Virus record (IMG/VR): IMGVR_UViG_3300021387_001709
Span: 64,001 to 128,000 of that record
Length of the DNA stretch: 64,000 nt
Source of the DNA: a virus
Taxonomy: Duplodnaviria; Caudoviricetes
Reading direction: 5' to 3' (one strand)
How positions within the stretch are numbered: position 1 is the first letter of the stretch; every line of letters starts with the position of its first letter. A program made the position numbers and the translations under genes. Of this stretch, positions 1 through 64,000 are shown one piece after another. The notes beneath the pieces are model-generated. The model worked only from the letters and a program-made list of their open reading frames with translations. It did not search any database and was not told where the DNA came from.

Positions 1-310
1 GAGCGCCGTCAACTCCGGAACGACTTACATTATAAATAATCGCAAATTTCCCGTCGCTGTATACAGTGCGAGTTCTTGTCCAGAGCCATTCGCCGTCGGC
101 AACATTAGGCAATTCAGTGCTCCAATTTCCCTGCGTGAGGACAATTCCATTAATGTCGGTAATAACATTGCCGTCTTTATCGGTAAACGGCGCCCCAGGA
201 GGTATTGTACCGCTAGAAGAAACGGCATATTCAACTATTGTCTCAGCTACTGAATTTCCGTCCTATACATCAATCACTGACGTTGAACTCATTGCTAATA
301 TTTTAGGCAT
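1..310 (-). CDS. Tail fibre / host-specificity protein, N-terminal part (runs off the window)
   Basis: GAAGGAGGTGA RBS, ATG at 310, TAG at codon 16 read as Gln: MPKILAMSSTSVIDVQDGNS...WSTELPNVADGEWLWTRTRTVYSDG. WST..P....G.WLWTRT is typical of Firmicutes siphophage fibre repeats. Confidence 0.7.
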
Positions 311-367
311 TATTTGTCACCTCCTTCATAATAATCATTTTTTTCATCCATATGCCCCCTAAGCCGA

Positions 368-2851
368 TTATTCCATTTCGCTCACTTCACAGAAGAACTG
401 CATGCGACCGTTAATAATTGACGGATCTACATACTACGCTCTCCCTGTTTTCCATGGGGTAGATGAATCTAACATATCGCCTTTATTATCTACTCGATAA
501 TATGAATATACATATGTATCATTATCAACCGTAGTTGCGTTAATCCATTCGGAGCCGGTATATTTTTTCAATACACAACTTTTTTTAGTTCTGTCAAGAT
601 GATAATAGTAATCACCGACTACCGGACTCGAAGGCGGTGTATCCGTAAACGTTGTAGTTTTGATTGGATCTACTTCAGTCCCATTTCTATATACCCTTGT
701 ATAAATAGCGCCAAAACCCTGGCTATTTTTAAATTCGGCAATTGTCGCTCTCGTAACCGCACTGATCGGGTCGGTAACATCATCAATGGTACGATAATCA
801 CTATATGTTTTACCTTTGTAAGTCGCCTCACATTTGAGCCACATTTGATCAGTCACCATCTGGGGGGTAATTGTTATCGAACTACCGGTCTGCCCGGAAA
901 TTGTCGTATACTGTCCACCTTTAAATTCCTTCCACACAAACGTCGCACTCTGTGTTACATCATCCATACCGGAGTTAACGATAGCAGTAATAGTAGTACT
1001 TTTGCCTTCTTCAACATTGCCGCCGTCATCACTCATTAATCGTAATAACACGGCATTAACTCCGTTTGGTGCTTGTTTACTTTTAGTCCAGGTATATTTA
1101 TAATCTACGTGCTTTGTAAGCGCCGTTAATCCAATGGTAATATCGCCGGTCATCATTGTGGCAGATCCAAATGTTGCACCGGATGCTATAGTCAACACTA
1201 ACATTCCGTCAGCGGCTTCCGTACCCTATGAATTGGTTTTTACCGACACACCTATCGGAAGAGTGTCAACCGATGCAGCAACGGGTACCCTGGTAATTCC
1301 CTTATACGCATAAAATGGGATACTAACATCACGAGAAGCCAACGCAGCCCCCTCTGTGTCACACGGTATAACATCCGAGTAATTACCGAGTCCCATACTA
1401 AGACCGTCAGTTCCGTCTTGTCCGTCTTCGCCGGTTGCACCATCTCTCGTAATAACAACCGACTGGGTGTCGAGTTCCTATGTAGTTCCGTCTGACGCAT
1501 AAAGCACACAGCGAATAACTAAAACGTTTTCATCTGAAGGGGTGTATATTGTGGAGTTTTCATTAGATTTACTGGTATACTTCGTAGTAAACGTAGTGCC
1601 ATCAGTTGATTCACTAATAATAAAACGTCCGCTATAATTACTCCTTACCAATGCATTGCCGACTTTTGTGTACGCATTAAATGTAACCGCCGACGGGGTA
1701 TATTCCTTGGCTTCGCTCAAATTGAGAGAGTAAGAATTAGGCTCAACCTCATAAATTACTGCGTCTTTACCGTCCTGACCGGAGTACTGTTTAGAAATGG
1801 TAAATCGTTTTGTCAACGGAGAATAACCGGTTCTTGTACAGTTAAAGTCAGCATAAGAACTGTCGCCGGTAAGTCCGCTCGGTGTAAAAATATGTGTGGA
1901 TGCATCATATGTGCCCTCCAGACCCGTACCAGGTGTTACGTTAATAGTCCAATTTGACGTTGTTTCGGTTCCACCCTCATAAATGTGGATTTCGGTCTGA
2001 GAACCCGCCCAAGAGCGAATAGAGCCGTCAGAATTAGCCGATAAAACATGGTTTTCATTGCTAAGAACAGCAGCTACCGTAGCATTACCGGCAGCACCGT
2101 CTTCAATCTTGACAATTTGCGCCAAATCAAAAACCGTAGGGTCATTGGTCGTAACTTTAATAATTGCCGTCTTGCCATTAATCCAAATATCCTATTCATC
2201 GTGACGAACGGTTAACGTACTCTCTGTAATAGACGGATTATTGGTATTCGGGAATGCCGCAAATGTCCCGTCTGATTTTTTATATTGCCACTAACTTATT
2301 TGACAATTTGAGAAATCTGCCGTCAAAGTAATAACTCCGGAGCCTACTATTTTTTTACCGGTATCATACAAAAACGCATTTTCTCCTGTGATTGTTACTG
2401 TTTTTAATTCAGAAGCCATCTTTACGAGAGAATAAGTGAGTGATGCCTCTGCTTCAATCGGAATTCCGGTATCCGGGTCTCTATAAACAACTTTGCAAAC
2501 ATATGTGAGCTATCCACCGGATGCGGAAGATAACTTATTAGCTTTAACCGTAAGAACCCCACCGCTGACCGTCTCCCCTGTCGTTAATGCGGTAGCATCT
2601 CCTGTTCCTTCTCTTCGTGTAAATGTAATCGTTAGTCCTGTCGCATTAAGCGCAAGATTCTGGCCGTTATATGATATAACGGGCGTTATCTTTAAGTTAG
2701 TTGATGCCCAATTAGGTGAATATGTTCCGCCATTCTAGTTGGGATCATAGATAACACTGTTAGGCAAATTACTAGTGCAATAAAAATTAAGACTGCCGAC
2801 ATCAGTAATGTCACTTACGCTCACGCTTGAAAAAGCTTGCACCTTAGCCAT
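368..2851 (-). CDS. Minor tail / receptor-binding structural protein, 827 aa in code 15
   Basis: Track ORFs 434..1204 and 1478..2125 share one frame with ATG 2851 and TAA 368, separated by TAG codons. Thr/Ser/Gly-rich beta-sandwich-like sequence with GxDG linkers, downstream of the tail tip genes. Confidence 0.75.
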
Positions 2852-2868
2852 ATTTTATATCCCTCCTT

Positions 2869-5800
2869 TTAATTCGATGTCACCGTGATATCTTCATACT
2901 CGAACGTACACTAAAAATCAGCATTCACTTTTACATCGTTTGCCGTAATAGTAATGGTTTTTGTCCCGATACTATGCCGAATGTTCCAATAAGTGTCCGC
3001 GTCGTTATCACGGCTTGTTCTTGTCCAAGTAAAACATGACGCATCATACTCATCTGTTACGTCAACATTATTTTTTAATAATACAGCAATTAATTGTATG
3101 TCTCCTCCAAAAATATTGGTTCCATTTGGAGTCTCTATAAACAAGCTATAAATAGCTTTATTTTCTAAATCCTATCGCAATGTAGTAAGAGCATTGGACG
3201 TGCCATTTTTAAACTCTGTATAGTCAACGCCAAAACTTCCTCCTCCGGTAGTAATCTATTCTATAGATACCGTATCTCCCTATTTCATAACATTAAAACT
3301 AAGTTTATTTTCAGAAATTGTATTATCATGAATCATATTATTCACAATCAAACCGTCTGCAACCGCATCAGCCGTAATTCCACTAGGTTCAATAATCGTA
3401 GCACCATTTTCATTCCTCAATACCAAACTCGGTTGCCCGTTGGTCGCATATCCAAGCTGTACACCAACGTAATCATTCCCCTAGGAGTCTGTTCCAAGAA
3501 TCTGTAATGCCTACCCGTTCATAACCATTTTTCCATTCTCAGATATAATCCTCATCTGATCGCTAACCGTAATATCGCCGGCTGCGAGATCACCAACCGT
3601 GATTTTTCCGGCAACAGCATCATAAATATAAGCATCGGTAATTGTACTGGTAGCAGCAGTGGAAGAGAGTGCTTGCAAACTTCTGATAAATGCATTGCCG
3701 ACATATTCCGTCTCAATGTTTGCCACATCAATAGTAGCAAGTTTTGCCTTAAGGTCTTCCACCCGAATTTCGGACGCTACGACCAATGTACTTTGTAAAT
3801 ACTCAATAAAAGCGGTGTCAGCGGTCAGTCGTTCTACGTCAGCTTCCGTGGCTGATAATAGAGCAGTAATAACGACATCTGCATTTATTTGATGTGCCTC
3901 AATGTACGGAGCTATTAATTGTGCAAATTCTGCATAATCACCGGTTATTTGGCTAACGTCAATAGATGCAGCAGAAATGCTGTTTGATACCAGATTATTA
4001 ATGGTAGCTTCTCCGGCTTCAAGAATATTAGCCGATAACTGGTCAAAATCACCGCTCTGTGCTTGCAATAGCTTTGTAACTATTGTATCGCTTTCGAGAT
4101 ACTTTGTAATTACCTCGTCAAAATGCCCGGATTCTGCGTTAAGCAATACGGTAGTAATAGATTCGGCACTTAATCGACCTGAAAACAATTCATCAAATTG
4201 TGCCTATGTTCCGGTTATATGATCGACCTATACGTTTGTATTCCCCATATAAGTAGATATTAAATTATTAACTTCTGTGGTATTTGTTCCACCAACCACG
4301 GACATCGCCTAACTTCTTACAGCATTAGTAAATAATCCCGACCTAGTCATCCATGTGAGCAAGTTCGTCGCGTATTCTTCATCACTCTTGGAGGCGCCGG
4401 TTCCCAGTGAAATGCTATTCTTTTGTCCTCTATTATTTTCATCGTCTATTATTTGAGTAAAATCATTACGCCCGCTCTTAGAAGTTATCATAGATGAAAA
4501 CGTAAGCTATAAATTCTCATCTACTTCACATGGGTTGTATTCTATTTCAATTATTCTCAGTTTAACACTGTAGTCATCACGGATTCCTAGCCTAATAAAT
4601 CGCATTAGTCTAAGGTCTTCATTCCAGTCCGCAAATTCCGGAATACGGAGAAGATTATCCAACTCCACCGTAAACTGATATTGAGGTCTGGACACCTCAG
4701 ATAATTTACTCATTGCATCTTCATATAACTCAAGCTGACGGTCTATCATCGTTGAGGTATCATCTAATGACGTCGAAAAAATATTAGAGTTTGTATAGTC
4801 GGTGTCTATGAACAACGTTTTAATATAATTTATTTCGTCTTCGGTAAATCCTATCTCATTGTCATATATATCAACAGCTGTCTCAAGTGCAGCTCCTTTA
4901 TTATAATAATTAATATAATCCTCGGCTGTTTTAAGAAGACGCTGTTCTTCCTTGATTTCATTCTCCAAATATGCCTTACGTTGCTTCATTTGCTAAATCA
5001 TTTCCTAAATATGGAGATAGTCATTACGTCCCTAAATATTATATGCTGTTTCATTTGCATAGTTAGTTTTTTCTGCTGCGGTCATCTAATCCCATGGTTT
5101 GGCAAAATGATTAAGAGCCGGGAGCTTATCTAGTTCATAATTCTTCAGCTTGCCTTCAAGTTCATATAAACCATAGAGTTCCCAGTTTTCTTCGCTTTCC
5201 TGACCATAACGAATTTTCTGATCGTTTGGAAGATTTTCATTAAGCATCGCCTGCTTTATATACGGAATAATGTATGTGACAATTTCCATATAAGTATAAT
5301 AACCACCCTAATTGGCTGCTTTAAGTAATTCCAAATATTTTTGATGATCAACCTCTCCGTCATCTGTTTTATAAGGAATATATTCTCCGTCTTTATCATA
5401 CATTTCTTCCGGTTCCCTAGTGTCTACGGATGTTTGCAAAACAGCCAGTTTTGCTTCATTTAATTTAAGGTGTTCTTGCAGTGCTTCCATGCTCATATTA
5501 TCCCATTGTTTCCAATATGTATCGTCACTCGGAACATGGTATTGTAATTCGTCTATAATTGCGGCCTGTTTTGCAGCCTATTTATGCCATTCAATCAAAC
5601 TCGGTTTCCGATAATATTCCCTGAATGCTAACCACTTATTAATTTTATCAATCAGACTTTGGTCCATGTATGGCTCTGCCATAAAATATGATAGATCAAA
5701 ACATTGATCGTCACCAAAATTGACAATAGTAGTAGTCAGATCATTTTCGCCGCGAACACGAAACCTCGTATAAACACTGTCTTCATCTACTGATATATCT

Positions 5801-6513
5801 ACATTTTTTGCAAGATTTCGGTATCCAATAAATATATTAGTATCAAAATCGAGGTTCTCTTTTCCGTATGCGTTAACTGTTCGATTAAGATAATCAAAAA
5901 TGAATATCAATCCCAGTCTGGGAGCAACAGTGTTGGTCATTATTGAATATATATTTGCATTATCAACTTCAATGATGGGGATTTGCATTTTATAAAGACC
6001 ACGGTCAATATGTCCAATGCTCCAATATGGCAATTTAGTCAACATTAAGTGAAGAAATGACAATTCCGGATTATCGGGATTATAGAACGTAACAAACTCC
6101 TTCGCTACTCCTAGGTCATTTATGTTGTCAGTTGCCAACATTTCCAGACTGTCTTCTTTTCCACAGTTTATTTTTAACCCTATCCAATCTTTTTGTTCAA
6201 ATTCTTTTTCAAGTGAGTAAGCCTACACTTCTTTATATTCATAATTTCCATCGTTATGAACTGTCGGCTCCTACATTTGGAAAAAACCGATACCCTCAAG
6301 TAATAAATACATATATATCTTAAGGTCTTCGTATCCATTTGATTCAATTAATTCTCCGTCTATAGATAAATAACGATCTACATTAAAAGTCAACTCATCG
6401 TAATCTTTCACATACTGATGGAAGTCAACAGAATTAGTTTGCAAACCGTTAAGAACTGTTCTGATTTTTAAATCCGGAGTACATAAATATATTTTTTTAA
6501 CGTCCTAAATCAT
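2869..6513 (-). CDS. Tal-like tail tip / tail spike protein, 1214 aa in code 15
   Basis: Seven same-frame track fragments joined through TAG. Starts ATG ATT TAG and ends TAA 2869. Lies after Dit and contains I.A..I.A spike-like repeats. Confidence 0.75.
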
Positions 6514-7361
6514 ACTAACCAGCCTCCGGCAATTTTAACAGGAGAGTCATACTCTAATTTTATACTGATGTTCCCATGTACGTTTATTAAATTTCTGCCC
6601 GGTTTAAACCTAAGCCAATAAATGTTGCCGACGTCACTCCAGCCAAGCTCTCTAAAATGAAGAGTACCGACCTAATCACTTGCAATACAATGCTTACAAT
6701 CGAATGAATATTTAATATGACGAGAAGTGGTCACCTTCATAGTATTATTGCTGTCCGTGGCATTAGCAATCCTAAAAGATGGATTGCTTGACAAATCAGA
6801 ACAGTAAACGACAAACTTCGGATATACCCATTCTTCCAATTCGTCAGATTTACAATCAACCGTAAAACTCCAATCCGGAAGTCCGTCCGTATCGTCTACG
6901 GCTCCGTCCGGCGGAGGAGTGAGTTCCATTGCATAATGCTCATACGCATATGACCCATTTACGGAAAATGTAAAATCCATTGCATAAAATCCGTTGTCAG
7001 TAGGATACCACTGCGTTGTCGTGAATTTTCCATAGTATTTATATCGAACGTTGCCATCACAATCCGTAATCTAAATTGGCAATGAAAATTTTGGTGAAGT
7101 CAACCATCTCTCGACAGCAATCTGTTCATCATATGTAAACTCCGTCATATCTGACTTGACAAGTGAATAGACAAACTCAAGATGCTCGGCAATTGTCCCA
7201 TATTCATTTACAAACGGACGACTAATTGTAGGTTCTCCGCCAATAAGAGACCTTGTAACACCCTATACATTTGTAACTCCGCTCTCCGTGGAACATAATA
7301 ACAGCTCCGATGACGGCAAAATGGTTGCAGTTGAATTACCATTATAAATAAAACCGGCCAT
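6510..7361 (-). CDS. Distal tail (Dit-like) protein, 283 aa in code 15
   Basis: Immediately follows the tape measure gene. MAGFIYNG start and ERWLTSPKF motif, with an ATGA overlap into the next gene. Confidence 0.7.
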
Positions 7362-7381
7362 ATTTCCCCTCCTTTCTTTAT

Positions 7382-7413
7382 AAAAAGAGAGGCCGTCATT
7401 ATAACGACCTCTC
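7382..7413 (-). terminator. Rho-independent terminator after the tape measure gene
   Basis: GAGAGGTCGT/ACGGCCTCTC stem followed by TTTTT on the minus strand. Confidence 0.6.
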
Positions 7414-7419
7414 GGTTAA

Positions 7420-10400
7420 TCAGTGTCCTGCCTTGCGCATATCTTTGCTCATTTCTTTTGTAGTATAGTTATATATATTCTTTTTAAATGAGGCATTGCT
7501 CATCAATCCCTTTGCTATTTCTTCAAGCTGCGGAATAATGGATTGATCGGCATTACCGTCTATTTTTATTAAGTTATCATAATGTATATTAATACTCTGA
7601 TTGGTATTATGACTAACATTGTACTCTGGTACTTGGAAATTCGGTGTTTGGACCGGAACCATACCGGATTTTGCCATTTCCATAAGGTTAGCCGTAAGAT
7701 CTGCAGGAATTACTCCGTCACCGGCTTTTAATGGCATAAGCATTACGCCGCGACGTGTAACTATTGCCTCTGAACCATTTTCATTAATCCTATGCAAACC
7801 CGGTTTTGCGTTCTTTGTTCCTTTTGCGTACCCATCTTCAAGTATCTCTTCTACCGGGGCCTCTCTAAGCACAAACCCTTTTCGGAATATATCTCTGATA
7901 TCCCCAACATCTTCCCGGATTTTCTGAGCTTGATTCTGGATATTGTTTTGGTATGCATATTCTTCCTTGGAAAGATTATCGTCATAATGAGGGACATAAC
8001 TGGTTATACCGCCGGGTCTTCTGAGTTCATTGTACTCGAGATTCTTCCCTTTTGTCCACCCAGTTTGAATATTGATAGCATCCGCTACCTAATCAATTTC
8101 TTCCATTCCTAATTGCCCCGCATAAGCGTCTGGATGGAATGATTTAATATAAGCATTGAATGAGTTATCAACATTTTCTAACTGAGAAGAAAGATTGTTT
8201 ACGGAGTCTTTTACAAGTTCTATAGCATCGTCGAGGTTAACAGCCAGATCTTTTACATATTTTTCGAAGTTCTCCTAAAGCTATGTTTGAAGATCTGTTA
8301 ATCCTTCAACTCGAAGATTGACTATGTGTTCTTTTACAGTATCGTCAAGTTCTTCTTGCATTTCCGCACGTTGTGCTTCGAGACGTGCCTTTTGAGCGCG
8401 ACTCTCGGCATCAGTTAGGCCATTTAGTGCGCGGATTTGCTGCTCGATAAGCTATACATCTTTATTTTGTTTTCGTAGTTTCTTATCATAATCATAAAGC
8501 TCTTTGCGTTTATTCAACTCGTTCTTTCTGGCATCAATTAGCTTGTTAATATAAGTAATTTCTGTTTGATACCTGTCGGTTATGTTCTTAATAATGGTTT
8601 GTCTTTGCGATGCTAAAGTAGCCAATACATCTCTGCCTTGCGCCTCGAGTTCATTTTTACGCTTCGTATATTCTTCAAGGCTGTATGACTCATCAGACCC
8701 AAACAAATCATTATTCTATCTTATTGCGGCGGCTATATAAGTATATTCGTCTTGCGCTTCCTTATAAGCGCGTAAATCCATGGCGTATTTATCAATTCCA
8801 AGCTGAGTAAACACACCGTCGGTTGTATACATCATATCTGGGCTGATTAATCCCTTGAATTGCTCTGTTGCTTTATGCAGCGTTGCGAACTGATTAATTA
8901 CATTATCAATTGCCTTGAAGTAGACGTCCTCACGAAGTGCGTCCTATACTTCTCCGATATCTATCTCTAAATCGACTATCTCTTTGCTCGTATTGTTAAT
9001 TTCTGTCTGCATTTTCTTCCATTCTTCGCTGCCTTCAATGATTCTACCGGATGATACTGCATTGGCTAATTCGTCGGTAAGTGCTCGCCTCTGATTATAT
9101 AATGCAGAGCGCATGTCTTTTATTTGCTGAATCTCTTCGCCATAGCTATCTACAACTCGCTGAGCATCCGATCCTTTATTTATCTTCATAACCGGCTTAT
9201 TTTTTGTAGAAGTATTAAAAGTAACACCTCTAAGCATACCTTTTTCGCGGTTAACTGTGTTTCCGGCGTATCCACGTTCCTACCACAATTTACGAGTTTG
9301 AGTTGTTATACTTCTAAGCCCATCAATATAATCTATTGTAGCTTCATACCAGTTTTTAATATTCTCAAATCTTTCTTGCGCAATCTTTTGTTCTCGTTCG
9401 GCTGTTTCAAGTGCAGCTTGATTGAGTTCTTCTTTCATTTTGGACTCTTGATCTTTTGCCTGAGTGAGGGCAGTAGTAACATTTTCTAATGATACCACAC
9501 TATTATTCCACAATGCGGCTACATGAGCCAACGCATTAGAAACTTTTGTCGGGTCTATCTTTTGCCCTTTTTTCATAGCTTCATCAATGATAGCTTTTTC
9601 GGCTTTTGTTGCGGCTTGGTACGCTTTGTCGCTCTTGATACTCTTTGCCCTATCAGTCTATGCTTTCTGAAGTTTTGCACGTTGTGCTTCGAACTCATCG
9701 GTGACACTTTCTTGTTCTCGTAATGCTTTTAATCGTTCCTATAGCTATTTCTTCATTTGTTTTAATTCTTCTTCTAGGTATTTATTCTGGGTTCTAAATG
9801 TCGGCACTTTTGAGTCCGCCGAAGCATCCGCGTCCATAAGAACTTTTGCCTAATCAGAAATTCTCTGTTGTTCTGTTGCCACTGCCTTTTTATCAATCTC
9901 ATTTTGCTTTTTAGCACTTTCCCAATTAGACCTTGCATTATTCTATGCCGCTTTTGCCGCAGCTTGTTTGGCAATTTTATTATTATAATCATTTACCAGA
10001 TCTTTAAAATGATTACCCATCCAACTTTGATGTTCAATACGTTTACCCTGCGATATTAATTTAAGAACCCAGTTTTTATCCTTTGCCTTTACATTGTTCT
10101 TGTTCATGAATTGCTTAATATTATTAATGGATGTCTTGGTCATCGATTGACGTTTTTCATAGTCGGATTTTTTTGTTTCATATGTATTCCATCTGGTGCT
10201 TCTCGCAGTCGCGGATTTATTTTCGACTTTCTTTTTCTCCGCGACACCCGTTGCAAGATCTATCATTCGTTGTGCCGACGCAATGCCGGATCTGCCGCTG
10301 GATATCGCACTTGTTATTCCGGTGATAGTATTAATTCTATTTTCAACTTTCTCTAATGCCTGCTCAAGCTTTTCGGTCGGTAGCTGAATAATCTGGTCTT

Positions 10401-13400
10401 GTAGTTCTCGCATTGTATTTGCTAATTCTTGAATTGCAGTATTTGCTTCACGAGCTTTATTAATATAATCAAGGTAAGCCCGTGCGCCTTCAACAAGTGC
10501 GGCATCGTCCGGATTAGTTGTATCAATAATATCAAGGTTATACTCTCCGGCCAATAATTTTTCTCTATTGAATTTAGTCCAAATATTTGCAGTCTTTTTA
10601 TTTCCGTCTTTATCGGCATAAGAGTAATTAGTTGCCAATTGCTCTGCGAAATTTGCATATGTTGTAGCGGCGTGAGAGTTAGCTTTAATTTCATCCTAAA
10701 TAGCTGTAATTTCTTTGCGGAGAAGTTTTCCTTTAGTTACTTTATTTACGTAGTCGGTAATCTTATCGGCAAAATATTTTGTTTTGTCCGCGAAATACTG
10801 AAGGCGAATTTCCACATAATCAAAGATTTCCTATGAAAACTGCGGTTTATCTTCCTCTTGCGGTTTTTCATCTCCGCCGGTGCCTGCGTTTCCGCCACCG
10901 GTGCTTGCTGTTTGAGTACCGCTACCAACGTTTACGTTGTTGTTATTTCCGCTAACACTAACTCCGGATTGTCCACCACCGCCGCCGGTCCATGTAAATG
11001 TTCCACCGCCTCCGGGAAAGGCATTCGTTAATTTAGATAATCTGTCAATTGTCCCATAAGCATAACCTCTGGCAGAACCAATAACTTTACCAATTCCGCC
11101 GTTCATACCGCTGAGTATTGCCCTAAGCTATGAATTGTTGAAAATTATATCTCCGGATTTTAACTGCATAAAATGAGCGCCGCCAGGAATAATACTGAAT
11201 TTACCGTCTCGTACTAATCCCTCCGGACCAATTTCTCCTACTAAAGCAGTTTGATCTTCTTTTAGCGCAATATCTCCCTTTGCATGAGAATCATATTCTT
11301 CATCTTTCAGAATACCTTTATCCGTTATCGTCCCTTTTGCAAATGTCTTTGATATATTATTTAAAGTTCCGGTTGCTCTGGCAACTGATTGAACAGTACC
11401 GGTAGCACCAGATTTAGTTTTCCCGCCGCCTCCTGACTAGACCGTATTAACATGGATTGTTGCTGTCATGGCATTGATTCTCGACACAGCGGCATGAGCA
11501 GCAAGCAATGCATTGCCGGTTGCAGCACCGACATGTATCATTGGATTTAATCCTTCAATAGTATTTGCAGCAGAACGAGCAGCAAGAATAGCATTTCCGG
11601 TCGCAGCTTCTACATGCATTGTCGGAGTCATTCCGTCAATTGTACTCTTTGCTCTGTTAGCGGAAGCAATCGCTTTGTCTGTTTTTGCTTCGACTTTCAT
11701 TTCCGGTTTCATGGAATCTATTTCTTCTTTTACCGAATCAACCTAATCCAACGCCTCTTCTGGATTAACTTTAATATCAATTGGATCGGTGTCTCTGATA
11801 CCATCAATTGCAGTTTTTAACGATTCAATCTATGAGGTAGCGCTATCAATATTTAATTTGACTGGAATATTAGATGCTTCAGCTTTTAATGCATTAAGAG
11901 CAGTGGTAGCAGCATTGGTATCAAGTGACGCTGACGTGGAGGATGTCTACTTATTGCCACCACTAAGAAAATTAGAAACAGCACTAATTGCGCCTCCCAC
12001 GGCGTTTTTAGCTTTCTGAATTACTTCAACTATAGTAACTTTTTTTGTCGCTGGTTTCTCCGCCTCCGCTTGAACTTCATCCTAACCAGTAGCTTCAAGT
12101 TTAACTTCCTTTGTGTACTCCTCGCCATTAATCGCAGCACTAACAGCTTCATTAATCCCCTAGAGAGAACCCTCATCTAATCTTACGGGCATAGATATTT
12201 CTTTTCCGTCGAGAGAATCTATCATTGCTTCGGCGGTTTCAACATCAGATGTATCTATATTTAGAGTGGCATCAAGAGTTCCATCATTCATCGATTGCTA
12301 TAATTCTTCTAATGAACCTCCGTCTTCAAGATACTGTTCTATTGCAACTCGCACGTTATACTCCTACTGGGTCTTTGCTTCAAGCTATTCAAGCTATGCG
12401 AGTGCTTCTTGACCGCCTTCTTCTTCAACATTTATTTGAGCCTTCATCTAGTCTATTTCAGCTAATTTATTCGAAAGTTCGTCCACGCTCATTGTCGCAG
12501 CATCAAATTGAGTTGCTCCCTCAAATTGAGTACCTTTAAATAATGCCTCCACCTTATCGGTAGCAACAGTAGCACTATCGCTAAATTGATTCATACTGTC
12601 GATTGCTCCGGCAAAATCAATTACGCCTAAAGCGGCGAGGATGTTCACCAACTATTCGCCCTAAGCAGAAGATAAGTTTGCTTCTTTAGCAATACCCTCA
12701 AGGGCATCCTCAGCAGCTTCGAGTCCCTTAACATTATAGTCTCCATCTCCCAGCTTAATCTATTTGAGTTCATCATACGATATCCCTTTAAGAGCGTCCG
12801 CATATTCCATAACCGCATCTTTTGCGTTCTGAATTTTAGTTTTGCCTGCTTCAAATGCGGAGAACTCAGCGGTGTGTGGGTCTATTCCAAATGCTTCAGC
12901 GCCAAGAGGAGACTCCCACGAACCAATTTTACCCTCGAGGTCTTTCATAGCGGCATTATAAGATGCTTCATCAACCTCGAAGTCAGCATTTACTTTAATT
13001 CCATAATCATCGGCTAAATCTTGTGCCTCACGGAGAAAACGATTTGCGCTTGCTTCGTCACCGCGCTCCATTGCATCATCATAATATGATTTAAGGTCTG
13101 CAATACTACTCTTGAGATTCTTAAGGTTGCTTACGTATTCCTATGCTTGTCCTCGCTAGAAATTTTGAGTAGCTGTCTGTACGGCATTCAGCTATCCTTG
13201 ATACTGATCAATGACATCCTACTGAATCGCCAAATCATCGGCGCTTGCGCCTTCACGCTTCATTTCGGCATATTTAAGCTATGCATTGGTAAGCTCATTA
13301 GTCCATTTCTATGTCTGAAGTTGAGCGTCTTCCATGGAGGAAACGAACGCACCCATTCCGCCATATTCTTCGGCTTTGCCAAACATGTCACGGAACCATT

Positions 13401-16400
13401 CTTCGCCAGCTCCAAATTGATGGGCGGCCTTGGCTAAATCAGTAAAGTTCATTACCAGACCTTGGGTACCGTCTTCATAAGTTTCAAGAGTAGCCATACC
13501 GGCACTCTGTAAATCCATCATGAATTTATGTACGCCCTGGATATCATCGGTCATATATTTAGAGAATTTATCATAGTTCTGTTTGAATCGCGTCGGGTCG
13601 GATAAGCCCCATTCGTCAAAATAAGCGGCACGAGTTTTGTAATCGTCCGTGCCAATCAGACCTTTATCCCACATTTCTTTTGCTTCTTTGAGATAATTCA
13701 TTGCCTTGTCATAATTTGCACCTTGATTCACGGTTTGATCCGCAAGTGCAATTTGACCATGCTGTGAGAACTGCTCCATAAGCTACTGGTATGCGGCAAA
13801 TACTTGCGATTGTTGTTGCTGAAGATCTGCAAGGTCTTGTTTCAGCTTGTTAATACCAGCAGTATTTATATCACCGCTTGCATTTTCCATGCGATTAAGT
13901 GCTTCGGTAGTTTGATTGATTTTTGTTGTTAAATCATTGTTAGATAATTCATACTCTTGTTGCGCGAGACGCTGTAACTCAACAACATTAGCTTTAACAC
14001 CGTCAGTTGTATTATAGAATACACTGGATAAATCAGCAGAAGAGCCTAAATCACTGAATGCGGTAGATATTGCTTTGATTGTATCCGGAGTTATACCGGT
14101 GGGAGTAGCCATTTCTGAGAATGCGGACTGGATAGCAGAAGAGAGGTCTTGCGCTTGAGTAAGTAATAAATTACGAGCCTGATCATCATAACCATATGCG
14201 TCAGCAAGTGCTTGCACCATGGATGATTCGTTTTGGCGGATTTGATTAAGTGTATCTTGGTATTCTTGTTTGTTATTTCTAAGCGCAGGAAGTTGATTCC
14301 TCAATTCTCTGTTTTGGTCTGATAAATTCTTTGCTTGCTGTCTGGATAAAGTCGCAAGATTTTTGTATTCTTTTTCGTTAGCTTTGATACCTTTCGCCTA
14401 GTTTACGGTAATTTCATCATTAATTGCAGAAGCTTGGTCTTGGATGTTTGTCATCTAATTTTGTAATACATTAAGATGAGATTCTGCTTCATTGTACATT
14501 GGGGAAGTGTATTTCTGGAGACCGGATATAACTTCTTCAGCATCTAAGGCTTCCTAGTACATGCTTGCTGACTACTCAAGATCATATATATCTGATTTTG
14601 GATTTCCATATCTTTGAGCAAGATCAAGGGCGTCAGACATAATAGATTCCTAAATTCCAATCTGTTCTTTTGCATTATTCGCCTATAACTTTGCAAGATT
14701 ATGAGAAATATATTCTCCTCTGTTTTCAATATCGGTGCGTTCTTTTTGTAACTAATCTCCGTTAGCTTTGGAAGTGGCATAATCCGTTTTTAGATTATTT
14801 AAATCTGTTTGCGCATTTTCTTTTCTGGTTTCTATCATTTCTGTTTCCGTGCTTGAAATATTTGCCAGAGCCTCTCTATAATCAGCTAATGCTTTATCAT
14901 ATGCTACCTAATCACGTCTATCAGCCGCTTTATTCATCCTTCCAAGTGCGGTATTAGCCTTATCGTGATATGCCTAAATATCTGATTCATATAATGGCAT
15001 GACACTATTATTAAGTTCTTCCTCAGTTAAACGTTCGCCTTTTGCTTGACGGTTCTCATTTCTTGCATTTATTAAGTTTCGCTTTTGTTCATTTTTCTCT
15101 AAAACGGCTTCGGCTTCACGGTCTTTAATAATCAAATCCCATTCAATCTTTTTATGATTATACTCAGCTAAAATTTGCTATAATGTTGATTCTGCCGTAA
15201 TCGTACCATCAAGCGTCAATTCCCAAAGAACATTATAATTAAGTTCTTCGCCGTTCTATGAGAGAGCAGTTAATACATCATTATATTTCTATTCATTAAG
15301 ATGAGAACCTGTCTAATCTGTATATGAAAACGTTTCTTTTAAACTGTTTTTTGCTGTTTCGGCAGAAACAGAAAGGTTGTCATAAGATTCAATTAAATTA
15401 TCAATATATGCCTGTGATGCTCTTGCAGCTTCCGGTGTGAGAGGCCCTTTATCAGCCTATACTTTTTTAAACTCTTTGATATATTCCGATAACTATTTAA
15501 CCGCAGCGTTATTAATGCCTTCAAATGAAAAATCATCCATACTTGGCATAGCATCTTGCAAATTTTTCATTTCTTCTGCTGTAAGTTTACCGTTTTCACG
15601 GTAAGACTCTAGTGCATTATTCAGTGATGATAAATTAGATTCATACTGTGATGCACTTTTTGAAAAATCTTCGTCATTGAGAATATCCGCAAGAGTACCA
15701 GTTCCAGCTTCTTCTTTAATCTAGGATAACTGGTTCAAATATTCTCTGAGGGATTCAATTGTATTGCCAACAAAATTAAAGTTTTGATTGTTCATCGCTG
15801 TCTGGGCAATTCTTTGTTCTTTTTGCGTTAAACTCTGTATATCATCCCAAGATATCTTGCTTTTGCCTTGTTTATAGACATTTTTACCATTAGCATCTTG
15901 AGTTACCTCGCCGCCAAGTCTTTCGAATATAGCAGCCCGAGTGTCAGTAGCATTCCAATGAGTATTACCATTTTCATCTTCGTCTTCGTACTTATATCCA
16001 AGAGATACAAGAATCCATTGTTTTATTTTATAATCTTCTGTACCTTCTCCACCCGGAAAAATTTCATTAAGAGTTTCATTTATCTATTGTCGCATTTCCT
16101 CATTTGTAGCGTTGTCAAAATCAAAATCAAATATTTTTTGCATATCTATAGTGTCAACGTCACCGTTTTGCAAAGATCTTTCTATTGGGGCTATAATTCT
16201 ATTTTTTAATTTTTCATCAAAATTATCTCCGCCACCTAACTAGTCAAATAATGCGTCATAATTAAAATCTATACTATTTAACATAGTTTCGATTCCAGAT
16301 TGTATTTGCTCTGGCATACGTAAATAAGCTGGATCCGTCTCTAACATATCCATAAAATTAGGTAAAAATTTTGAAATCCAATTACTCTATTTACTCTTAT

Positions 16401-19400
16401 TTAACGCATCTACTGTACTCTAAGTAGCGTTTATTCTATCAGCTAAATCATTCTAAAAAGCAGTATAAACATCTTGTACCTTAGAAATATTATCTTTATT
16501 TACCTCAATCACGCCGGTGACATCATATATTTTTGAATATTCCAGACCGGCTTCTTCCATCATAGAAATAAAGGCATTTTCCGCATCTTCTTGCCCTTTA
16601 AAATTAAAAATATTTCCTTCTCTCTGTCTCCCGGTTTCTATCGGCTACTAAGCCTAAGTTAAAAGCCGCTTATATGTATCTATAGCATTCTATTGTTCTT
16701 GTATTTCCTCGTCTAAAGTTTTATTGGTTTCTTCTATATTCCCAATAATATCCGGCATTCTTTCTTTTAATGCGTTTGCGTTCATTCTGTTTTGTGCTTC
16801 AATTAAAGCGTTTAAACTATCCGTAGCTTGCTAAGCATTCTTACCTAAATCAACTAACGATTGCCCACTATCCGTTACACCGGTTTTTAAGGACGGAAAT
16901 GTATCGGCAAGCTATTGATTAATGGCTAAAAATTCCTCATAGTCATCAGTGGAAAGAGAAAGATTTTTAATTTGATTCCCATTCATATAAACTCCACTAC
17001 GGAGCTCATTATATCTATCTTTTGCTTTCGTACCAACTTTATTAATATTGTCTGTTTGTTCCCTTATCTCTCTAGACTCAGTAAGAGCCTCTTCTCCCTT
17101 TTTAATTTTATTTTCTCTTTCGTGAATTTTATTATCAATTATATTAAATAAGCCAGAAACAACCCCAGTAACAAGCATAGACAACCCAGCTGTGGCGGCA
17201 AAAGATGCAATGCTTGTAACGGCATTCCCTAAAAACCCTCCAACACCACCGAGAAGTGTAGTACTTTTTCCTATTTTTGATATCATTTCCGTAACACTGG
17301 CAGTTTCTACGTTTAATCCTCTCATATTAGTAAGTAAATCGCGGACGTCTTCTGTAGCATTTTTTAATGATCCACCTAGCGGAGAAACCGTATCCCAACC
17401 AATCGCGTCCTTAAATAAAACGTCCTAAGAACCCGTTGGGATTAGCGTTTGTAAATACTTTATAGCATCTTTTCCTCTTTGAGAATTGGCCGTAAAAATA
17501 CTTCTAAAAGCCGTGGCAATACTCCCAGACGCATCGTAACCATTAGTGAATTTTGTCATCTAATCTTTTATAATTCTTCCAAATTCCCAGTCTCCCATAC
17601 CGTTTTTACGGAACAATCCGTTTCCGGTAAACTGAAGGAATCCACCGATTCCGGCTCCGAGAATTCCGCTAAGTCCGCCGAATGCGTCTACTAATTGCGT
17701 AACCACTTCAACTGCGGAAGTGCCGAGATCAATGATATCTTTAAGCCATTCGCTGTCAATTGTTACTGTTGCTAATTGTTGTAATCTATTTTGAAGCTAT
17801 GCCATTTTCCCTTCTACAGAATCTAACTATGCATTAAGTTCGTTTTGTGCCGACCCTTGTGAGTTCATTAGGGAGTCTTGATAGACGCTCTTTAAGAGTT
17901 CAGGGTTACTGAGCAGCGAGGATGCTGCAGCCGCCCTTGTTTTCGGAATATTGCACAAATTACGCAACAATTTGTGATTATATTTTGGTTAATTTATACA
18001 GTCAAAATATAACTCTTACACTTTCGCGTAAGTCTAGACCATTTTTTAACCCACGACTTAACGTTTGGGTCACACCTTTTCGAACACCATTTGCGATTGT
18101 GTTCTACTCCTAAAGATTCAGATATTCAGGATTTCCACCTTTATTTTATAACTAATATGTATAATAGCATTAGTATTTCTGAATCCCAACACGGGGATGG
18201 TCGTTGAACCTTTACCCTCGACTTAACTGTTTGTATGGTGTACAAATAACGTTAGGGTACTTGGATGCGAATTAGCCACGTATCTTTAAATTATTATCCT
18301 CTCATAATCTGATTTCTCAATTATTGTAGTATAAAGCTTTAGGCATTCAACGCATTTAAATGTGTTCTATAAATATGTTTCCATATTTTCAGGCAAAATT
18401 TACCTCAATTATGTTAAACATGGTTCACAACACCATGTGATTCGTAATAAACGAATCTCTTACACTTTCATGCAAGTTCTGACCATTTCTTCACCCTCAG
18501 CATCATCTGTTAGGGGCATACCTTTTTGGTGTACCATAAGTTTGTACCCTACGATTATTCATAATCTGGTCGATGAACGTTCACCAATGTATAATACAAA
18601 ATATACATACAGGTGCTTCGATGCAAGAACAGCCAATCTTTATGTTATAAAACCATCATAATATATTTTCATTATTATTGTGGTATAAAGCTCTAAGGCA
18701 TTACCTGCAATTAGATATGTTCTTTATATATATTTCTATATATTGTGGCAAGCCGTTTGCCACCGTTTCAAGTAATAGCGACTATCTATTGGTGCCCAGT
18801 TTCTTATCTTCCTCGCCGATTTCCTTAAATACTTCGGCGATACCGAGCATACGCTCATAAGTTGTTTTGTAAGTACCGTCATCATTAAGTATATCAAAAC
18901 CTTTATATCCGTTTGATTGCACTTTTGTCGCGTCAAGAATCGTCTGTCGCAGCTTCGATTGTGTAGTAATTAAACCATCGATTTCTTCGCCGGCTTCTTG
19001 CATATCCTCAACAGATGTTCCACTCAATCTCAGTGAGATTGTCTTAAGGGATTGACCAACCGTGAGAGGATCTTGAAGCACGGCGTTAGCAGCAGTAGTA
19101 AGAGCTACAGCTTCGTCAAATGAATCGCCTGTAACTTGTAATGTACCAGCAGATTTCTGAAGTGACTCAGCTAACTCTGACGTACTGATTGCGTAGTTAT
19201 TCAAGCTGTTACTTTCGGATAATTATTATCCTACTGACCATTTAATAAATGGCGCATAGTCGTTTCCGGCTATGTCTATGCCTTCATTTATTCGCATAGT
19301 TCAGACTGTATATTACATCCCTCACCAAATAGGAGAGTAGGATGGATAGCTTCAATACATATGTTACCATATATATCCCGCAGTCGTTACGGTACAACGA

Positions 19401-22400
19401 AATAGACATCGTCTTACCTCGGTATCACCCTCTGTGGGCTTCTACCGATATAGCTATCTATAGTTGTATTTACTACAACCTAACATATTACTATGTTATT
19501 AGGCAAAATCTACCTATATAATTTAACTTGTCGATGATTTCCGATTTGTCAAGATCTTTATACGCTTGGCTCATTGCAACAAGAGATTCTGTTGCCGCAT
19601 TAATATCCTAAAATTCAGATATGTTAAGCAAAATACTTGACTGCTCCGCACTTTTTTGTGCTTGTTCAAATGATTCACCAAGCCTTAACCAGTCAGCGGT
19701 ACTTTCTTGGATTTGCTTAGATGTTGTTCCGACACGATCGGCAGCCTCAAAACTTCCATGTTGCGCGAAATCTTTAAGAACACTAAGTGGTTCATCAGAC
19801 ACTTTTCGCATTTCCGTAAGAGCAGTATCAAGTTCTCTAACGATATTAACGCCTTGTTTAGCAATATTGATCACTTCATACAAATCTGCGTATGTAAGTA
19901 AATATCTCGCCATTCCCTTGAACGAACCTTTAAGGGTCTCTCCAAATGATTTACCGACATCGCCGGCTTCTGTCGCCTGGGTTTTTATCCGCTCGAATGC
20001 AGCAGCGATTTCGTTAAGATTACCGTCGGACACACCATTTATTGCGTCTTGAAGGTTTTGAATTTGTGGGAAGTATTCGGTAGCAGCAGAATTTTTGTAC
20101 ATCCATTCTTCCATACGACGTTTAAGTGTGGCGGCGTCTTTTTCATCGGCGAGAGAGTAGTACCCACCACCTGCGCGTTGAACAGCTTCATTCAATCTAC
20201 CTCTAAAAGATAATACCTAATCCTAAATTTGATTACGTCTATCAGGCGAAGCTTTTTCATATTCTTCAGATGTTTTAACCAAATTTTCAAATTCATCATT
20301 TAAATCTTGTAAAACCTTAACTCCATCTTCGTTCCAATTACCTTTGCCTAATTTTTGGAGTACTTCGCCCATTTCTTCGAGAGTATCAGTAAATGCGGAC
20401 GTAGATGCGTTGCTCATAGCACTATCGAATTGCTACATTAGCTATTTTAATGAGTCTGATGCCTCACCCTATGCCAAAGCAAAAAGACCGGTTTTTTTAA
20501 TCGCATCATCATAAAAGTTACTATATCTATTTAAAAAAGCCTACTCCGAGTAATCTAACATCTGACCATTCGACTACTTCTATTTTATTTGCGCATAGCG
20601 TTCCGCGTATTTAATAAGTGTTTGATATCCACGCTCAACATTTTCAAATTCATAATTCTCATTATCATTAAATGCAGACATTCCTGATTTTAAAACGTCC
20701 ACATCTTCCATTTTTTGTCTATAATCATCAAGTATTGAATCGGGAACTGTCCAAGTCCCACCTTGATTTAGTTTATTAAGCGTAGCATATGCGTCCTCCG
20801 CCCCCTAGCGAAGTTTTTCCATAGTATCTACGGCTCGTTGAAGTTGATTGGCGTTAATCTCTCCAAGGTTATATAAATCCTACGCATTGGACGCTCGCTC
20901 AGCAGCGTCATGGTATTTCTGTATCTTATCCATTTGTTTGCTTGTAAATTTAGCTTCTTGCTAAACGATAGCCTTGGTTAAATCCTCCTAGGATTTCTAA
21001 GACCCTTCCTTTGACACATTATATTTATCTAAAGCCGAAGACGCCTACTCCTCCGTGATTTTCGCCTCGTTTCTCATTTCAATTATCTTTTGTTTGGCCG
21101 TATCCGCGGCTTTTCCCGCATCCTCCAATACTTTAACAATAGCCCTTTCTTGATCACCGGAAACAGCTTGTCCTTTTGCCTAGTCTGTTAACATTTTATT
21201 AAACTAATTTCGGGCTTCAATCGCGTCTTCAATAATTTTTACTTGCTAATTATACTCCTTCATATTCTCATCGGCTTCTTTTTTATCTTGCGCGGCTTTT
21301 ATCGCATCTCTGGATTTTGCACTACCGCCACTTTCAGCTTTTTCTAAATCATTAATGGCTTTGTTATATTGATCTTCTGTAATATCGTCTTTAATTTGAC
21401 CAAGTTTTTCCCTAACGTTGACCGCTTTTTCAAGTGCCTATTCTAATCGCTACACAGCTTCAGCCCATTCATTTGTTTTTTTTATTTCAGGATCGGTCTC
21501 TGATTTTGCAATGAGTTTATTCATTTCTGTTTGTGCTTTAAACAACTCATCAATTATTTTCGTTTGTTCTTTATAAGTTGCGTCAACATCATCAGTTTTC
21601 GCCTTCTATTTAGCTCCTTCTAACTTCGCTTCAGAATCGGTAATCTTTTTTATTCCCGTGGCCATAACTTTATTAGCGTCAATATATTGCTACTCAGTTA
21701 TAGCTCCTTGTTTTCGAAGTTCATTCAAGGTTTTGTTTGATTGTATAAGATTGTCTGTAGCTTTTTTTTCTCGTTCTATCGCTAACGTCATCTAATCGTT
21801 GGAAACAAATTTGCCAGCTTCTTGATCAGCTTTAAGCTTATTAAGTTCCGATACGGCATCTCCGTATTCACGAATGGCTTGCATTGCTTCTTTATATTGG
21901 TTTTTAACATTTTGGTCAAATTCGTCTTGTTGCGCTTTGCCCTATGCCTCATAACGCTTACGCCCCATATTATATTCGGTGTTACGCGCTTTTTGGTATT
22001 GCTATTCTCCCATAGCAATTGCCATAGCATCTGATAATTGTTCTTTATATTCTGCATCTACGTCCTTAAAACGTTGCTGAATAGATCTTAACTTATTATT
22101 AAATTCTTCTAGGTCTTTAGATTTAAGATCGGAACCGATATTATCTTCAAGATTACGCAGTTCACTTTCTAATCCTAAAGTATCTGCATTAGACTTCTAC
22201 ATCTTACGCATAGTACTATGTATATCAGTAACTAATTTATCTTTGGCAGCTGTTATGCTATATGGGTTAAACTGAGTGTTTGCTTTCTAATCTTTTATAG
22301 ATTGTTGTGCTTTTCTTTTATATTCATTAATTGCGACGCCTAATTCTTCCTTAATAGTCTTAGGCATTTCTTTCCCAGCATATGCGTCAAAATAATCCGC

Positions 22401-25400
22401 AAATATTTTATCATACATTTCTTTAAGAGCTGTTTTATCCGAATCCGCCAAATCAACTCCCGCATTATCGACATATTTCGCCTTTATATTATTAAGGTTT
22501 CCTCTTTGTCTGGCTATAAGAGCGTCAGTATTTTCAATAGACTTATTTCGCTTTTCATTTTGTCTAAATTCTCTTTCTTCATCTTGTTGTTTAAATTTTG
22601 CATCAAGAATTTTTTTGCTCTCCATTACTCTTGATTCAAAATCATTGACCTAATCTGAACCAGGCAAATACCCCGCACTTTTATAGTACCCATACAATTC
22701 ATCATTCATTCTACTATAGACATCATAATATAACCCTAACTGAGTCTCTAATCCATCGGTATTTTTTCCTTGCTCTCTGGCGACTTTTATATCATGGTCT
22801 AGAGTAAAAACTTTATTCGCAATTTTTATTACTTGGTCTTCGAGTGTTTTATAATTTGTAGAAGTAGTAGTGGATTCAAATTCATTACCGTCTTCGTCGC
22901 GCATTATTCTGGTAGTTTCTTTTTCGCCATAGCCCAATCTTCTAGTATACGATGTCCTTTCGCCATCAACTTTTGTTTCTCCAGTATATACACCTTTTCG
23001 ATCATCAGAAGTATCACCTTGCTGAGTTACCTCAGATATAGCATCTGAATTTCTCTTAGCAGCTTTACCTTCATTATCAAGACCTTTTGTCGCTTTCTTT
23101 GTGGCATCGGCGGTTTCTTCGCCAGACTCGGCAACTTTTCGGTTAGCTTCTTCAAATTTCTTCTTTTTTATTTCAGAAACCTCGGCGGCTTCACCTTCGT
23201 TCGTTATCTCCCTGGTGGCGTCCCGAAGCGGTTTAGTTCCATCGGTTGTGTTTTTCGTAATTTTTGCCGAAGACTCAGATAATAATTCATTTAAATGTTG
23301 TTGATCATCAGCTGATTTTTTAATATAACTTAGAAAATCATCTTTGCTAGATGGGGGATTGGATAAATATTCGTAAAGCTATGACAATGCACCCTGTGTA
23401 TTAGTAGAAGTATCAAAGATATGTCCAAAAGACTCATTTATCTCTTCCAAAAATGATATTGCATCTGAACCTTTTTTAGTTGATAAAGTACCAATACCAA
23501 TAGTTCCAAGAATGTTGTTCCAGTTATCACCAAATTCTTCTCGGTCACCTTTAGAGATTCGTATTTTATTAGATGATACAAAACTTCTAATTTGTTTCCA
23601 TAATTTCATATCACCCTATGATTCAATTACTCCGCTATCCCTAGAAAGAATATCAAACAGATTATCATAAGTTGGTATTTCACCGTTCGCGGTTTCAACC
23701 AAAAGATTTCGAACTTCATTTTTTAATTGTCCAAATATTTTAGTGGACTTTACACCAAATTCATCACGAATGGCAGACGCTACCCTAGTCGTTTCTTTTT
23801 CTAAGTTTTGTTCATCAATTATAATATCGTCTATAGGCGACTCACTTGGCATACTTTTATCCCACATATTAGATATTTCATTAAAAGTATATCCGAGTTC
23901 TTTTGCTTTAGAATTAAATTGATCTATCGCATCTGTAAACGGAAGATCTTTTTCCGTAACCTCAAATTCCAAATCGTCTACTATAGACTACAAACTTTTT
24001 GGGGCCAACTTGGTCATATTTTCAAATTTCTAATGCGGCAAAATATCCTCGCCATTTTGTGAAATTTTCTTCCAGGCCCCAGATATTTCATCAAAAGCAT
24101 ATCCAACCGACTCAGCAAATTTTCTAACAGCCTCTTCACCTTTAATAGACTCCTTGGTTATTTGATCTAAGAAAGCACCATATCCGTCCGGAAGTTCATC
24201 CTCCGCCATTCCCATAGCATCTAAAATAGGCTTTGTTCCCTCTGTGAATTTCAATATTTCACCATTTACACGACCATTTCTTTCACGTTCTGTTACAAGT
24301 TCTTCCTATCTTTGAGCTATATGAGATTTAAACTCGTCCATTGCCGCATCATATTCTTTTTGCCCAGTAGCAACGTCGGCTATTAACTGATTTACAAAAT
24401 CTTGATTTGCATCGGAATATCCCTCTATGGAACGGATATCTTTTCCGAAAGTAAGACGTTTGTCGTCTGGGATGACACCTTGTGAAACTGGAGTTTCATT
24501 TTGCCGCATCTTTTTTTGATATTCTTGAAGAGAAAATTCAAAATGTTTATAATAATCATCTTTATTAAATGCATCGTCAAGATATGGTTTATGACCAATT
24601 ATGTCCTAAACAAAATTTTCATCTATATTTCCATCTTGCATATCTGCAATTATTTTAGAAATATCTCCATCTTTTAATTCTTTAAGTAAATCAACATATT
24701 TTTGAAAATTATCAATACTCCATTTATCGCTTAATGTTTTCTATAGTACTTCTAGTTCATTTTCTGGCAAATTTAATGAACTAAACATTTCGCGAATTTC
24801 ATTAGACGACTTTTCAAATGCATCGTTAATTGAATTTCCAGCGATATCAGCGTTCTATGGAATCTCAACACCAAAAATATCACAAATCTACTTTAATAAA
24901 CTTTCAAAGTTTTGACCTACCGTTACATTTAACAAATCACTCTAAATCTATTTTATTTTTTGCGCAGCGTCAATTGTCTTTGTAATCTATTCGCCAGCCT
25001 ATCCAGGTTTTAAAGATAATTTATTTACTGTGATAGTTTCTTGATTAACTCCTTCTCCAAGATTTATTAATTTATTTACCAAATCAACGGTATTTTGCGC
25101 ACCAGCATTAATCTAATCGAACTGTGTATTAAAAATTTTAGATAACGAATCGGACGGAGAAGAATTACTTGTAAATCTTAATGTAGCTATCTTTGTTAAT
25201 ATTCCATATAACTATTCATATCTCACAGTATTCTAATTAATATCGGTATCCGATGAAATCGGACTTCCATCGGAATCTCCAGCTTTATGGTTTTCATTAT
25301 CTATAGCATCGGCCGCCTCTTCAATCTTTTCCGCCGTTTCTTTCCCAGATTCAGCAACCTTTTCTTTATTAACTTTTGCGAATTCTTCTTTATATGGGAT

Positions 25401-27875
25401 TGCCTCTTTGGCGGACTCGCCCTCAGTTTTTATTGCGTTTGCGCCTTCCTAAAGAGAAGAGAAGTCAATAGAAGAGATAGTAGATTTGAACGTCGCAATA
25501 GATTTATTTAACTCATCAAAATTACTAGTAATGCTTTCCCAATTAATACTTGATAATATAGAATCATTACCACCTAAACTAAAAGCATTCTATATAGCCT
25601 CCCCCATTTTTTCGGCGTTCTCAGCAACTTTTTGCATTGTTTCATTAAGTTGCTCAAGAAATGATGGCGCTTTTGCGTCTTTCGGAAGAAGCCCCTTTGA
25701 CAATACACTATGCAAATTGCCTATTGCATCTGTAAATAATTGGATTTGTTGTGTGTATTCTTTTACGGAATCGGGTTGCCCAATTTCATCATCGGCTTTT
25801 ATTTTGGTCTGACTCAACGTTTCAAGTAGCTGGTCTTTTAACTTCTGTTTATCTTCAGGAGACTTTGTAATTTCGGCCTTTTCACGAATTCTTTTACTTA
25901 TATATTTGAAATCCGTTGCTGGAAAATTCAATTCCAACATTTGATCCCAAAATAAGTTTTCCCCTTTTCCGACACTTTCAGCGGTTCTCTATATAGAAGA
26001 GATGAATGCCATTATTTGTTTAATTTGGGTCTTTGAGTCAGGTAAAAGTTTAATTCTATCTGGATTAAACTATTCAACGAACTCCTAAACATTAGGGAAC
26101 GCTTCCAAAAACCCGGAACTTCTTGGTGACTATGCCATAATATTTGCTAAAAGCTATATGTCACTAACATCTCCACCAAGCATACCTTCATCTTTTAATG
26201 ATAATTTATATTTGTTTACGACGTCTAATATATTTTTATATGCCGCCTAATATCTTTCTGCCTAATTTAACCATTCTGTTTCTATATTTGCCTCAATTGC
26301 CGCGTCCGCTACATCGTCTTTAACATGCACATTAAACTATTGTTCTTTTCTTGATGTGGTTCTCGAAAAATCCCACATTTCTCTATTAAGTTGTAATAAA
26401 GATTTCTGATTATTTCTAGCTTTTTGGTTAGTGCCTTCTCCAAATCTACCTATGGCATCAGATACCTGATTAACCACGGACAACAAAGACTAAAACTAAC
26501 TAATTAACGGTTCTATTCCAGCGTCGGTATCTATTCGACCAAATGCAGAACTAATATTTGTTATTTCCGTATTTAAATTTTCTAGTATATTAATCAACTA
26601 TTGAATGTTTTCCGTATTCCAAGACGTGGAATCGCCACTCGTAGCATGAATTTCTGAAGACATCTTTTCTTTTTTTTTATTAATATTTTCTATATGTTCC
26701 TCGGTATCATTTAAAGCCTATTCTGTTTCATCTATATTTGGCACTTTTATTTTTGAAAAATCAAAATCATTAATAGCCTATTTAATATCATTAAGTGCAT
26801 TTTTAAGTTCATTTAATGCGTTTGTTGCGGAAGTTATCTGTCGCTCATCAATTTTAAATGTTAGTCCATTACCATCTTCTCCGAGAGCCTCCAAGGACTA
26901 CGAAACTTTATCTATAATATTTTGAAATTTCTAAAACGTTCCGTCATCTTGAAACGCTTTCTTAATTTTGCCAATAGAATCGGCTACGCCGGATTCGGTC
27001 TCACCCTCAACTCTATCAGCCATCTGTTTGGATGCCTCTAACTCCCTCTCAAGTTCTGCTCGCTGCTATTTTAATGATTTAACCTAGGCCTTATTTATTT
27101 CATCTGGATTTCTTCCAAGATTCTATAAATTTTTATTTCTAACGTCAACCAGTCTAGCCTATATGTCTTTATAGTTTTCAAAAATACCGGAATCTTTAAT
27201 TATTCTGTTATCTGGGTTTAAAGCAGTTCTTAATTTTTTAGTAATATCAAATATTATTTGAGAAAAATCTTTATCGTCAAACCCTATTAACTAACTCAAG
27301 TCTCCGCCTTGACCAAGATATTTAAATAAATTATCAATATAACCACGTAAATCACTTGCATTTTCCTTAGAAAATAACCCGTCCAATCGAACATTTGATG
27401 TAGCAAGCTATTTTATCTTTTTATACCCTTGACTATTAGAATCGAGTAAATCTCTTTGTATTTTTCTAAAATTATTTTTTGCCTAGTTAGCATTTTTAAT
27501 TTGTTGATTTATATTATCAATATCAAAACCGATTACTTCCTCTGGTCTAACAGTCGTTTTCCCAGCTATTTGATTAACGGTTTTCCCAACGTTTTCTAAA
27601 TTGCTCTATACTTCTCGAAGAGAATTACTAAGCTCATCCATCCCCGCAACGTTTAAACCAAATAAATCTTCACCGTTCTGTCCTTTATACATCTTTGTCA
27701 CATTTTTAATTGCGGATTCAATATCTTTAATTGAGTCTAATATTTTTGATATATCTATATCTGCATTAAATTTAATTGGTTTTTTAGCTCTTCTTTCCAA
27801 TTCATCTATTTTTTTAGTGCCACTATCATCAACTTCAACTTTCAACGGCACAATCACGGTTTCGGTTTCTTTCAT
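7420..27875 (-). CDS. Giant tail tape measure protein, join(19512..27875, 18759..19201, 18402..18405, 7420..17943), 6444 aa in code 15
   Basis: All same-frame track fragments end in TAG, and the frame changes only across three group I introns. Splicing restores the TMP core motifs DKLNYIG|NNYAIST and LLETVA-G-KTRAAAASSLL. ELDTALTEMRKV core and C-terminal YAKGT motif present. Gaps were spot-checked, not exhaustively translated. Confidence 0.85.
17944..18401 (-). mobile_element. Group I intron TMP-I3 (458 nt, no ORF)
   Basis: 5' site CAGGU|AAAUUUUGCCUG (P1 with U.G). P7 elements GTTCAACGACCAT and AAAATGGTCTAG. Ends in G before AAA ACA AGG. Confidence 0.85.
18406..18758 (-). mobile_element. Group I intron TMP-I2 (353 nt, no ORF)
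   Basis: P1 GUGGC|AAACGGCUUGCCAC. P7 elements GTTCATCGACCAG and GAAATGGTCAGA. Terminal G precedes the micro-exon AGGT. Confidence 0.8.
19202..19511 (-). mobile_element. Group I intron TMP-I1 (310 nt, no ORF)
   Basis: AUAGGU|AGAUUUUGCCUA P1. P7 elements GTAACGACTG and ATATACAGTCTGA. Terminal G, and removal restores LNYIGNNYAIS. Confidence 0.88.
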
Positions 27876-27889
27876 TATTACTCACCCCC

Positions 27890-28327
27890 TTATAAAATTC
27901 CATTTATATATTCAACAATTAAATCACTAATAGGCGTGGATGTTGGTACATTTGCAAATGACCATCCACCAGCACCATTAGGTCTCGGTCCCCCATGAAC
28001 ACCATAATTAACGGCTTTATCAAACGCATGTCCAGAATCCCCTGAGTAAGTTGTACCCCATGGTGCCTCCCAAGAATTTACTCCCACCGTTCCAGAAGTA
28101 AAAGTATATACCAAATCACATCCTTCTATCCCGTGCCATCTTTCTTCCGGCTCTACTTCTGCAAAACTATCAAAACCAAAAACACGATCATAACTACCTG
28201 GGCCACCAGAACCGTACCATTCTGCCACAGCACCGCCAATAGCAGCAGGGATTTCTTCTTTTATTTTGTTTACCTATTCTTCGAGCGCAAGTTTTATTAT
28301 CTAATCCGGTATAATATTTTTATTCAT
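27890..28327 (-). CDS. Hypothetical tail-region protein, 145 aa in code 15
   Basis: RBS AAGGTAGGTG, ATG 28327, and two TAGs upstream of track ORF 27890..28228. Confidence 0.7.
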
Positions 28328-28377
28328 AAATTGCACACCTACCTTAACGGTATATAATTATACCGCTCATGTTATTA

Positions 28378-28893
28378 TCAATTAAACGTGTTATCTAATA
28401 TTGCATTCAATTTATCTAAATCTATTTTTTCAAAAATAGGATATAGTGTAGCTCCGATTAATTCCCCAAATCGTTCTACTTGTTTCTTAATAAAACTATG
28501 CGACTCATATTCGTTTGTTATCACATCGTTACACTTCATATTAAGAATAATTTTGAACTCATTTAAATCTTTTTCATCAATCATAGACACAATATCATCA
28601 AGCGCCATAGATGCGTCTAATTTATTATATTCATTAAGCCCATCCTTAAAATTAATATCAATATCCGTATACATATCTACAATACTTAAAAATGTAAACA
28701 TATGTTTTGCGGTAGAATTAACTTTAAAATTCCCATTCTCATCATAATAAGAATTATTAATAATTATCTGAGATCGAACATCTTTCTCCTCAAGAGGGAT
28801 ATAAGATTTTACAATATGTTCTTTAATAAATATAAGACGTTTGTCTGTTTCTTCAAAATTATCATATAATTCCATAAATTCATCAAATTTCAT
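28378..28893 (-). CDS. Hypothetical protein, possible tail assembly chaperone
   Basis: AAGGAG RBS before MKFDEF. Acidic and helical, located upstream of the tape measure gene. Confidence 0.6.
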   Translation of the reverse strand: MKFDEFMELYDNFEETDKRLIFIKEHIVKSYIPLEEKDVRSQIIINNSYYDENGNFKVNSTAKHMFTFLSIVDMYTDIDINFKDGLNEYNKLDASMALDDIVSMIDEKDLNEFKIILNMKCNDVITNEYESHSFIKKQVERFGELIGATLYPIFEKIDLDKLNAILDNTFN

Positions 28894-28959
28894 AATCTTT
28901 CTCCTTATAATCCAATCTATATAAACTCGTAATTTATCATTACAAATAATTTTCATATC

Positions 28960-29001
28960 AAAAAATGGGGTTAGAGAAAAAATAACATTTTCTCTAACCC
29001 C
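28960..29001 (-). terminator. Rho-independent terminator closing the six-gene cassette
   Basis: GGGGTTAGAGAAAA/TTTTCTCTAACCCC stem plus a T tract on the minus strand. Confidence 0.7.
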
Positions 29002-29096
29002 TATATAATCAAAATACAAAGCACCGTATTATACAATTCTATAATTATAATTGTGGCAAACCATCGATATTATGTTTTCTTAATTAATATTCATTT

Positions 29097-29537
29097 TTAC
29101 TGATTATTTTCAATCTGTCCGATAAGCTATTCTATAGCGTATCTGTCTTTTTCGTCCTGCGCCTCATTCATTAAATTCTCTAATTTCTGAACCATATGTT
29201 CTTTGGCATCGCCTCTGCTATAACCGGGACGGTAATTTCCGCCTCGATAACCGCCGTTTCTACCGCCGCGATAGCTGTTTCCACCGTTGTTATAATAATA
29301 CATTGGTCTTCTCTGAGAATAACCGCCGCCATTACGGTTATATCCGCTTGCCAAAGAATAATCATCATCCGGTGCCGTATATCCATTCTCTTCGAACATC
29401 TCGATTGTGCCACAATCTTTCAGAATATCTACAAGTTCTCCGAGAATTTTTACCGTATTCATGTCGAGTTTTCCTTGACGAGAAATCTCGTCAATCTCGC
29501 AATAAATCATATCTTTGATATTATCAAATTCCTACAT
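29097..29537 (-). CDS. Cassette gene 6: RGG/Tyr-Ser-Arg-rich protein, 146 aa
   Basis: GAGGAGG RBS, starts ATG TAG GAA, contains SYRGGRNGGYRGGNYRPGYSRG, ends TAA 29097. Confidence 0.75.
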
Positions 29538-29549
29538 TACCTTCCCTCC

Positions 29550-30020
29550 TCATCGCGTAACATTCAAATCCGGGCGAGAAAAAATAATATTAGCGTTCTA
29601 CACTAAAATAGGCTGATCACTAATATTTTTAACCGATACCGTTTCGCAGCATCCTCGCCATACAGGTACATTAACTGCTCTAGATATATTAAAAAATTCT
29701 TCTACGGCTGCCGGGGTTGCCGACATTATTGAAGAAGCTATAGTAGATCCATCAATTTGAATTGCAACGGATATTTGCCCAGGAGTTCCGCCTGTAGGTA
29801 CGGCAATATTACATCCAAAATCAACTAAATAATTTGCCGCATTTGCTCTGTTGCAACAACATCCGCGCCAACTATTAGGGATATATCCACTTAAAAGAAA
29901 ACTTCCCGTATCATCCCTATGTCGTACTAATCCGCGAGTACAAGGAACGGGCGCTTCTGTAAAGATAATTGTTTCTCCAGGATTTACAGTCTACTGGAGA
30001 GCTGCACTATACTCAGCCAT
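29550..30020 (-). CDS. Cassette gene 5: Cys-rich beta-sandwich protein (BclA-CTD/C1q-like by pattern), 156 aa; missed by the track
   Basis: MAEYSAALQQTVNPGETIIFTEAPVPCTRG...GCCC...YLVDFGCNIAVP...GCCETVSVKNISDQPILVQNANIIF when TAG=Gln. Confidence 0.7.
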
Positions 30021-30058
30021 AAATAATTCCCCCTTACAACTAAACAATTAATTATTAA

Positions 30059-30820
30059 TTAGTTACCGCATCCACATCCGTAGTTATTCCCACAATTACA
30101 GCCAAACGGCTGAGGAACTACGTATGCGGGGATGGGTGAGGGAGCAAGGTATCTTTCAAGTGCTGCCGTCTGCGCTTCATTGTTAGCAAGAATAGCCGCT
30201 GTCTGCGCATCCTGCGAACCTTTAAGATTAGCGAGATTGAGCTGAGTCTGGAGATTTGCGTTCTGTGTTTTGAGTGCTTCAATTTCTTGCTGGCAAAGTT
30301 TGTCCTGAATGGACTGGATTCCACCATTAATGGTATTAAGAAGTGCGTTAGTATTAGCAGTGTTCATTGCCATAATGTCACGAACTCCGTCATTTACAGA
30401 CTGACGATCTGCGCATGCTTCGGATGCAATCTGAGCACCGAGATTGGCTACGGCCAACTAATTATTGCAACAACACTGCTACTGATTCATAGCGATAGTG
30501 TTCATCTGATTTGTAATACTTGCAAGGGTATTTGCACGAGAAATTTCCGCATTACCGAAACCGGTAGTGACGGCAGAAGTAAGACCATTCAGACTATTCA
30601 TAACAGCCATCTGGTCAAATCCGGTCTGAAGCTGTTCCTATGTTGCGTATCCGCCGGACGCACAGCCGTTATTTCCAAATCCATTTCCCCAGCCGTTATT
30701 AGCAAAGAGAAGAAGAATCAGTAACCACCAAGCACCGTTATTATTTCCACCAAAACCATCATTGTTGTTTCCAACTACTGCTGCGAGATCTGCAGCGCTG
30801 AATCCTTCACCATTGAGCAT
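30059..30820 (-). CDS. Cassette gene 4: Gly/Asn-rich protein with hydrophobic segment, coiled coil and Cys-rich tail, 253 aa
   Basis: AAAGGAGG RBS. Track fragments 30638..30922 and 30059..30457 share a frame and join through TAG. Contains GAWWLLILLLF, CCC and CNCGNNYGCGCGN. Confidence 0.8.
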
Positions 30821-31004
30821 TGTAGCATTCCTCCTTTGGATAAAATTATTAATTAGTTGTAATATTAAAATACTCCATCCATTTAATCCTTTTAACCCAA
30901 ACATAATATCATTAAGAAACAATTAAGCCTTGCCACATATTGGTAATTTTATATAACGTTTTAAAGAATATATATAATTAATGCTTTGTATTCCAATTAT
31001 CAAG

Positions 31005-31286
31005 TTACTGTTGCTACATGTTTGTAGCAATCTGCTGGGCATAATTTAGTTCATTCGCCCTTCCATTATTCATCAAATATTTACAAATCATCTCCGGATT
31101 ATTCCGAAACTGTTGTAAATCATTGTACTGTTGCCGGTTGATTTTACCATTATTCAACATTATATCTAAAATAACTCCCGGATTTCTGCTCACCTAAGCA
31201 AACTGATTTAATATATTACCGGAATTATTCTAAGGCTGACGACTCGGCATATATCCACCAAATCTATTAAATAAACTATTAGCCAT
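31005..31286 (-). CDS. Cassette gene 3: Gln/Asn-rich small protein, 93 aa; missed by the track
   Basis: TAATG-coupled to the upstream gene. MANSLFNRFGG...NPGVILDIMLNNGKINRQQYN, with three TAGs. Confidence 0.7.
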
Positions 31287-31855
31287 TATTTATTCCCCTT
31301 CCTATAATTAGAATTAGAATTGGAATTATTCTATGGTTTACCAAAACTGGTTATTCTATCTTCAATACCGGTAACCTACTTGTCAAGATTACTAAGCTGA
31401 TTATTCACCTAGGTCAACTAATCTTTGGTAACAAAATCCTAAAAAGATTCCAATTGTTTAGTGATAGAAGAGAGCTGTGTAGTAATATCATCCAGCTATT
31501 GCTTTGTCACATACTCCGGAGTTTCTACGTCTTTTTCAGAATTGTCAACGCCTCTTTCAGTGTAATCCAATACAGTAATCTGTGGTTTCCCCATTTGATC
31601 TATGTATTTGATATAAACAACTTTTTCATCCTCGTCCCACAAAGCCACAGGAATTCCGGGCTACAGATTATTATATCCGTCGGCAGCGGTTCTGCCTTTA
31701 ACCCATATCATGTTTCCGATCTGCGGCTGCTGTTGATAAACCGGATTAGTCATTGTCTGCGGAACTTGATAATACTGTTGCCAATTCCTCTGAGGGTAAG
31801 GCTATTGATAATTATTCTACTGATAACCATTCTAAAATCCATTAAAAGCATCCAT
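31286..31855 (-). CDS. Cassette gene 2: Q/Y/N-rich N-terminus, IWVKG..ALWD domain and coiled coil, 189 aa; missed by the track
   Basis: AGGAGG RBS. MDAFNGFQNGYQQNNYQQPYPQ with TAG interleaved among CAA/CAG codons, ten TAGs in total. Confidence 0.75.
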
Positions 31856-31858
31856 AGA

Positions 31859-32239
31859 TTATTCCTCCTTCTACCAATAATATGTTACAATTTCGTCGGA
31901 ACTATCCCAGCTATCGTATATGCTGCCCATGTCTACCGCAACGGCATGAGTTCCGGTAGCTACAATATAATGTCCGTCAGAATGTTCCTATGCGAACTGT
32001 CTCAACGTATAACAATCCGGGCATGTGTCTGGGAGATTCTACCTTGTATATCCTTTTGATTTTAAATATGAACCCCATACATAATTAGAAGAGGGCATAT
32101 CAGATAACTTATAAGCCTCAGCCATAAGTTCGATAAAAATATCATTCCATCCTTTTCCTTCAATTCGCGAGATAGCTCTAATAACACAATCACCAACCAT
32201 TTTTCCGGCTGGATTAGGATTAAAATAAATATACCCCAT
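31859..32239 (-). CDS. Cassette gene 1: putative cysteine-peptidase-like protein, 126 aa
   Basis: GDCVIRAI...THAVAV...YDSWDS gives a Cys-His-Asp arrangement when read through TAG 32039. Confidence 0.65.
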
Positions 32240-32259
32240 TAAATCACCTCGATTAATAA

Positions 32260-32697
32260 TCAATTATCTATAGTAGTTACCGTTATTTCCGTGCGCGGAT
32301 TTTCTTTGTCATATCCCATACGTAGCGTGAGAGAAGCAAGGTGTTTATAATCATCGTCCACAATAAATCCTGCTTCGGTAAGTCCATCTAATATGAACTT
32401 TGGTACCGTGTTGTCGCAATCCGATCTCCGGCGAGTCGGCATATACGTTATCACATCCACAGTGAATTTATCCAACATTAAACCGGAATAACCTAATTTC
32501 TTACACATCCATATAGTGAAAAATTTCCATTTCTGTTTTATATTATTCATTTGTACCCGTGGTAATATCATCCAGATGTTAAGAAGCGGATGACGCGGTT
32601 TGTCTATTGCCGGTTTTCTAGCACGAGGATATTTTTTGAAATAATATTTGTTATATTCATCAACCAACTATTGGTCTATTATTATTTTGTATTCCAT
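32260..32697 (-). CDS. rusA: RusA-family Holliday junction resolvase
   Basis: RRRSDCDNTVPKFILDGL..AGFIVDDD matches the RusA DxDN..K...D.L.......DD motif. True start is 10 codons upstream of the track ORF, through a TAG. Confidence 0.75.
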
Positions 32698-32724
32698 TTA
32701 TAATTATCACCTATCTATTCATTC

Positions 32725-32937
32725 TTATTCACCGGCAGCAGCAAGCATTATCTTTGCAATATCTCTTACGCATCCTTTATTATCAAGATCTCTGATTATT
32801 GCCATCGCAAGATTTGCTTCCCAGTAATAAATAAAATGATCCTCTTCTGGACTAATATCATCTAAATGTGCAAGTCGATCGGTGATATCTATGAATTTCT
32901 CAACAAACTCTTTGATATTTTTATAACTTTTCATCAT
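32725..32937 (-). CDS. Hypothetical protein
   Basis: GAGG RBS and tight packing with neighbours. Confidence 0.6.
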   Translation of the reverse strand: MMKSYKNIKEFVEKFIDITDRLAHLDDISPEEDHFIYYWEANLAMAIIRDLDNKGCVRDIAKIMLAAAGE

Positions 32938-32943
32938 AACACC

Positions 32944-33975
32944 TCACATATCCGATAAAGAACTCTGTTTGACGTCTTTAATTCCGTTCTCGTCAAAATA
33001 CTGAGAGAGCGTATCCTCAATAGTTGCGTCATTATATAAATTAACCATATCTGCACTTTCCCAGCCGATTATTTCTTGCACAACAGAAGACGGTAAATTT
33101 TTCTTTAATAACGTAGTGCAATACATATGCCGGAGGCTGTGCCAGTAGAAGGGTTTTCCTAAAAATCTGCTATACGTGTCCACCCAATTGTCGAGGCTTT
33201 CCGGCTTAATCGGTTCGTCTGGATTATTTGCGGATGGAAATAGCCACTCACTAACAATTCCATTTTCTTTTCTATAATCAAGCCATAATTTTAAATAAGG
33301 ATCGAATTCCTTTTTCAACACATATAATTCCAACATCTTACCGCGAGAACCACGACCTTTAGTTTTAACCTTTTCAGGCGTTTTATACAATGAGCCGAGA
33401 AATACATTTTCCTCGTCAAAATATGACACTTTAAACCTTGGCAACTCAGCTTTCCGTCTTCCGGAATACATTGCTAGCGCAAGGATACAAGCTTGCATAT
33501 ATTTCTCTTGTTCAACAAGATGGGAGAGTAATAGTTGTATTTCTTCCGGTTCAAATACTGTTTTTTCACGAACTGCCTCTTTGACTGGAGATTCGATTTT
33601 TCTAATAATTGCTCGATAACCTTCGAATTCTTCTTCCTCATCAAGAATGTTTTCTATGAAATTACTCATTGAAGAAATGACAGATTTTACCCGGCGAATT
33701 CTGTTGGAACTCCATCCCCAGTTGTTAAGACAATGATTCTGAAACTTTGCAAATTCTCGTTTTGTTATTTTGATAAATGGTTTATTGTTGTTATATTCTA
33801 AATTCCACACCCAAAATATTTTTAAATCACTTTTATACTGTTCAATAGTATTAGGTGATCTATCTATAGATTGAAGATATTCTATAAAGTCGTCACCTAG
33901 CTGCTTATTCTCCGGAAGAATCTGTTCGATTAATTCCGGCGTTGTTATATTGTTATACACTGTTTTACGTCCTAT
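32944..33975 (-). CDS. Tyrosine recombinase (XerC/D-like; same position as SPbeta YomM)
   Basis: SGRRKAEL, KTKG, HSLRH, IIGW and LY catalytic pattern. Likely ATA start at 33975 behind a GGGAGTGA RBS. No in-frame TAG. Confidence 0.85.
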   Translation of the reverse strand: MGRKTVYNNITTPELIEQILPENKQLGDDFIEYLQSIDRSPNTIEQYKSDLKIFWVWNLEYNNNKPFIKITKREFAKFQNHCLNNWGWSSNRIRRVKSVISSMSNFIENILDEEEEFEGYRAIIRKIESPVKEAVREKTVFEPEEIQLLLSHLVEQEKYMQACILALAMYSGRRKAELPRFKVSYFDEENVFLGSLYKTPEKVKTKGRGSRGKMLELYVLKKEFDPYLKLWLDYRKENGIVSEWLFPSANNPDEPIKPESLDNWVDTYSRFLGKPFYWHSLRHMYCTTLLKKNLPSSVVQEIIGWESADMVNLYNDATIEDTLSQYFDENGIKDVKQSSLSDM

Positions 33976-34000
33976 AACAGATCACTCCCTTCTTTAAAAT

Positions 34001-34255
34001 TTAGCTTTCATCAACCAAGTAATATTCTATGGTTAATGGTATAACCACAAACTCAGTATTTGTTTGAAAGTCTTCCATATAGTTTCTAAGAACAGTAATT
34101 GCAATATCTCGATCATATGTTTTAGTAGCCAGTTCAATATTAGTTACAATTTCCCACTTATGGTCGTGCAATGAACGTAGATATACAGTTTTACCCTCTG
34201 CGTCAATAGAGGCTATTACATATTTATTTATAGTTTTTTCCAATTGTTTTCTCAT
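34001..34255 (-). CDS. Hypothetical protein
   Basis: Intact ORF with an AAGGA RBS in the operon. Confidence 0.6.
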   Translation of the reverse strand: MRKQLEKTINKYVIASIDAEGKTVYLRSLHDHKWEIVTNIELATKTYDRDIAITVLRNYMEDFQTNTEFVVIPLTIEYYLVDES

Positions 34256-34260
34256 AATAT

Positions 34261-35394
34261 TTATTTCCTTTTAACTCCTTTAGCATTTATTAGTTTTAAA
34301 TTATCAATAACATAGTCAATGTCTGATTGTGTTGTTTCGTAATCTAGTGAAAATCGAATAGAAGCGTTCGCATCATCATCAGATAAACCAATCGCTTTCA
34401 GCACATATGACGGCTCATTAGAGTCAGAATTACATGCAGACCCGGTAGAAACATAAATTCCGCTCATGTCTAGCATTCTTAATATTTGCTCTCCGCGACA
34501 TCCTTTAAAACATACGTTCAAATTTCCAGGTAGCCGATTGCCAATATCACCATTGATGGTTACGTTATCAAATTCACTTATTAATTTTGAGTAAAGATAA
34601 TTGCGTAAATAAAGGATATGTGCGATATCTCTACTATTCTCTAAATTGTTTATAGCGTCAGAAATGCAACCAAATCCAGCAATCGCCAATACATTTTCTG
34701 TTCCTGAACGCTTTCCAGACTCTTGACCACCACCATAAATAAGCGGCGGTATATCTATTCCGTTCCGCACATATAAAAACCCAATCCCCTTAGGACCATG
34801 AGTTTTATGAGCACTTACACTCATCATATCAATATGTAGTTTGTTTACATCAATGGGAATATGACCGTATGCTTGAACAGCATCAGTGTGAAAGATTATA
34901 TTATTTTTACGAGCAATTCTGCCAATTTCTTCAATAGGCTGAATTGTCCCAATTTCATTATTGGCGGTCATTATAGATATTAGCTTTGTATTAGGAGTTA
35001 CGGCATTGGCTACATCTTGCGGATTAATAGCCCCGAACTTATCAACTCCTACATATGTTACTTTAACACCTTTTTTCTCAAGTGCCCAGCACTTATTTAA
35101 AATAGCATGATGCTCTATTACGCTAGTTATTAAATGATCTCCTGGCTCTAATATATTTAATACCCAATTATCACTCTCGGTCCCACCGGATGTAAAATAT
35201 ATTTCTTCCGGCATACAATTAATCGTTGTAGCTAGGTCAGTTCGCGAAACATCAATTAAATTCCTCGCCACAATCCCAGCCCTATGAGTAGAAGATGGAT
35301 TCCCATAAACTTTGGAATACGCATTAAGCATCTGTTCAATCACTCCAGGATATGGTTTTGTTGTAGCTGCATTATCTAAATATACTTCTCGCAT
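34261..35394 (-). CDS. iscS: Cysteine desulfurase IscS/NifS (group I)
   Basis: YLDNAATT, FTSGGTES, HTDAVQA, SAHKTHGPKG (PLP lysine), GGGQE..RSGTEN and STGSAC (catalytic Cys). RBS AAGGAG before MREVY. Confidence 0.93.
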   Translation of the reverse strand: MREVYLDNAATTKPYPGVIEQMLNAYSKVYGNPSSTHRAGIVARNLIDVSRTDLATTINCMPEEIYFTSGGTESDNWVLNILEPGDHLITSVIEHHAILNKCWALEKKGVKVTYVGVDKFGAINPQDVANAVTPNTKLISIMTANNEIGTIQPIEEIGRIARKNNIIFHTDAVQAYGHIPIDVNKLHIDMMSVSAHKTHGPKGIGFLYVRNGIDIPPLIYGGGQESGKRSGTENVLAIAGFGCISDAINNLENSRDIAHILYLRNYLYSKLISEFDNVTINGDIGNRLPGNLNVCFKGCRGEQILRMLDMSGIYVSTGSACNSDSNEPSYVLKAIGLSDDDANASIRFSLDYETTQSDIDYVIDNLKLINAKGVKRK

Positions 35395-35404
35395 AATATT
35401 CTCC

Positions 35405-35641
35405 TTACGTAAGTTCATGTTTACACCAAAGGTCAAAATACTTTTTACTTTGTTCTCGATTGAAAATAAAACATAATATTGGATCCCCCGTGTTAAAATC
35501 TACGCTAATATATAAATCAAGAAGTTCACATCCGTGTTTTAAATATAAAGTAGCTTGCTTCACATTGACTATTCGAACACCGTCCTATGGATAATAATCT
35601 TTTCCCGTTATTTCTGAATGTATATCATTAATATCTCTCAT
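35405..35641 (-). CDS. Small hypothetical protein, 78 aa in code 15; missed by the track
   Basis: MRDINDIHSEITGKDYYPQDGVRIVNVKQATLYLKHG...FIFNREQSKKYFDLWCKHELT, one TAG. Confidence 0.65.
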
Positions 35642-35671
35642 TCCTTTTAATTCCTTCCTTGAAAAAATCGT

Positions 35672-35770
35672 AAAAAAAGGGGACAGCCACAAAATGAATG
35701 TGTAGTCGTCCCCTAATATGTGATCCGGTCATGCCGGTTCACTCCGTATTTTATAATCACATTCACTAAT
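35672..35770 (-). promoter_or_regulatory. Terminator hairpin with an upstream loop-complementary sequence
   Basis: GGGGACGACTAC...GTGGCTGTCCCC plus T7. Loop CACATTCA is complementary to upstream TGAATGTG. Confidence 0.5.
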
Positions 35771-36250
35771 TTATTTTGCCGCAAATTTTGGCTTAATCTT
35801 TTTATTCTGATAATTCTTATTTCTATTATCATTCAGAGGTTTATCTTCATTGACAATTGTATTGTCTTCTGAGGTTTTCTCCGGTTCTTCATGCTTTACT
35901 TCCTCAGCAGCCAGTTTAACTTCCGGCGATTCGTTCTTTAATGCCGACATAATTGCTTTAGCATTAGTAGTATCAATCTGCTGAAGCTGATTAATTGCAT
36001 CTTTTATCCAATCCGGAAGTTTTTCAATATACTCTTTATCAAGCGTAAGTTCACTAAGTCTAGCCGCTTCAACCTCTGGTTCAAGCCAATGATTTAAAAA
36101 GCCCGCAGTAATGTTGTATATTTCCTTGCATCTCTCAGAACAATAAGCGTCCATCCAGCGAGGAAGCTTATCAAAATCTGAACAATTAGGGCAGAACTGA
36201 TACTTGCTTGAGCAAATACTGCAGCTTCGTTCAAATTTCTTTTTAGCCAT
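35771..36250 (-). CDS. Hypothetical Zn-binding protein
   Basis: CSIC, CPNC and CSERC motifs, AGGAGG RBS. Confidence 0.7.
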   Translation of the reverse strand: MAKKKFERSCSICSSKYQFCPNCSDFDKLPRWMDAYCSERCKEIYNITAGFLNHWLEPEVEAARLSELTLDKEYIEKLPDWIKDAINQLQQIDTTNAKAIMSALKNESPEVKLAAEEVKHEEPEKTSEDNTIVNEDKPLNDNRNKNYQNKKIKPKFAAK

Positions 36251-36264
36251 TATTCTTTTCCTCC

Positions 36265-37539
36265 TTAAAAATTAATAATAGGTTTTTCGATATCTGTATC
36301 TATAGTATTTAATTTCATAACGTCAATATAACTATATATGTCAAACGGTTTATCAATACCGTGTTTCTTTCTTATCTCATTTATATACTCCTGAAGTTGC
36401 TCTGGGGTATTGTTTTTTGCTCCATACTTATGATGAAACGAACCATATATAAACATATTATGATATTTTTTATCCAATATAATGGTGTTCCACTCTTCAA
36501 ACATATATTCTGGATATGTTGACATGGGATATATATGATGTAATTCCAGATTATCTGTAACTGTATTGGTAATATAACAAACGGATCCATATTTTTTAAT
36601 AATTGAATCTCTCCAATGTTTATACGGTTTACTACTTCTAATCCTTTGATTTAGTGTTTTTTCTCCGCCTTTCCAGTTGGGATTATTTTCTCCGGTATAA
36701 TGCCAGCCACCGCCACAGGTTTTGGCGTCACCTTTTCGTAAAACACTACCTCTGATACTTACATCGTTTCCACATGAACAATGACAAAACCAATACGGTA
36801 CTCCGTCAACGGATTTATCAAAAGCCGTTACGGTTAATTCCCCATATTGTTTTCCTACTAAGTCAATAAGACCAATCCCTAATCTGGCACACTCAGGACA
36901 TTCAAAATGTTTAATTTTAGACTGAGCAATTTCTCTTAAGTAATCATCATGTTTCCCATTATTGCATTTCCAATACACTTTTTTATTTGAATTACAATAA
37001 TAATCATATGGAGTCATTTCATTTTTATTTGACCAATAAAGAATGCTGTCTGGGTATATGACTCCTAAAGATTTTTCTTTTTTTACAGCGGCATCGTTCG
37101 GAATCCATTTACCTTTTGGCCTAAAAAATCTTTCTGGAACAATTGTTTTTACTCCACCATTATCCAAATCATTTATTTTAATATCAATCTTAGACCTAAA
37201 GCTAATATCCCATGGGGTGAAACCATTGTCTTCGTTCCAAATTTTTTCTAAATAATCAATGCCATATTTATCTATAACATGTTGGGCAAAACTAGAACAT
37301 GCTCTACATGCCAGTTCTTGATGTTCTCCATTTAACCTCCCAAGTGGATATATTTTATGTGATTCACTTTCATGAATACCCCTTGGACATTTTAACCAAA
37401 CATCTTTTTCAGAACCCATTGATAATTCGCCTGGACTAAAAGCATTCTTTTCATAATCCCACCTATTTAATAAATCGAATCTAGAATGATCGTTACACCA
37501 TTTATCAAAATAATATTTTTCTTTCTTTCCCATTTTCAT
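36265..37539 (-). CDS. Free-standing HNH endonuclease with repeated zinc-ribbon DNA-binding domains
   Basis: Repeated W...KN...P......S.K.V.W.C...H modules, NPNWKGG motif, and C-terminal LELHHIYP...N...H. Confidence 0.8.
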   Translation of the reverse strand: MKMGKKEKYYFDKWCNDHSRFDLLNRWDYEKNAFSPGELSMGSEKDVWLKCPRGIHESESHKIYPLGRLNGEHQELACRACSSFAQHVIDKYGIDYLEKIWNEDNGFTPWDISFRSKIDIKINDLDNGGVKTIVPERFFRPKGKWIPNDAAVKKEKSLGVIYPDSILYWSNKNEMTPYDYYCNSNKKVYWKCNNGKHDDYLREIAQSKIKHFECPECARLGIGLIDLVGKQYGELTVTAFDKSVDGVPYWFCHCSCGNDVSIRGSVLRKGDAKTCGGGWHYTGENNPNWKGGEKTLNQRIRSSKPYKHWRDSIIKKYGSVCYITNTVTDNLELHHIYPMSTYPEYMFEEWNTIILDKKYHNMFIYGSFHHKYGAKNNTPEQLQEYINEIRKKHGIDKPFDIYSYIDVMKLNTIDTDIEKPIINF

Positions 37540-37641
37540 TTCTCCTTATAATGAATCTCCTAAATTTAGACAAAATAAAAGAGCGGGATAGGAGTTTCCC
37601 GCTCTTGTCAGTTGGGTTGCAAAACCAACCTATTTATTTTT

Positions 37642-37674
37642 AAATAAAACCGCCGGATTTGACCCCGACGGCTC
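37642..37674 (-). terminator. Terminator after the major tail gene
   Basis: GCCGTCGG/CCGGCGGT stem followed by TTTATTT. Confidence 0.55.
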
Positions 37675-37696
37675 TTGATAGTTAAACGATAATAAA

Positions 37697-38509
37697 TTAT
37701 TCGTCTTCCTCGTCATCTTCAACAACATAGATGCTATAGAGTCTCTTATCAGCGTCGCAATAAGAAACCTGAAGCTGTCCATTAAAGTCGATAGTCTGAT
37801 TGTCGGAACTCAGTGACACTTCGCTTTCCGGCGATACCTAGAAGGACGGAATGTCGATATATGCTGCGCGGAGTGTGTCTGCGGAACAAGGATCGACACA
37901 AAGAACCTTAAGGATAAGACGGATAGTCCCCGGGAACTTATCAGCTTTATTAATCATCTCAACAGCACCAGCCGTTGCAGCGGTGCCATCAAGTTCACGG
38001 TCATAACGAATCAGATACTGAGTATAATCGTTGCTAAGCGGAAGAGTAAGTACACCGGTTCCATCATCATAAGTAAATGTGGAAGCAGTAGCACTACCGC
38101 CGGTCTGGAATGCAATACCGAGAGTACCGTTGTTTTCCATACCATACACCTTCGGCGTACCGGTTACATACTTAAGTGTAACGGTCGGGCCATCAGATGC
38201 CTTAGCAATTGTGATTCCCGGTGCGGTAATCTTATGGTTTGCACTAGCTTCAACCTTTCCAGAACCAGCTTCAGATCCGAGAATATTAAGGTTAATAAAA
38301 GCGTTAGTTGCTGTAAACTCACCGGTTTTTGCTCTCCAGAAACGTTTCACGAGGTTGCCGTCTTTATCGGTAACATCATTAGATTCTGCGGAAATATTAA
38401 GAGTAGCTTCCTAAAGCTGGGTGAGTGTATAGAGAACGTTGCCGTCAAAGTCTTCAGCAGTTGCGACCTAGATACGGTCAATAATAAGATCATCGAGCTT
38501 GAATGCCAT
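37697..38509 (-). CDS. Major tail tube protein, 270 aa in code 15
   Basis: MAFKLDDLIIDRIQVATAEDFDGNVLYTLTQLQEATLNISAES...; three TAGs, AAAGGAG RBS, strong codon bias, own terminator. Confidence 0.75.
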
Positions 38510-38580
38510 AATACATTTCTCCTTTCATAATATATTTTATCATTTTATTGTATTAACCGATTATTTCGGGTTATACCAAA

Positions 38581-39375
38581 TTATTTATTGTCACTATTTA
38601 AATCTCTCATAAAATTAAATGATTCCTTCGGAACTTTAGACATATCAGCAAATCCGCTCATACTGCCGGCTAACAATGCCCGTGTATTTTCATAGATTTG
38701 CAAACGTTGCACAGAATCCATAAACACAACATAGTTAATATCCTTAAGCTGCTCAAGGTTGTACTTAAACCCTGGGTGATTAATGCATGCAGAAACTAAC
38801 GGCAACAACGCGGAAGTAGGAGCATCCCCATCTTTTTTTTGACGAGCCAAATTCTGCTCATCTTCCCAAATGATTGCCTCCTTTGTCGCTTTACCTTTGG
38901 CCTTTTCAACCTTTGGATGAATGTTGAAAGCAGTGCGATAATACTCTGAAATTGTAGTATAATCCTCTTCACTAATTTCTATATCATCCGCGGCATCATA
39001 AAGCGTTACTACCTATGAATCAACCAGATTGCCATCTTCATCCGCTTGCTAAACATTTTTGGCATATAAGTCGAATTTCTCCCAGTCTATGTCACCAAAC
39101 AATAATTTTGTAACCTCAGGAGTTTGACCCTTATATAGCATAAGGAACAGCTAGTAATCTGTTATTTTATTCCAATCAACCCCGGCTTTCCAGAGTTGGA
39201 GTCGGTATGTTGTAGGATTACTAACCCATATGTTTAATGAGCCGTAAAACGTAATGTCAGCATCCGGCAAATAGAGAATATCTCCAATTGTTGGGATATG
39301 CAGTGTCATGCCATTACCGACTTCATACGGTAGTCCAAAGTACATCTTTAGAGGATTGAATTTAAACTCGCCCAT
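38581..39375 (-). CDS. Tail/neck-region structural protein, 264 aa in code 15
   Basis: Track fragments 39151..39384 and 38581..38850 share a frame and join through TAG. Confidence 0.65.
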
Positions 39376-39376
39376 A

Positions 39377-39943
39377 TTAACCACCTATTTTATTTACCAC
39401 GCGCGAAACATTATCTTTGGTTTTAACAATATCTTTGCCCATAACCATTTCGAATGTTATAGTGCGAGTAGCATAGTCATTATCCGTGACAGACGGTAAA
39501 TCTGATAGCACATGACATTGTGTTCCAAATTTATTTGTCCAATTAAATAAATGTTTTATTCTGGCAGCAATTAAATCGTGGCGAGCAATACCGGTAAGTT
39601 TTTCAGTACCGTTCTTTTCTTCACAAAGTATATAGAAAATAATATCTACATACATAAGGCTGTCATTATATCTAGGCGTTTCTTTAAATTGCACCTCATA
39701 ACAAATAAAATTCTAAACATTGTGCTGAGTAGGATGAATCATATAGTACGGAAGTATATTAACATCTAAATAATCGCTTGGGTCTGCATTCTCATCCTCA
39801 AGTTCCTTGTTGTTTAATAAATAAATAATCAAAGGATCATCTATGAGAGTTTTTTTAATAATTTCTTTAAAACGTATATTGTTATCATCCATTGTAGATT
39901 TATAGGCACGAAGTTCCTGAAGTTGTTCAGTTGTTAATTCCAT
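39377..39943 (-). CDS. Putative tail completion/terminator protein, 188 aa in code 15
   Basis: Fragments 39713..39943 and 39377..39694 are joined by one TAG (QHNVQNFICYEV). Called by position. Confidence 0.65.
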
Positions 39944-39956
39944 AACTCATACCTCC

Positions 39957-41407
39957 TTACAACGCAATGATTTCAATTGGCAGCGAAGCGATTATATCTT
40001 CGCCATCAACTTTATAGGTTACAGTAAGTATTTTGCCGATATACGAATCGTCTCCCAAGAACTTAACCTTAACATGATTATCTGTTGCAGATAACGTCAG
40101 CAATTCTTGCGGAACGGAATTCCCATCTATAGAAAAATCCCAAGTACCTGGAAGTGCATCTACCGGCATACCGTCTTTGTCGGCAAATACCACAGTGAAT
40201 GTTTTAGCAGAGCCGCCTATACGAATCTGCTGTTTACCGGAGCATGTAATTGTAGCGGTGGTAGTGGGAGAAGGAGTAATATCATCTACAGGAATTGCCG
40301 GAGTCGGCTCTACTTCACTAGCTTTCCAATCCGCCCACCAAGCAATTACATTACCATCAACATCATAATCAGCCTTAAGTGTATGTTGATTAGCAAGATC
40401 TTGCGCACAAGTAAAAATCGCAATTCCTTTGGAATTACTGCGATTGACCTTACTAATCTAAAAAACTCTAGGCTCAGTTAGCACATTGGCATCTATCACT
40501 AAAAACGTATTGTAATATAGGTGTTCCGTGTCTCGATTTAATGGAAGACAAAACTGAGTCTAGTCTTCTACTTGCGTCACCTTGTAGTCAGTCCACAATC
40601 CGCTCATTATGTTATCATAAGGCTTTTTATCCTTATTTCTTACCGTCGCCGGTAAGATCAGCATATGTTTTCTCCATATCATTAATCGACTTAGGAGTCG
40701 GACACTCGTGGGAATATTATATTTATTCAATTCCTATGCGTTACAATACTTCGCGACCTTTCGCTATTCGCGAAGTTATCTCGGCGTTGTCTACAGGAGA
40801 GTTTCACCGATTTTGCCCGATTTTCACTTATAAGTTTCCTTATAAGGCAACAATTTTTATTGTACGAATTCTGGCTTCTGCTAACCCCCGGGAACTCATA
40901 ATATTTCCCATCTTTAATCCAGCGGAACACTTCATCGCAACGAAGCACCTCCCAAGTCGGAAACATATTTTCATCCCGGTCGGCTGTAGCAACCACTAAC
41001 CATCTGCGGTATATGTCATCTTCTCCCTTTAGCCAAACATAAAGACCAACTGGATATCTGGCTCTATACCGCTTACCAAACACTTCTTCGTAATAATCAA
41101 CCTCGCACTCATGACCAGGTCTAAACTGAATATGCATAGTTACCTCGTCTTTCTAAAATGTTTTTTTCGAGTGTGCAATAAATTTCACATCTATAGGTGT
41201 TGGATTTGTATCCTCTTCCGGATTAAATCCTTCAAGACGAAGTCTATTCTACGGCGCAGTATGGTAGTAATCGAAGAAATATCCTACCTAATACTAAACA
41301 TCCTATGTAAACGTAGCATCCATGATTACATCACTTTGCTACTTCCTCGCCCTCCCCGGTACACTAATATTATTGTGCATTGCCTGAAAATCTCTGTAGG
41401 TAATCAT
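39957..41407 (-). CDS. Neck/head-closure structural protein, join(40859..41407, 39957..40604), 398 aa
   Basis: Several TAGs in exon 1. Splicing gives the continuous SRSQNSYN|SGLWTDYKV. Confidence 0.7.
40605..40858 (-). mobile_element. Group I intron (254 nt, no ORF) in the neck gene
   Basis: ACAAU|AAAAAUUGUUG P1. P7 elements GTAACGCATAG and ACATATGCTGA. Terminal G, and it explains the frame change. Confidence 0.8.
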
Positions 41408-41408
41408 A

Positions 41409-41741
41409 TCAATCACCTTCCTTTATTTTCATAATCTCCGCACCGGCATCTAGGATAAGCTTCCGGTAATTTTTAAAATCAAAACTTTCACTTAGGTACT
41501 CGGATTTCGCCGACTCAAGAATGCTCATTGTAAGCACAAGTTCCGGCGGTTCGCGCAAAATACCATTTAAACCATTTAATTTATATTGTAAGCTATGGAA
41601 TGCCTCCACAACATCAATATTGGGATATTCTTCCTTAGTATTCGGATCCACATAAAGCAACAGGAAGAAAATTGCCTTACGCAAAGAAATTTTAGTAGAA
41701 TGAATCTGAGCAGAAGAGTAGTCGCCATACCGAGTTTTCAT
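41409..41741 (-). CDS. Hypothetical head-tail region protein
   Basis: Intact ORF with an ATGA overlap. Confidence 0.65.
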   Translation of the reverse strand: MKTRYGDYSSAQIHSTKISLRKAIFFLLLYVDPNTKEEYPNIDVVEAFHSLQYKLNGLNGILREPPELVLTMSILESAKSEYLSESFDFKNYRKLILDAGAEIMKIKEGD

Positions 41742-42202
41742 ACAGTATCAACCCCATTGATAACGGATAAACTATATCCATAATCTCGGATAAGTTTGCG
41801 AAGATCAGTTTGAGCTTTGGTGTACATAGCATGAAGCTCGTTCATTTGAGTTGACTATGCATAGAACTTCTATTCGCTGTTCGATATTAATTGTGATGTC
41901 AACAGCGTAGAATGGTATTTGGGATCTAGCCACCGTTCAACCATCCCCAAAGCCAATACTTCCTCCACAAAATCCTTATCGGAATCCTCGTCCAGAGAAT
42001 TCCGCAATTCGTATTCTATCTCTTCTATATCTTCATCCAGCGTTACCGACTAAAAAAGCCTACGCACCATTGGTTTGGATAGCGTAGACTTCAAGTAGCC
42101 GAGTAACATTTGCTTTACTAATTTTTCTTCTAATCCCGATGTCTCGTAATCTTTTACACGCAGGTAAAAGCGAGAATATATTTCATCAAATTCAGAGGTC
42201 AT
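41738..42202 (-). CDS. Putative head-tail connector, 154 aa in code 15; missed by the track
   Basis: AAGGAGG RBS, MTSEFDEIYSRFYLRVKDY..., several TAGs, TGA at 41738. Confidence 0.7.
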
Positions 42203-42217
42203 GGGATACCTCCTTTA

Positions 42218-42895
42218 TTAGATAAACTCTTTAATTCCGGTGCCCAGAATATTATCAATAATGACGAGTTTCTGCAAAGACGGATAGTTTTCATTACGAA
42301 TCATATCCATTGCGGTATATTCAATAACAGATTTAAACGTATCCGAAGATTCGTTTAACATCTTTTCAAACTCCTCGTCTGATTTTTCGAAAAACTCTTC
42401 TGGGTAATCTACACCTAAATATTTCTGATAAACATTTCCAATATCATGTTTCCACTGGTCACAAATATCCGGGTCTTCAATCATAATCATAGCATCCATA
42501 ATTACCGGTTTTCTACGCCATGACTGAAGATCTCTATAAGCAACATATTCGATGTCTCCAAAATGAGGCCATTTATATGTCGTCATCTTATCAAGACCTA
42601 CGGTTTCAAGATACCATGGGACAATACTTCTACATGGGATCAAGTCATCAGGTGCAAATTTCTTTACAACTTTGGGAGGTACTGTTTTTCGCTGCTTTGT
42701 AGAAGCAGTAGTTTTCGCAACAGTAGCAGTAGGAGTCTTTGAAACAGGTTTCGCAAAATTATCCCTAGCGTCTTTAATCATAGCTTCGTCAACAGACTGC
42801 ATATGACTAGAAATTTTATAACCTTTGCTTTTTAAGAAATCAATTAACTCCTTATTCTTCACTCCCAGCTCTTTAGATAATTCATTTACAATCAT
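42218..42895 (-). CDS. Protein with an N-terminal IF2_N-like domain, downstream of the major capsid gene
   Basis: MIVNELSKELGVKNKELIDFLKSKGYKISSHMQSVDE closely follows the pattern of the translation initiation factor IF2 N-terminal domain. Confidence 0.7.
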   Translation of the reverse strand: MIVNELSKELGVKNKELIDFLKSKGYKISSHMQSVDEAMIKDARDNFAKPVSKTPTATVAKTTASTKQRKTVPPKVVKKFAPDDLIPCRSIVPWYLETVGLDKMTTYKWPHFGDIEYVAYRDLQSWRRKPVIMDAMIMIEDPDICDQWKHDIGNVYQKYLGVDYPEEFFEKSDEEFEKMLNESSDTFKSVIEYTAMDMIRNENYPSLQKLVIIDNILGTGIKEFI

Positions 42896-42927
42896 CTCAA
42901 TACTCCTTTTAATCCATTAAGAAAAAA

Positions 42928-45201
42928 TCAAGCGTTATCAATAATCACACCAAACAGCTCATCAATAACAACGCCGATTCCCTCGTAGTACCAGATCTCA
43001 GCTTCAATTGTACGATCCTGAAGAGAGCCGTCCATTCCACGTTCGAAGTATTCTACGTCGCCCTCATTAACTCTCTTAATCGGTTTGAAAGAGTCATCAA
43101 TCGGAACGATGAAAATCTTCTTATTATCATTAGCGGTAAAGATAGAGGTACGAGTGCCTTCCTCATTTACTCTGTCAAGAACAAGACAATCATAGCCTTC
43201 CCACATTCCAAGCATACCTTTTTCATGGAGTTCCTGTTTCATATCATTACTCCACATTTTGTAATTCACGGTATTCTGAAGTTTCTGCATTGCAACACGA
43301 GTACCTACAAGCATAACATCCTTACCGGTTGTAGCTTTAACTGCCTCAATTTTATCAATGATAGAATCTTTAGTAGCCTCAGTAATTGCAATACTAGCTT
43401 TCATATCAGCCGGAAGATAAGAGTCAAGGCTCATGAATGCAGTATAAAGCGCAGAATAACGATGTTTTTCGATGCTTCTATACATAAGGTCTACCATTTC
43501 GGAGAAATCAACCTTGCCAAGCATAAACATCTCAAAATCAGTATAAACTTTAATTACATACGGATAAGTATCAATCGAGAATCCTTTTCCCGGAAGGACT
43601 TTCTGACGTACACTTTTTTGTTTAACATATATTATTTTTCCAAATTTTTATCATCAAATATAAAATGCCAATGGTATCCTCCGCAGGTATGACGTTCACC
43701 ACGGCAAGCTTTTAGAATTCCTCCGCTTTCCAGTTGTAATTCCTTTGAAGCAGTAGAGGCATTTATATATTCCATATTTAACTCTTCACAGAATACTTTA
43801 GTATAATTTTTATTATAAGGTTCGTAATGTTTCTCTTTTTTCGCATCACTTATTTTCTTTTTTGTCTCCTCTGTATGATGCTTTCCATACATAACATTAT
43901 TCTCACCAAGTATTCTTTCTTTATTTAAAGGATTTTCCCAATAGCGTCTTGTAGTCTCACTCCTTCGTTGTCTCAAATCCCCATTTTCATATGAGCGTTT
44001 AACGGACTCACTCATTTTATTTTTTATTTCATCCGTATAATATGAGGAGCAATTCTACCCACCTGTTTTTTTATTATATCCATACTTTCTGTTTAATGCG
44101 TTATAATATTCAATATAATATATTTCTTTTTCATCAAGTTCATTTGCATCACATTCCTCTATAATATAAAAAATGAAATTATTTTCTCCATATTTATTCC
44201 AAGAATTCTGCAAATGACTATTCCCATGATAGTTTGACTTCAATGCATTTTTATGTTTTCTCCATCTGTCATATATATCATGTGCCTATCCGACATATTT
44301 TTTATGATTAACTATATTTTCTATACAATATATCCCAGATATTATATCTTTCTTCATTATTACCTACCTTTTTTATATTTGGAAAAATAATTTTATTGGG
44401 GTCGCTACTCCCAGTTCGGTTTAAAACCGCTCAAGCTTTCACTTGAGAACAGACTATATCTTTTTCGTTAAATAACGAACACACCATTTCCATTTAAGGG
44501 GTTTTCACCCACCCGCTTGGGCCGTACTCCTATTGTCACATTATATGACCATGGGATAGTCGTTGAACATTCTCTTATTTAGAGCTTTGCTGCTGATTGC
44601 CCATTACCAAAACAACAGGGGATTTAACCTCGTTGTCATACAATTAATTTTTTCTACTTTCGTAACCATCACATTTGTACTTATTCATTACTCTGTTGTG
44701 GTTTAATTGTCTTTGGGGTTTCCCAGCAATTAGATGTGTATTTTAACATACAGCTTACGCTATACGGACACTGTTTTAGCCAATGTCATGATGATTGCCA
44801 GCCCATTTGCTAACCTGAAGAAGAGCAGTATTATTAGCTGTGAAATAATTCATATCACCGCGAGCAATATTAACATCCTCTACATAGTTCATAAAACGAG
44901 CATTCGTAGAATCCCAGCCGGAAACCATCTTGTCAGCAAGGACATTTTCGATTACAGAACAGATCTCAATGCCATGTGCTCTCCAAGCCTGTCTACGCTC
45001 CATACGTTTGGCATTCTTAAAGTCAATACCAAGAATCTTATTAAACTAGTTACGAATAATCTCAGAAGTCTGAGCCTTAGAATATTTTTCATAAACACCA
45101 TTTGTGGCGTCCATCATAAGATCGTTGAACTGAAGCATATTCTCATAGTTATTATCAAATTTTGCAACAACATTATTGCTAAAGCATGTAATATCTTTCA
45201 T
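42928..45201 (-). CDS. Major capsid protein (SPbeta YonB-like), join(44783..45201, 42928..43612), 367 aa
   Basis: Position after scaffold and decoration genes. One TAG in exon 1. Splicing gives WAGNHHDI|VRQKVLPGKGFSIDT. Confidence 0.8.
43613..44782 (-). mobile_element. Group I intron (1170 nt) in the major capsid gene, carrying a homing endonuclease
   Basis: GACAU|UGGCUAAAACAGUGUC P1/P10. P7 elements GTTCAACGACTATC and AAGATATAGTCT. Terminal G. Confidence 0.88.
43632..44357 (-). CDS. Intron-encoded GIY-YIG homing endonuclease with NUMOD3/NUMOD1-like domains, 241 aa in code 15
   Basis: SGIYCIENIVNHKKYVG(TAG=Q)A...RW..H, GYN..GG(TAG=Q), MYGKHHTEETKKKIS, C-terminal CGGYHW. Confidence 0.88.
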
Positions 45202-45226
45202 TTCTTTTCACCTCTCTTCCTTACCA

Positions 45227-45835
45227 TTAGTTATTATTATCCACGTTCTGAATCACATAAATACGAACAAGAGTATAATCATTGTTTGTATAAATGCTAT
45301 GAACACGACCAACAAAACCAAAGTTTGCCATTGTCGGAGCGGCTACCTGAGCAACATATTTTCCTGTTCCATCAAGAACAACATATGCGTCCTCTCTTAC
45401 ATTAGTCTGAGAAGCTTCGGTAAACATGTTGAGAGATACTCCAAAAATGTCTCCATCATATTTGTCGCCAACTACCTCATAAACCTTAGAGTCCTGTCCG
45501 GCTTTATTGTAGAAGAATCCCTCGGATGCTTCATACTGGCTTCTCGCATCTTTAATAAGTGCGGGAGAACCAACGATTCCGACTTTATCCTTAACACCGG
45601 CGATTGTCGCATAACGCTCCTGGAGACCTTTATCATTATGAGTGAAGTCCCCAACTTTCACCGCAACGGCATTATCTACGTTGATAGGTGTTCTTGTGAT
45701 GTTTGCACCGGTGCCGGTCTCGGTTACTACAAGGCAATCCCAGAGGTGTCCGGAAATTGTACTTTTGAGCAGGGAGGATTCGAAAATCCCATGAGTACCG
45801 CCGGCAAGTTCAGTTAAATTACTAAAAATAGCCAT
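45227..45835 (-). CDS. Capsid decoration / minor head protein (YonC-like position)
   Basis: AAGGAG RBS before MAIFSNL, between the scaffold and major capsid genes. Confidence 0.65.
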   Translation of the reverse strand: MAIFSNLTELAGGTHGIFESSLLKSTISGHLWDCLVVTETGTGANITRTPINVDNAVAVKVGDFTHNDKGLQERYATIAGVKDKVGIVGSPALIKDARSQYEASEGFFYNKAGQDSKVYEVVGDKYDGDIFGVSLNMFTEASQTNVREDAYVVLDGTGKYVAQVAAPTMANFGFVGRVHSIYTNNDYTLVRIYVIQNVDNNN

Positions 45836-45919
45836 AGTTTTTATTTCTCCTTTCTTTATAATAAATTTCAAAATGATAAGAGATTTTACTCTCCATTATT
45901 AACTAACTTTTTAATAGAA

Positions 45920-47629
45920 TCATTTCCTAGAATTAAGAAGCCCATCTAAAAACGAACTGTTATGTTCTACCCTTGCAAATGCAAAGAAATCTTTCTTCGG
46001 TTCTTCTTTCTTCTCGGAAGTATCTGCCGCAAAATTTAACTTACCGGCCTTTGCATACTGAAGCAGAATTGCGTCAGCTTTATCTTTGACTTCATCAACC
46101 GTAAGATTAAAATAATTCTCACGTTTCTTAAGATCTTCAAATTCCTGAGTACCGGCAATACTTGTATAATCTGCGGAATTAAGAACTTCAACCTTCTCCG
46201 GTTCAGATTCATATTTAGCAAGTTTATCAGAAATATCAGAATAATTACTCTTCATAGACTCAAGCTGAGCTTGCTCGTCCTTGCTTAAATACGTACAGAA
46301 CACCTCGGTGCGATCACCCTTTAAGGAATATACATCTTTCTTCACCTGATAAGATTGACGGTAATGTTTCCCATTCCAATAATCATGCATATACACGATT
46401 TTCTCATCTTCCAGTGCGTCCACGTCATACCAGGCATTATCGCTTTCTCCGTAAGTGGAATTCACAAGCTCATAAAGTGCGTTAAGTTTCTCCATCAGAG
46501 TAGAAGAGAACGTCTTTACTTCACCGTTAAAAGACACAGTTTTGTTAATACTATATTCCTTCTGCTGACCATTGTTTAGAACACCGTCATCAGTTACGGC
46601 GTCTTCCGGTTCTTCTTCCTCAGAATCGTCGGTGGTGTCTTCGTCATCAGAAGTGCCTTCGCCATCCGAATCATCTTCTCCATCAAATTCATCAACCACT
46701 TCGGGAGTTTCTTCGGTAACTTCTTCATCCACTTTTTCAGAAGATTCTGTCTCGGTAACCTGAGTTTCCTCATCAATGGTTTCATTCAATTCGATGTTTT
46801 CTTCCTCAATAGTCTCATCTGCTTTGTTTTCATCAAATTCCAAACCATGTTCCTCCTTTCTTTGGTCGTTATTTATATGATTATCAAGCTTATTCATAAC
46901 AGCTTGCGTAATCTCATCAATCAATTCTGCCTTATTAAACATAACAGAATTATTTTCGGCGCTAAAATCAGCAATATCTAATCTGGCGCCCTCCATGCCT
47001 TCACCAATTTCTTCTCCGGAAACGGGATCTACTCCGAGTAATGTGGCACCTAACACAACCACATCTTCAAGGACAAGTTCCTTCTCCTTTGAATCATAAG
47101 ACATTTTATTTACACCCAATTCAGCAGAAAGTTTCGTCCCGCCTTTGCGTTCAATTATATCGGCAGCAGCAGTGTAGTTTCTCGGAATTGCGCATTTCGC
47201 AAACAAATATTTTCTGTCTTCATGCTCAGAATCCTATTCGATATAAGGTTTATCTGCTGTAAAGCATCCCACTTGTTTTTCATAGTATGTAATAGAACCA
47301 TCATCATTAAACTCAAAATCGTGAGAAGTAAAATCCAGTTCTCCGTTTACATCTGTAAAATTTGCAAGAATCGGTTTATACGCAACAGTAGAAGCGCTAT
47401 TCTTCAAACCTTCTTCTGTTAAATTTGACCGGTTTTTGTTGCGTCCGCAATGCATCAGCTTAACCGTACCAATTAACAAAGAATCATCTTCTGAATCTTC
47501 CTTATCAAATACCGCCGGCACTTGTACACTTAGCTGATATCCAGTCTCTTTCGAATCAAAAGAATTAAAATTCTGCTATTCACAAAATTCAATTAAATTC
47601 TCTAATGTCAGAATTTTCTTCTTCAACAT
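45920..47629 (-). CDS. Prohead protease/scaffold (YonD-like), 569 aa in code 15
   Basis: Track fragments joined by TAG. MHCGRNKNRS and KLSAEL protease-type motifs, followed by a long acidic scaffold region. Confidence 0.75.
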
Positions 47630-47676
47630 ACTTCCTCCCTTCTTTTTAGAATTTCTCTCCAAAGAATAGGAGAGTA

Positions 47677-47859
47677 TCAAAATGTTATTTTATTCGTAAA
47701 ATTTAACTTCATACCGTCATCAGCGGAAAACGTCAAATTAGTATTATTAATAAATACCCATTGACTCCCTTCTTTCGGAAGTTCTTCGTAACCGAGTTGG
47801 CGCAATTTCTCGGCGGTTTCCTCATCAGATGTATGAATAAAAAATTGTTTATTTCCCAT
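47677..47859 (-). CDS. Small hypothetical protein
   Basis: AGGTGA RBS before MGNKQFFIHT. Confidence 0.6.
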   Translation of the reverse strand: MGNKQFFIHTSDEETAEKLRQLGYEELPKEGSQWVFINNTNLTFSADDGMKLNFTNKITF

Positions 47860-47863
47860 AATA

Positions 47864-48088
47864 TCACCTACAAACATCATTAATTATGTCAGCGGTTTTT
47901 GTAAGTTCTTCGCGAGCCTTTTCACTAAACCCTGTGTCAGCAACTAATGCCTATGCAAGATACAGACAAAAATTTAGAAGAAATTCATCCTCAACATCAG
48001 TAGTAGATTCATCACTATTAAATACCTTATCTGATATTTGGTTATATTTTTCTATACACTCAGTTGTGTTTGGGTAAAAATTTTTCAT
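47864..48088 (-). CDS. Small hypothetical protein, 74 aa in code 15
   Basis: Doubled AAAGGA RBS, one TAG, TGA end. Confidence 0.55.
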
Positions 48089-48095
48089 TTTCCTT

Positions 48096-48818
48096 TTATC
48101 TCCTTTTATAATTTATATTTTCAAGTAATAGTTTATATTTATCCGGAAGTTCATTTAGACGATACCAAAAATATCCGTAAGCCTTGTGTGTTTTACTAGT
48201 AATAGTATAGGCTAATTTTAACGTTTTCTATTTAAATTCTGGATTTAAAGAAATAATTATACTCGGTGAATCATATACACCTATTATTTCAGTACAAGCA
48301 TCATTCATCTATATGATGCCACCGTATTTTTGCTTGAACTTAAGCGTACATATCTCACTGCTTGATAACCATTTAATATTATGTTTTAGTAATATTTTTT
48401 TAATCGTTTCGGGTGATACCTAAAAATATTTCGCCGTAAGACCAGCTATATAATTATTCTATATATGGATATTAATAACTTTCTCTTCGTCCAAATTTAA
48501 ATAACTTTTGCCATCTCCGCCGAGAGTCCCATTATATCCCTTACAATCTTTGTATCCTACATATGCACGATATTTTTCAATGTAATATTTTTCTCTATCA
48601 CATAAATACTAACCATTTTCAGCTTCTTCAATTACATCAAAATGAAAATGCTCTACGCCATAACAATTCATCGCGTCATATAAAGGGCGCTTTTCAAATC
48701 TCCGGCGCTTATAATCACTCTAGTGTTCTTTCCATCTATCATAAGGATTATTATCCTCTGTTTTCCCAATATAAACTTTATCATTAATGTCGCAAGTTAT
48801 TTTATAAATCCAACCCAT
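48096..48818 (-). CDS. Free-standing GIY-YIG endonuclease, 240 aa in code 15; missed by the track
   Basis: MGWIYKITCDINDKVYIGKT...RW.EH...GYNGTLGGDG and C-terminal AYGYFW. At least six in-frame TAGs, AGGAGG RBS. Confidence 0.8.
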
Positions 48819-48928
48819 AATTTTACCTCCTAGTGTAATATAACCTAGCTATCATAAACACAGAATAGGAGAGAGCTAGGACATCTCTCCATATAAGGTT
48901 TGCAACTCCTTATATTATTCTGTGTGAG

Positions 48929-49000
48929 CAAGGGCGCCAGGTGCCGTCCCCGGTCCTCGCGGGTTAGAGCCGCGCGCACTAGCTGGTATGCTACGCCCCT
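48929..49000 (-). tRNA. Amber suppressor tRNA (anticodon CUA)
   Basis: Cloverleaf: AGGGGCG/CGCCCTT acceptor, GCAT/GTGC D stem, CGCGG-CTCTAAC-CCGCG anticodon arm, CCGGG/CCTGG T stem, G73. No encoded CCA. Confidence 0.88.
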
Positions 49001-49081
49001 ATAAAACATTAACGCATTACCGCGCTAAATTCATTAAATAAAATAATAGAGCGGGAGCTTAATCCCGCTCTTAATTACCAA

Positions 49082-49489
49082 TTATAAATATTTGTCATAA
49101 AATTCATCATTAACTAAATCAACAACTTTATCAAGAATATCAAGGTTTTTAATAGCATCATTTAATTCTTTATAAAGATATCTATTCGGAACAGGATTAT
49201 GTGCTACATCTCCATAAACACGAAAATCATGTTCTGCACAATCTACAAAAGATTTACACTCAGTTTCATCTATATTATAAAATACTACGCCAACTGTCTC
49301 TTCATATTTCCCAGTAGAATCATTATATTTGCAAATCAAATAATTATCATCCGGATAATCTGTAGACTTAAACCATGATATTATTTCATCACCCGGTTCA
49401 TTATCGCAACTATAAATAACATCATAATCAACGCGATAAACCGCACCACATATACTCAATATATTATTTAGTTTTAGAATTTTATACAT
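49082..49489 (-). CDS. Hypothetical protein
   Basis: Intact ORF with RBS, followed by a hairpin at 49048..49071. Confidence 0.6.
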   Translation of the reverse strand: MYKILKLNNILSICGAVYRVDYDVIYSCDNEPGDEIISWFKSTDYPDDNYLICKYNDSTGKYEETVGVVFYNIDETECKSFVDCAEHDFRVYGDVAHNPVPNRYLYKELNDAIKNLDILDKVVDLVNDEFYDKYL

Positions 49490-49517
49490 TTGTTTCTCCT
49501 TTTAAATCCTATAGTTT

Positions 49518-51098
49518 TTATGCTATTTCAGAACCAGTATTTCTACTTCTTTCAGCACTACCGCTTAAATCATCGTCATCTGATCTAGGTCTTCCGACAG
49601 TATTACTGGAAGTATTATAACTTGATTGTAGTGGCTTCATCATATCCTTAATACCAATAGCATTCTCAAACCTAATCTTGTTGATTGCTTTATACGGTGT
49701 TCCTTCAACAACAGATAAATAATCCAATGCCGGGCCGCCAAGTGTCGCGGAGTCTTTATATCTCTGAATATAATCATCCTCGTTAAACCAGGTTATTCTC
49801 AGTATTTCAAAGATATATCCCTTTGATATATTTTCTGCAATATAAAAATTCAGCCAAGATTCTAACCTATTTACCCAGACCCACACATTTGATTGATCCG
49901 CAAGCTGAGCAAATTTAATAGCCAGATTAGAAGTAGAATTACCGCCGGACACAACTGTTTGTGTTAATCCGCTGTTAGAAAACAGATTATTTATAGATTT
50001 CGCTAACGCATCTGTATCCGACGCATGTGACGTGTCATTAAACGTGATTTTATCGATATCAAATGGAGCAGTAATAACACCGACCAAATCCGGCACTGAC
50101 TGTTCCTCAAGCTGTCGAAAATAATTAACCATCTCCATTGAGATAGCAAAATCATCAACATCCCCGCTATTACCATTGTCCACTAACGGTATCTTATTCA
50201 CAATCAAAGCATAATTCTCAAGTTCTGTTTTAGATTGAAGAATCTGCTACAAATCAAGCAAATCTAATAAATCCGTAAACAGCGGAAGAAAATATGGCAA
50301 TGGGAAAGAGAACTCATCTTCCGGACCAATTAACAAAACACAACATTTTTCGGGAGGTAATCTAAACCATTGATAATCTCGTCCGCCATCCTTATATGAA
50401 CGATATCCGTTAATAAATACTTCATCCCATGTTGCATAACTTCCTTGTCCGTCAACTCCAAGGACAAACTCACTATTGTTGGCTGCATCAAAAAATGCCG
50501 CATTAAAATACACAACCCACTCGCCATACTCATTTTTTCCTACAATCCTACAATACTGAACATCTAACGGCATTAAAAATGTTCTTCCCTATTTATTCTC
50601 GTAAACATACCCAGCATAAAATCCGTCACGGATTGCAAGATATAATGCGGTATACATATCTTTTTTTAGGCTGAATTTATCAAAAGTCTCGAGTACTTTT
50701 TGATAACCTTTAAGTGCTTTATCAACATCTATATCTTCAGACAAATCATTTGCTTGAGTAATTGTATAATAGAACAACGGCATCGCCGCCATATACATAA
50801 TCATTTTTTGATATAACATTGAGTTCCTGACTAAAAATCTCGAAATTTCTCGAAGAGTATCTTGATTGTTAGCCGGAGACTAAACATATGTTTTTACGAG
50901 ATCTTTAGTGTATTGCGTGAAAGTTCTGTTTACAGACCTAGTGGCGTTACGCTGAAGAATTTCTTCCATTTTTGCGAATGTCATTGTCTGCGCACGTTCA
51001 CGCTTATATGAAAAATCCTCCACATCCGTGGGAATTGTAGTTATTTTAGTTTCATTATTTTTGGGGCCGCGGTCAGCGGTTTTCTTTCTTGTTGCCAT
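49518..51098 (-). CDS. Portal protein (YonE-like), 526 aa in code 15
   Basis: Four same-frame fragments joined by TAG, immediately after the terminase. C-terminal PLQSSYN..GRP motif. Confidence 0.8.
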
Positions 51099-51113
51099 GC
51101 GGCACCTCCTTCA

Positions 51114-53171
51114 TTATTTAAATCTGGTTACTTTTTTGGGTTGACGGAATGTAAATTGAGAAAATAGCTATTGTGGATCTTGATTTTTAGGCTTTTTCAA
51201 AATATCACTTCTACGTTCTTGAAGTAAAGCCCATCCAAGCAAAGCGCAAGTATATGCGCGATCATCGTGCATTTTATTTGCCTTTTCCGGTGTTAATTCA
51301 AAAGAATCTTTGCCTGTATCTCTCTTCTTCCTCACCATATTTACCAATTCTTCTTTTAATATATCTATATTAACAAGACCAATTTCATCTCGCCAATCCA
51401 ACTTAATAGTTTTCGTTTTTACCGATTGTAGTTTATTAAGTTCCTCTTTTAACTTTTCTTCAAACTCTTTCCCTACAATCTTTTGTTTCTTTAATTTTTC
51501 AGTTATCTTTTTTGTCTCTTCATCAATCATTTTCTAATCAACATCAAAAACAGTAAGATATCCTTTATGATCGTAATTAGCGGTAAAACTAATTTTATTC
51601 TAATTTAACATTTCTATAAGTGCTTCGTACATCTACGATTTATAAGCACTTGGATTCATCATATGGAGTTTTCCCTAAACCGCGTCCGGAAATCTTTTAA
51701 CGTACTCCTCAGAATATTCCTTATCTATAAAACCTCTGTGTTCAACCCCGGCTTTATCGACCCAGTTTTGCATTAACATATCCGCAATAATTGGACCACC
51801 CCCACCAGAACCGGCATCTATATAAATTCCAAGAATATTATCATAATTATCAGCACCACCATTATAATCAAGAATCATTTGTCTTAAATATTCAACTTGA
51901 TCCGGTGTTTGCATAGGTGATTTTATTTTTTTACCTACGTCTAACAGATTAACTAAATTAACAATTCTCGCTTTATATTCCTTCGACCCATCAGGAAGTG
52001 GAGATTCGTAACGCTCAGCAACTAAAACTACAGAATTATCTCTCATCCTAGCTGGATCATAACAAATCCAAAATTTCCTATTACCGATATCATTACTATG
52101 AACTGGTTTTCTCGTTTCTTCGTTACGAGTAATGACTCCGCGCTTTACAATAGCATCAGCTCCAGCCTCTGTGGTAAATTGACAATAATATTCTCGTCTA
52201 GCCTTTTCGGGATTTGTTCTCATTTCATAATCAACTGTTGAGCGAGATAGAAGAGGAGCAACAAGTTCTCCTCTAATTGTAGGTTTAAATGCCAACTCAC
52301 AATCCATATGAAGAACAACATACTCCGGATTACCCATTATCATATTTTTCGCGAATTCTCTATATAACCTATAGAATGCAGTATCCGTACTACTTGCGGA
52401 ACTAATATATATTTTTTGATATCCAATTCCTTGTGGAAAACATCTCTATCTAATTGGGTCTATAGATTTACCACTAGCGTCCTTACCAGTTTTAAGATTT
52501 TTATTTACAGCAGCAAACGCTCCATAAACGTTCATCAATTCATCAGATAAAAATCCACTTTCATCAAACACAATCGTGCCTCTGTAGCCACGGTGTGCAT
52601 CTATATTAGCATTTAACGTTTGGGAAAAAGAACCATTATACAAAGTATATTTAAAGCCGTCGGAAGAATGGCTAAAACCATCTCCAGACGCATTGCTAAT
52701 GACAATCTCATCCTTAAATATCTTTCCAGTAGAACCTGTAAAGGTATCAATATTATCATTTGCTAATTTTTCAAGAGTAGTGAAAGTATTCTGTGCCTAA
52801 CTACCGGACCCACTAGCAATATATGCCCAATAATTATTGAATAACATCCCCTTAGACATTAACTCCAGATCAATTACTGTCGATTTACCAAAACCTCGCG
52901 TACAAACAAGGAGAGAATTTGGAGTAAACCATGTTCTCTATACGGCGAGCGACTACATATCTAATAACTCAATATTGAAAAAATTATCAATAAATCTAAC
53001 AGGATTACATTGATAATACTTCTGCATTTCTGCAATTGCTAACAAAGACTCAATTTTTCTACTAGACATAGGATAATCAATTGGCTTGACAAATACACCG
53101 TAATCTTTATAAAAGTCCTTGTCATAATCCAAATAGCCAAAATCATAAACTGGAGAAATCAGCGTCTTCAT
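51114..53171 (-). CDS. Terminase large subunit (YonF-like), 685 aa in code 15
   Basis: Walker A CTRGFGKS, Walker B IVFDESG, nuclease YDPAR and HDDRAY. The Q-motif Gln upstream of Walker A is encoded by TAG (ELLDM*SLAV). Confidence 0.9.
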
Positions 53172-54501
53172 TTTCGTCGTCCTCCTCGTTTTCATCATTG
53201 GCAAAAACAGAATATAGATCTCTTAAATTCCTATATTGATTACTAATATCAATTCCTTTTTCTTCTAAATAATCTTTAAGATCAAGATTCTCCTAGAGAA
53301 GTATTCTATTAATCTCTTTATATGAATTACATTCTTCACGAAGTTCTTGGATGGTTTTTCTCATAGTCGCAACCATATCTGACCATTCTGACTCATCAAG
53401 AGCCAATTGCTTCATAAGAGAGGCATCGGCGATTTCTTGTACTTGCTACATACCTCGACAAGTTCCAATATCAAAACCGTTTACTTGCCCATCTCTTAAA
53501 TTTAATTCCTATATCTTTTTAAGTTTTCCGGTCCAAGTGTTTTCGCCTCTGATAGAATGTTTACTGTTCTTTAAAGAAATGCAGCTCTCTTTGGCAAGAT
53601 TATTCACGCTACTCAAAATTTGCGCTTTCATCTATTGAAGGGCTTTGATAGTGGCTATATTCTTTTCAGCATTCCTAAAATCTTGCGATAACTGAGCAAC
53701 CATGTCATCAATATTTGAAGCCTATAAAAAACCACGAACGATGGATATAATAGAAGCAGTTCTCATCATATCATCGTTGCCTTCTTCAGATGAATCTAAA
53801 AAACCTATTAACTACGAATATAAAAACGGCTAGTCGGATAGCTTTTCTTTATCAAAAGGAAGATACCCCAATAACCGCAAAGTGTCATTTTTATTTTTTT
53901 CAAATTGTTCAATAATTTCCTAGTCCTTTGGTAAAGCATTTTCCGCCATATCTTCAAGAGACATTGCGCCACCGGTATAATTGTCAGACTCTCTATAAGT
54001 CATTGTATAATAATTAACCATCTGGATATTTTTGCAATATGAAGTATAAACATTACTTTTGCCTTTCCCAGATGCTCCGTTAGCAGCTTCGAGAAGAGAT
54101 GCTTCCCATACAGTTTCCAACATTGGTTTGTTTAAAAAATACATAGCGTCGTCAACCGTTTGTTTGGTTGGTTGCTATTTTTCTCCATTAACAACTGGCA
54201 GTGCAATTTCTTCCGCACATTGCTTACATCCGTCCGTTAATCCAGATGCTTGTCCGGGAGCAGTAGAAACATAGAATTTATCTTTTGTTTTAACGTGACC
54301 ACAATGCTGACACGTAAAGAATTTACTCCCAACGCCAATCGCTTCGAGTGCTTTTATCTAATCACTAGGTTTAAGCGTATCAAACAATTCGCATAACTAA
54401 TCAATCGTCTTATCTATTTCTTTTAGGTTTGTAGTTTTACCGGCTTCCTTCGGTGAAACCGGCTTTTTCTAACCTTTTTTCACTATTCTGGTTGCAGACA
54501 A
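53143..54501 (-). CDS. Zn-finger protein upstream of the terminase (YonG-like, possible small terminase), 452 aa in code 15
   Basis: GGAGG RBS, TTG start, CQHC...CKQC, many TAGs, overlaps the terminase start. Confidence 0.65.
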
Positions 54502-54556
54502 AACCTTTTACCTCCTTTTAATCATATTGATTTTACCATATTTATCACTGGCAAAT

Positions 54557-54625
54557 AGAATATGTACGACTCGAACGTCTCCCCTTCGTCCCAGGCGAAG
54601 TGTGCTACCATTACACCACATACTC
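54557..54625 (-). tRNA. tRNA-Pro(UGG), possibly degenerate
   Basis: GAGTATG/CATATTC acceptor, TAATGGTA D loop, CTTCG-CCTGGGA-CGAAG anticodon arm, TTCGAGT T loop. C33 and an imperfect T stem are atypical. Confidence 0.6.
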
Positions 54626-54638
54626 TAAAATAATAAAT

Positions 54639-54702
54639 TTCACCCCAGGAATCGAACCCGAAGCAGAAGAGTAATAGTTACTCTCCCGCGTACCAACATG
54701 AA
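54639..54702 (-). ncRNA. tRNA-like element lacking a D stem, with a 12-bp hairpin capped by CUA
   Basis: Canonical T arm TCGGG-TTCGATT-CCTGG, GG-containing loop, GCGGGAGAGTAA-CTA-TTACTCTTCTGC. Confidence 0.4.
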
Positions 54703-54706
54703 CGAA

Positions 54707-54808
54707 TCAATGCGTTATTAATTTAACAACATTGCAAAATGCAACCGTCATACTCCAACCGCCAAGAACGGCTACAAGGTTGCAAATAATTTTGTCGCGT
54801 AGGCGCAT
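54707..54808 (-). CDS. 33-aa hydrophobic peptide inside the tRNA cluster
   Basis: Perfect AAGGAGGTGA RBS; MRLRDKIICNLVAVLGGWSMTVAFCNVVKLITH. Confidence 0.55.
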   Translation of the reverse strand: MRLRDKIICNLVAVLGGWSMTVAFCNVVKLITH

Positions 54809-54836
54809 AAACTCACCTCCTTGAAATTACTGATAG

Positions 54837-54910
54837 TAGCGAGGGCCGGCTCTGCCCCGACGATCTCCAGAACATGACTCTGGCGAGATGACTGACTTCT
54901 CTACCTCGCA
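54837..54910 (-). tRNA. tRNA with CAU anticodon (Met or Ile2) and a non-canonical elbow
   Basis: GCGAGG/CCTCGC acceptor with a U1.U72 mismatch, GAGA/TCTC D stem, CCAGA-GTCATGT-TCTGG anticodon arm, GTCGG-GGCAGAG-CCGGC T arm. Confidence 0.7.
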
Positions 54911-55007
54911 TTAATAGTAGCGTATAACCATTACTTAGCTACTACCATGGTGCGCATCCACAAGTTTTTCATGTATTAGGAATAACGGCCTCGTCGGCCA
55001 AAAAATA

Positions 55008-55559
55008 TCAACCCAAAAAATCGGTATTAATAATATTGACAATAGTTTCTCTGGTGAGGGCTTTAGATCCTCTATACGTAAACTGATGATGTCCGTATTC
55101 ATCATCATAGCAGAAGCAGAAGCCGCGATTATCATCATCCACGCAAAGAGAATGAGATACATGCTCGTCTTCCTCATAAAACTCCGGCTCACCGATAATC
55201 ATTGGGAATACATCGCCATCAACATGAGGATAGTCCTCAATATAATCATAGGCATAATCCGAATCAATAAAGTAATAGTCTGCCTCACAATATACAAACA
55301 TCTTATCCCCCACATATTTCTCGGGGTCTGTAAACGCCGGCTGTACCCAAATAGTACGCTCATCAATGCTAATAATATACGGCCCATTATCTTCTTCCGT
55401 GAATTCGGAACAATCACCGAGTTCGCAACCGAAGCGGATTCCAATATTGATAAAGTCCCTAGCATCGTCATAATCGGCGATAATTGCAAATCTCAATTCA
55501 TCGTCCCAATAATCATTAAAGAAACAATCAACGTCTCTGATAATTTCAACATTTCTCAT
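55008..55559 (-). CDS. Acidic hypothetical protein
   Basis: Intact ORF in the standard code with an RBS. Confidence 0.7.
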   Translation of the reverse strand: MRNVEIIRDVDCFFNDYWDDELRFAIIADYDDARDFINIGIRFGCELGDCSEFTEEDNGPYIISIDERTIWVQPAFTDPEKYVGDKMFVYCEADYYFIDSDYAYDYIEDYPHVDGDVFPMIIGEPEFYEEDEHVSHSLCVDDDNRGFCFCYDDEYGHHQFTYRGSKALTRETIVNIINTDFLG

Positions 55560-55596
55560 AATAATCCATCCTTTTAATCATAGCGGTCAAGTAAAG

Positions 55597-56814
55597 TCAA
55601 TCCTTAAACTTAACATCATATATACAATCAAGACCCTCTTTCTCGTCAATAACAAGAACAGTCTGCTCGGGGTAGTTATTTAATCGCTTGCTAATTGCAA
55701 ACGAATCGGTGCCGGACAAACAGCCGGTTTGCACAACTTTAACGTTGCTCCTTGTCATATAAGCATTGGTGTGGCGATGACCCAGGAGAATTAAATTGAA
55801 CTTAATCCCCGTCAGCTGAATAAGGTTATCAATAACATTATCCGGGGTATCTTTATCGCCGTGAACAAACGCCACGTTTATACCGCGAACGGCAAACATC
55901 GCAATACCTTGTTCAATGTCGTTAGTGTGGAAAGTGACATTCTTAAAATTCTGAAGTTTGGCACTCAAGAACGGAATCACCAAATTATCAAAATTCTCAT
56001 GATCGAGACTTTCTTTAATGTTGGGAGTAATTCGTGAGTGATTCCCAGGCGCTACATATACATTTACTTCATTAAATCTATAGCTAAGTGCCGCAATAAA
56101 ATCGGCAACATAATCCATCACCATAAGAAACTGGTCAATCAAATCTTGGTTATTCTCGATCCTAAGCGTAGAATGGATTGCCCCGGAAATAAGCTCACTA
56201 AGCAACACGTAGGCATTCTGACAACCATTGGTGAGTTGTATTTCGAATATACGGTCAAGATAGTGATTTAACCGTTTCTTCAATACATCCTCGTTATACT
56301 CATTCCAAAAGTTATTAATATTAATGCCGGCATGGACATCACTCAACGGAATAATCATATCCTTATCAGAAGTAATAGCACCGTGAAAACGAGCATTTTC
56401 CTCGTACTCCAGAGCGTGAGAATCCGTAGCTTCTTTAATAGAGCGAACAATTTGCTCCATATAGGATTCTTTCCTCGCTTGTTCACGAAGTAATCGCCTA
56501 TACTCATTGCGCTCATCGCGAACTTTGATACGCTCCTTCTCAAGTTCTCGGCGAAGTTCACGCAGCTCCTCAGCATCCGCAGATTGAGTAGCATCACCAA
56601 AATCTTCGCGGAATTTGCGAACCAGCGCATACTTCTTCCTAAAAACTGAATCTGTCACGTACTCGTCAGGGTTATCATTGAGTTCCTTATTAATACACTC
56701 GGCCAATTCGGGCCAAGTCATATCAATAAGTCCTTCATATTTTTTATCACCCAGTCGGGTAATGTATTGGAGTTCTGTTTCTCCAGGTAAACGTTTGGTA
56801 ATTGATTCTATCAT
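55597..56814 (-). CDS. Calcineurin-like metallophosphoesterase (YonJ-like)
   Basis: SDVH, GNHSR, HGD and GHRH motifs after an N-terminal coiled coil. Confidence 0.85.
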   Translation of the reverse strand: MIESITKRLPGETELQYITRLGDKKYEGLIDMTWPELAECINKELNDNPDEYVTDSVFRKKYALVRKFREDFGDATQSADAEELRELRRELEKERIKVRDERNEYRRLLREQARKESYMEQIVRSIKEATDSHALEYEENARFHGAITSDKDMIIPLSDVHAGININNFWNEYNEDVLKKRLNHYLDRIFEIQLTNGCQNAYVLLSELISGAIHSTLRIENNQDLIDQFLMVMDYVADFIAALSYRFNEVNVYVAPGNHSRITPNIKESLDHENFDNLVIPFLSAKLQNFKNVTFHTNDIEQGIAMFAVRGINVAFVHGDKDTPDNVIDNLIQLTGIKFNLILLGHRHTNAYMTRSNVKVVQTGCLSGTDSFAISKRLNNYPEQTVLVIDEKEGLDCIYDVKFKD

Positions 56815-56831
56815 TAATTACCTCCCGCGAA

Positions 56832-57053
56832 TCATTCCTCATCTTCGAAGGAATCCGTCAAATCCATCTCGTCCTTAGTAGAAATACTCACATCAATAGC
56901 CTCGCCGCGAAACGGCTTAAAACAATCCAGAATAGAAATTGTCTTAGACTCGGCGTCGCCGTTAATATACTCAAGGGTAGTACCATCCGCCGAAAGAGTG
57001 CCCTTGATGTTGAACTTCGAGTTAACAAGTTTCTTATACTTATAATTCTGCAT
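56832..57053 (-). CDS. YonK-like small protein
   Basis: FNIKG.L...F.G..I..SI pattern and position directly upstream of the YonJ-like gene, as in SPbeta. Confidence 0.6.
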   Translation of the reverse strand: MQNYKYKKLVNSKFNIKGTLSADGTTLEYINGDAESKTISILDCFKPFRGEAIDVSISTKDEMDLTDSFEDEE

Positions 57054-57087
57054 AGTTTATTTCTCCTTTTAATCCTTTAATAAATAA

Positions 57088-57393
57088 TCAATTAAGTTTC
57101 ACCGAGGCGCCGGAAGTTTTCGCAGCGTAATCTCTGGTGCTTCTAATAGTAGCGAGTAACACATCCATTGCCTGAGTCGGCTTAAACCCGGCTTTGACTA
57201 AAGCATCATACTTTTTCTTATAATGAGTAGCTTCAACCATATAGTACTCATCATTACCGACCAAATCTTTATACATGGTAAGAAGTTCCCCTCCCACAGA
57301 ATAAATAATCGGCTTAGCGGTTTGAATAACTCGGGTAATCGCAGAATTAATTTCATCTGGATTACTCATCAATGCTTGTAATAGTTCTTCCAT
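57088..57393 (-). CDS. Hypothetical protein
   Basis: Intact ORF with RBS. Confidence 0.65.
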   Translation of the reverse strand: MEELLQALMSNPDEINSAITRVIQTAKPIIYSVGGELLTMYKDLVGNDEYYMVEATHYKKKYDALVKAGFKPTQAMDVLLATIRSTRDYAAKTSGASVKLN

Positions 57394-57462
57394 AATCCTT
57401 TTATCTCCTTAAAAATACTGCGGAAATCCCCATCCCGAAATCTCCGCAGCTATATCAATATA

Positions 57463-58077
57463 TTATGCAAGTACCTCATCAAGGGTACAATCGATACCAA
57501 TTATCTTATCAACAACACCAAGTTCCTTGGCTTCGGTAGAATACATATAGTATTCTTGTTCAAAGATACTGTCATAAAATTCTCCGGTCATCTTTGTACG
57601 ATCAAGAACAAACTTTTTATTCTCATTTTCCATATTTTCGAAGAAATTCATGGTGTCACGCGCTTTTTTTGAACTGTTGGAAATACTAATAGTCCCATCA
57701 TGCTGGAGATAAATTGTATTTTTAAAACCAACGCGTTCATGACAAGCCAAAAAGACATGATAGCAAGCGGAAGCAACCAGAGATAATCCAATGCCGATAA
57801 CAGGCGTTTTACTCTGGAGAATTACGTCCGCGACATTCTGCGCAACAAACGTGTCTCCACCGACGCTACTGAACAATATTTTAATCGGCTTACGCTTTTC
57901 GACCGGGATATCAACGTCATCCATATTCCATTTGAGAATATACATCACAACGTTTTCTACCATGTTATCATCAACTTCTTCATTAAAAACGAGAATTCTT
58001 TTATTTAAGAACTCCCGGTATAATTCATCATATGTGTCCGACTGAGAGCCGGAAATCGGCAGTATAAAATCATTCAT
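57463..58077 (-). CDS. clpP: ClpP-family protease
   Basis: RILVFNEEV, SVGGD, ASA (Ser), QHD (His) and EAKELGVVDKI. Confidence 0.85.
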   Translation of the reverse strand: MNDFILPISGSQSDTYDELYREFLNKRILVFNEEVDDNMVENVVMYILKWNMDDVDIPVEKRKPIKILFSSVGGDTFVAQNVADVILQSKTPVIGIGLSLVASACYHVFLACHERVGFKNTIYLQHDGTISISNSSKKARDTMNFFENMENENKKFVLDRTKMTGEFYDSIFEQEYYMYSTEAKELGVVDKIIGIDCTLDEVLA

Positions 58078-58104
58078 ATATAATTTACCCCCGTTAGTTA
58101 TTAA

Positions 58105-58413
58105 TTATTCCTCGCTCATTGCCTTAAGACGAGCCTCGACCTCACGGCGAACTCGTTCTTCAAAATCGGCCTCACGGTCACGCTTACGAGTCTCCATGAT
58201 CTTGTCAAGAGATGCCTGAAATTCAGGTGTATCTTCGAAAACAAAGACCGATCTTTTCTTTTCACTATCTGCGGCATCTGCCTTAATGTCAATAATTCTG
58301 TGACCCTCACGCAGAAGCTGGCGGGCAATATAACTCTTTTTAATAACCTTGCCCTTAGGGGTATTTTGTGTTTCTGTAGTTGTAGCATCTTGTTTAATTG
58401 TTCTGATTTCCAT
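58105..58413 (-). CDS. Hypothetical protein
   Basis: Intact ORF; ARQLLREGH.IIDIK...SVFVFE. Confidence 0.65.
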   Translation of the reverse strand: MEIRTIKQDATTTETQNTPKGKVIKKSYIARQLLREGHRIIDIKADAADSEKKRSVFVFEDTPEFQASLDKIMETRKRDREADFEERVRREVEARLKAMSEE

Positions 58414-58449
58414 AATCGTTTTCTCCTTTTAATTCATATTTATATATTA

Positions 58450-59655
58450 TCAAAAATACATATTTGCAAACATCTTGGAAGTAGTAGATCTAACATCCTC
58501 TTCCAAATATATACAACCAAATTTCGGATTTCCTTTAAAGAAATTACACATCTTAATTAGCGAATTCTCTTTAGTATTTAGTATTTCACTCTGCTTGTAA
58601 TCCCCGCTAAATATTATTCGGCTTTCTTCCCCAAGACGAGTACCGATTAACCTAATCTGTTTTTCAGTTAAATCTTCGCTTTCCTCGCATATCATATATT
58701 GAGAAATAAAAGTCCTACCTTTAATATAATGCGGAGTTATTACTTCCAGTTGACCTCTCTGTTGAAGAGTATTAAACTCAAATTCTTTCCCATTTAATTG
58801 CTCCTCAATTGGCTTGAAATACAATCCGATTTTCTCATCTAATGTGCCGGGTAAATACCCACTCTCTCTGCCGGATGAAATGGGTTCCCTACAAACAGTA
58901 ATTCCTTGTTGATAACCTTTTTCTTGTACGGCATAAACACCATACCTTACACTTAAATAATCCTTCCCGCCGCCCGGTGTTCCCAGCAACGCACATATGG
59001 TTATATTCTGATTATTAAGTAAGTCCAGCGCACATCTTTGGAGAGAGTTCTTCCCCTTTATTATTTTTGACGGCGGTAACTTCAACGGTACAAACATTGA
59101 ACCGTCAAACCGCATTTCCTTAATAGAATCGTCGTCTGTATTATTAATAATGATATACTCATTTGTATACCATTTAGAATAGTCTAAGTTATTCATATAG
59201 TTATTAATATACTCGGTATCTCCGGTAATCTTAACGTATCCCTTATAAATTTCATCCTGATGTTCGAATTCCTCAACGTCTAATCCAAACACTTGCTCGG
59301 CAATTACGCGACATCCCACATCAAAAGTAATAAATCTAATCGGGATTACATTAGTAGAATACCACGCCGCACACGCACAAATAATATTATCCGGCGTCTC
59401 GGGTATATTGTAAGAATTGATTAATTCCTTAATGGAATTATTATAGACAATGACCTCATATTGATCTTTATGTTCGTTTAAGAATCGAATTGCCTTACGC
59501 GCGGCAGAACGAACGTCGTCCGCCTTAGACCGGCTACTTTTAATTTCTTCGAGTTCAAACAGCGTTTTATCAGAAATGATAAACGACATCTCATCAAAGT
59601 AGTCCGGATTCTCAATCAACACATTAGTGTCGAGAAATAGTTTTGCATCGCTCAC
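58450..59655 (-). CDS. phoH: PIN domain + PhoH-like ATPase (PhoH2 type)
   Basis: FLDTNVL PIN start, GTPGGGKD P-loop, GYLPG, IKGRT, TRLGE.S..IFSGD.KQ and VRS motifs. Confidence 0.88.
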   Translation of the reverse strand: MSDAKLFLDTNVLIENPDYFDEMSFIISDKTLFELEEIKSSRSKADDVRSAARKAIRFLNEHKDQYEVIVYNNSIKELINSYNIPETPDNIICACAAWYSTNVIPIRFITFDVGCRVIAEQVFGLDVEEFEHQDEIYKGYVKITGDTEYINNYMNNLDYSKWYTNEYIIINNTDDDSIKEMRFDGSMFVPLKLPPSKIIKGKNSLQRCALDLLNNQNITICALLGTPGGGKDYLSVRYGVYAVQEKGYQQGITVCREPISSGRESGYLPGTLDEKIGLYFKPIEEQLNGKEFEFNTLQQRGQLEVITPHYIKGRTFISQYMICEESEDLTEKQIRLIGTRLGEESRIIFSGDYKQSEILNTKENSLIKMCNFFKGNPKFGCIYLEEDVRSTTSKMFANMYF

Positions 59656-59678
59656 GGCTCAAACCCCCTTGCGGAATA

Positions 59679-59864
59679 TTATCTTGTAAACGTAGTAACG
59701 GTTTTGGAGTTTCTGTACTCATCAAGTAACCGCATCGATTTTGGGGACGTAGTCAAATAGTAGCGTTTTGCCTTAGCATGATGCGTTGCGCTACTCATAT
59801 GGACATCATGACCGCGATTTTTGCTTCTTAAAAATTTTGCCTCATCAGCAGAAATTTTAATCAA
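59679..59864 (-). CDS. Small basic hypothetical protein
   Basis: TTG start with an AAGGATGTG RBS. Confidence 0.55.
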   Translation of the reverse strand: MIKISADEAKFLRSKNRGHDVHMSSATHHAKAKRYYLTTSPKSMRLLDEYRNSKTVTTFTR

Positions 59865-59901
59865 ATAATTTCACATCCTTATAATATATTTTTGGTTTTA
59901 C

Positions 59902-59935
59902 AAAAAAATAAAGGGAGTGTTGTTTCACTCCCTTT
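59902..59935 (-). terminator. Rho-independent terminator after HU
   Basis: AAAGGGAGTG/CACTCCCTTT stem with a T tract. Confidence 0.65.
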
Positions 59936-59956
59936 AATAAATAATCAAATAAAAAA

Positions 59957-60232
59957 TTATGCGTTAACAGCTTCCTTTACGCTTGCACCAAATTTTACCT
60001 TCGGCGCTTCTTTAGCCGGAATAGCAAGAGGTTCGCCATTCTGCGGATTGCGTCCGGTATAAGCGTCTTTGTGAACCGTATAGAACTTCATACCGGTAAA
60101 CGGAGTAACGCCGTCCTCGGTCTTCATAGCCTCTACAATAGCCTCGCCGACACCGACAAGAACTTCCCTCATATCCTTCTGGGAAAGATTACATTTAGCT
60201 GCGCAAAGTTTTACAAAATCAAGTTTCTTCAT
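59957..60232 (-). CDS. hup: HU-family DNA-binding protein (YonN-like)
   Basis: GRNPQNGE..IPAK..PK.K.G...K..V signature. Confidence 0.9.
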   Translation of the reverse strand: MKKLDFVKLCAAKCNLSQKDMREVLVGVGEAIVEAMKTEDGVTPFTGMKFYTVHKDAYTGRNPQNGEPLAIPAKEAPKVKFGASVKEAVNA

Positions 60233-60309
60233 AATATAGTTCTCCTTTTTTTCCTTAATATAATTGTATAATTGAATTTACGCCATTCTCGGCAATATAG
60301 CGTAAATGT

Positions 60310-60386
60310 AGTAAACATAAGGGTTTATGATCCCTCATGAGGTGACGATATGGCAATCCCCAAAACCCTTATATTTACTGGGTTTT
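60310..60386. repeat. 17-bp inverted repeat pair with a 36-bp spacer
   Basis: AGTAAACATAAGGGTTT ... AAACCCTTATATTTACT (1 mismatch). The right copy extends into an AAAACCC...GGGTTTT palindrome. Confidence 0.6.
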
Positions 60387-60393
60387 TAATACT

Positions 60394-63338
60394 TCATTTT
60401 TTCTTATGTGATCCCACATTTTTAGGCAATTCCTTTTTAAAACAAGACAAAAACACCTTCGGATTTACTTCGTATAATACCTTCATAAGTATTGATTTAT
60501 TTTTATCAGTCTTTCTGGCTATAGTGTCGGCTTGTCCCTTAACAGAAGGAGATAGCGAAAATGCCCTATTGATTAAATAGCATACTAAATCTTTATATTT
60601 CATACTCATGCGGATTTGTCTAATGTCATTGATTAAATCATCAAAATCACTTCTTGCCAAAAGAAACTCCTTCTCGTATTCTCCGTCTTCTATATATCCG
60701 TCGCGGATTGTATCATAGAATTTAATAGAGTATTTCTCAATCAACTCCTCAATTTTACGGCTTACTTTTCTATCCCCTTTAAATGGGATATGCTCCATAA
60801 AGTCCCACAAGTCAACAGTATCTTTAGTAAACTTGGATTTATCTATTTTGAGGTCTGCTAAATAATTCATAGGGCAGTGAAGATCATAATTTATTTTATC
60901 CGCAGAAAATCCTCTTTTGATAATACGCCAAAATTTCGGATAACCGTTAGTGTCTATATCCATGTCTTTCTGAATACGTGCAATCTCGTCCGAAATAGAA
61001 ATATCAAATTGGCGCTTCGCGGAATCAATAGCCGCCTGGGCTATAACGCTAAGGATTGCCACATAGTCGTCATATTTCCTATCATGGAACGTATATGAAT
61101 AAGTCTGGGCAAGCTGGGCGAGGTTGGATGATAACCCTATATCAAGCTGCGATTTTGCCAGTGCGTTATCAATCGCCGCATAATCGTCCATAGTATTATT
61201 GTATTTGTTAGTGTCCTTAGGAATATTATTAACAATAGTAGGATAGGTTCTATAGCAATACTCCGCATGACGGACAATGTCCGGTTGATTAGTAACATAC
61301 ATTGAATCGCTGTCCTGATCTGCAATTCTTATTAATGAGGCTCTTTATCCTCATGCCGGAATTTCTCCCGGGATTGGACTATCTCTTCACCAATGATTTA
61401 TCATTACGGTGTTCCGCACTCGTGTTCAAAATCTTTTTCGTCAGATTTTGATTAGTCTCTAAACTTGTGTTGCCTACTTTAACCGAATTCGGCAACCTTA
61501 GTAATTGATTGGCATACGGCGAATTCTCACCGGTTAGCGTTCCAATTTTCACGGAATAGTTTTTGAACCGGGTTTCCCCGGAACCGGCCCAGTTAGACAA
61601 AGCCATTGCAACGATCTTGTACATCTGTACCAATCATATTGACCGCAATTATCTGGTCACTAAACTTAAAATACTTTTTCATCCTATCATCATAATGATT
61701 ATGCATATGCATCATGTTAAACTTGCCGTTAAACGGACTACGAAATCCCGCCAAATATTCGTCATCATCAAATCGGCTGGTATAGCACTGAACAGTTCCT
61801 TGCTCCTTGAGCAATGTATTATCTAAATCTACATCATCCGGATTACCGGTAGCTGCGTACAACAACATAGCATACGGCGATCCAACAATGACAAGATTGT
61901 CTGCATTTTGGATAAGTTTACCGCTTTTGATATTTTTAACATAGTTATAAATTATGTATTTCTTTCTGTCGCGGTAATACGAACACCGGGTAAACTCCTG
62001 ATTCCATTCACATAACGCCAAAAGTACGGCGTAGTCATTTGCGAAGTTTATATTCTTTCTTAGGTAATCATGAAATACAGCCTCGTCATTTTTTAACTGC
62101 TGAATGTAATTAACTGTTTCGGCACATACAGCGTCCATTGTATCCTCGTCTAACGAATTTATAACTTGATACGACATCCTCTGATAGTTACCTAGTTTAC
62201 TGGGATGAGAATACTTCACCACGCCAAACCGACACCCGTTTGACTCAACCCATTTACACCAATAATCATACGACAGATCAAACTTAATCCATTTGACGGC
62301 GTTGTTGGTAGTAATTAACTCTATATCTTTAACATAATGATCATTACCCCAAATGTCCTTCACAGTATATGTGGCGTAATCCTCACCGTGTTCCTCACAC
62401 CAATCTCGGAAGAATTGTTTTATATTTGCATGAAACGCAGCCATCTTAGTAAAGTGATGGCGTAACAACACATATCCATTCGCCCACTCCGGAAACACTG
62501 AATCATCAATCAACGCCTGACCGTCAAACAATTCGTTACTTAGTTCATATTCATCCAGCCATTTTGCATAACAATGGCGACGCTCATCAGTTTCTATAGT
62601 AACAACATCTCGCGTGAAATACCGCTTGACATCATTAAGCACCAATATATTACGAGGATTAATAATTGCATAGCCAACAATCCCACTGGCAACCAGTGGA
62701 GCATAAGCAGATATCTCTACAATAGGTGCATTTGTTGCAGGCAGTTTAATCCCCATATAGAGGAAATTCCGCGCTTTATCAAACAATTCATCACGGATAA
62801 ACATACAGCTACCTTTTTTAGCTTTACCCGTGGAGCGGAAGAGCATTTTGTAATGGATGACTTCTTCCTTATATATAGTACCGTCTTTTTTCCGCGACAC
62901 GTACTTTACGTCAACACCATTATTATAGTAATCACTACGAACCCGATCTTTCATCCGCCGAGTGTATTGATCCTTATTCTCGTAGGTAGCTTCGAATAAT
63001 TGATTGAGTTTGGCAATTTTGTTTTTAGCCTTGGCAATCAAATATTCGTCATCTTTGACCACGGCACTCCGGTATTCGTTACGGGCAGTTTTCAGTGTTT
63101 TATATAAGTGGTCGATTTCGTCCCGGTAAGATCTAGTCTTGAAGTTAAACTCCAAACCAATCACATCCCGTGTGGCACCACTGTTGCTAACGAATAGCCC
63201 GTTCTCCATTAAGAAGTCGAGGAACAAGCTATTTACCAACATCGCCCGTTTATACTCAAAGTGATCGCGTAATCCCAAATTATACTCATAATTTGTACTG
63301 GCTTCTATATTTTTAATTTCAACTCCGTACTCGCTGAT
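60394..63338 (-). CDS. YonO-like single-subunit RNA polymerase, join(61601..63338, 60394..61322)
   Basis: DGQALID, LLRHHFTK, FRSP and a catalytic DxDxD rebuilt by splicing (RCNG-S-DQDSD). Adjacent to HU as SPbeta yonO/yonN. Probable ATC start, no in-frame TAG. Confidence 0.8.
61323..61600 (-). mobile_element. Group I intron (278 nt, no ORF) at the polymerase active site
   Basis: GGCU|UUGUCUAACUGGGCC P1/P10. P7 elements TTTAGAGACTA and GAGATAGTCC. Terminal G. Confidence 0.85.
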
Positions 63339-63671
63339 TTATACCGCCCCCTCAGTGGATAAACCAAATAAATAATCATACAGCTCTTCGGGCGATTTCA
63401 TAGAATGCTTGATACCGTGAGGATCGGTATATTCCTGGTTGGCTTTGCCGTGTCCGTAGTTCTTCTCCAGACAAAACGTAGTCACCGCGTCGAAGTCTGT
63501 ATCTTCTGGAATAAGTAGTTTCAGTAGCTTAAGAACCACCTCATTATTATCCGGTTCAATTAAATAACCGTCCACATTATGTTTTTTGTATAAACTGTTT
63601 TTGGCGTTCTGATAATCATCCACCCGCGCCATTGACTCAATCGCCGCCACAAAATCTGATTTAGTTATCAA
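63339..63671 (-). CDS. Hypothetical protein, paralog of the upstream gene
   Basis: Intact ORF; FCLEKNYG...ELYDYL. Confidence 0.65.
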   Translation of the reverse strand: MITKSDFVAAIESMARVDDYQNAKNSLYKKHNVDGYLIEPDNNEVVLKLLKLLIPEDTDFDAVTTFCLEKNYGHGKANQEYTDPHGIKHSMKSPEELYDYLFGLSTEGAV

Positions 63672-63972
63672 TAGTATCTCTCCCCTTATTTTTATCCATC
63701 ATCATTATCAAATAATCATACAAAGCTCCGGCTGTATTAAGCGGATATTCCTCTCCGTCAACAACATTCTTAAATTCGCCGCCATAATACTTACCGAAAT
63801 TCAATTCAAAACAAAACCAACTTATGACTTCCAGTTTGTCATCAAACATCGCTTCAAGAACATCCGCCAGTTTAAACACACAATTTTGCGGACACCAATC
63901 AACATAATATCCATCGGAAAATTCCCGCCCTGCTTCATTGATAGCATCATCAAAACGTATTGTTTGTTCCAT
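63661..63972 (-). CDS. Hypothetical protein (start may lie further upstream)
   Basis: Intact ORF; FCFELNFG...ALYDYL. Confidence 0.6.
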   Translation of the reverse strand: MEQTIRFDDAINEAGREFSDGYYVDWCPQNCVFKLADVLEAMFDDKLEVISWFCFELNFGKYYGGEFKNVVDGEEYPLNTAGALYDYLIMMMDKNKGRDTIDN

Positions 63973-64000
63973 AGCAGATATAGTCGCAAGAAAAGCTTCC

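Follow-up and report, generated by a model that had tools for sequence, protein, structure and literature searches.

A late gene block recoded at TAG, with a candidate tRNA(CUA) to decode it, in a phage distantly related to SPbeta

Gene content and relationships of the late block

The stretch analysed here, referred to as the window, comprises 64,000 nucleotides (positions 64,001 to 128,000) of IMG/VR record IMGVR_UViG_3300021387_001709, a metagenome-derived gut phage genome of 189,811 bp with a CheckV completeness of 98%. Much of it is taken up by a minus-strand late block of about 75 kb, which runs from terminase to endolysin, makes up about 39% of the genome and is recoded at TAG (Table 1). 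The left end of the block lies near genome position 43,660, 20 kb past the left edge of the window. Its right boundary, placed at 54,501 by a first-pass annotation of this DNA, proved correct, being followed by a tRNA-Pro gene and then by TAG-free genes.

In order of transcription, the block encodes a 452-aa protein, the large terminase, the portal, a candidate tRNA(CUA), head genes, the tape measure and tail genes. The portal is 25–27% identical to the portals of large Bacillus, Brevibacillus and Lactococcus siphoviruses, which are the nearest cultured ones, while a 586-aa protein at 45,920–47,680 had no match in cultured phages. The tape measure totals about 6,480 aa and contains 138 TAG codons, and its exon-like ORFs are separated by group I intron-like RNAs (Rfam Intron_gpI at 18459–18768, E 2e-8; 18015–18411, E 2e-6; and 19285–19521, E 0.08). 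Another group I intron, accompanied by a homing endonuclease gene, splits a phrog_4088 gene into halves at 44776–45201 and 42928–43530. A TAG-free island within the block holds a 159-aa ORF in addition to the integrase, aminotransferase and endonuclease genes of Table 1.

To the right of the block, the tRNA-Pro(UGG) is identical in two relatives (G001 and G002), and the standard-code genes that follow also include those for a ClpP-like protease and a PhoH-like protein. A group I intron at 61355–61606 interrupts the gene for the YonO-family RNA polymerase; SPbeta yonO itself scores 1220 bits on the same profile, phrog_8308.

Table 1 Features of the window and of the adjoining late block (window coordinates unless marked as genome).
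Feature	Position	Strand	Details
TAG-recoded late block (part in window)	1–54501	−	225 in-frame TAGs, 38 ORFs
Endolysin, left of window	genome 44,246–45,874		5 TAG codons
Tail proteins, 827 aa and 1,214 aa	368–6513	−	7 and 19 TAGs; phrog_3267, phrog_6211
Tape-measure gene	7420–27875	−	three exon-like ORFs, 19488–27875, 18701–19204 and 7420–17970; consecutive parts of phrog_4211 profile
TAG-free island	32944–37539	−
Tyrosine integrase	32944–33960	−	in island
Class-V aminotransferase	34261–35436	−	in island
HNH/DUF4379 endonuclease	36265–37539	−	in island
Group I intron and GIY-YIG homing endonuclease	43632–44787	−	intron 44430–44787, Rfam 67.3 bits; endonuclease 43632–44357, 2 TAGs, Pfam GIY-YIG
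Free-standing GIY-YIG endonuclease	48096–48818	−	6 TAGs; directly downstream of tRNA(CUA)
Candidate amber-suppressor tRNA(CUA), 72 nt	48929–49000	−	cloverleaf, all 21 stem pairs form
Portal protein	49518–51098	−	3 TAG codons; phrog_2739, E 8e-86
Large terminase, 696 aa	51114–53204	−	9 TAG codons; 475 homologs
First late ORF, 452 aa	53143–54501	−	12 TAG codons; no function assigned; position expected for small terminase
tRNA-Pro(UGG), early/late junction	54555–54627	−
Standard-code genes	55008–64000	−	no internal TAG
yonJ-like exonuclease	55597–56814	−
HU-like protein (yonN-like)	59957–60232	−
YonO-family RNA polymerase	61593–63278, probably also 60394–61302	−	phrog_8308, E 2.8e-72

The first-pass annotation had described an SPbeta-like phage of Firmicutes. 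The likeness to SPbeta stands as regards architecture, the YonO polymerase, the yonJ- and yonN-like genes, the yomM-like integrase and the yomI-like tape measure, but identities reach only 21–38%. The gene order appears to be that of SPbeta (NC_001884): endolysin, tail genes, giant tape measure (yomI), an integrase-family gene within the late block (yomM), head genes, portal, terminase (yonF), yonJ exonuclease, yonN HU-like protein and YonO RNA polymerase. Tape measure, integrase, terminase, yonJ and yonN agree with SPbeta in order and position at 21–36% identity (30% to yomM for the integrase, which occupies the equivalent relative position); direct matches were missing for the portal and for the majority of head and tail genes, and for the portal a local tblastn at E ≤ 1e-3 returned no SPbeta hit. 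Protein matches this weak fall short of genus-level similarity to Spbetavirus. The phage further differs from SPbeta in genome size (190 kb against 134 kb), in the length of its tape measure (about 6,480 aa against 2,285 aa) and in its recoding of TAG, SPbeta using the standard code. Group I introns are known from SPbeta-group phages. Gene order and the YonO-family polymerase thus support a relationship to SPbeta, but a distant one. Since all cultured relatives infect Firmicutes, the host may plausibly belong there too, although the metagenome-assembled genome (MAG) bins that contain relatives bear the conflicting labels Clostridia, Bacteroides and Prevotella.

TAG codons in late and early genes

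Across positions 1–54,501, TAG was the sole stop codon that interrupted otherwise intact minus-strand genes. Under code 11, 67 of the 129 late-block ORFs of at least 60 aa ended at TAG; with TAG as sense, the block resolved into 62 ORFs, 40 of which ended at TAA and 22 at TGA. This reproduces the initial observation that same-frame fragments stop at TAG while true ends are TAA or TGA, and bears out its corollary that standard annotation fragments the virion genes. ORF cover of the late block rose from 0.683 to 0.945 with TAG as sense and was nearly flat over the rest of the genome (0.872 to 0.881), and the gain in coding density expected from the reassignment is therefore real but limited to the late block. 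The longest ORF grew from 561 to 3,516 aa, and control reassignments gave no giant ORFs (longest 561 aa with TGA as sense and 714 aa with TAA as sense). The whole block contains 276 in-frame TAGs (225 in the window), with up to 70 in a single ORF, and in its window portion TAG accounts for 29% of Gln-type codons. Neither the base after TAG nor the position of TAG along genes was strongly biased. The protein motifs from which read-through had been proposed were all located on the minus strand, with TAG at each asterisk: LLDM* (52953–52967) and GS*AQ (52791–52805) in the terminase, YVG*A (44283–44297) and GG*N (44052–44063) in the intron-associated endonuclease, and F*NGYQ*NNYQ*PYPQ (31790–31837).

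The recoding had also been called genome-scale, which it is not: it is confined to the late block from terminase to endolysin, and the early genes fit the standard code. In-frame TAG density was 12.2 per 1000 codons in late genes versus 2.4 in early ORFs, where the TAGs were located at ORF edges. No early or replication gene has an internal TAG, and about 15 early genes appear to end at this codon. The integrase gene, although placed inside the late block, is likewise without internal TAG.

We compared 12,920 codons with those of G001, a 202-kb relative. TAG was conserved at 108 positions, and 76 of the 113 TAG changes were to or from CAG or CAA, so that TAG behaves like a synonymous codon of these two. 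CAG was exchanged for CAA 27 times and for TAG 26 times, and for any other codon twice at most; CAA was exchanged for TAG 18 times, although this needs two base changes. Among the 475 homologs of the terminase, which are distant, glutamine stood opposite TAG-84 in 63 of 67 and opposite TAG-136 in 79 of 81, and was thus near-invariant at two conserved sites; when sites were pooled, Q made up 30% of the residues opposite TAG and 26% of those opposite CAR-Gln codons, with a background of 3%. (The G001 terminase was left out of this tally, being homologous to that of the window only in its last 26 aa.) Opposite TAG in the standard-code relatives L082–L085 we counted Q 36 times, E 14 times and K 13 times, the spectrum also seen opposite CAR-Gln. 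The reading of TAG as glutamine (code 15) in the late block, as originally proposed, is well supported by codon interchange, the distant terminase homologs, the standard-code relatives and the phage tRNA(CUA) described below.

A non-canonical tRNA(CUA) candidate in the late block

The candidate tRNA(CUA) gene lies about 520 nt downstream of the portal gene on the same strand, past a 135-aa ORF and its terminator. The predicted tRNA has 7/4/5/5 stems, a 7-nt anticodon loop (CUCUAAC) with U33 and a purine at 37, A1-U72, G73, a tRNA-Trp-like acceptor (AGGGGC...) and a variable loop of 4 nt, and it lacks a second arm. No other CUA cloverleaf turned up in the genome, nor did any in 30 shuffled genomes. 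The same sequence recurs unchanged in G002, while in the relative L092 a compensatory change turns C6-G66 into U6-A66, and G50.U62 becomes A50-U62. An intrinsic terminator stands in front of the gene; no convincing promoter was seen there.

In other respects the molecule is unusual. Its D-loop, ACCAGCUA, has no GG (G18-G19 absent), its T-loop, GACGGCA, is without T54-Psi55-C56, and its score against the Rfam tRNA model is under about 10 bits. The cloverleaf has an energy of −29.2 kcal/mol, compared with −30.3 for the minimum free energy fold, and folding is no better than that of shuffled sequence (z = −0.18). Because of the missing D-loop GG and T-Psi-C, the low Rfam score and the shuffle-like folding, we regard its function as putative. 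Absence of the D- and T-loop consensus is also why ARAGORN at default settings and Rfam RF00005 (E ≤ 10) detected no tRNA(CUA) in the genome; relaxed ARAGORN thresholds yielded noise only. A tRNA-like element at genome 165,018–165,110 (Rfam 41.8 bits) was rejected as decoder, having no CTA and an abnormal anticodon arm.

Every recoded relative examined carries a tRNA(CUA), not all of one type, and the 22-kb loci of four standard-code relatives yielded none. In G001 the gene occupies the same locus as in the window and is split in the anticodon loop by a 231-nt group I intron; in L091 it lies about 900 nt downstream of the portal gene, in the aligned region, and in L001 it follows the homologous tRNA-Pro by 63 nt. 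These three tRNAs are of type II with G73 and Ser-like in form, and their long extra arm carries a loop, YU-(C/U)UG-AR, that mimics a Gln anticodon. The tRNA of the window lacks this arm and has degenerate D- and T-loops instead. Taken with its relatives, 48929–49000 probably encodes the phage's TAG decoder, in the form of a non-canonical tRNA(CUA).

A proposed switch of code and its alternatives

We consider it highly probable that the phage uses two codes in blocks, with standard early and replication genes and a late block in which TAG serves as a third Gln codon, decoded by the phage's own tRNA(CUA). Before infection, and in cells only just infected, TAG would terminate translation, so that no late proteins could be made. 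Transcription of the late block by the YonO-like polymerase, by analogy with SPbeta, would allow tRNA(CUA) to accumulate; a host enzyme would charge it with glutamine, A1-U72, G73, G10 and U35 all fitting the identity rules of glutaminyl-tRNA synthetase (GlnRS); and the charged tRNA would outcompete RF1, with the result that virion and lysis proteins would be made late. Phage domains of RF1/RF2 (PF00472, PF03462) and of GlnRS (PF00749) were not found in the genome. Many Firmicutes are without GlnRS. The E. coli amber suppressor Su7 (supU) is a tRNA-Trp with its anticodon changed from CCA to CUA and is charged mostly with Gln by GlnRS; the window tRNA(CUA) resembles it in A1-U72, the G-rich acceptor, G73 and U35, a likeness from which we claim no descent from tRNA-Trp.

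TAG could be a sense codon for another amino acid, or for a mixture such as Trp plus Gln, as Su7 would suggest, or for Ser, in view of the long variable arm of the relatives' suppressors. This would suit the tRNA-Trp-like acceptor and G73 of the window tRNA, the Ser-like type II forms with G73 in G001, L091 and L001, and the weak tally obtained when G001 alone is set against standard-code relatives (K 10, Q 8 and E 7 opposite TAG). We nevertheless hold it very improbable, as the exchange partners of TAG are CAG and CAA, rather than TGG (1+1 of the 113 TAG changes) or Ser codons (TCN 5–6), Q is near-invariant opposite the two terminase TAGs, and the long arms themselves bear a Gln-type anticodon loop.

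Reliance on the host, through a suppressor tRNA or a deficiency of RF1, or else near-cognate reading by the phage tRNA-Gln(UUG), would leave the CUA cloverleaf with no decoding role. The cloverleaf is indeed non-canonical, G000 and G001 share a conserved phage tRNA-Gln(UUG), and Borges et al. (bioRxiv 10.1101/2021.08.26.457843) detected suppressor tRNAs in just 40% of the phages that recode TAG. ORFs with 67–70 TAGs, however, demand near-complete suppression, and tRNA-Gln(UUG) as a near-cognate reader was judged insufficient for those with 70. The CUA cloverleaf, moreover, occurs in all the recoded relatives that we examined but not in the standard-code loci, and its covariation preserves stem pairing, which makes dependence on the host a very improbable explanation. 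That the TAGs are mere damage or artefact, from a decaying prophage or from systematic C-to-T miscalls at CAG, has a negligible chance of being true: TAG is one transition from CAG, but the recoded genes have no TAA or TGA interruptions, an independent assembly retains 108 of the TAGs, CAA-to-TAG changes are common, the pattern recurs in contigs from several independent samples, and the early genes that share the strand are unaffected.

That phages can recode stop codons is well known, and two codes with a phage-encoded decoder would add one lineage and no new principle. Code 15 is known from gut phages of the crAss-like, Lak and ‘gemstone’ clades (Borges et al., bioRxiv 10.1101/2021.08.26.457843), TAG-to-Gln phages have been validated by proteomics (Peters et al., PMC9523058), and block-wise dual coding has been described with Mgcod (bioRxiv 10.1101/2022.06.29.495998). 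As in the code-15 gut phages, TAG here stands for Gln, structural and lysis genes alone are recoded, close relatives keep the standard code, a homing endonuclease has recoded stops and, as in most of them, no release factor or synthetase was found; the recoded late and lysis genes together with standard-code early genes and a TAG-free integrase match the pattern of Borges et al. Unlike those phages, this one has an SPbeta-type backbone (YonO polymerase, giant tape measure), and its suppressor tRNA is non-canonical and placed inside the recoded block.

For annotation, code 11 leaves about one third of the late block uncalled and shreds the tape measure. The decoder is a more useful result than the recoding itself. 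This lineage shows two ways in which a suppressor tRNA evades standard finders, either by losing the consensus of its D- and T-loops or by harbouring a group I intron in the anticodon loop, a result that bears directly on how TAG is read by recoded phages in which no suppressor can be detected. The tRNA is also a small putative switch that would tie late translation to late transcription in a phage of SPbeta type. We tentatively suggest, as a possibility that we would put at somewhat below even, that in the other 60% or so of TAG-recoded phages the ‘missing’ suppressor tRNAs often exist but escape notice, and that YonO-type late transcription would itself flip the code, since the decoder sits within the late block that it unlocks. 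A scan of IMG/VR with a 15-nt anticodon-arm pattern returned mostly unrelated sequences, some canonical suppressor tRNAs and a single copy of the window's tRNA type, on the G002 contig.

TAG codons in the late genes

The source, of which the window covers bases 64,001–128,000, is a single, linear IMG/VR virus record of 189,811 bp with 38% G+C, rated 98% complete by CheckV. Reading TAG as sense lengthened the longest ORF of the window from 561 amino acids (code 11) to 3,516, and control reassignments of TGA or TAA yielded no ORF there comparable to the latter. With TAG as glutamine, the minus strand of 1–54,501 became a tight gene chain. Cover by greedy non-overlapping ORFs of at least 60 amino acids rose from 0.683 to 0.945 in the late block, the minus-strand gene run from terminase to endolysin (genome 43,600–118,520), and was nearly flat outside it (0.872 to 0.881). 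Under code 11, TAG terminated 67 of 129 late-block ORFs; with TAG as sense there were 62, ending in TAA (40) or TGA (22). In-frame TAGs numbered 276 in 55 late-block ORFs (225 within the window), a density of 12.2 per 1000 codons and a 29% share of Gln-type codons, with the highest loads at 67–70 per ORF. Cover, ORF ends and longest ORF together bear out the first-pass annotation, which had seen TAG interrupting same-frame ORFs whose real ends are TAA or TGA; all five motifs it quoted were found, every asterisk being a TAG. It had also called the recoding genome-scale, but the gain in coding density between tables 11 and 15 is limited to the late block.

The block opens with a 452-aa ORF at 54,501 and continues through terminase, portal, head genes, tape measure and tail genes, then past the left window edge to the endolysin (5 TAGs). 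TAGs in code-15 ORFs outside it lie no more than a few codons from either end of the ORF or belong to antisense shadow ORFs, and represent over-extended starts or genuine stops. TAG closes about 15 of the 216 early ORFs (genome 1–43,000 and 119,000–189,811), so early genes probably still use it as a stop, although the signal is weak. In nine of these, TAA or TGA follows within 8 codons, where chance would give about 5, and TAG-TAG occurs in tandem at two early loci; as a similarly weak signal, these could be back-up stops while TAG is suppressed.

Fourteen ORFs inside the late block are TAG-free, including a tyrosine integrase, a class-V aminotransferase and an HNH endonuclease. The same pattern was described in gut phages by Borges et al. 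(bioRxiv 10.1101/2021.08.26.457843), with late and lysis genes recoded and the integrase TAG-free, and was interpreted there as gating late genes at the level of translation. Stop-codon recoding of gut-phage late genes has been described before.

Glutamine as the meaning of TAG

Three independent sequence comparisons point to TAG being read as glutamine, as the first-pass annotation had proposed. Across 12,920 codons aligned with G001, a 202-kb IMG/VR relative (100% complete), 108 TAGs were kept in both genomes and 76 of 113 TAG changes were to or from CAG/CAA. CAG turned into CAA 27 times and into TAG 26 times, every other codon replacing it no more than twice; CAA to TAG occurred 18 times, despite requiring two substitutions, and exchange of TAG with AAG, GAG, TGG or TAY was almost absent.

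A set of 1.8 billion representative proteins contained 475 homologs of the large terminase, which has 9 TAGs. Glutamine was near-invariant opposite TAG-84 in the ELLDM-Q motif (63 of 67 aligned homologs) and TAG-136 in GSQAQ (79 of 81); pooled over all nine TAG sites its share was 30%, compared with 26% at ordinary CAA/CAG glutamines and a background of 3%. Lastly, four relatives on MAG contigs, with terminases 48–70% identical to that of the window, use the standard code: these terminases hold no in-frame TAG, and code 15 adds no ORF cover. Opposite our genome's TAGs they carry Q (36), E (14) and K (13), a spectrum that recurs at the positions facing its CAR glutamines.

The G001 large terminase is non-homologous to that of the window, matching only in the last 26 amino acids, and the portals are 98% identical, as if a module had been exchanged where the late block starts.

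Candidate suppressor tRNAs

Standard searches of the genome found no tRNA(CUA), release factor or GlnRS. A purpose-written scanner requiring tRNA stems around U-CUA-R returned exactly one match in the genome, a complete cloverleaf, identical in another relative's contig (G002); 30 shuffled genomes gave none, even with two mismatches allowed. The candidate has a seven-pair acceptor stem (A1-U72, discriminator G73), D and T stems of 4 and 5 pairs, an anticodon stem of 5 G-C pairs with loop CUCUAAC (U33, CUA, A37) and a 4-nt variable loop. ARAGORN and Rfam miss it because its D-loop lacks GG and its T-loop is GACGGCA; RF00005 gave no match even at E ≤ 10. Its cloverleaf is at most 1.1 kcal/mol less stable than the minimum-free-energy fold, folding energy by itself giving no signal (z = −0.18), and an intrinsic terminator precedes it. 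The same tRNA recurs, just downstream of portal, in a metagenome contig with an 87% identical portal; there it shows three differences, all of which keep pairing (C6-G66 to U6-A66; G50·U62 to A50-U62). The candidate's A1-U72, G73, G10 and U35 fit E. coli GlnRS identity rules.

The syntenic locus of G001 has another kind of tRNA(CUA), detected by ARAGORN; its variable arm is long, and a 231-nt insert (Rfam group I intron, E 1e-5) interrupts it after U35. L091, a recoded relative, has this type without the intron (compensatory changes in all four stems), and another, L001, has a third type adjoining tRNA-Pro at the late-block head. In all three, the extra arm bears a seven-base loop, YU-(C/U)UG-AR, equal to a Gln anticodon loop (UUCUGAG in G001). 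Every recoded relative examined had a tRNA(CUA); the 22-kb loci of the four standard-code relatives had none. The non-canonical candidate escaping standard finders and the intron-split, two-armed tRNA at the same locus in the sister genome are together modestly novel, and testable.

Dual coding is arranged block by block in this genome, TAG is equivalent to glutamine, and the late block contains a conserved CUA cloverleaf. Early genes, the YonO-family polymerase included, would rely on the host's code for translation; late transcription would then supply TAG-laden mRNAs and tRNA(CUA) together, and the tRNA, once charged, would allow virion and lysis proteins to be produced.

Two further tRNA features were seen. 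At position 33, where U is near-universal, the tRNA-Pro(UGG) of the early/late junction has C; G001 and G002 carry an identical copy, and that of L001 has U33. A tRNA-like element (Rfam tRNA, 41.8 bits) within a cluster of Leu, Met, Gly and Gln(UUG) tRNAs has a 32-nt D-loop insertion, and its anticodon arm cannot form a 7-nt loop.

SPbeta-type architecture and apparently split genes

Features of the phage and its relatives (window coordinates unless stated).
Feature	Position	Strand	Remark
Candidate tRNA(CUA)	48,929–49,000	−	complete cloverleaf
G001 tRNA(CUA)	L022:4685–5002 = G001:C1:164685–165002	−	ARAGORN; anticodon-loop insert
L091 tRNA(CUA)	2462–2550 of L091
L001 tRNA(CUA)	3878–3969 of L001
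tRNA-Pro(UGG)	54555–54627	−
tRNA-like element	genome 165018–165110 = L088:5018–5110	+
Endolysin	genome 44,246–45,874
Large terminase	51,114–53,204		SPbeta yonF, 23%
Tape measure	7420–27875	−	SPbeta yomI, weak, collinear
Its intron-like RNAs	18015–18411, 18459–18768, 19285–19521		third weak
Integrase			SPbeta yomM, 30%
Exonuclease			SPbeta yonJ, weak, collinear
HU-like protein			SPbeta yonN, 36%
413-aa protein	right of window		SPbeta yonV, 38%
phrog_4088 gene	42928–45201	−
Its intron	44430–44787		67 bits
Polymerase gene	60394–63278	−	phrog_8308
phrog_8308 match	61,593–63,278		E 2.8e-72
Polymerase gene, apparent intron	61355–61606		Rfam 45.4 bits

The nearest cultured portals, from large Bacillus, Brevibacillus and Lactococcus siphoviruses, are 25–27% identical, and the terminase matches only ~130-kb Clostridioides phages (about 25% identity across one third of its length). 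Compared directly with SPbeta (NC_001884), the genome gave weak collinear matches, and SPbeta YonO scores 1220 bits in phrog_8308, the family of our polymerase; 'SPbeta-type architecture' is therefore fair. The phage resembles SPbeta in the order of the matched genes but is distant and falls outside Spbetavirus. Of the original reading, code 15 stands, genome scale does not, and 'SPbeta-like' holds in part, for architecture, not close kinship. MAG bins that contain relatives bear the labels Clostridia (three), Bacteroides and Prevotella.

Several genes appear to be split. The polymerase gene is apparently interrupted by a group I intron, and a downstream 302-aa ORF, with no family match found, has a size fitting the C-terminal part. 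The phrog_4088 gene, possibly a head gene, is split by another group I intron, which encloses a GIY-YIG endonuclease and was missed by the gathering-mode filters of Rfam. The tape measure is apparently one gene of about 6,480 amino acids, which two or three group I intron-like RNAs break into three ORFs; it would rank among the longest known, implying a very long tail.

Follow-up and report, generated by a model that had tools for sequence, protein, structure and literature searches.

An intron-split, TAG-recoded gene predicted to encode a 6,444-residue tape measure protein in a siphovirus-like phage

Gene model and TAG recoding

What is encoded between positions 7420 and 27875 of this phage genome, where translation with table 11 gives open reading frames of at most 231 aa? 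Reading through TAG opens two giant frames on the minus strand of the window (the 64,000-nucleotide stretch of DNA analysed here), at 19488-27875 and 7420-17970. Random sequence would have about 0.05 TAA or TGA per codon, which excludes a chance origin for open stretches of 2,788 and 3,507 codons. A sequence-only reading had proposed that they belong to one tape measure protein (TMP) gene, in which exons of 8364, 443, 4 and 10524 nt make up 6445 codons, and joining the segments reproduces this model to the nucleotide (19,335 nt; 6,444 codons and a terminal TGA). The joined frame contains 137 TAG codons and no TAA, and its single TGA is the last codon; the predicted product has 6,444 residues and a mass of ~718 kDa. 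The segments are as follows.

27875-19512, minus strand: exon 1, 8,364 nt, 2,788 codons, 69 TAG
19201-18759, minus strand: exon 2, 443 nt, encoding the central part of the TP901-type core
18405-18402, minus strand: micro-exon 3 (AGGT), the last base of an Ala codon and an entire Gly codon
17943-7420, minus strand: exon 4, 10,524 nt, 3,507 codons and TGA, 67 TAG

Exon 1 starts with an ATG at 27875 that is preceded by a ribosome binding site (AAGGGGGTGA), and there is a terminator-like hairpin 3' of exon 4. With three introns excised, the frame runs colinearly with that of alleles that have no intron here (L002, L003 and L010) and with that of G001, a complete 202-kb genome that has intron 2 only and equally intact TMP exons, as the sequence-only reading had anticipated along with the read-through of TAG. 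The junction peptides (...DKLNYIG/NNYAISTS... and ...LLLETVA/G/KTRAAAASS..., slashes marking the junctions) agree residue for residue with DKLNNIGNNFSISTS and LLLETIAGKTRAAAASS of intron-less relatives. Across the micro-exon the codons GTG GC + A GGT + AAA ACA give V-A-G-K, and the counterparts are ATT GCT GGT AAA in L002 and GC/A GGA AAA in G001.

The meaning of TAG was examined by alignment of the TMP with that of the close relative G001. TAG lies opposite TAG at 66 positions, and the codon most often found opposite TAG otherwise is CAA or CAG (21 cases in one direction and 31 in the other); on this alignment TAG is read as glutamine. The standard-code relatives G004 and G005 are too divergent (18-24% identity) to tell the identity of TAG. 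A putative decoding tRNA lies 21 kb upstream of the TMP gene.

48929-49000, minus strand: tRNA-like gene with anticodon CTA, its sequence read by eye

Searches with ARAGORN and Rfam detected no suppressor tRNA. The CTA-anticodon gene is a candidate amber suppressor for decoding the 137 TAG codons, and its product would let ribosomes pass them. We consider it probable that the region is one late gene of a siphovirus-like phage of ~190 kb, split by introns that would self-splice, with TAG encoding glutamine and a 6,444-residue TMP as a product that would act as a ruler. The community that the phage comes from is of gut or rumen type and mesophilic.

Tape measure identity and genomic setting

The TMP profile phrog_4211 matches the three large exons in order, with profile positions 394-720 corresponding to the last ~310 residues of exon 1, 722-828 to exon 2, and 861-1780 to residues 23-1371 of exon 4. 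Exon 2 alone scores 29.5 bits with PF10145 (E 8e-7; cut-off 33.2) and 22.5 bits with TIGR01760 (E 5e-5; cut-off 28.8), below both cut-offs because the core domain is split into three by the introns. Relatives without the introns and with 75-77% identity in exon 2 pass the curated cut-offs of PF10145 and TIGR01760 across the insertion sites (61.4 and 92.7 bits), and database relatives among the matches listed carry the name 'TP901 family phage tail tape measure protein'. On these profile and database matches the product is classed as a TP901-type TMP, and the functional assignment made from the letters alone stands.

The gene lies between head and tail-tip genes, and the order is the same in the related genomes G001, G002 and G003.

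49518-51098, upstream of the TMP gene: portal gene
368-7361, minus strand, downstream: tail-tip genes of 283, 1,214 and 827 aa (phrog_6211, minor tail protein; phrog_3267, tail protein)

No sheath family was found in the 98%-complete genome. The nearest cultured relatives of the portal are those of giant Firmicute siphoviruses (25-27% identity), and a tblastn search of cultured phages with exon 2 returned Brevibacillus phage Sundance as its sole match. There is no phAss-1 record among the exon 2 matches in the phage collection.

The TMPs of relatives range from 3,787 to 7,650 aa in length, the longest being a single uninterrupted 7,650-codon open reading frame in G002, and standard-code relatives of 3,409-5,186 aa are among the matches listed in a search for proteins of similar length. 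On either side of the core, relatives differ about two-fold in length, the N-terminal flank spanning about 1,050 to 3,290 aa.

Protein architecture and tail length

The composition of the protein is low in proline (1.5% of residues) and includes one cysteine. A hydrophobic periodicity of 3.5-3.67 residues, as in amphipathic helices, extends over the full length of the protein and is present in 58% of 105-aa windows at p<=0.05, the first 1,500 residues included, and it is in residues 1-1500 that helical periodicity is strongest. AlphaFold models of two 1,200-residue segments (3249-4448 and 5245-6444) consist mostly of long helices; these were single-sequence runs of low confidence (mean pLDDT 41-42), and secondary structure alone was taken from them. 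Two further features were located in the exon 4 part of the protein.

17131-17694, minus strand: hydrophobic Gly-rich segments just past the core, joined residues 3021-3041 and 3178-3208 (Kyte-Doolittle scan)
7705-11238, minus strand: two copies of the motif [GN]ExGxE...GD, at joined residues 5173 and 6324

Between the motif copies lie a Gly-rich linker and ~1,100 helical residues, a layout kept in relatives. A recent fusion of two TMPs behind the paired motifs was considered and rejected, because G001, G002 and G005 all keep this layout and no internal repeat shows up in self-BLAST. A reading as two genes separated at residue 5204/5205, where G001 has a frame break, was likewise dropped, since a group I intron (84.5 bits) accounts for that break.

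The sequence-only reading had left open whether the length of the protein signifies an exceptionally long tail or sizeable domains outside the ruler. A single TMP of which a large part is cargo or an ejected enzyme or effector, with the N-terminal ~2,475 residues as the prime candidate, would correspond to a tail of ~0.5-0.6 µm. There is a precedent in P23-45, where the first part of gp96 is the virion RNA polymerase (10.1101/2022.12.01.518664). In the window protein the TP901 core is unusually distant from the N-terminus, residues 1-2475 have no family match in profile searches, and residues ~1130-1560 look less coiled-coil-like by eye. However, helical periodicity peaks within this same N-terminal region, and the range of N-terminal flank lengths among relatives is easier to reconcile with a ruler than with a conserved enzyme. 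The protein contains neither a DxDGD (D[FYWLIV]DGD) nor an HExxH motif, the sole DxDxD being DFDFD at residue 3543, and a phmmer search of the PDB with exon 1 gives no match. No enzyme domain, family or motif was detected in the TMP, which for residues 1-2475 is a statement at the level of sequence. We regard a large cargo portion as unlikely, and of the two options the evidence (periodicity, helical models, flank variation and the lack of an enzyme motif) leans to a TMP that is mainly a ruler.

As a ruler, the mostly alpha-helical TMP, probably as a trimer, would sit on a tail-tip complex made from the downstream genes, and polymerisation of tube subunits around it would stop at its N-terminus. 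The hydrophobic segments following the core may act in the membrane during DNA ejection, a role proposed for hydrophobic segments of other TMPs. The length of such a tail can be calibrated with Tsamsa (3,123 aa, 440 nm; PMC3903500) and with P23-45, whose gp96 has 5,002 residues (the sequence-only reading gave ~5,000 aa, correctly) and whose tail is 800 nm long (10.1101/2022.12.01.518664). Extrapolation at 0.135-0.16 nm per residue would give ~0.87-1.03 µm, and the slightly narrower range of 0.14-0.16 nm per residue ~0.9-1.0 µm.

Three group I introns

The gap of 1.5 kb between the two giant frames contains three minus-strand matches to the Rfam group I intron model RF00028. The matches are at 19521-19285 (19.0 bits, E 0.05), 18768-18459 (40.8 bits, E 1.5e-8) and 18411-18015 (34.1 bits, E 1.6e-6), and correspond to introns 1, 2 and 3 respectively.

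19202-19511, minus strand: intron 1, 310 nt, no ORF, ending in G19202
18406-18758, minus strand: intron 2, 353 nt, no ORF, ending in G18406
17944-18401, minus strand: intron 3, 458 nt, no ORF, ending in G17944

All three align to the complete model (1-253) and all scores are below the 50-bit gathering threshold. Introns 1 and 3 each have an AGGU/GCCU P1 helix with a U.G pair at the 5' splice site, and the fold of intron 1 has a z-score of -4.8. The P1 of intron 2 is a perfect 7-bp helix (GUGGCAA/UUGCCAC) with C-G at the 5' splice site and not the U.G pair that group I introns almost always have there. A near-identical copy of intron 2 with the same C-G is present in G001, with exon sequence A GGA AAA ACG directly after it. 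Cutting intron 2 after U18762 rather than C18759 would keep the frame, lose a conserved Ala and give 6,443 aa, so the choice of site leaves an uncertainty of a single residue in the product.

Occupancy of these sites varies among relatives. The intron 1 site is empty in L002, L003 and L010, where the junction IG/NN agrees with that predicted here, and is filled in L004-L009, L011 and L016. Intron 3 is missing from G001 and L002; it aligns to intron 2 with a score of 79 (shuffles, -0.8 +/- 8) and is by this alignment a paralogue of it. Three natural allele states are thus seen at this position, with no intron, with intron 2 only (G001) and with introns 2 and 3. Relatives carry introns at at least four sites within the same TMP core, and the G001 TMP gene has four RF00028 matches of 43-85 bits, with scores of 70-85 bits attained by introns in it.

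That some or all of the interruptions persist, so that the proteins made are truncated or separate, or the gene is decaying and the genome defective, could be argued from the Rfam scores, to which intron 1 contributes the weakest, and from the non-canonical 5' splice site of intron 2, but is very improbable given the 19.3 kb of frame that has no TAA or TGA on either side, the conservation of intron 2 and its C-G between intact exons in G001, the lack of start signals on the exon pieces, a profile match that crosses the junctions, and the TMP gene of phage ICP1, for which splicing of three introns has been shown by RT-PCR (PMC10448857). The preferred reading is that the three introns would self-splice from the pre-mRNA to give a single TMP message.

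Comparison with known systems

No virus is known to have longer tails than the Thermus phages P23-45 and P74-26, at 800 nm to nearly 1 µm (10.1101/2022.12.01.518664; PMC10034513). The window TMP resembles their gp96 in being a giant single-chain siphovirus TMP, and has membrane segments as in other TMPs. It differs in being 29% longer, in sharing no sequence similarity (phmmer against PDB), in having neither an RNA polymerase nor a metallopeptidase motif as compared with P23-45 gp96, and in being encoded by a TAG-recoded, intron-split gene from a mesophilic gut or rumen-type source. Tsamsa, Sundance, PBC2 and Thrax, the nearest cultured phages by portal, have genomes of 134-170 kb and long non-contractile tails; the TMPs of these giant Firmicute siphoviruses are about half as long as the window TMP and standard-code, and their similarity is distant.

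Group I introns in TMP genes have been described in Bacillus cereus-group prophages (IVS1-3; PMC2504315) and in Vibrio phage ICP1, whose TMP gene has three (PMC10448857). As in the window gene, several introns lie in the conserved part of the TMP and occupancy varies between strains; splicing gives one open reading frame, as shown by RT-PCR for ICP1 and predicted for the window gene. Unlike these, the window gene has two paralogous introns only 4 nt apart with the AGGT micro-exon between them, no homing endonuclease gene in any of its three introns and one C-G 5' splice site, and is itself five to six times longer.

Phages using code 15 (TAG to Gln) are known from the gut (10.1101/2021.08.26.457843), including the phAss-1 group (PMC10607447). 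They share with the window phage an abundance of in-frame TAG in late and structural genes, including that for the TMP, and a suppressor tRNA, here the CTA-anticodon candidate. Relatives of phAss-1 have TMPs of about 3,150-3,209 aa, read as typical of siphovirus morphology (PMC10607447), whereas the window TMP is twice as long and intron-split.

Implications

Each ingredient of this locus (a giant TMP, introns in a TMP gene, and TAG recoding) is already known, and the window gene is an extreme case. Standard gene callers, which apply table 11 and take no account of introns, shred it into dozens of fragments, and such proteins are therefore invisible in public annotations. The stepwise invasion by introns is cleanly recorded in the three natural allele states, with no intron, one, or two lying 4 nt apart. 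The C-G pair at the 5' splice site of intron 2 is unusual, and biochemical work on group I introns can put it to the test.

We suggest, tentatively, that this mostly TAG-recoded siphovirus-like clade with genomes of ~190-205 kb may build the longest known viral tails, at ~0.9-1.0 µm for the window phage and ~1.0-1.2 µm for G002, beyond those of Thermus phage P74-26; a search of the rumen electron-microscopy literature for micrometre-long tails yielded nothing usable. Should the chain act as a ruler over its entire length, there would be uncultured phages with tails of ~1 µm or longer, at or beyond the record of the thermophilic phage, which raises the question of how faithful assembly is achieved with a helical protein of 718 kDa and tube subunits in the thousands.

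Gene model and protein identity

The IMG/VR source record is 189,811 bp long with a completeness rating of 98%, and every long frame of the window is on the minus strand. Under translation table 11 the longest ORF in 7420-27875 is 231 aa. Reading through TAG gives two frames, 19488-27875 (70 TAG) and 7420-17970 (67 TAG), and the 1.5-kb gap matches the Rfam group I intron model RF00028 three times on the minus strand, with the whole model covered each time. The components of the tape measure protein (TMP) gene are:

27875, minus: ATG start, with a strong ribosome-binding site (RBS; AAGGGGGTGA) just 5'
27875-19512, minus: exon 1, 2,788 codons, no TAA or TGA
19511-19202, minus: intron 1, last base G; RF00028 match 19521-19285 (19 bits, E 0.05)
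19201-18759, minus: exon 2, 443 nt
18758-18406, minus: intron 2, last base G; RF00028 match 18768-18459 (40.8 bits, E 1.5e-8)
18405-18402, minus: putative micro-exon AGGT, 4 nt, between introns 2 and 3
18401-17944, minus: intron 3, last base G; RF00028 match 18411-18015 (34.1 bits, E 1.6e-6)
17943-7420, minus: exon 4, 3,507 codons plus TGA, no TAA or internal TGA

The joined exons span 19,335 nt with 137 TAG, 223 CAA, 73 CAG, no TAA and a single TGA at the end, 3' of which are a terminator-like hairpin and then the RBS of the next gene. The sequence-only reading had proposed a hidden TMP of 6,445 codons created by TAG readthrough and removal of three introns, and the join reproduces its numbers exactly. 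We take the product to be 6,444 residues, 6,443 being less likely.

The PHROG profile for tail length tape measure proteins (phrog_4211) has matches in all three large exons, at residues 2476-2787 of exon 1, in exon 2 and at residues 23-1371 of exon 4, and profile positions run consecutively over them (394-720, 722-828 and 861-1780). Exon 2 also matches the TP901-type core (PF10145 and TIGR01760), with scores under the cut-off because it encodes only one third of the domain; uninterrupted relatives score 61.4 and 92.7 bits, above both cut-offs, over a domain that covers all of the insertion sites. Relatives in the databases are annotated as TP901-family tape measure proteins or minor tail proteins. 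Hydrophobic, Gly-rich segments lie C-terminal to the core (residues 3021-3041 and 3178-3208 of the joined product). The portal gene is upstream of the TMP and tail-tip genes are downstream, and a search of the 98% complete genome gave no sheath family; the closest cultured relatives of the portal are in giant Firmicute siphoviruses, Sundance and the Tsamsa group among them (25-27% identity). Also upstream is a 287-aa ORF (30059-30922, minus) with a high content of Gly, Asn and Cys, including CCC and CGCGN runs, whose sole match is phrog_16490, a PHROG of unknown function.

TAG recoding

In alignment with G001, the closest relative's genome, TAG codons of the window fall opposite TAG in 66 cases; among the remaining partners CAA and CAG are the most frequent (11 and 10 in one direction, 19 and 12 in the other). 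A sequence with tRNA shape and a CTA anticodon lies at ~48929-49000 (minus); ARAGORN and Rfam report no such gene there. The recombinase, HNH, exonuclease and PhoH genes are TAG-free and interspersed with TAG-rich virion genes, a pattern reported for code-15 phages (10.1101/2021.08.26.457843). The tyrosine recombinase and HNH endonuclease genes (32944-33960 and 36265-37539, minus) are within the virion module itself.

Introns and predicted splice junctions

All three RF00028 scores are below Rfam's curated threshold for the group I model (50 bits). Intron 1 folds much better than shuffled sequences (z = -4.8), introns 2 and 3 are paralogues, and none of the three contains an ORF of more than 47 codons. 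All three junctions were placed using intron-less relatives. Among 16 related loci in IMG/VR, the frame is uninterrupted through the intron region in L002 (TAG-recoded, 77% identity in exon 2), L003 (75%) and L010 (standard code, 53%). Their peptides over the insertion sites, DKLNNIGNNFSISTS and LLLETIAGKTRAAAASS, fix the window junctions as NYIG/NNYAISTS and LLLETVA/G/KTRAAAASS. In G001 a near-identical intron 2 is followed immediately by A GGA AAA ACG CGT GCA (alignment A1). Because the intron-less loci, G001 and the window differ in this way, three natural alleles can be recognized (intron-free, with intron 2 alone, and with introns 2 and 3 together), and from these alignments we infer that the AGGT micro-exon is real.

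At the 5' splice site, almost all group I introns carry a U.G wobble. Introns 1 and 3 have a common P1 helix (AGGU/GCCU) with the usual U.G pair, and the P1 of intron 2 is a perfect 7-bp GUGGCAA/UUGCCAC with a C-G pair at the splice-site position. The C-G pair is at 18756-18764 in the window and ~3368-3376 in the related locus L001, and the G001 copy has it likewise. An alternative cut after U18762 would keep the frame and lose a conserved Ala, giving 6,443 residues.

Within this clade the TP901 core is a hot spot for introns, with inserts of 0.3 to ~2.6 kb around position 3000 of loci L004-L016 and at least four distinct sites (after L002 residues 200, 225, ~258 and 348 of a 600-aa query). 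The G001 TMP has two extra group I introns in its C-terminal third that are absent from the window (L017 10864-11128 and 14014-14294; 74.8 and 84.5 bits), one directly 3' of the GD in a conserved NELGxE...GD motif. The motif, as [GN]ExGxE...GD, occurs twice in the window TMP, ~1,150 residues apart (7705-7785 and 11140-11238, minus); the two-copy layout is present in the relatives G001 and G002, and a motif scan of G003 and G005 gave the first copy only. The G003 TMP is broken after the hydrophobic region by ~1.26 kb between frames L019 and L020 (G003:C1, region coordinates 11389-12651), within which is a 345-aa ORF that lacks TAG, has a DGKQR motif and could encode a DUF262-type nuclease. Rfam detects no intron in this interruption; it could be one that escapes detection, or a different mobile element.

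Probable ruler function and predicted tail length

In P23-45 the giant TMP has an enzyme as its front part (10.1101/2022.12.01.518664); the first 2,475 residues of the window TMP might include one as well, though less probably. In the window TMP, Pfam and NCBIfam searches give only coiled-coil-type noise besides the core, PDB gives no match, DxDGD and HExxH motifs are absent, and self-BLAST finds no internal repeat. The protein has 1.5% Pro and one Cys. Of its 105-residue windows, 58% show a significant hydrophobic periodicity of 3.5-3.67 residues (5% expected), and the signal is strongest over residues 1-1500. AlphaFold, run on single sequences, models residues 3249-4448 and 5245-6444 largely as long helices; mean pLDDT is only 41-42, and the models hint weakly at ruler character. 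The flanks on either side of the core differ two-fold in length among relatives. The G005 TMP (standard code) is an uninterrupted 3,787 aa, and standard-code relatives in the database reach 5,186 aa; the TAG-recoded TMPs are ~6,200 aa in G001 (at least four introns), ~6,700 aa in G003 (one interruption) and 7,650 aa in G002 (a single ORF with ATG, RBS and 153 TAG). Such length drift would suit a ruler.

Tsamsa has a 3,123-aa TMP and a 440-nm tail, or 0.141 nm per residue (PMC3903500), and P23-45 a 5,002-aa TMP and an 800-nm tail, or 0.16 nm per residue (10.1101/2022.12.01.518664). Extrapolating at 0.135-0.16 nm per residue, we predict tails of 870-1,030 nm for the window phage and 1,030-1,220 nm for G002.

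Each ingredient of this gene is already known. Giant TMPs have precedent in P23-45 and Tsamsa, multi-site group I introns in TMP genes in B. cereus prophages (PMC2504315), and long TMPs have been described in phages that recode TAG (PMC10607447). The ICP1 TMP gene has three group I introns confirmed by RT-PCR (PMC10448857). Particular to the window are a TMP 29% longer than the cultured record, the apparent AGGT micro-exon flanked by two paralogous introns with three natural alleles as its record, and the predicted C-G 5' splice site of intron 2.

What the first reader, a model, noticed from the sequence alone, without database searches (positions are those of the whole stretch)
17944..18758. 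Two tandem group I introns separated by a 4-nt micro-exon, implying ordered splicing
Seen: two complete P7 element sets lie in this 815-nt gap. Only the join GTG GC + AGGT (18402..18405) + AAA ACA AGG restores frame and the TMP motif LLETVAGKTR. The downstream intron guide GCCUG pairs with CAGGU, whose C comes from the upstream exon, so its full P1 forms only after the first intron is excised. The first intron appears to use a C-G rather than U.G pair at its 5' site, with a P10 (GCUU:AGGU) matching the micro-exon. Inference: a sequential ribozyme relay in a phage structural gene, which I do not know to be described.
Basis: partly seen in the sequence, partly recalled or inferred. Interest (0 to 1): 0.85.

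Follow-up and report, generated by a model that had tools for sequence, protein, structure and literature searches.

The report
Two phage introns four bases apart
A giant tail tape-measure gene of an uncultured, TAG-recoded gut/rumen phage really is interrupted by two self-splicing group I introns only four bases apart, an arrangement known from fungal mitochondria but apparently not from phages; the proposed obligatory splicing order is untested.

Summary
The gene is on the minus strand and reads TAG as Gln. It is one 19,335-nt, 6,444-aa TP901-type tape-measure gene split by three ORF-less group I introns: I1 19511..19202, I2 18758..18406, I3 18401..17944. I2 and I3 flank the exon AGGU (18405..18402).

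Natural alleles fix the boundaries:
- Intronless relatives read ...LLETI-AGK-TRAAAAS without interruption.
- A close relative (L001) has I2 alone.
- One sequencing-run contig lacks exactly the 458 nt of I3.
- Two independent datasets carry the same I2-AGGT-I3 junction.

Both introns belong to a large phage intron family with covarying P2, P3, P4, P6 and P7. Orthologues of I3 at the same Gly|Lys site pair a contiguous C-N-G-G-U with G-C-C-N-G. So I2 does split I3's native five-base target, and removing I2 restores the fifth pair (about -2.6 kcal/mol).

The C-G pair at I2's 5' splice site is supported and is common in this family (16 of 39 aligned members).

Ordered splicing remains inference, since I3's P1 can still form with four exon pairs. 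Exons of 1-3 nt and stepwise splicing of tandem introns are already described in mitochondria. I rate this a new variant of a known kind, of moderate interest.

The parts
19512..27875 (-). Exon 1 of the tape-measure gene (2,788 codons, ends ...LNYIG, phase 0)
   Evidence: The frame is open only with TAG=Q. PF10145 positions 3-85 match its last 77 residues.
19202..19511 (-). Intron I1 (310 nt), group I, no ORF. P1 is UAGGU|AGA with guide GCCUA; terminal G is 19202.
   Evidence: Rfam gives 19 bits, E 0.085. L001 reads KLNYVG-NNYAIS without interruption at this site. The join is in frame.
18759..19201 (-). Exon 2 (443 nt): NNYAIS...LLETV plus GC of the Ala codon
   Evidence: PF10145 positions 87-192 and TIGR01760 positions 127-226. 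Relatives share 41-99% identity.
18406..18758 (-). Intron I2 (353 nt), group I, no ORF. P1 is GUGGC|AA (18763-18757) with guide UUGCCAC (18751-18745), giving a C-G pair at the cleavage site. Other elements: P3, P4, P7, P8, P9 with a GAAA loop, P9.1, P9.2, terminal G18406.
   Evidence: Rfam 40.8 bits; family HMM E 1.6e-102. Present alone in L001, flanked by GTGGC| and |AGGAAAAACG.
18402..18405 (-). Micro-exon AGGU: third base of the Ala codon plus the Gly codon GGU. It is both I2's 3' exon (P10 partner) and I3's 5' exon (P1 strand).
   Evidence: Intronless L002 and L003 read GCT GGT AAA here. The spliced product aligns without gaps.
17944..18401 (-). Intron I3 (458 nt), group I, no ORF. P1 is AGGU|AA (18405-18400) with guide UUGCCUG (18396-18390), giving a U.G pair at the cleavage site. 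Other elements: P3, P7, P8, P9 with a GAAA loop, P9.1, P9.2, terminal G17944.
   Evidence: Rfam 34.1 bits; family HMM E 2.5e-97. A contig of run X1 skips exactly 458 nt here. I3 is absent from L001. Orthologues sit at the same site in L077, L071, L086 and L119.
18390..18390 (-). Fifth guide nucleotide of I3 (G). It faces I2's terminal G18406 in the precursor and pairs with C18759 only after I2 is removed.
   Evidence: Read directly from the sequence. Duplex energy is -2.8 before and -5.4 kcal/mol after I2 removal.
7420..17943 (-). Exon 4 (3,507 codons plus stop), starting KTRAAAASSLLSNPELL
   Evidence: The frame is open with TAG=Q. TIGR01760 positions 245-345 match residues 6-103.

Best explanation
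Two independent, ORF-less group I introns of one phage intron family are inserted four bases apart in the conserved TP901-type core of a 6,444-aa tape-measure gene in a TAG=Gln-recoded phage. Each has its own guide sequence, catalytic core (P3-P8 with P7) and terminal G.

Their targets overlap on the mRNA sequence G-U-G-G-C-A-G-G-U. I2 recognises GUGGC and cuts after the C. I3 recognises (C)AGGU and cuts after the U. Splicing of both rebuilds GTG GCA GGT AAA, which encodes V-A-G-K.

The four bases AGGU serve as I2's 3' exon and as I3's 5' exon. The two ribozymes therefore cannot hold them in their active sites at the same time and must act one after the other (inferred).

The more likely route is I2 first, then I3. 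I2 is transcribed first, and its removal restores the five-base P1 that orthologous introns use. I read this as a kinetic preference, not a requirement (inferred).

The C-G pair at I2's cleavage site is forced by the invariant Ala codon and is tolerated widely in this intron family.
For: Gene and genetic code:
- The frames are open only with TAG=Q.
- PF10145 and TIGR01760 match across the exon pieces with adjoining profile coordinates.

Boundaries from natural alleles:
- L002-L013 read through the I2/I3 site without an intron and keep AG-K.
- L001 has I2 only and no I1.
- An X1 contig lacks exactly the 458 nt of I3 and reads TTG-AGGT-AAAACAAGG.
- The spliced CDS is 19,335 nt, in frame, and aligns without gaps.

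The tandem junction is real:
- It is also present in metagenome contig L136.
- It is present in the 268-nt contigs of runs X2 and X3.

Ribozyme identity:
- Rfam full-length matches.
- About 54 distinct family members.
- Homologues exceed the gathering score: L001-Ix 70.1 bits, L077 70.2, L028 60.2 and 80.8.
- Compensatory changes occur in P2, P4, P6, P7 and P3.

Native five-base P1: L077, L071, L086, L119, L078, L087 and others have a contiguous C-N-G-G-U facing G-C-C-N-G at the same Gly|Lys site.

Energetics: AGGU:GCCU is -2.8 and CAGGU:GCCUG is -5.4 kcal/mol.

C-G pair: 16 of 39 aligned members have it. L064 has no sliding ambiguity.
Against: - No spliced RNA was seen.
- I2 and I3 score below Rfam's gathering threshold.
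- The fifth base pair could be chance: a G would pair with C or U about half the time.
- If the ambiguous run X1 is RNA rather than DNA, its contig would be an I3-spliced, I2-retained intermediate. That would argue against I2 going first.
- A C-G cleavage pair slows the chemical step in the Tetrahymena ribozyme (my own knowledge). I2 might therefore be the slower intron.
Confidence: 0.72

Rival explanations
1. Obligate relay. I3 cannot carry out its first step, or cannot hold its 5' exon, until I2 has been excised. Splicing would then be strictly I2 then I3.
For: - The fifth P1 pair forms only after I2 removal, and exon binding nearly doubles (-2.8 to -5.4 kcal/mol).
- Orthologues at this site use five contiguous pairs.
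- In the precursor, I2's terminal G faces G18390 as a mismatch.
Against: - P1 folds as a hairpin of six pairs in the unspliced context, four of them exonic.
- Many group I introns work with short exon pairings of this size (my own knowledge).
- No RNA intermediates were observed.
Confidence: 0.12
2. No preferred order, or I3 first. Each intron splices independently whenever it folds, and the C-G cleavage pair makes I2 the slower one.
For: - I3 has the canonical U.G pair and I2 has C-G.
- I2 splices next to an uninterrupted 3' exon in L001, so it does not need I3 to be present or absent.
- The X1 contig has the form expected for an I3-spliced, I2-retained RNA if that library is RNA.
Against: - X1 is flagged as probably DNA, and its contigs retain I1, Ix and I2. 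An I3-less DNA allele is the simpler reading.
- Transcription runs 5' to 3', so I2 has time to fold before I3 is complete (inference).
Confidence: 0.3
3. Composite element or twintron. The 815 nt are removed as one unit, or one core is a dead remnant.
For: - I2 and I3 are paralogues with identical P7 strands and cross-compatible P3 strands, so chimeric folds are conceivable.
- Tandem group I modules that splice as one unit are reported in Ophiostoma cox3 (PMC12308204).
Against: - One-unit excision drops AGGU. That removes the invariant Ala-Gly and destroys the conserved LLETVAGK motif.
- I2 exists alone in L001, and I3-type introns exist alone in L077, L071 and L086.
- Both introns keep all core helices.
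Confidence: 0.03
4. Assembly chimera of an I2-only strain and an I3-only strain.
For: - Strains with different intron content co-occur (L001, X1).
Against: - The junction ...CATAATTG-AGGT-AAATTTTGCC... is present in an unrelated metagenome contig (L136).
- It is also present in contigs of two RNA-seq runs from another study.
- No I3-only allele of this type was found.
Confidence: 0.02

Closest known systems
Mini-exons between self-splicing introns in mitochondrial genes (fungal cox1/cob; Podospora 3-nt exon; placozoan 1-nt exon; 1-nt exon between rnl group II introns in Ophiostomatales)
   Same: Two autonomous introns with their own splice sites are separated by an exon shorter than two codons, recognised by the missing conserved residues. 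Such exons are said to occur regularly (PMC10352661, PMC8971849, PMC12308204).
   Different: Here the host is a bacteriophage structural gene under a recoded genetic code. Both introns lack ORFs and are paralogues of one family. Their guide targets overlap by one nucleotide.
'Ratchet' or stepwise splicing of tandem intron modules (Ophiostoma ips cob-490; Zubaer et al. 2021, as described in PMC12308204)
   Same: The upstream module is removed first, which produces an intermediate that the next module can use.
   Different: There it is supported by RNA-seq and uses pseudo-exon sequence. Here the order is only inferred, from one extra base pair and the direction of transcription.
Staphylococcus phage Twort orf142 with three group I introns and exon skipping (Landthaler & Shub 1999; title seen, paper not held)
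   Same: A single phage gene carries three group I introns. In the present gene I1 and I3 share the 5' exon target AGGU and the guide GCCU, so exon skipping is conceivable.
   Different: As far as I recall, the Twort exons are tens of nucleotides long. No 4-nt exon or overlapping guide targets are described there. I could not check this.
Intron-dense, stop-codon-recoded gut phages (crAss-like Delta/Zeta groups, Yutin et al. 2021, PMC7886860)
   Same: Genomes of 145-192 kb with TAG or TGA recoding in late genes and up to 14 group I introns. A major capsid gene is split into five pieces.
   Different: That work identified introns through their endonuclease domains. It does not describe ORF-less tandem introns, micro-exons or tape-measure genes.
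Group I introns with a C.G pair at the 5' splice site (Hur & Waring 1995, NAR 23:4466; title only)
   Same: A natural C-G pair replaces the conserved U.G pair, apparently because the protein needs that codon.
   Different: That paper reports two mitochondrial introns. Here C-G appears in about 40% of aligned members of a phage intron family.

Membership tests
Group I catalytic intron (Rfam RF00028) | Score at or above the curated gathering threshold (50 bits) | tested here: not met
   I2 scores 40.8 bits and I3 34.1 bits, both over the full model 1-253. Their homologues pass: L001-Ix 70.1, L077 70.2, L028 60.2 and 80.8. Large peripheral insertions (a long P5 extension, and inserts between P7 and P3') probably account for the shortfall.
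Group I catalytic intron (Rfam RF00028) | Conserved core helices P3, P4, P6, P7 and P8 supported by covariation | tested here: met
   P7 shows CG/TA exchange at two positions (42/8 and 18/29). P6 shows CG/TA (24/23). P2 and P4 show multiple pair types. P3 reads CATATTT/AGGTATG in 15 members and CACATTT/AGGTGTG in 10.
Group I catalytic intron (Rfam RF00028) | 5' splice site follows a U in a U.G wobble pair of P1 | tested here: not met
   I3 meets it (U18402.G18394). I2 does not: C18759 pairs with G18749. Across the family the counts are U.G 20, C-G 16, U-A 3.
Group I catalytic intron (Rfam RF00028) | Terminal guanosine immediately before the 3' splice site | tested here: met
   G18406 (I2), G17944 (I3) and G19202 (I1). 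The positions are fixed by intron-free alleles.
Group I catalytic intron (Rfam RF00028) | Self-splicing with guanosine cofactor | not testable with these tools
   The only RNA contigs (X2, X3) are unspliced across the I2-AGGU-I3 junction.
Mobile intron (presence/absence polymorphism at a precise site) | Exact absence in homologous alleles, with the coding sequence intact | tested here: met
   L002-L013 have no intron at this site. L001 has I2 only. The X1 contig lacks exactly 458 nt. An I2 variant in L136 carries a 454-aa ORF with CapR and DUF2726 nuclease-like domains.
Twintron (intron nested within an intron) | One intron lies inside the other, with no coding exon between them | tested here: not met
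   The four intervening bases encode conserved residues, and each intron occurs alone elsewhere.
TP901-type phage tail tape-measure protein (PF10145 / TIGR01760) | Profile match across the core region | tested here: inconclusive
   The separate exon pieces score 21.9 and 29.2 bits against PF10145 (cut-off 33.2). Against TIGR01760 they score 22.3 and 30.8 bits (cut-off 28.8). Profile coordinates adjoin (3-85, 87-192; 127-226, 245-345). The joined protein could not be scanned. The best cultured hit is the Brevibacillus phage Sundance tape-measure protein, 38% identity.

The most novel reading that the evidence does not exclude
The pair may work as an obligate two-step ribozyme relay. I2, slowed by its C-G cleavage pair, would have to leave before I3 can hold its 5' exon. 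Production of the 6,444-aa tape-measure protein would then be gated by two serial RNA-catalysed steps. The shared AGGU/GCCU recognition of I1 and I3 could additionally allow exon skipping, giving an in-frame isoform 149 residues shorter.
Probability: 0.1. Interest if true: 0.75.

Novelty: new variant of a known kind. Interest (0 to 1): 0.5.

Why it matters
- **Annotation.** This is a clean, naturally validated case of a 4-nt exon between two group I ribozymes in a virus. It shows that annotating intron-rich, recoded phage genomes needs micro-exon-aware gene models. Without them a 6,444-aa structural gene appears as fragments.
- **Experimental system.** The overlapping guide targets give a compact in vitro system of about 900 nt. 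It could test how two neighbouring ribozymes share one substrate segment, and whether the order of splicing matters.
- **Ribozyme chemistry.** The family-wide tolerance of C-G and U-A at the cleavage site bears on how essential the U.G wobble really is in natural group I introns.

Tried and rejected
- **RNA evidence.** The look-up of sequencing runs and read laying gave no spliced junction reads. The X2/X3 contigs are unspliced across the junction. The X1 contig that skips I3 comes from a library labelled metatranscriptomic but flagged as probably DNA. Its strain differs from the window from 17906 onward, so it cannot serve as a splicing intermediate.
- **Looking for I3 without I2.** A viral-contig scan for I3's 5' end found nothing. 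A scan for GCAGGT joined to I3's start hit only an unrelated gene. The single metagenome hit again has I2 upstream.
- **Further I2-site introns.** Pattern hits L139 and L141 looked like more examples, but they match neither the family HMM nor Rfam, so I dropped them.
- **The giant protein.** Pfam on the two large exons found no further domains.
- **Cultured relatives.** None found. There is one unannotated human-faecal phage record with 70% identity over half the region, plus the Brevibacillus phage tape-measure protein at 38%.
- **Papers.** Hur & Waring 1995 and Landthaler & Shub 1999 are not held, so only their titles are cited.
- **Whole-genome Rfam look-up.** It missed I1-I3 because of its first-pass filter.

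Full report
**Gene context**

The finding lies on the minus strand. With the standard code the region is a mass of short ORFs. With TAG read as Gln, three long frames appear: 27875..19488, 19204..18701 and 17970..7420. The window is part of a 189,811-bp IMG/VR virus record that is 98% complete.

The exon pieces match the TP901-type tape-measure profiles with adjoining coordinates. PF10145 covers positions 3-85 and then 87-192. TIGR01760 covers 127-226 and then 245-345. This is one tape-measure gene interrupted three times.

**Are the introns there?**

Rfam's group I model matches 18768-18459 (40.8 bits), 18411-18015 (34.1 bits) and 19521-19285 (19 bits). All three are on the minus strand and cover the full model, but all fall below the 50-bit gathering score. 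In each case the true 3' end lies 50-85 nt beyond the Rfam match, after two further hairpins (P9.1 and P9.2).

My boundaries are:
- I1: 19511..19202 (310 nt)
- I2: 18758..18406 (353 nt)
- Micro-exon: 18405..18402
- I3: 18401..17944 (458 nt)

None of the three holds an ORF. Coordinates of P1, P2, P3, P4, P7, P8, P9, P9.1 and P9.2 for I2 and I3 are.

**Exon junctions are fixed by natural alleles**

Thirteen related loci were fetched with exon 2 as the query.
- Twelve of them read straight through the I2/I3 site. For example, L002 has ...CTT GAA ACA ATT GCT GGT AAA ACA AGA..., which is LLETIAGKTR. Ala-Gly-Lys is invariant in all twelve.
- L001, about 99% identical in exon 2, carries I2 alone. It reads GTGGC|aaacggcttgccac...cataattg|AGGAAAAACGCG, again V-A-G-K-T-R. 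It has no I3 and no I1, and reads KLNYVG-NNYAIS uninterrupted.
- L001 also has a further paralogous intron (Ix, 70.1 bits) at TLQVTG|DSF.
- A contig of run X1 joins 18399 to 17940, skipping exactly 458 nt with a 3-base AAA slide. It reads TTG-AGGT-AAAACAAGG, which is a natural I3-less allele.

The assembled CDS (E1 + E2 + AGGT + E4) is 19,335 nt and 6,444 codons with one terminal stop. It aligns without gaps to L002 and L003 across both junction regions. Removing the 815 nt as one unit does not restore the conserved motif.

The only residual ambiguity is a one-base slide of I2, because the intron and its 3' exon both begin with A. The terminal G18406 favours the boundaries given.

**The tandem junction is not an assembly artefact**

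The string ...aacataattg-aggt-aaattttgcctg... recurs in two independent sources:
- An unrelated metagenome contig (L136).
- 268-nt contigs of two RNA-seq runs from another study (X2 and X3).

In L136, I2 carries a 454-aa TAG-containing ORF with CapR and DUF2726 (nuclease-like) domains in the P9.1 loop. I2 therefore has endonuclease-bearing relatives.

**A large intron family with a hot spot in this gene**

An HMM built from I2, I3 and Ix recovered about 54 distinct members from IMG/VR loci. Covariation supports the core:
- P7 shows CG/TA exchanges at two positions.
- P6 shows CG/TA (24/23).
- P2 and P4 show several pair types.
- P3 reads CATATTT/AGGTATG in some members and CACATTT/AGGTGTG in others.

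Several members pass Rfam's threshold. Among them is L077's intron at the same site as I3 (70.2 bits). It is 61% identical to I3.

At least a dozen members sit exactly at ...LLE-x-(I/V)-A-G|K, among them L077, L071, L086/L034, L119, L078, L087, L103, L104, L132, L076/L083 and L072. In these genes the five bases C-N-G-G-U are contiguous and face a G-C-C-N-G guide.

Closely spaced introns recur in this part of the gene:
- A 25-nt exon in L076 and L083.
- An exon of about 18 nt in L028, where both flanking introns exceed the Rfam threshold.

The window's 4 nt is the extreme of this series.

**What the micro-exon does mechanistically**

I2's guide UUGCCAC pairs with GUGGC|AA. I3's guide UUGCCUG pairs with (C)AGGU|AA. 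The two targets overlap at C18759.

Before I2 is removed, I3's P1 has four exon pairs (AGGU:GCCU, -2.8 kcal/mol). After removal it has five (CAGGU:GCCUG, -5.4 kcal/mol). The local hairpin gains about 2.2 kcal/mol.

In the precursor, I2's terminal G faces G18390 as a mismatch inside a possible extension of I3's P1.

AGGU is also the only available partner for I2's P10 (GCUU). That pairing is very weak, at -0.2 kcal/mol. The same position serves as P10 guide in Ix (GAUU:AAUU) and I3 (AAAA:UUUU).

Since one four-base segment must enter both active sites, the two ribozymes must act in turn. That much follows from the anatomy. Which one goes first is inference:
- Transcription order and the restored fifth pair favour I2 first.
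- I2's C-G cleavage pair may make it the slower intron.
- I3's P1 is already viable in the precursor.

No RNA data decide the matter.

**The C-G cleavage pair**

I2's C18759 is the second base of the invariant Ala codon, so it cannot be U. In the family alignment the cleavage pair is U.G in 20 members, C-G in 16 and U-A in 3. Reading the list by eye agrees.

L064 gives a case with no sliding ambiguity: GGC|GGAC... at the 5' end and ...TTTG|AAACGT at the 3' end, joining LLEKLAG to KRQGQ.

Natural C.G cleavage pairs have been reported before, for two mitochondrial introns (Hur & Waring 1995; title only). Their frequency here is unusual.

**Comparison with what is known**

- Mini-exons shorter than about four codons 'occur regularly' in mitochondrial genes (PMC10352661). 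They can be as small as 3 nt or 1 nt (PMC8971849).
- A 1-nt exon between two group II introns, tandem group I modules, and a stepwise 'ratchet' splicing pathway supported by RNA-seq are described in Ophiostomatales (PMC12308204).
- Recoded gut phages with up to 14 group I introns are known (PMC7886860).
- Phage Twort has a gene with three group I introns and shows exon skipping (title only).
- I found no phage micro-exon in the held library. That is not proof of absence.

**Verdict**

The interpretation as two autonomous introns around a coding micro-exon is right. The 'relay' is a reasonable but untested kinetic hypothesis.

This is a new variant of a known kind: a mitochondrial-style micro-exon arrangement found in a bacteriophage, with overlapping guide targets. 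Interest is moderate.

Noticed in passing
window 7420-27875 (-): The spliced tape-measure gene encodes 6,444 aa and contains about 140 in-frame TAG codons. Apart from the TP901 core, no Pfam domain was found. The protein is far longer than typical tape-measure proteins.
   Followed up: partly
window 44430-44787 (-), 61355-61606 (-), 40639-40869 (-); G000:C1:163215-163331 (+): The same phage genome has further group I intron matches (67.3, 45.4, 36.1 and 28.3 bits), so it is intron-dense.
   Followed up: no
loci L018-L135 (family members listed): In this phage intron family the cleavage-site pair is often not a wobble pair: U.G 20, C-G 16, U-A 3 of 39 aligned members. That is a marked departure from the near-universal U.G.
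   Followed up: partly
L136:78-1647: A variant of I2 carries two ORFs (85 aa and 454 aa) in its P9.1 loop. The larger has CapR and DUF2726 nuclease-like domains and in-frame TAG codons, so it is a likely homing endonuclease.
   Followed up: partly
L076:5150-5360 (-), L083:8060-8270 (-), L028:2260-2420 (-): Other phages have two family introns in the same tape-measure region, separated by mini-exons of 25 nt (AAGTGTAACTGAGTTAATCGCCGGT) and about 18 nt (AAATATCGCTTTTGAGGT).
   Followed up: partly
window 19512-19516 and 19501-19505 versus 18402-18405 and 18390-18394 (-): I1 and I3 share the 5' exon end AGGU and the guide core GCCU. Exon 1 could therefore be ligated at I3's 3' splice site. That exon skipping would be in frame and remove 149 residues.
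   Followed up: no
window 48929-49000 (-): This 72-nt sequence folds as a cloverleaf with a CUCUAAC anticodon loop (anticodon CUA), consistent with an amber suppressor tRNA. Neither ARAGORN nor Rfam calls it.
   Followed up: partly
window 17906-17940 (-) versus the X1 contig: The I3-less allele in run X1 matches the window for about 35 nt downstream of the I3 site and then switches to L001-like sequence. The mosaic is compatible with a gene-conversion tract around the intron site.
   Followed up: no
L043:6434 (+): An intron with the same guide as I2 (GCCAC pairing with GUGGC) sits after ...ATTGGTGGC| in another phage. I2 may have reached its site, 4 nt upstream of the usual one, through similarity of the target sequence.
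   Followed up: no

Follow-up and report, generated by a model that had tools for sequence, protein, structure and literature searches.

A phage tRNA(CUA) with a variant elbow, the probable amber suppressor of a TAG-recoded genome, belongs to a covarying family of noncanonical tRNAs

The closest described systems are the suppressors of code-15 phages, in which a tRNA with a CUA anticodon accompanies late and structural genes full of TAG codons read as glutamine (Borges et al., bioRxiv 10.1101/2021.08.26.457843; Peters et al. 2022, PMC9523058), as is the case for the phage described here. A host that uses the standard code and the lack of a phage aminoacyl-tRNA synthetase are further points of likeness. 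A suppressor could be detected in only 40% of TAG-recoded genomes (Borges et al., bioRxiv 10.1101/2021.08.26.457843), and noncanonical suppressors that go undetected have been suspected (Borges et al., bioRxiv 10.1101/2021.08.26.457843; PMC12386605). The tRNA(CUA) analyzed here would be a concrete example of such a hidden suppressor: whereas the described code-15 suppressors were found by standard tRNA finders, it has neither G18G19 nor U54U55, and neither ARAGORN at default settings nor the Rfam tRNA model sees it. In the literature on phage suppressors that we searched, we found no description of an elbow-variant class of this kind.

The window (the whole 64,000-nt stretch of DNA analyzed) comprises positions 64001-128000 of a single 189,811-bp virus contig estimated to be 98% complete; coordinates below refer to the window unless another record is named. 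Almost all of its genes lie on the minus strand. Approximately 244 in-frame TAG codons fall in minus-strand open reading frames (ORFs) downstream of 54.5 kb, and genes upstream of 55 kb contain none. Reading TAG as a sense codon fuses fragments into ORFs of 3516 aa (67 TAG), 2795 aa (70 TAG), and 1214 aa (19 TAG). The terminase-like protein, which contains 9 TAGs, was aligned with 53 full-length homologues from a library of 1.84 billion proteins. The TAG at residue 84 falls in a column occupied by Q in 49/53 homologues and that at residue 136 in a column occupied by Q in 51/53; the columns of the remaining seven are variable or gapped, and W occupies no TAG column of this alignment. From these Q columns and the absence of W, we conclude that TAG is used as Gln, and the two invariant columns bear out the decoding proposed in a preliminary description of this DNA. 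By terminase, the closest isolate phages are Clostridioides phages, at only 25% identity, which points to a likely Bacillota host. The 2-kb neighborhood of tRNA(CUA) had no DNA match in GenBank phages.

The features of the locus are as follows.
48096..48818, minus strand: GIY-YIG homing endonuclease gene (PHROG 7168/314/5123, E 5e-21; 6 in-frame TAGs), directly downstream of tRNA(CUA)
48857..48925, minus strand: Y-shaped structured element directly 3′ of tRNA(CUA) (fold z-score −3.82, 0/200 shuffles as stable)
49000..48929, minus strand: elbow-variant tRNA(CUA), 72 nt, with no encoded CCA (CUC comes next)
48967-48965, 48980-48987, and 48942-48948, minus strand: CUA anticodon, D loop, and T loop of tRNA(CUA), respectively
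49048..49071, minus strand: intrinsic-terminator-like hairpin (9-bp stem, 6 G-C pairs, U-rich tail)
49082..49489, minus strand: 135-aa ORF with no assigned function, between the portal gene and tRNA(CUA)
49518..51098, minus strand: portal gene (PHROG 2739, E 8e-86; 3 in-frame TAGs), used as synteny anchor
51114..53204, minus strand: terminase-like gene (9 in-frame TAGs)
54837..54910, minus strand: second elbow-variant tRNA-like gene, anticodon CAU

Reading of the sequence confirmed the tRNA at 48929-49000 as the preliminary description had given it, with a CUA anticodon, the acceptor AGGGGCG/CGCCCUU, A1-U72, and G73. The 7-bp acceptor stem consists of A1-U72, G2.U71, and then five G-C or C-G pairs. 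U8 and A9 lead into a 4-bp D stem (GCAU/GUGC), G26 follows the D arm, and the 5-bp anticodon stem (CGCGG/CCGCG) carries the loop CUCUAAC with U33, C34 U35 A36, and A37, that is, the loop of an amber suppressor (7 nt, U33, CUA, a purine at 37). A 4-nt variable loop (AGGA) and a 5-bp T stem (CCGGG/CCUGG) complete the cloverleaf. The D loop, ACCAGCUA, has no G18G19, and the T loop, GACGGCA, has no U54-U55, UUC, or A58; the canonical elbow set (G18 G19, U54 U55 C56 ... A58) is absent. These altered loops, on which the preliminary description was silent, are the most unusual feature of the molecule. Watson-Crick pairing between the D and T loops (G18-C56, C19-G55) was considered and rejected, being broken by A55. 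We assume that tRNA(CUA) adopts the L-shaped three-dimensional fold without the usual elbow-locking nucleotides. The fold energy of tRNA(CUA) alone was not better than that of shuffled sequences (z = −0.21).

At default settings, ARAGORN reported only a tRNA-Pro(UGG) in the window and missed tRNA(CUA), which it called only at -ps80, and relaxing the Rfam tRNA model (RF00005) to E ≤ 10 still gave no match there. The reason in both cases is that GG is absent from the D loop and UUC from the T loop; with its own covariance model, R1, tRNA(CUA) scores 83 bits. The label given by ARAGORN, tRNA-Pyl, was rejected on the grounds of stem and loop sizes, the lack of PylS, and the Gln found at TAG columns.

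Homologues were collected by pattern scans of viral and metagenomic contigs with a filter on cloverleaf geometry; R1 was built from the first eight and then used for searching. The family comprises 13 distinct CUA and 3 UUG (Gln) elbow-variant tRNAs from viral and metagenomic contigs, the UUG members lying at L001:423-493, L157:1501-1572, and L353:996-1066. Its members have a D loop of the form A-N-C-A-G-C-N-A, a T loop of the form G-R-C-R-G-C-A, a 4-nt variable loop, U8, A14, and G10, and the anticodon loop reads CUCUAA(A/C) without exception in the 13 CUA members. Many lie inside tRNA arrays and have an encoded CCA. Across the 16 CUA/UUG sequences, 95.8% of cells in the four helices (7/4/5/5 bp) are paired, and 19/21 pairs have changed on both sides. 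The covariation score for these sequences was 0.888, compared with 0.229 for shuffles (0/500 as high) and 0.12 to 0.18 for slid partners, a large margin for an alignment fitted to the R1 structure, which itself favors a high score. A wider set of 16 elbow-variant and related matches (CUA, UUG, CAU, GUG, and UCC) was 94.2% paired, with 21/21 pairs double-changed. Because the helices covary in 16 distinct homologues, we conclude that the fold of tRNA(CUA) is beyond chance.

The family as a whole is poorly visible to general tools. ARAGORN detects 2 of the 13 CUA members, and three elbow-variant family members pass the Rfam gathering score (30 to 42 bits). In 185,579 prokaryote genomes, the family pattern, which is strict, gave 6 matches and 0 cloverleaves. 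BLAST against 50,697 GenBank phages found no family member and no match for tRNA(CUA); the sole match of the family was weak, to a canonical-elbow mycobacteriophage tRNA via the shared anticodon arm. In Mycobacterium phage Trixie (L429, 6117-6189), a gene labeled "tRNA-Gln (ctc)" has the anticodon CUC, which reads a Glu codon, and its equivalent in phage Kalpine is labeled tRNA-Glu, so that the annotations are inconsistent. Among the carriers of family members, G003 and G004 are clearly TAG recoded and G006 moderately so; the GC-rich carriers G001 and G002 gave no clear sign of TAG recoding by a crude measure of read-through ORF gain.

Elbow-variant tRNAs with the anticodons CAU, GUG, and UCC are found in large phage tRNA arrays, with canonical tRNAs as neighbors, so that suppressors are not the only tRNAs with the variant elbow. 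They were located in two of the carriers, at the following positions.
G002 (the record of L031): 495-567 and 2266-2337
G004 (the record of L126): L147:1146-1216

The present genome likewise holds a CAU tRNA-like gene (54837..54910) just upstream of tRNA-Pro, at the early/late boundary, with the anticodon loop GUCAUGU, the T loop GGCAGAG, and U1.U72. Its R1 score is 34.6 bits; it is missed by ARAGORN and Rfam and is kept with compensatory T-stem changes in L005, a relative with 98% aa identity in the portal. Between this gene and tRNA-Pro lies a stretch (54636-54732, minus strand) that contains a canonical GGUUCGAUUCC T-arm motif and may represent an unusual or decayed tRNA; ARAGORN calls the stretch only at a relaxed threshold, giving it an anticodon of 4 bases.

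The terminator-like hairpin closes the portal/small-ORF unit 48 nt before tRNA(CUA), and a promoter scan found no convincing sigma-70-like promoter directly upstream of the tRNA gene. The 135-aa ORF is absent at this place in L006 and L424. The Y-shaped element on the other side is kept in L005 and L006, its flank being about 90% conserved while the L005 tRNA is swapped, and may be a 3′ processing site, a terminator, or a homing-site junction. The late structural block contains three free-standing homing endonuclease genes on the minus strand (36265-37539, 43632-44357, and 48096-48818), one HNH and two GIY-YIG. Both GIY-YIG genes contain TAG and therefore depend on the suppressor.

The occupant of this slot differs among relatives. 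Between the same flanks, L005 carries a different CUA tRNA (L005:8108-8424, plus strand), in which a group I intron of 231 nt follows CUCU (RF00028 match of 29.7 bits, E 1e-5, below gathering); once joined, its exons form an unusual cloverleaf in which the 8/9 linker has 1 nt, the D loop has 5 nt, and the extra arm is long. In L004 (portal 82% identical), a 92-nt CUA tRNA (L004:2029-2120, plus strand) lies next to tRNA-Pro; its elbow is canonical, its 5′ half resembles tRNA-Gln (U1, G73), and its variable arm measures about 23 nt. L424, with 78% nt identity in the portal region, keeps a tRNA(CUA) variant beside the portal; this closest variant differs from tRNA(CUA) by a compensatory change of C6-G67 to U6-A67 and by a T-stem G.U that has become A-U. 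The predicted amber-suppressor function is conserved while the gene at the slot is exchanged, which fits the neighboring homing endonuclease.

Elsewhere in the genome, ARAGORN found six tRNAs (Pro, Leu, Met, Ser, Gly, and Gln-UUG), none with CUA. Among 92 low-score calls at a relaxed threshold, tRNA(CUA) was the only one with CUA, and a direct scan of the 189.8 kb found four CUA anticodon-type hairpins, with a GC-rich cloverleaf only at tRNA(CUA). Neither the L004-type nor the L005 intron-type CUA tRNA has a homologue in this genome. tRNA(CUA) is the only candidate suppressor in this 98%-complete genome. A search of the phage genome found no GlnRS/GluRS, TrpRS/TyrRS, release factor, PylS, or CCA-adding enzyme. 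A host enzyme must therefore charge tRNA(CUA), in agreement with the reliance on the host put forward in the preliminary description.

Taken together, the covarying cloverleaf, the CUA anticodon, the use of TAG as Gln in proteins, the lack of a second candidate, and the lack of a phage synthetase or release factor gene make it probable that tRNA(CUA) is the phage's own amber suppressor, a new structural variant transcribed with the late block and putatively charged by host GlnRS. In E. coli, GlnRS identity comprises a weak or open 1:72 pair, G2, G3-C70, G10, G73, U35, and A37. By these E. coli rules tRNA(CUA) carries the set (a weak A1-U72, G2(.U71), G3-C70, G10, G73, U35, and A37), with two departures: the partner of G2 is U71 rather than C71, and C occupies position 38. 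Of the 16 family members, 12 have an unpaired 1:72 and 3 more a weak one; the pair is A-U only in tRNA(CUA) and L424 and G-U or G-C in the remaining two. G10 occurs in 15/16 members and G73 in 13/16. The mostly unpaired 1:72 and the usual G73 fit GlnRS. We propose that tRNA(CUA) would be transcribed within the late, TAG-rich gene block, matured by host RNase P and the host CCA enzyme, and charged by host GlnRS through the open or weak 1:72, G2, G3-C70, G10, G73, U35, and A37. The Gln-tRNA(CUA) would then compete with RF1 at UAG, so that Gln would be inserted and the late proteins made.

With respect to origin, the preliminary description had suggested that tRNA(CUA) may be a tRNA-Trp that had undergone the Su7-type change from CCA to CUA, charged by GlnRS via U35 and G73 and perhaps with some Trp misincorporation. 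The Trp-like acceptor end that it reported holds: the first 10 nt (AGGGGCGUAG) and seven of the final eight of tRNA(CUA) equal those of E. coli trpT, the mismatch being at position 71. Moreover, the known non-anticodon determinants of E. coli TrpRS (A1-U72, G5-C68, A9, and G73) are all present, and placement of tRNA(CUA) as sister to E. coli tRNA-Trp was not rejected by an AU test, which had no power on the 69 columns (p = 0.33). The body, however, shows no Trp-specific similarity outside the acceptor: tRNA(CUA) and E. coli tRNA-Trp are identical at 43/67 positions, no higher than for Val, Ile, or Met tRNAs, raw pairwise identity being uninformative as an isotype test. In a maximum-likelihood tree with anticodons masked, tRNA(CUA) falls in a 97/98-supported clade of 13 elbow-variant tRNAs (which shared loops could draw together), apart from all 7 Trp and all 6 canonical Gln tRNAs.

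Closer relatives also argue against descent from tRNA-Trp. The subfamily to which tRNA(CUA) itself belongs, with the T loop GACGGCA, the D loop ACCAGCUA, the variable loop AGGA, and G26, includes L416 (from a distant relative of the source phage), L426, and L417, and these three have U1.C72 and UGGGG(G/A) acceptors. UUG paralogues have the same body and even the same acceptor: L001 holds a UUG/CUA tRNA pair with identical D arms, and the acceptor CGGGGAU is common to L353 (UUG) and L124 (CUA). A targeted scan for CCA-anticodon elbow variants gave no cloverleaf among the matches listed, and W is absent from the TAG columns. The phage's own canonical tRNA-Gln(UUG) (genome positions 165735-165810; T loop UCCGAAU) has A1-U72 and G73, and these features are therefore not Trp marks here. 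In G008, a phage about 92 to 97% identical, the slot of this canonical tRNA-Gln(UUG) is occupied precisely by an elbow-variant UUG tRNA. This swapped gene is L157:1501-1572 on the minus strand, equal to G008:62150-62221; the flanks are about 92 to 94% identical, and C33 replaces U33 in the variant.

On the basis of the family anticodons (CUA/UUG), the tree, and the background-level identity, a tRNA-Trp body with one anticodon change is not supported, and we consider a Su7-type origin unlikely. An elbow-variant tRNA-Gln is the most likely ancestor of the suppressor, a reading suggested by the Gln-type family members, which carry UUG or CUA. The Su7-like acceptor would then be a lineage-specific variant on a Gln-type theme and not evidence of tRNA-Trp descent. 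Some Trp mischarging of the tRNA(CUA) lineage is conceivable because the TrpRS acceptor determinants are present; the alignments show Gln usage only.

Gln could also reach the tRNA indirectly, through a nondiscriminating host GluRS and conversion of Glu-tRNA to Gln-tRNA by GatCAB, as in Bacilli that lack GlnRS. The closest isolate relatives infect Bacillota, many of which have no GlnRS, and TAG read as Gln is compatible with either charging path. GatCAB, however, needs U1-A72, and tRNA(CUA) has A1-U72 and 12/16 family members no 1:72 pair; C34 and A36 remove the anticodon determinants of GluRS, and the unpaired 1:72 combined with G73 matches the GlnRS pattern. The lack of U1-A72 makes the indirect route less likely than direct charging, and we regard it as improbable. 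It is very unlikely that tRNA(CUA) is a nonworking gene (a decayed relic, a homing target or landing site, or another structured RNA) and that suppression comes from a host factor or an undetected gene: general tRNA detectors do reject it, its elbow is noncanonical, and it adjoins a GIY-YIG homing endonuclease in a slot that is swapped in relatives, but compensatory changes keep four helices across 16 distinct sequences, the anticodon loop is invariant in 13/13 CUA members, many family members have an encoded CCA and lie in tRNA arrays, no other candidate is available for the hundreds of sense TAGs of this 98%-complete genome, and the L005 slot holds another CUA tRNA, so that slot function is conserved.

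The main interest of the locus is that a conserved, detector-blind class of elbow-variant tRNAs would supply the only suppressor of a heavily recoded phage. R1 and the loop motifs recover relatives, so that the "missing suppressor" question becomes directly searchable. More tentatively, the altered elbow, with CAGC in the D loop, GGCRGCA as the T loop, a variable loop of 4 nt, and an open 1:72, might be a distinct, selected architecture used for CUA, UUG, CAU, GUG, and UCC that works on the ribosome and with GlnRS, escapes host factors that read the elbow, and explains a substantial share of the "missing" suppressors in recoded phages. Such factors, if the idea is true, would include tRNA-directed defense nucleases, modification and quality-control enzymes, and T-box sensing. 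A conserved alternative to the near-universal G18G19/T-Psi-C elbow in tRNAs meant for bacterial ribosomes would be of interest to tRNA structural biology and might offer a natural scaffold for orthogonal suppressor tRNAs.

Among known suppressors, E. coli supE (glnV, tRNA-Gln CUA) resembles tRNA(CUA) in its Gln-type acceptor end (weak 1:72, G2, G3, G10, and G73) and in its CUA anticodon, and it is charged by GlnRS despite A36. The UUG/CUA paralogue pairs of the family mirror a supE-like origin from tRNA-Gln. In contrast to tRNA(CUA), with A1-U72, G2.U71, and a variant elbow, supE has a canonical elbow and U1-A72; in a further difference, a UUG parent needs two anticodon changes to become tRNA(CUA). 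The E. coli Su7/supU suppressor (tRNA-Trp CUA, mainly charged with Gln) shares A1-U72, G73, G5-C68, A9, and the AGGGGCG acceptor, and a Su7-like dual recognition by GlnRS and TrpRS would be expected for tRNA(CUA) on these grounds. Su7, however, is a laboratory mutant with a canonical elbow, whereas the rest of the tRNA(CUA) body is not Trp-like and its relatives carry UUG rather than CCA.

tRNA-Pyl likewise has a CUA anticodon and lacks G18G19 and T-Psi-C, but its anticodon stem has 6 bp, its variable loop 3 nt, its acceptor/D linker 1 nt, and its D loop 5 nt, against 5 bp, 4 nt, 2 nt, and 8 nt in tRNA(CUA), whose phage has no PylS. Mitochondrial and other tRNAs with degenerate D and T loops translate without the canonical elbow nucleotides. 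Those tRNAs are AT-rich and often truncated, whereas the members of the elbow-variant family are full-length, with GC-rich arms and their own loop motifs. Because the arms are full-length and GC-rich and the loop motifs are conserved, comparison of the sequences points to the family elbow as a defined alternative rather than a product of decay.
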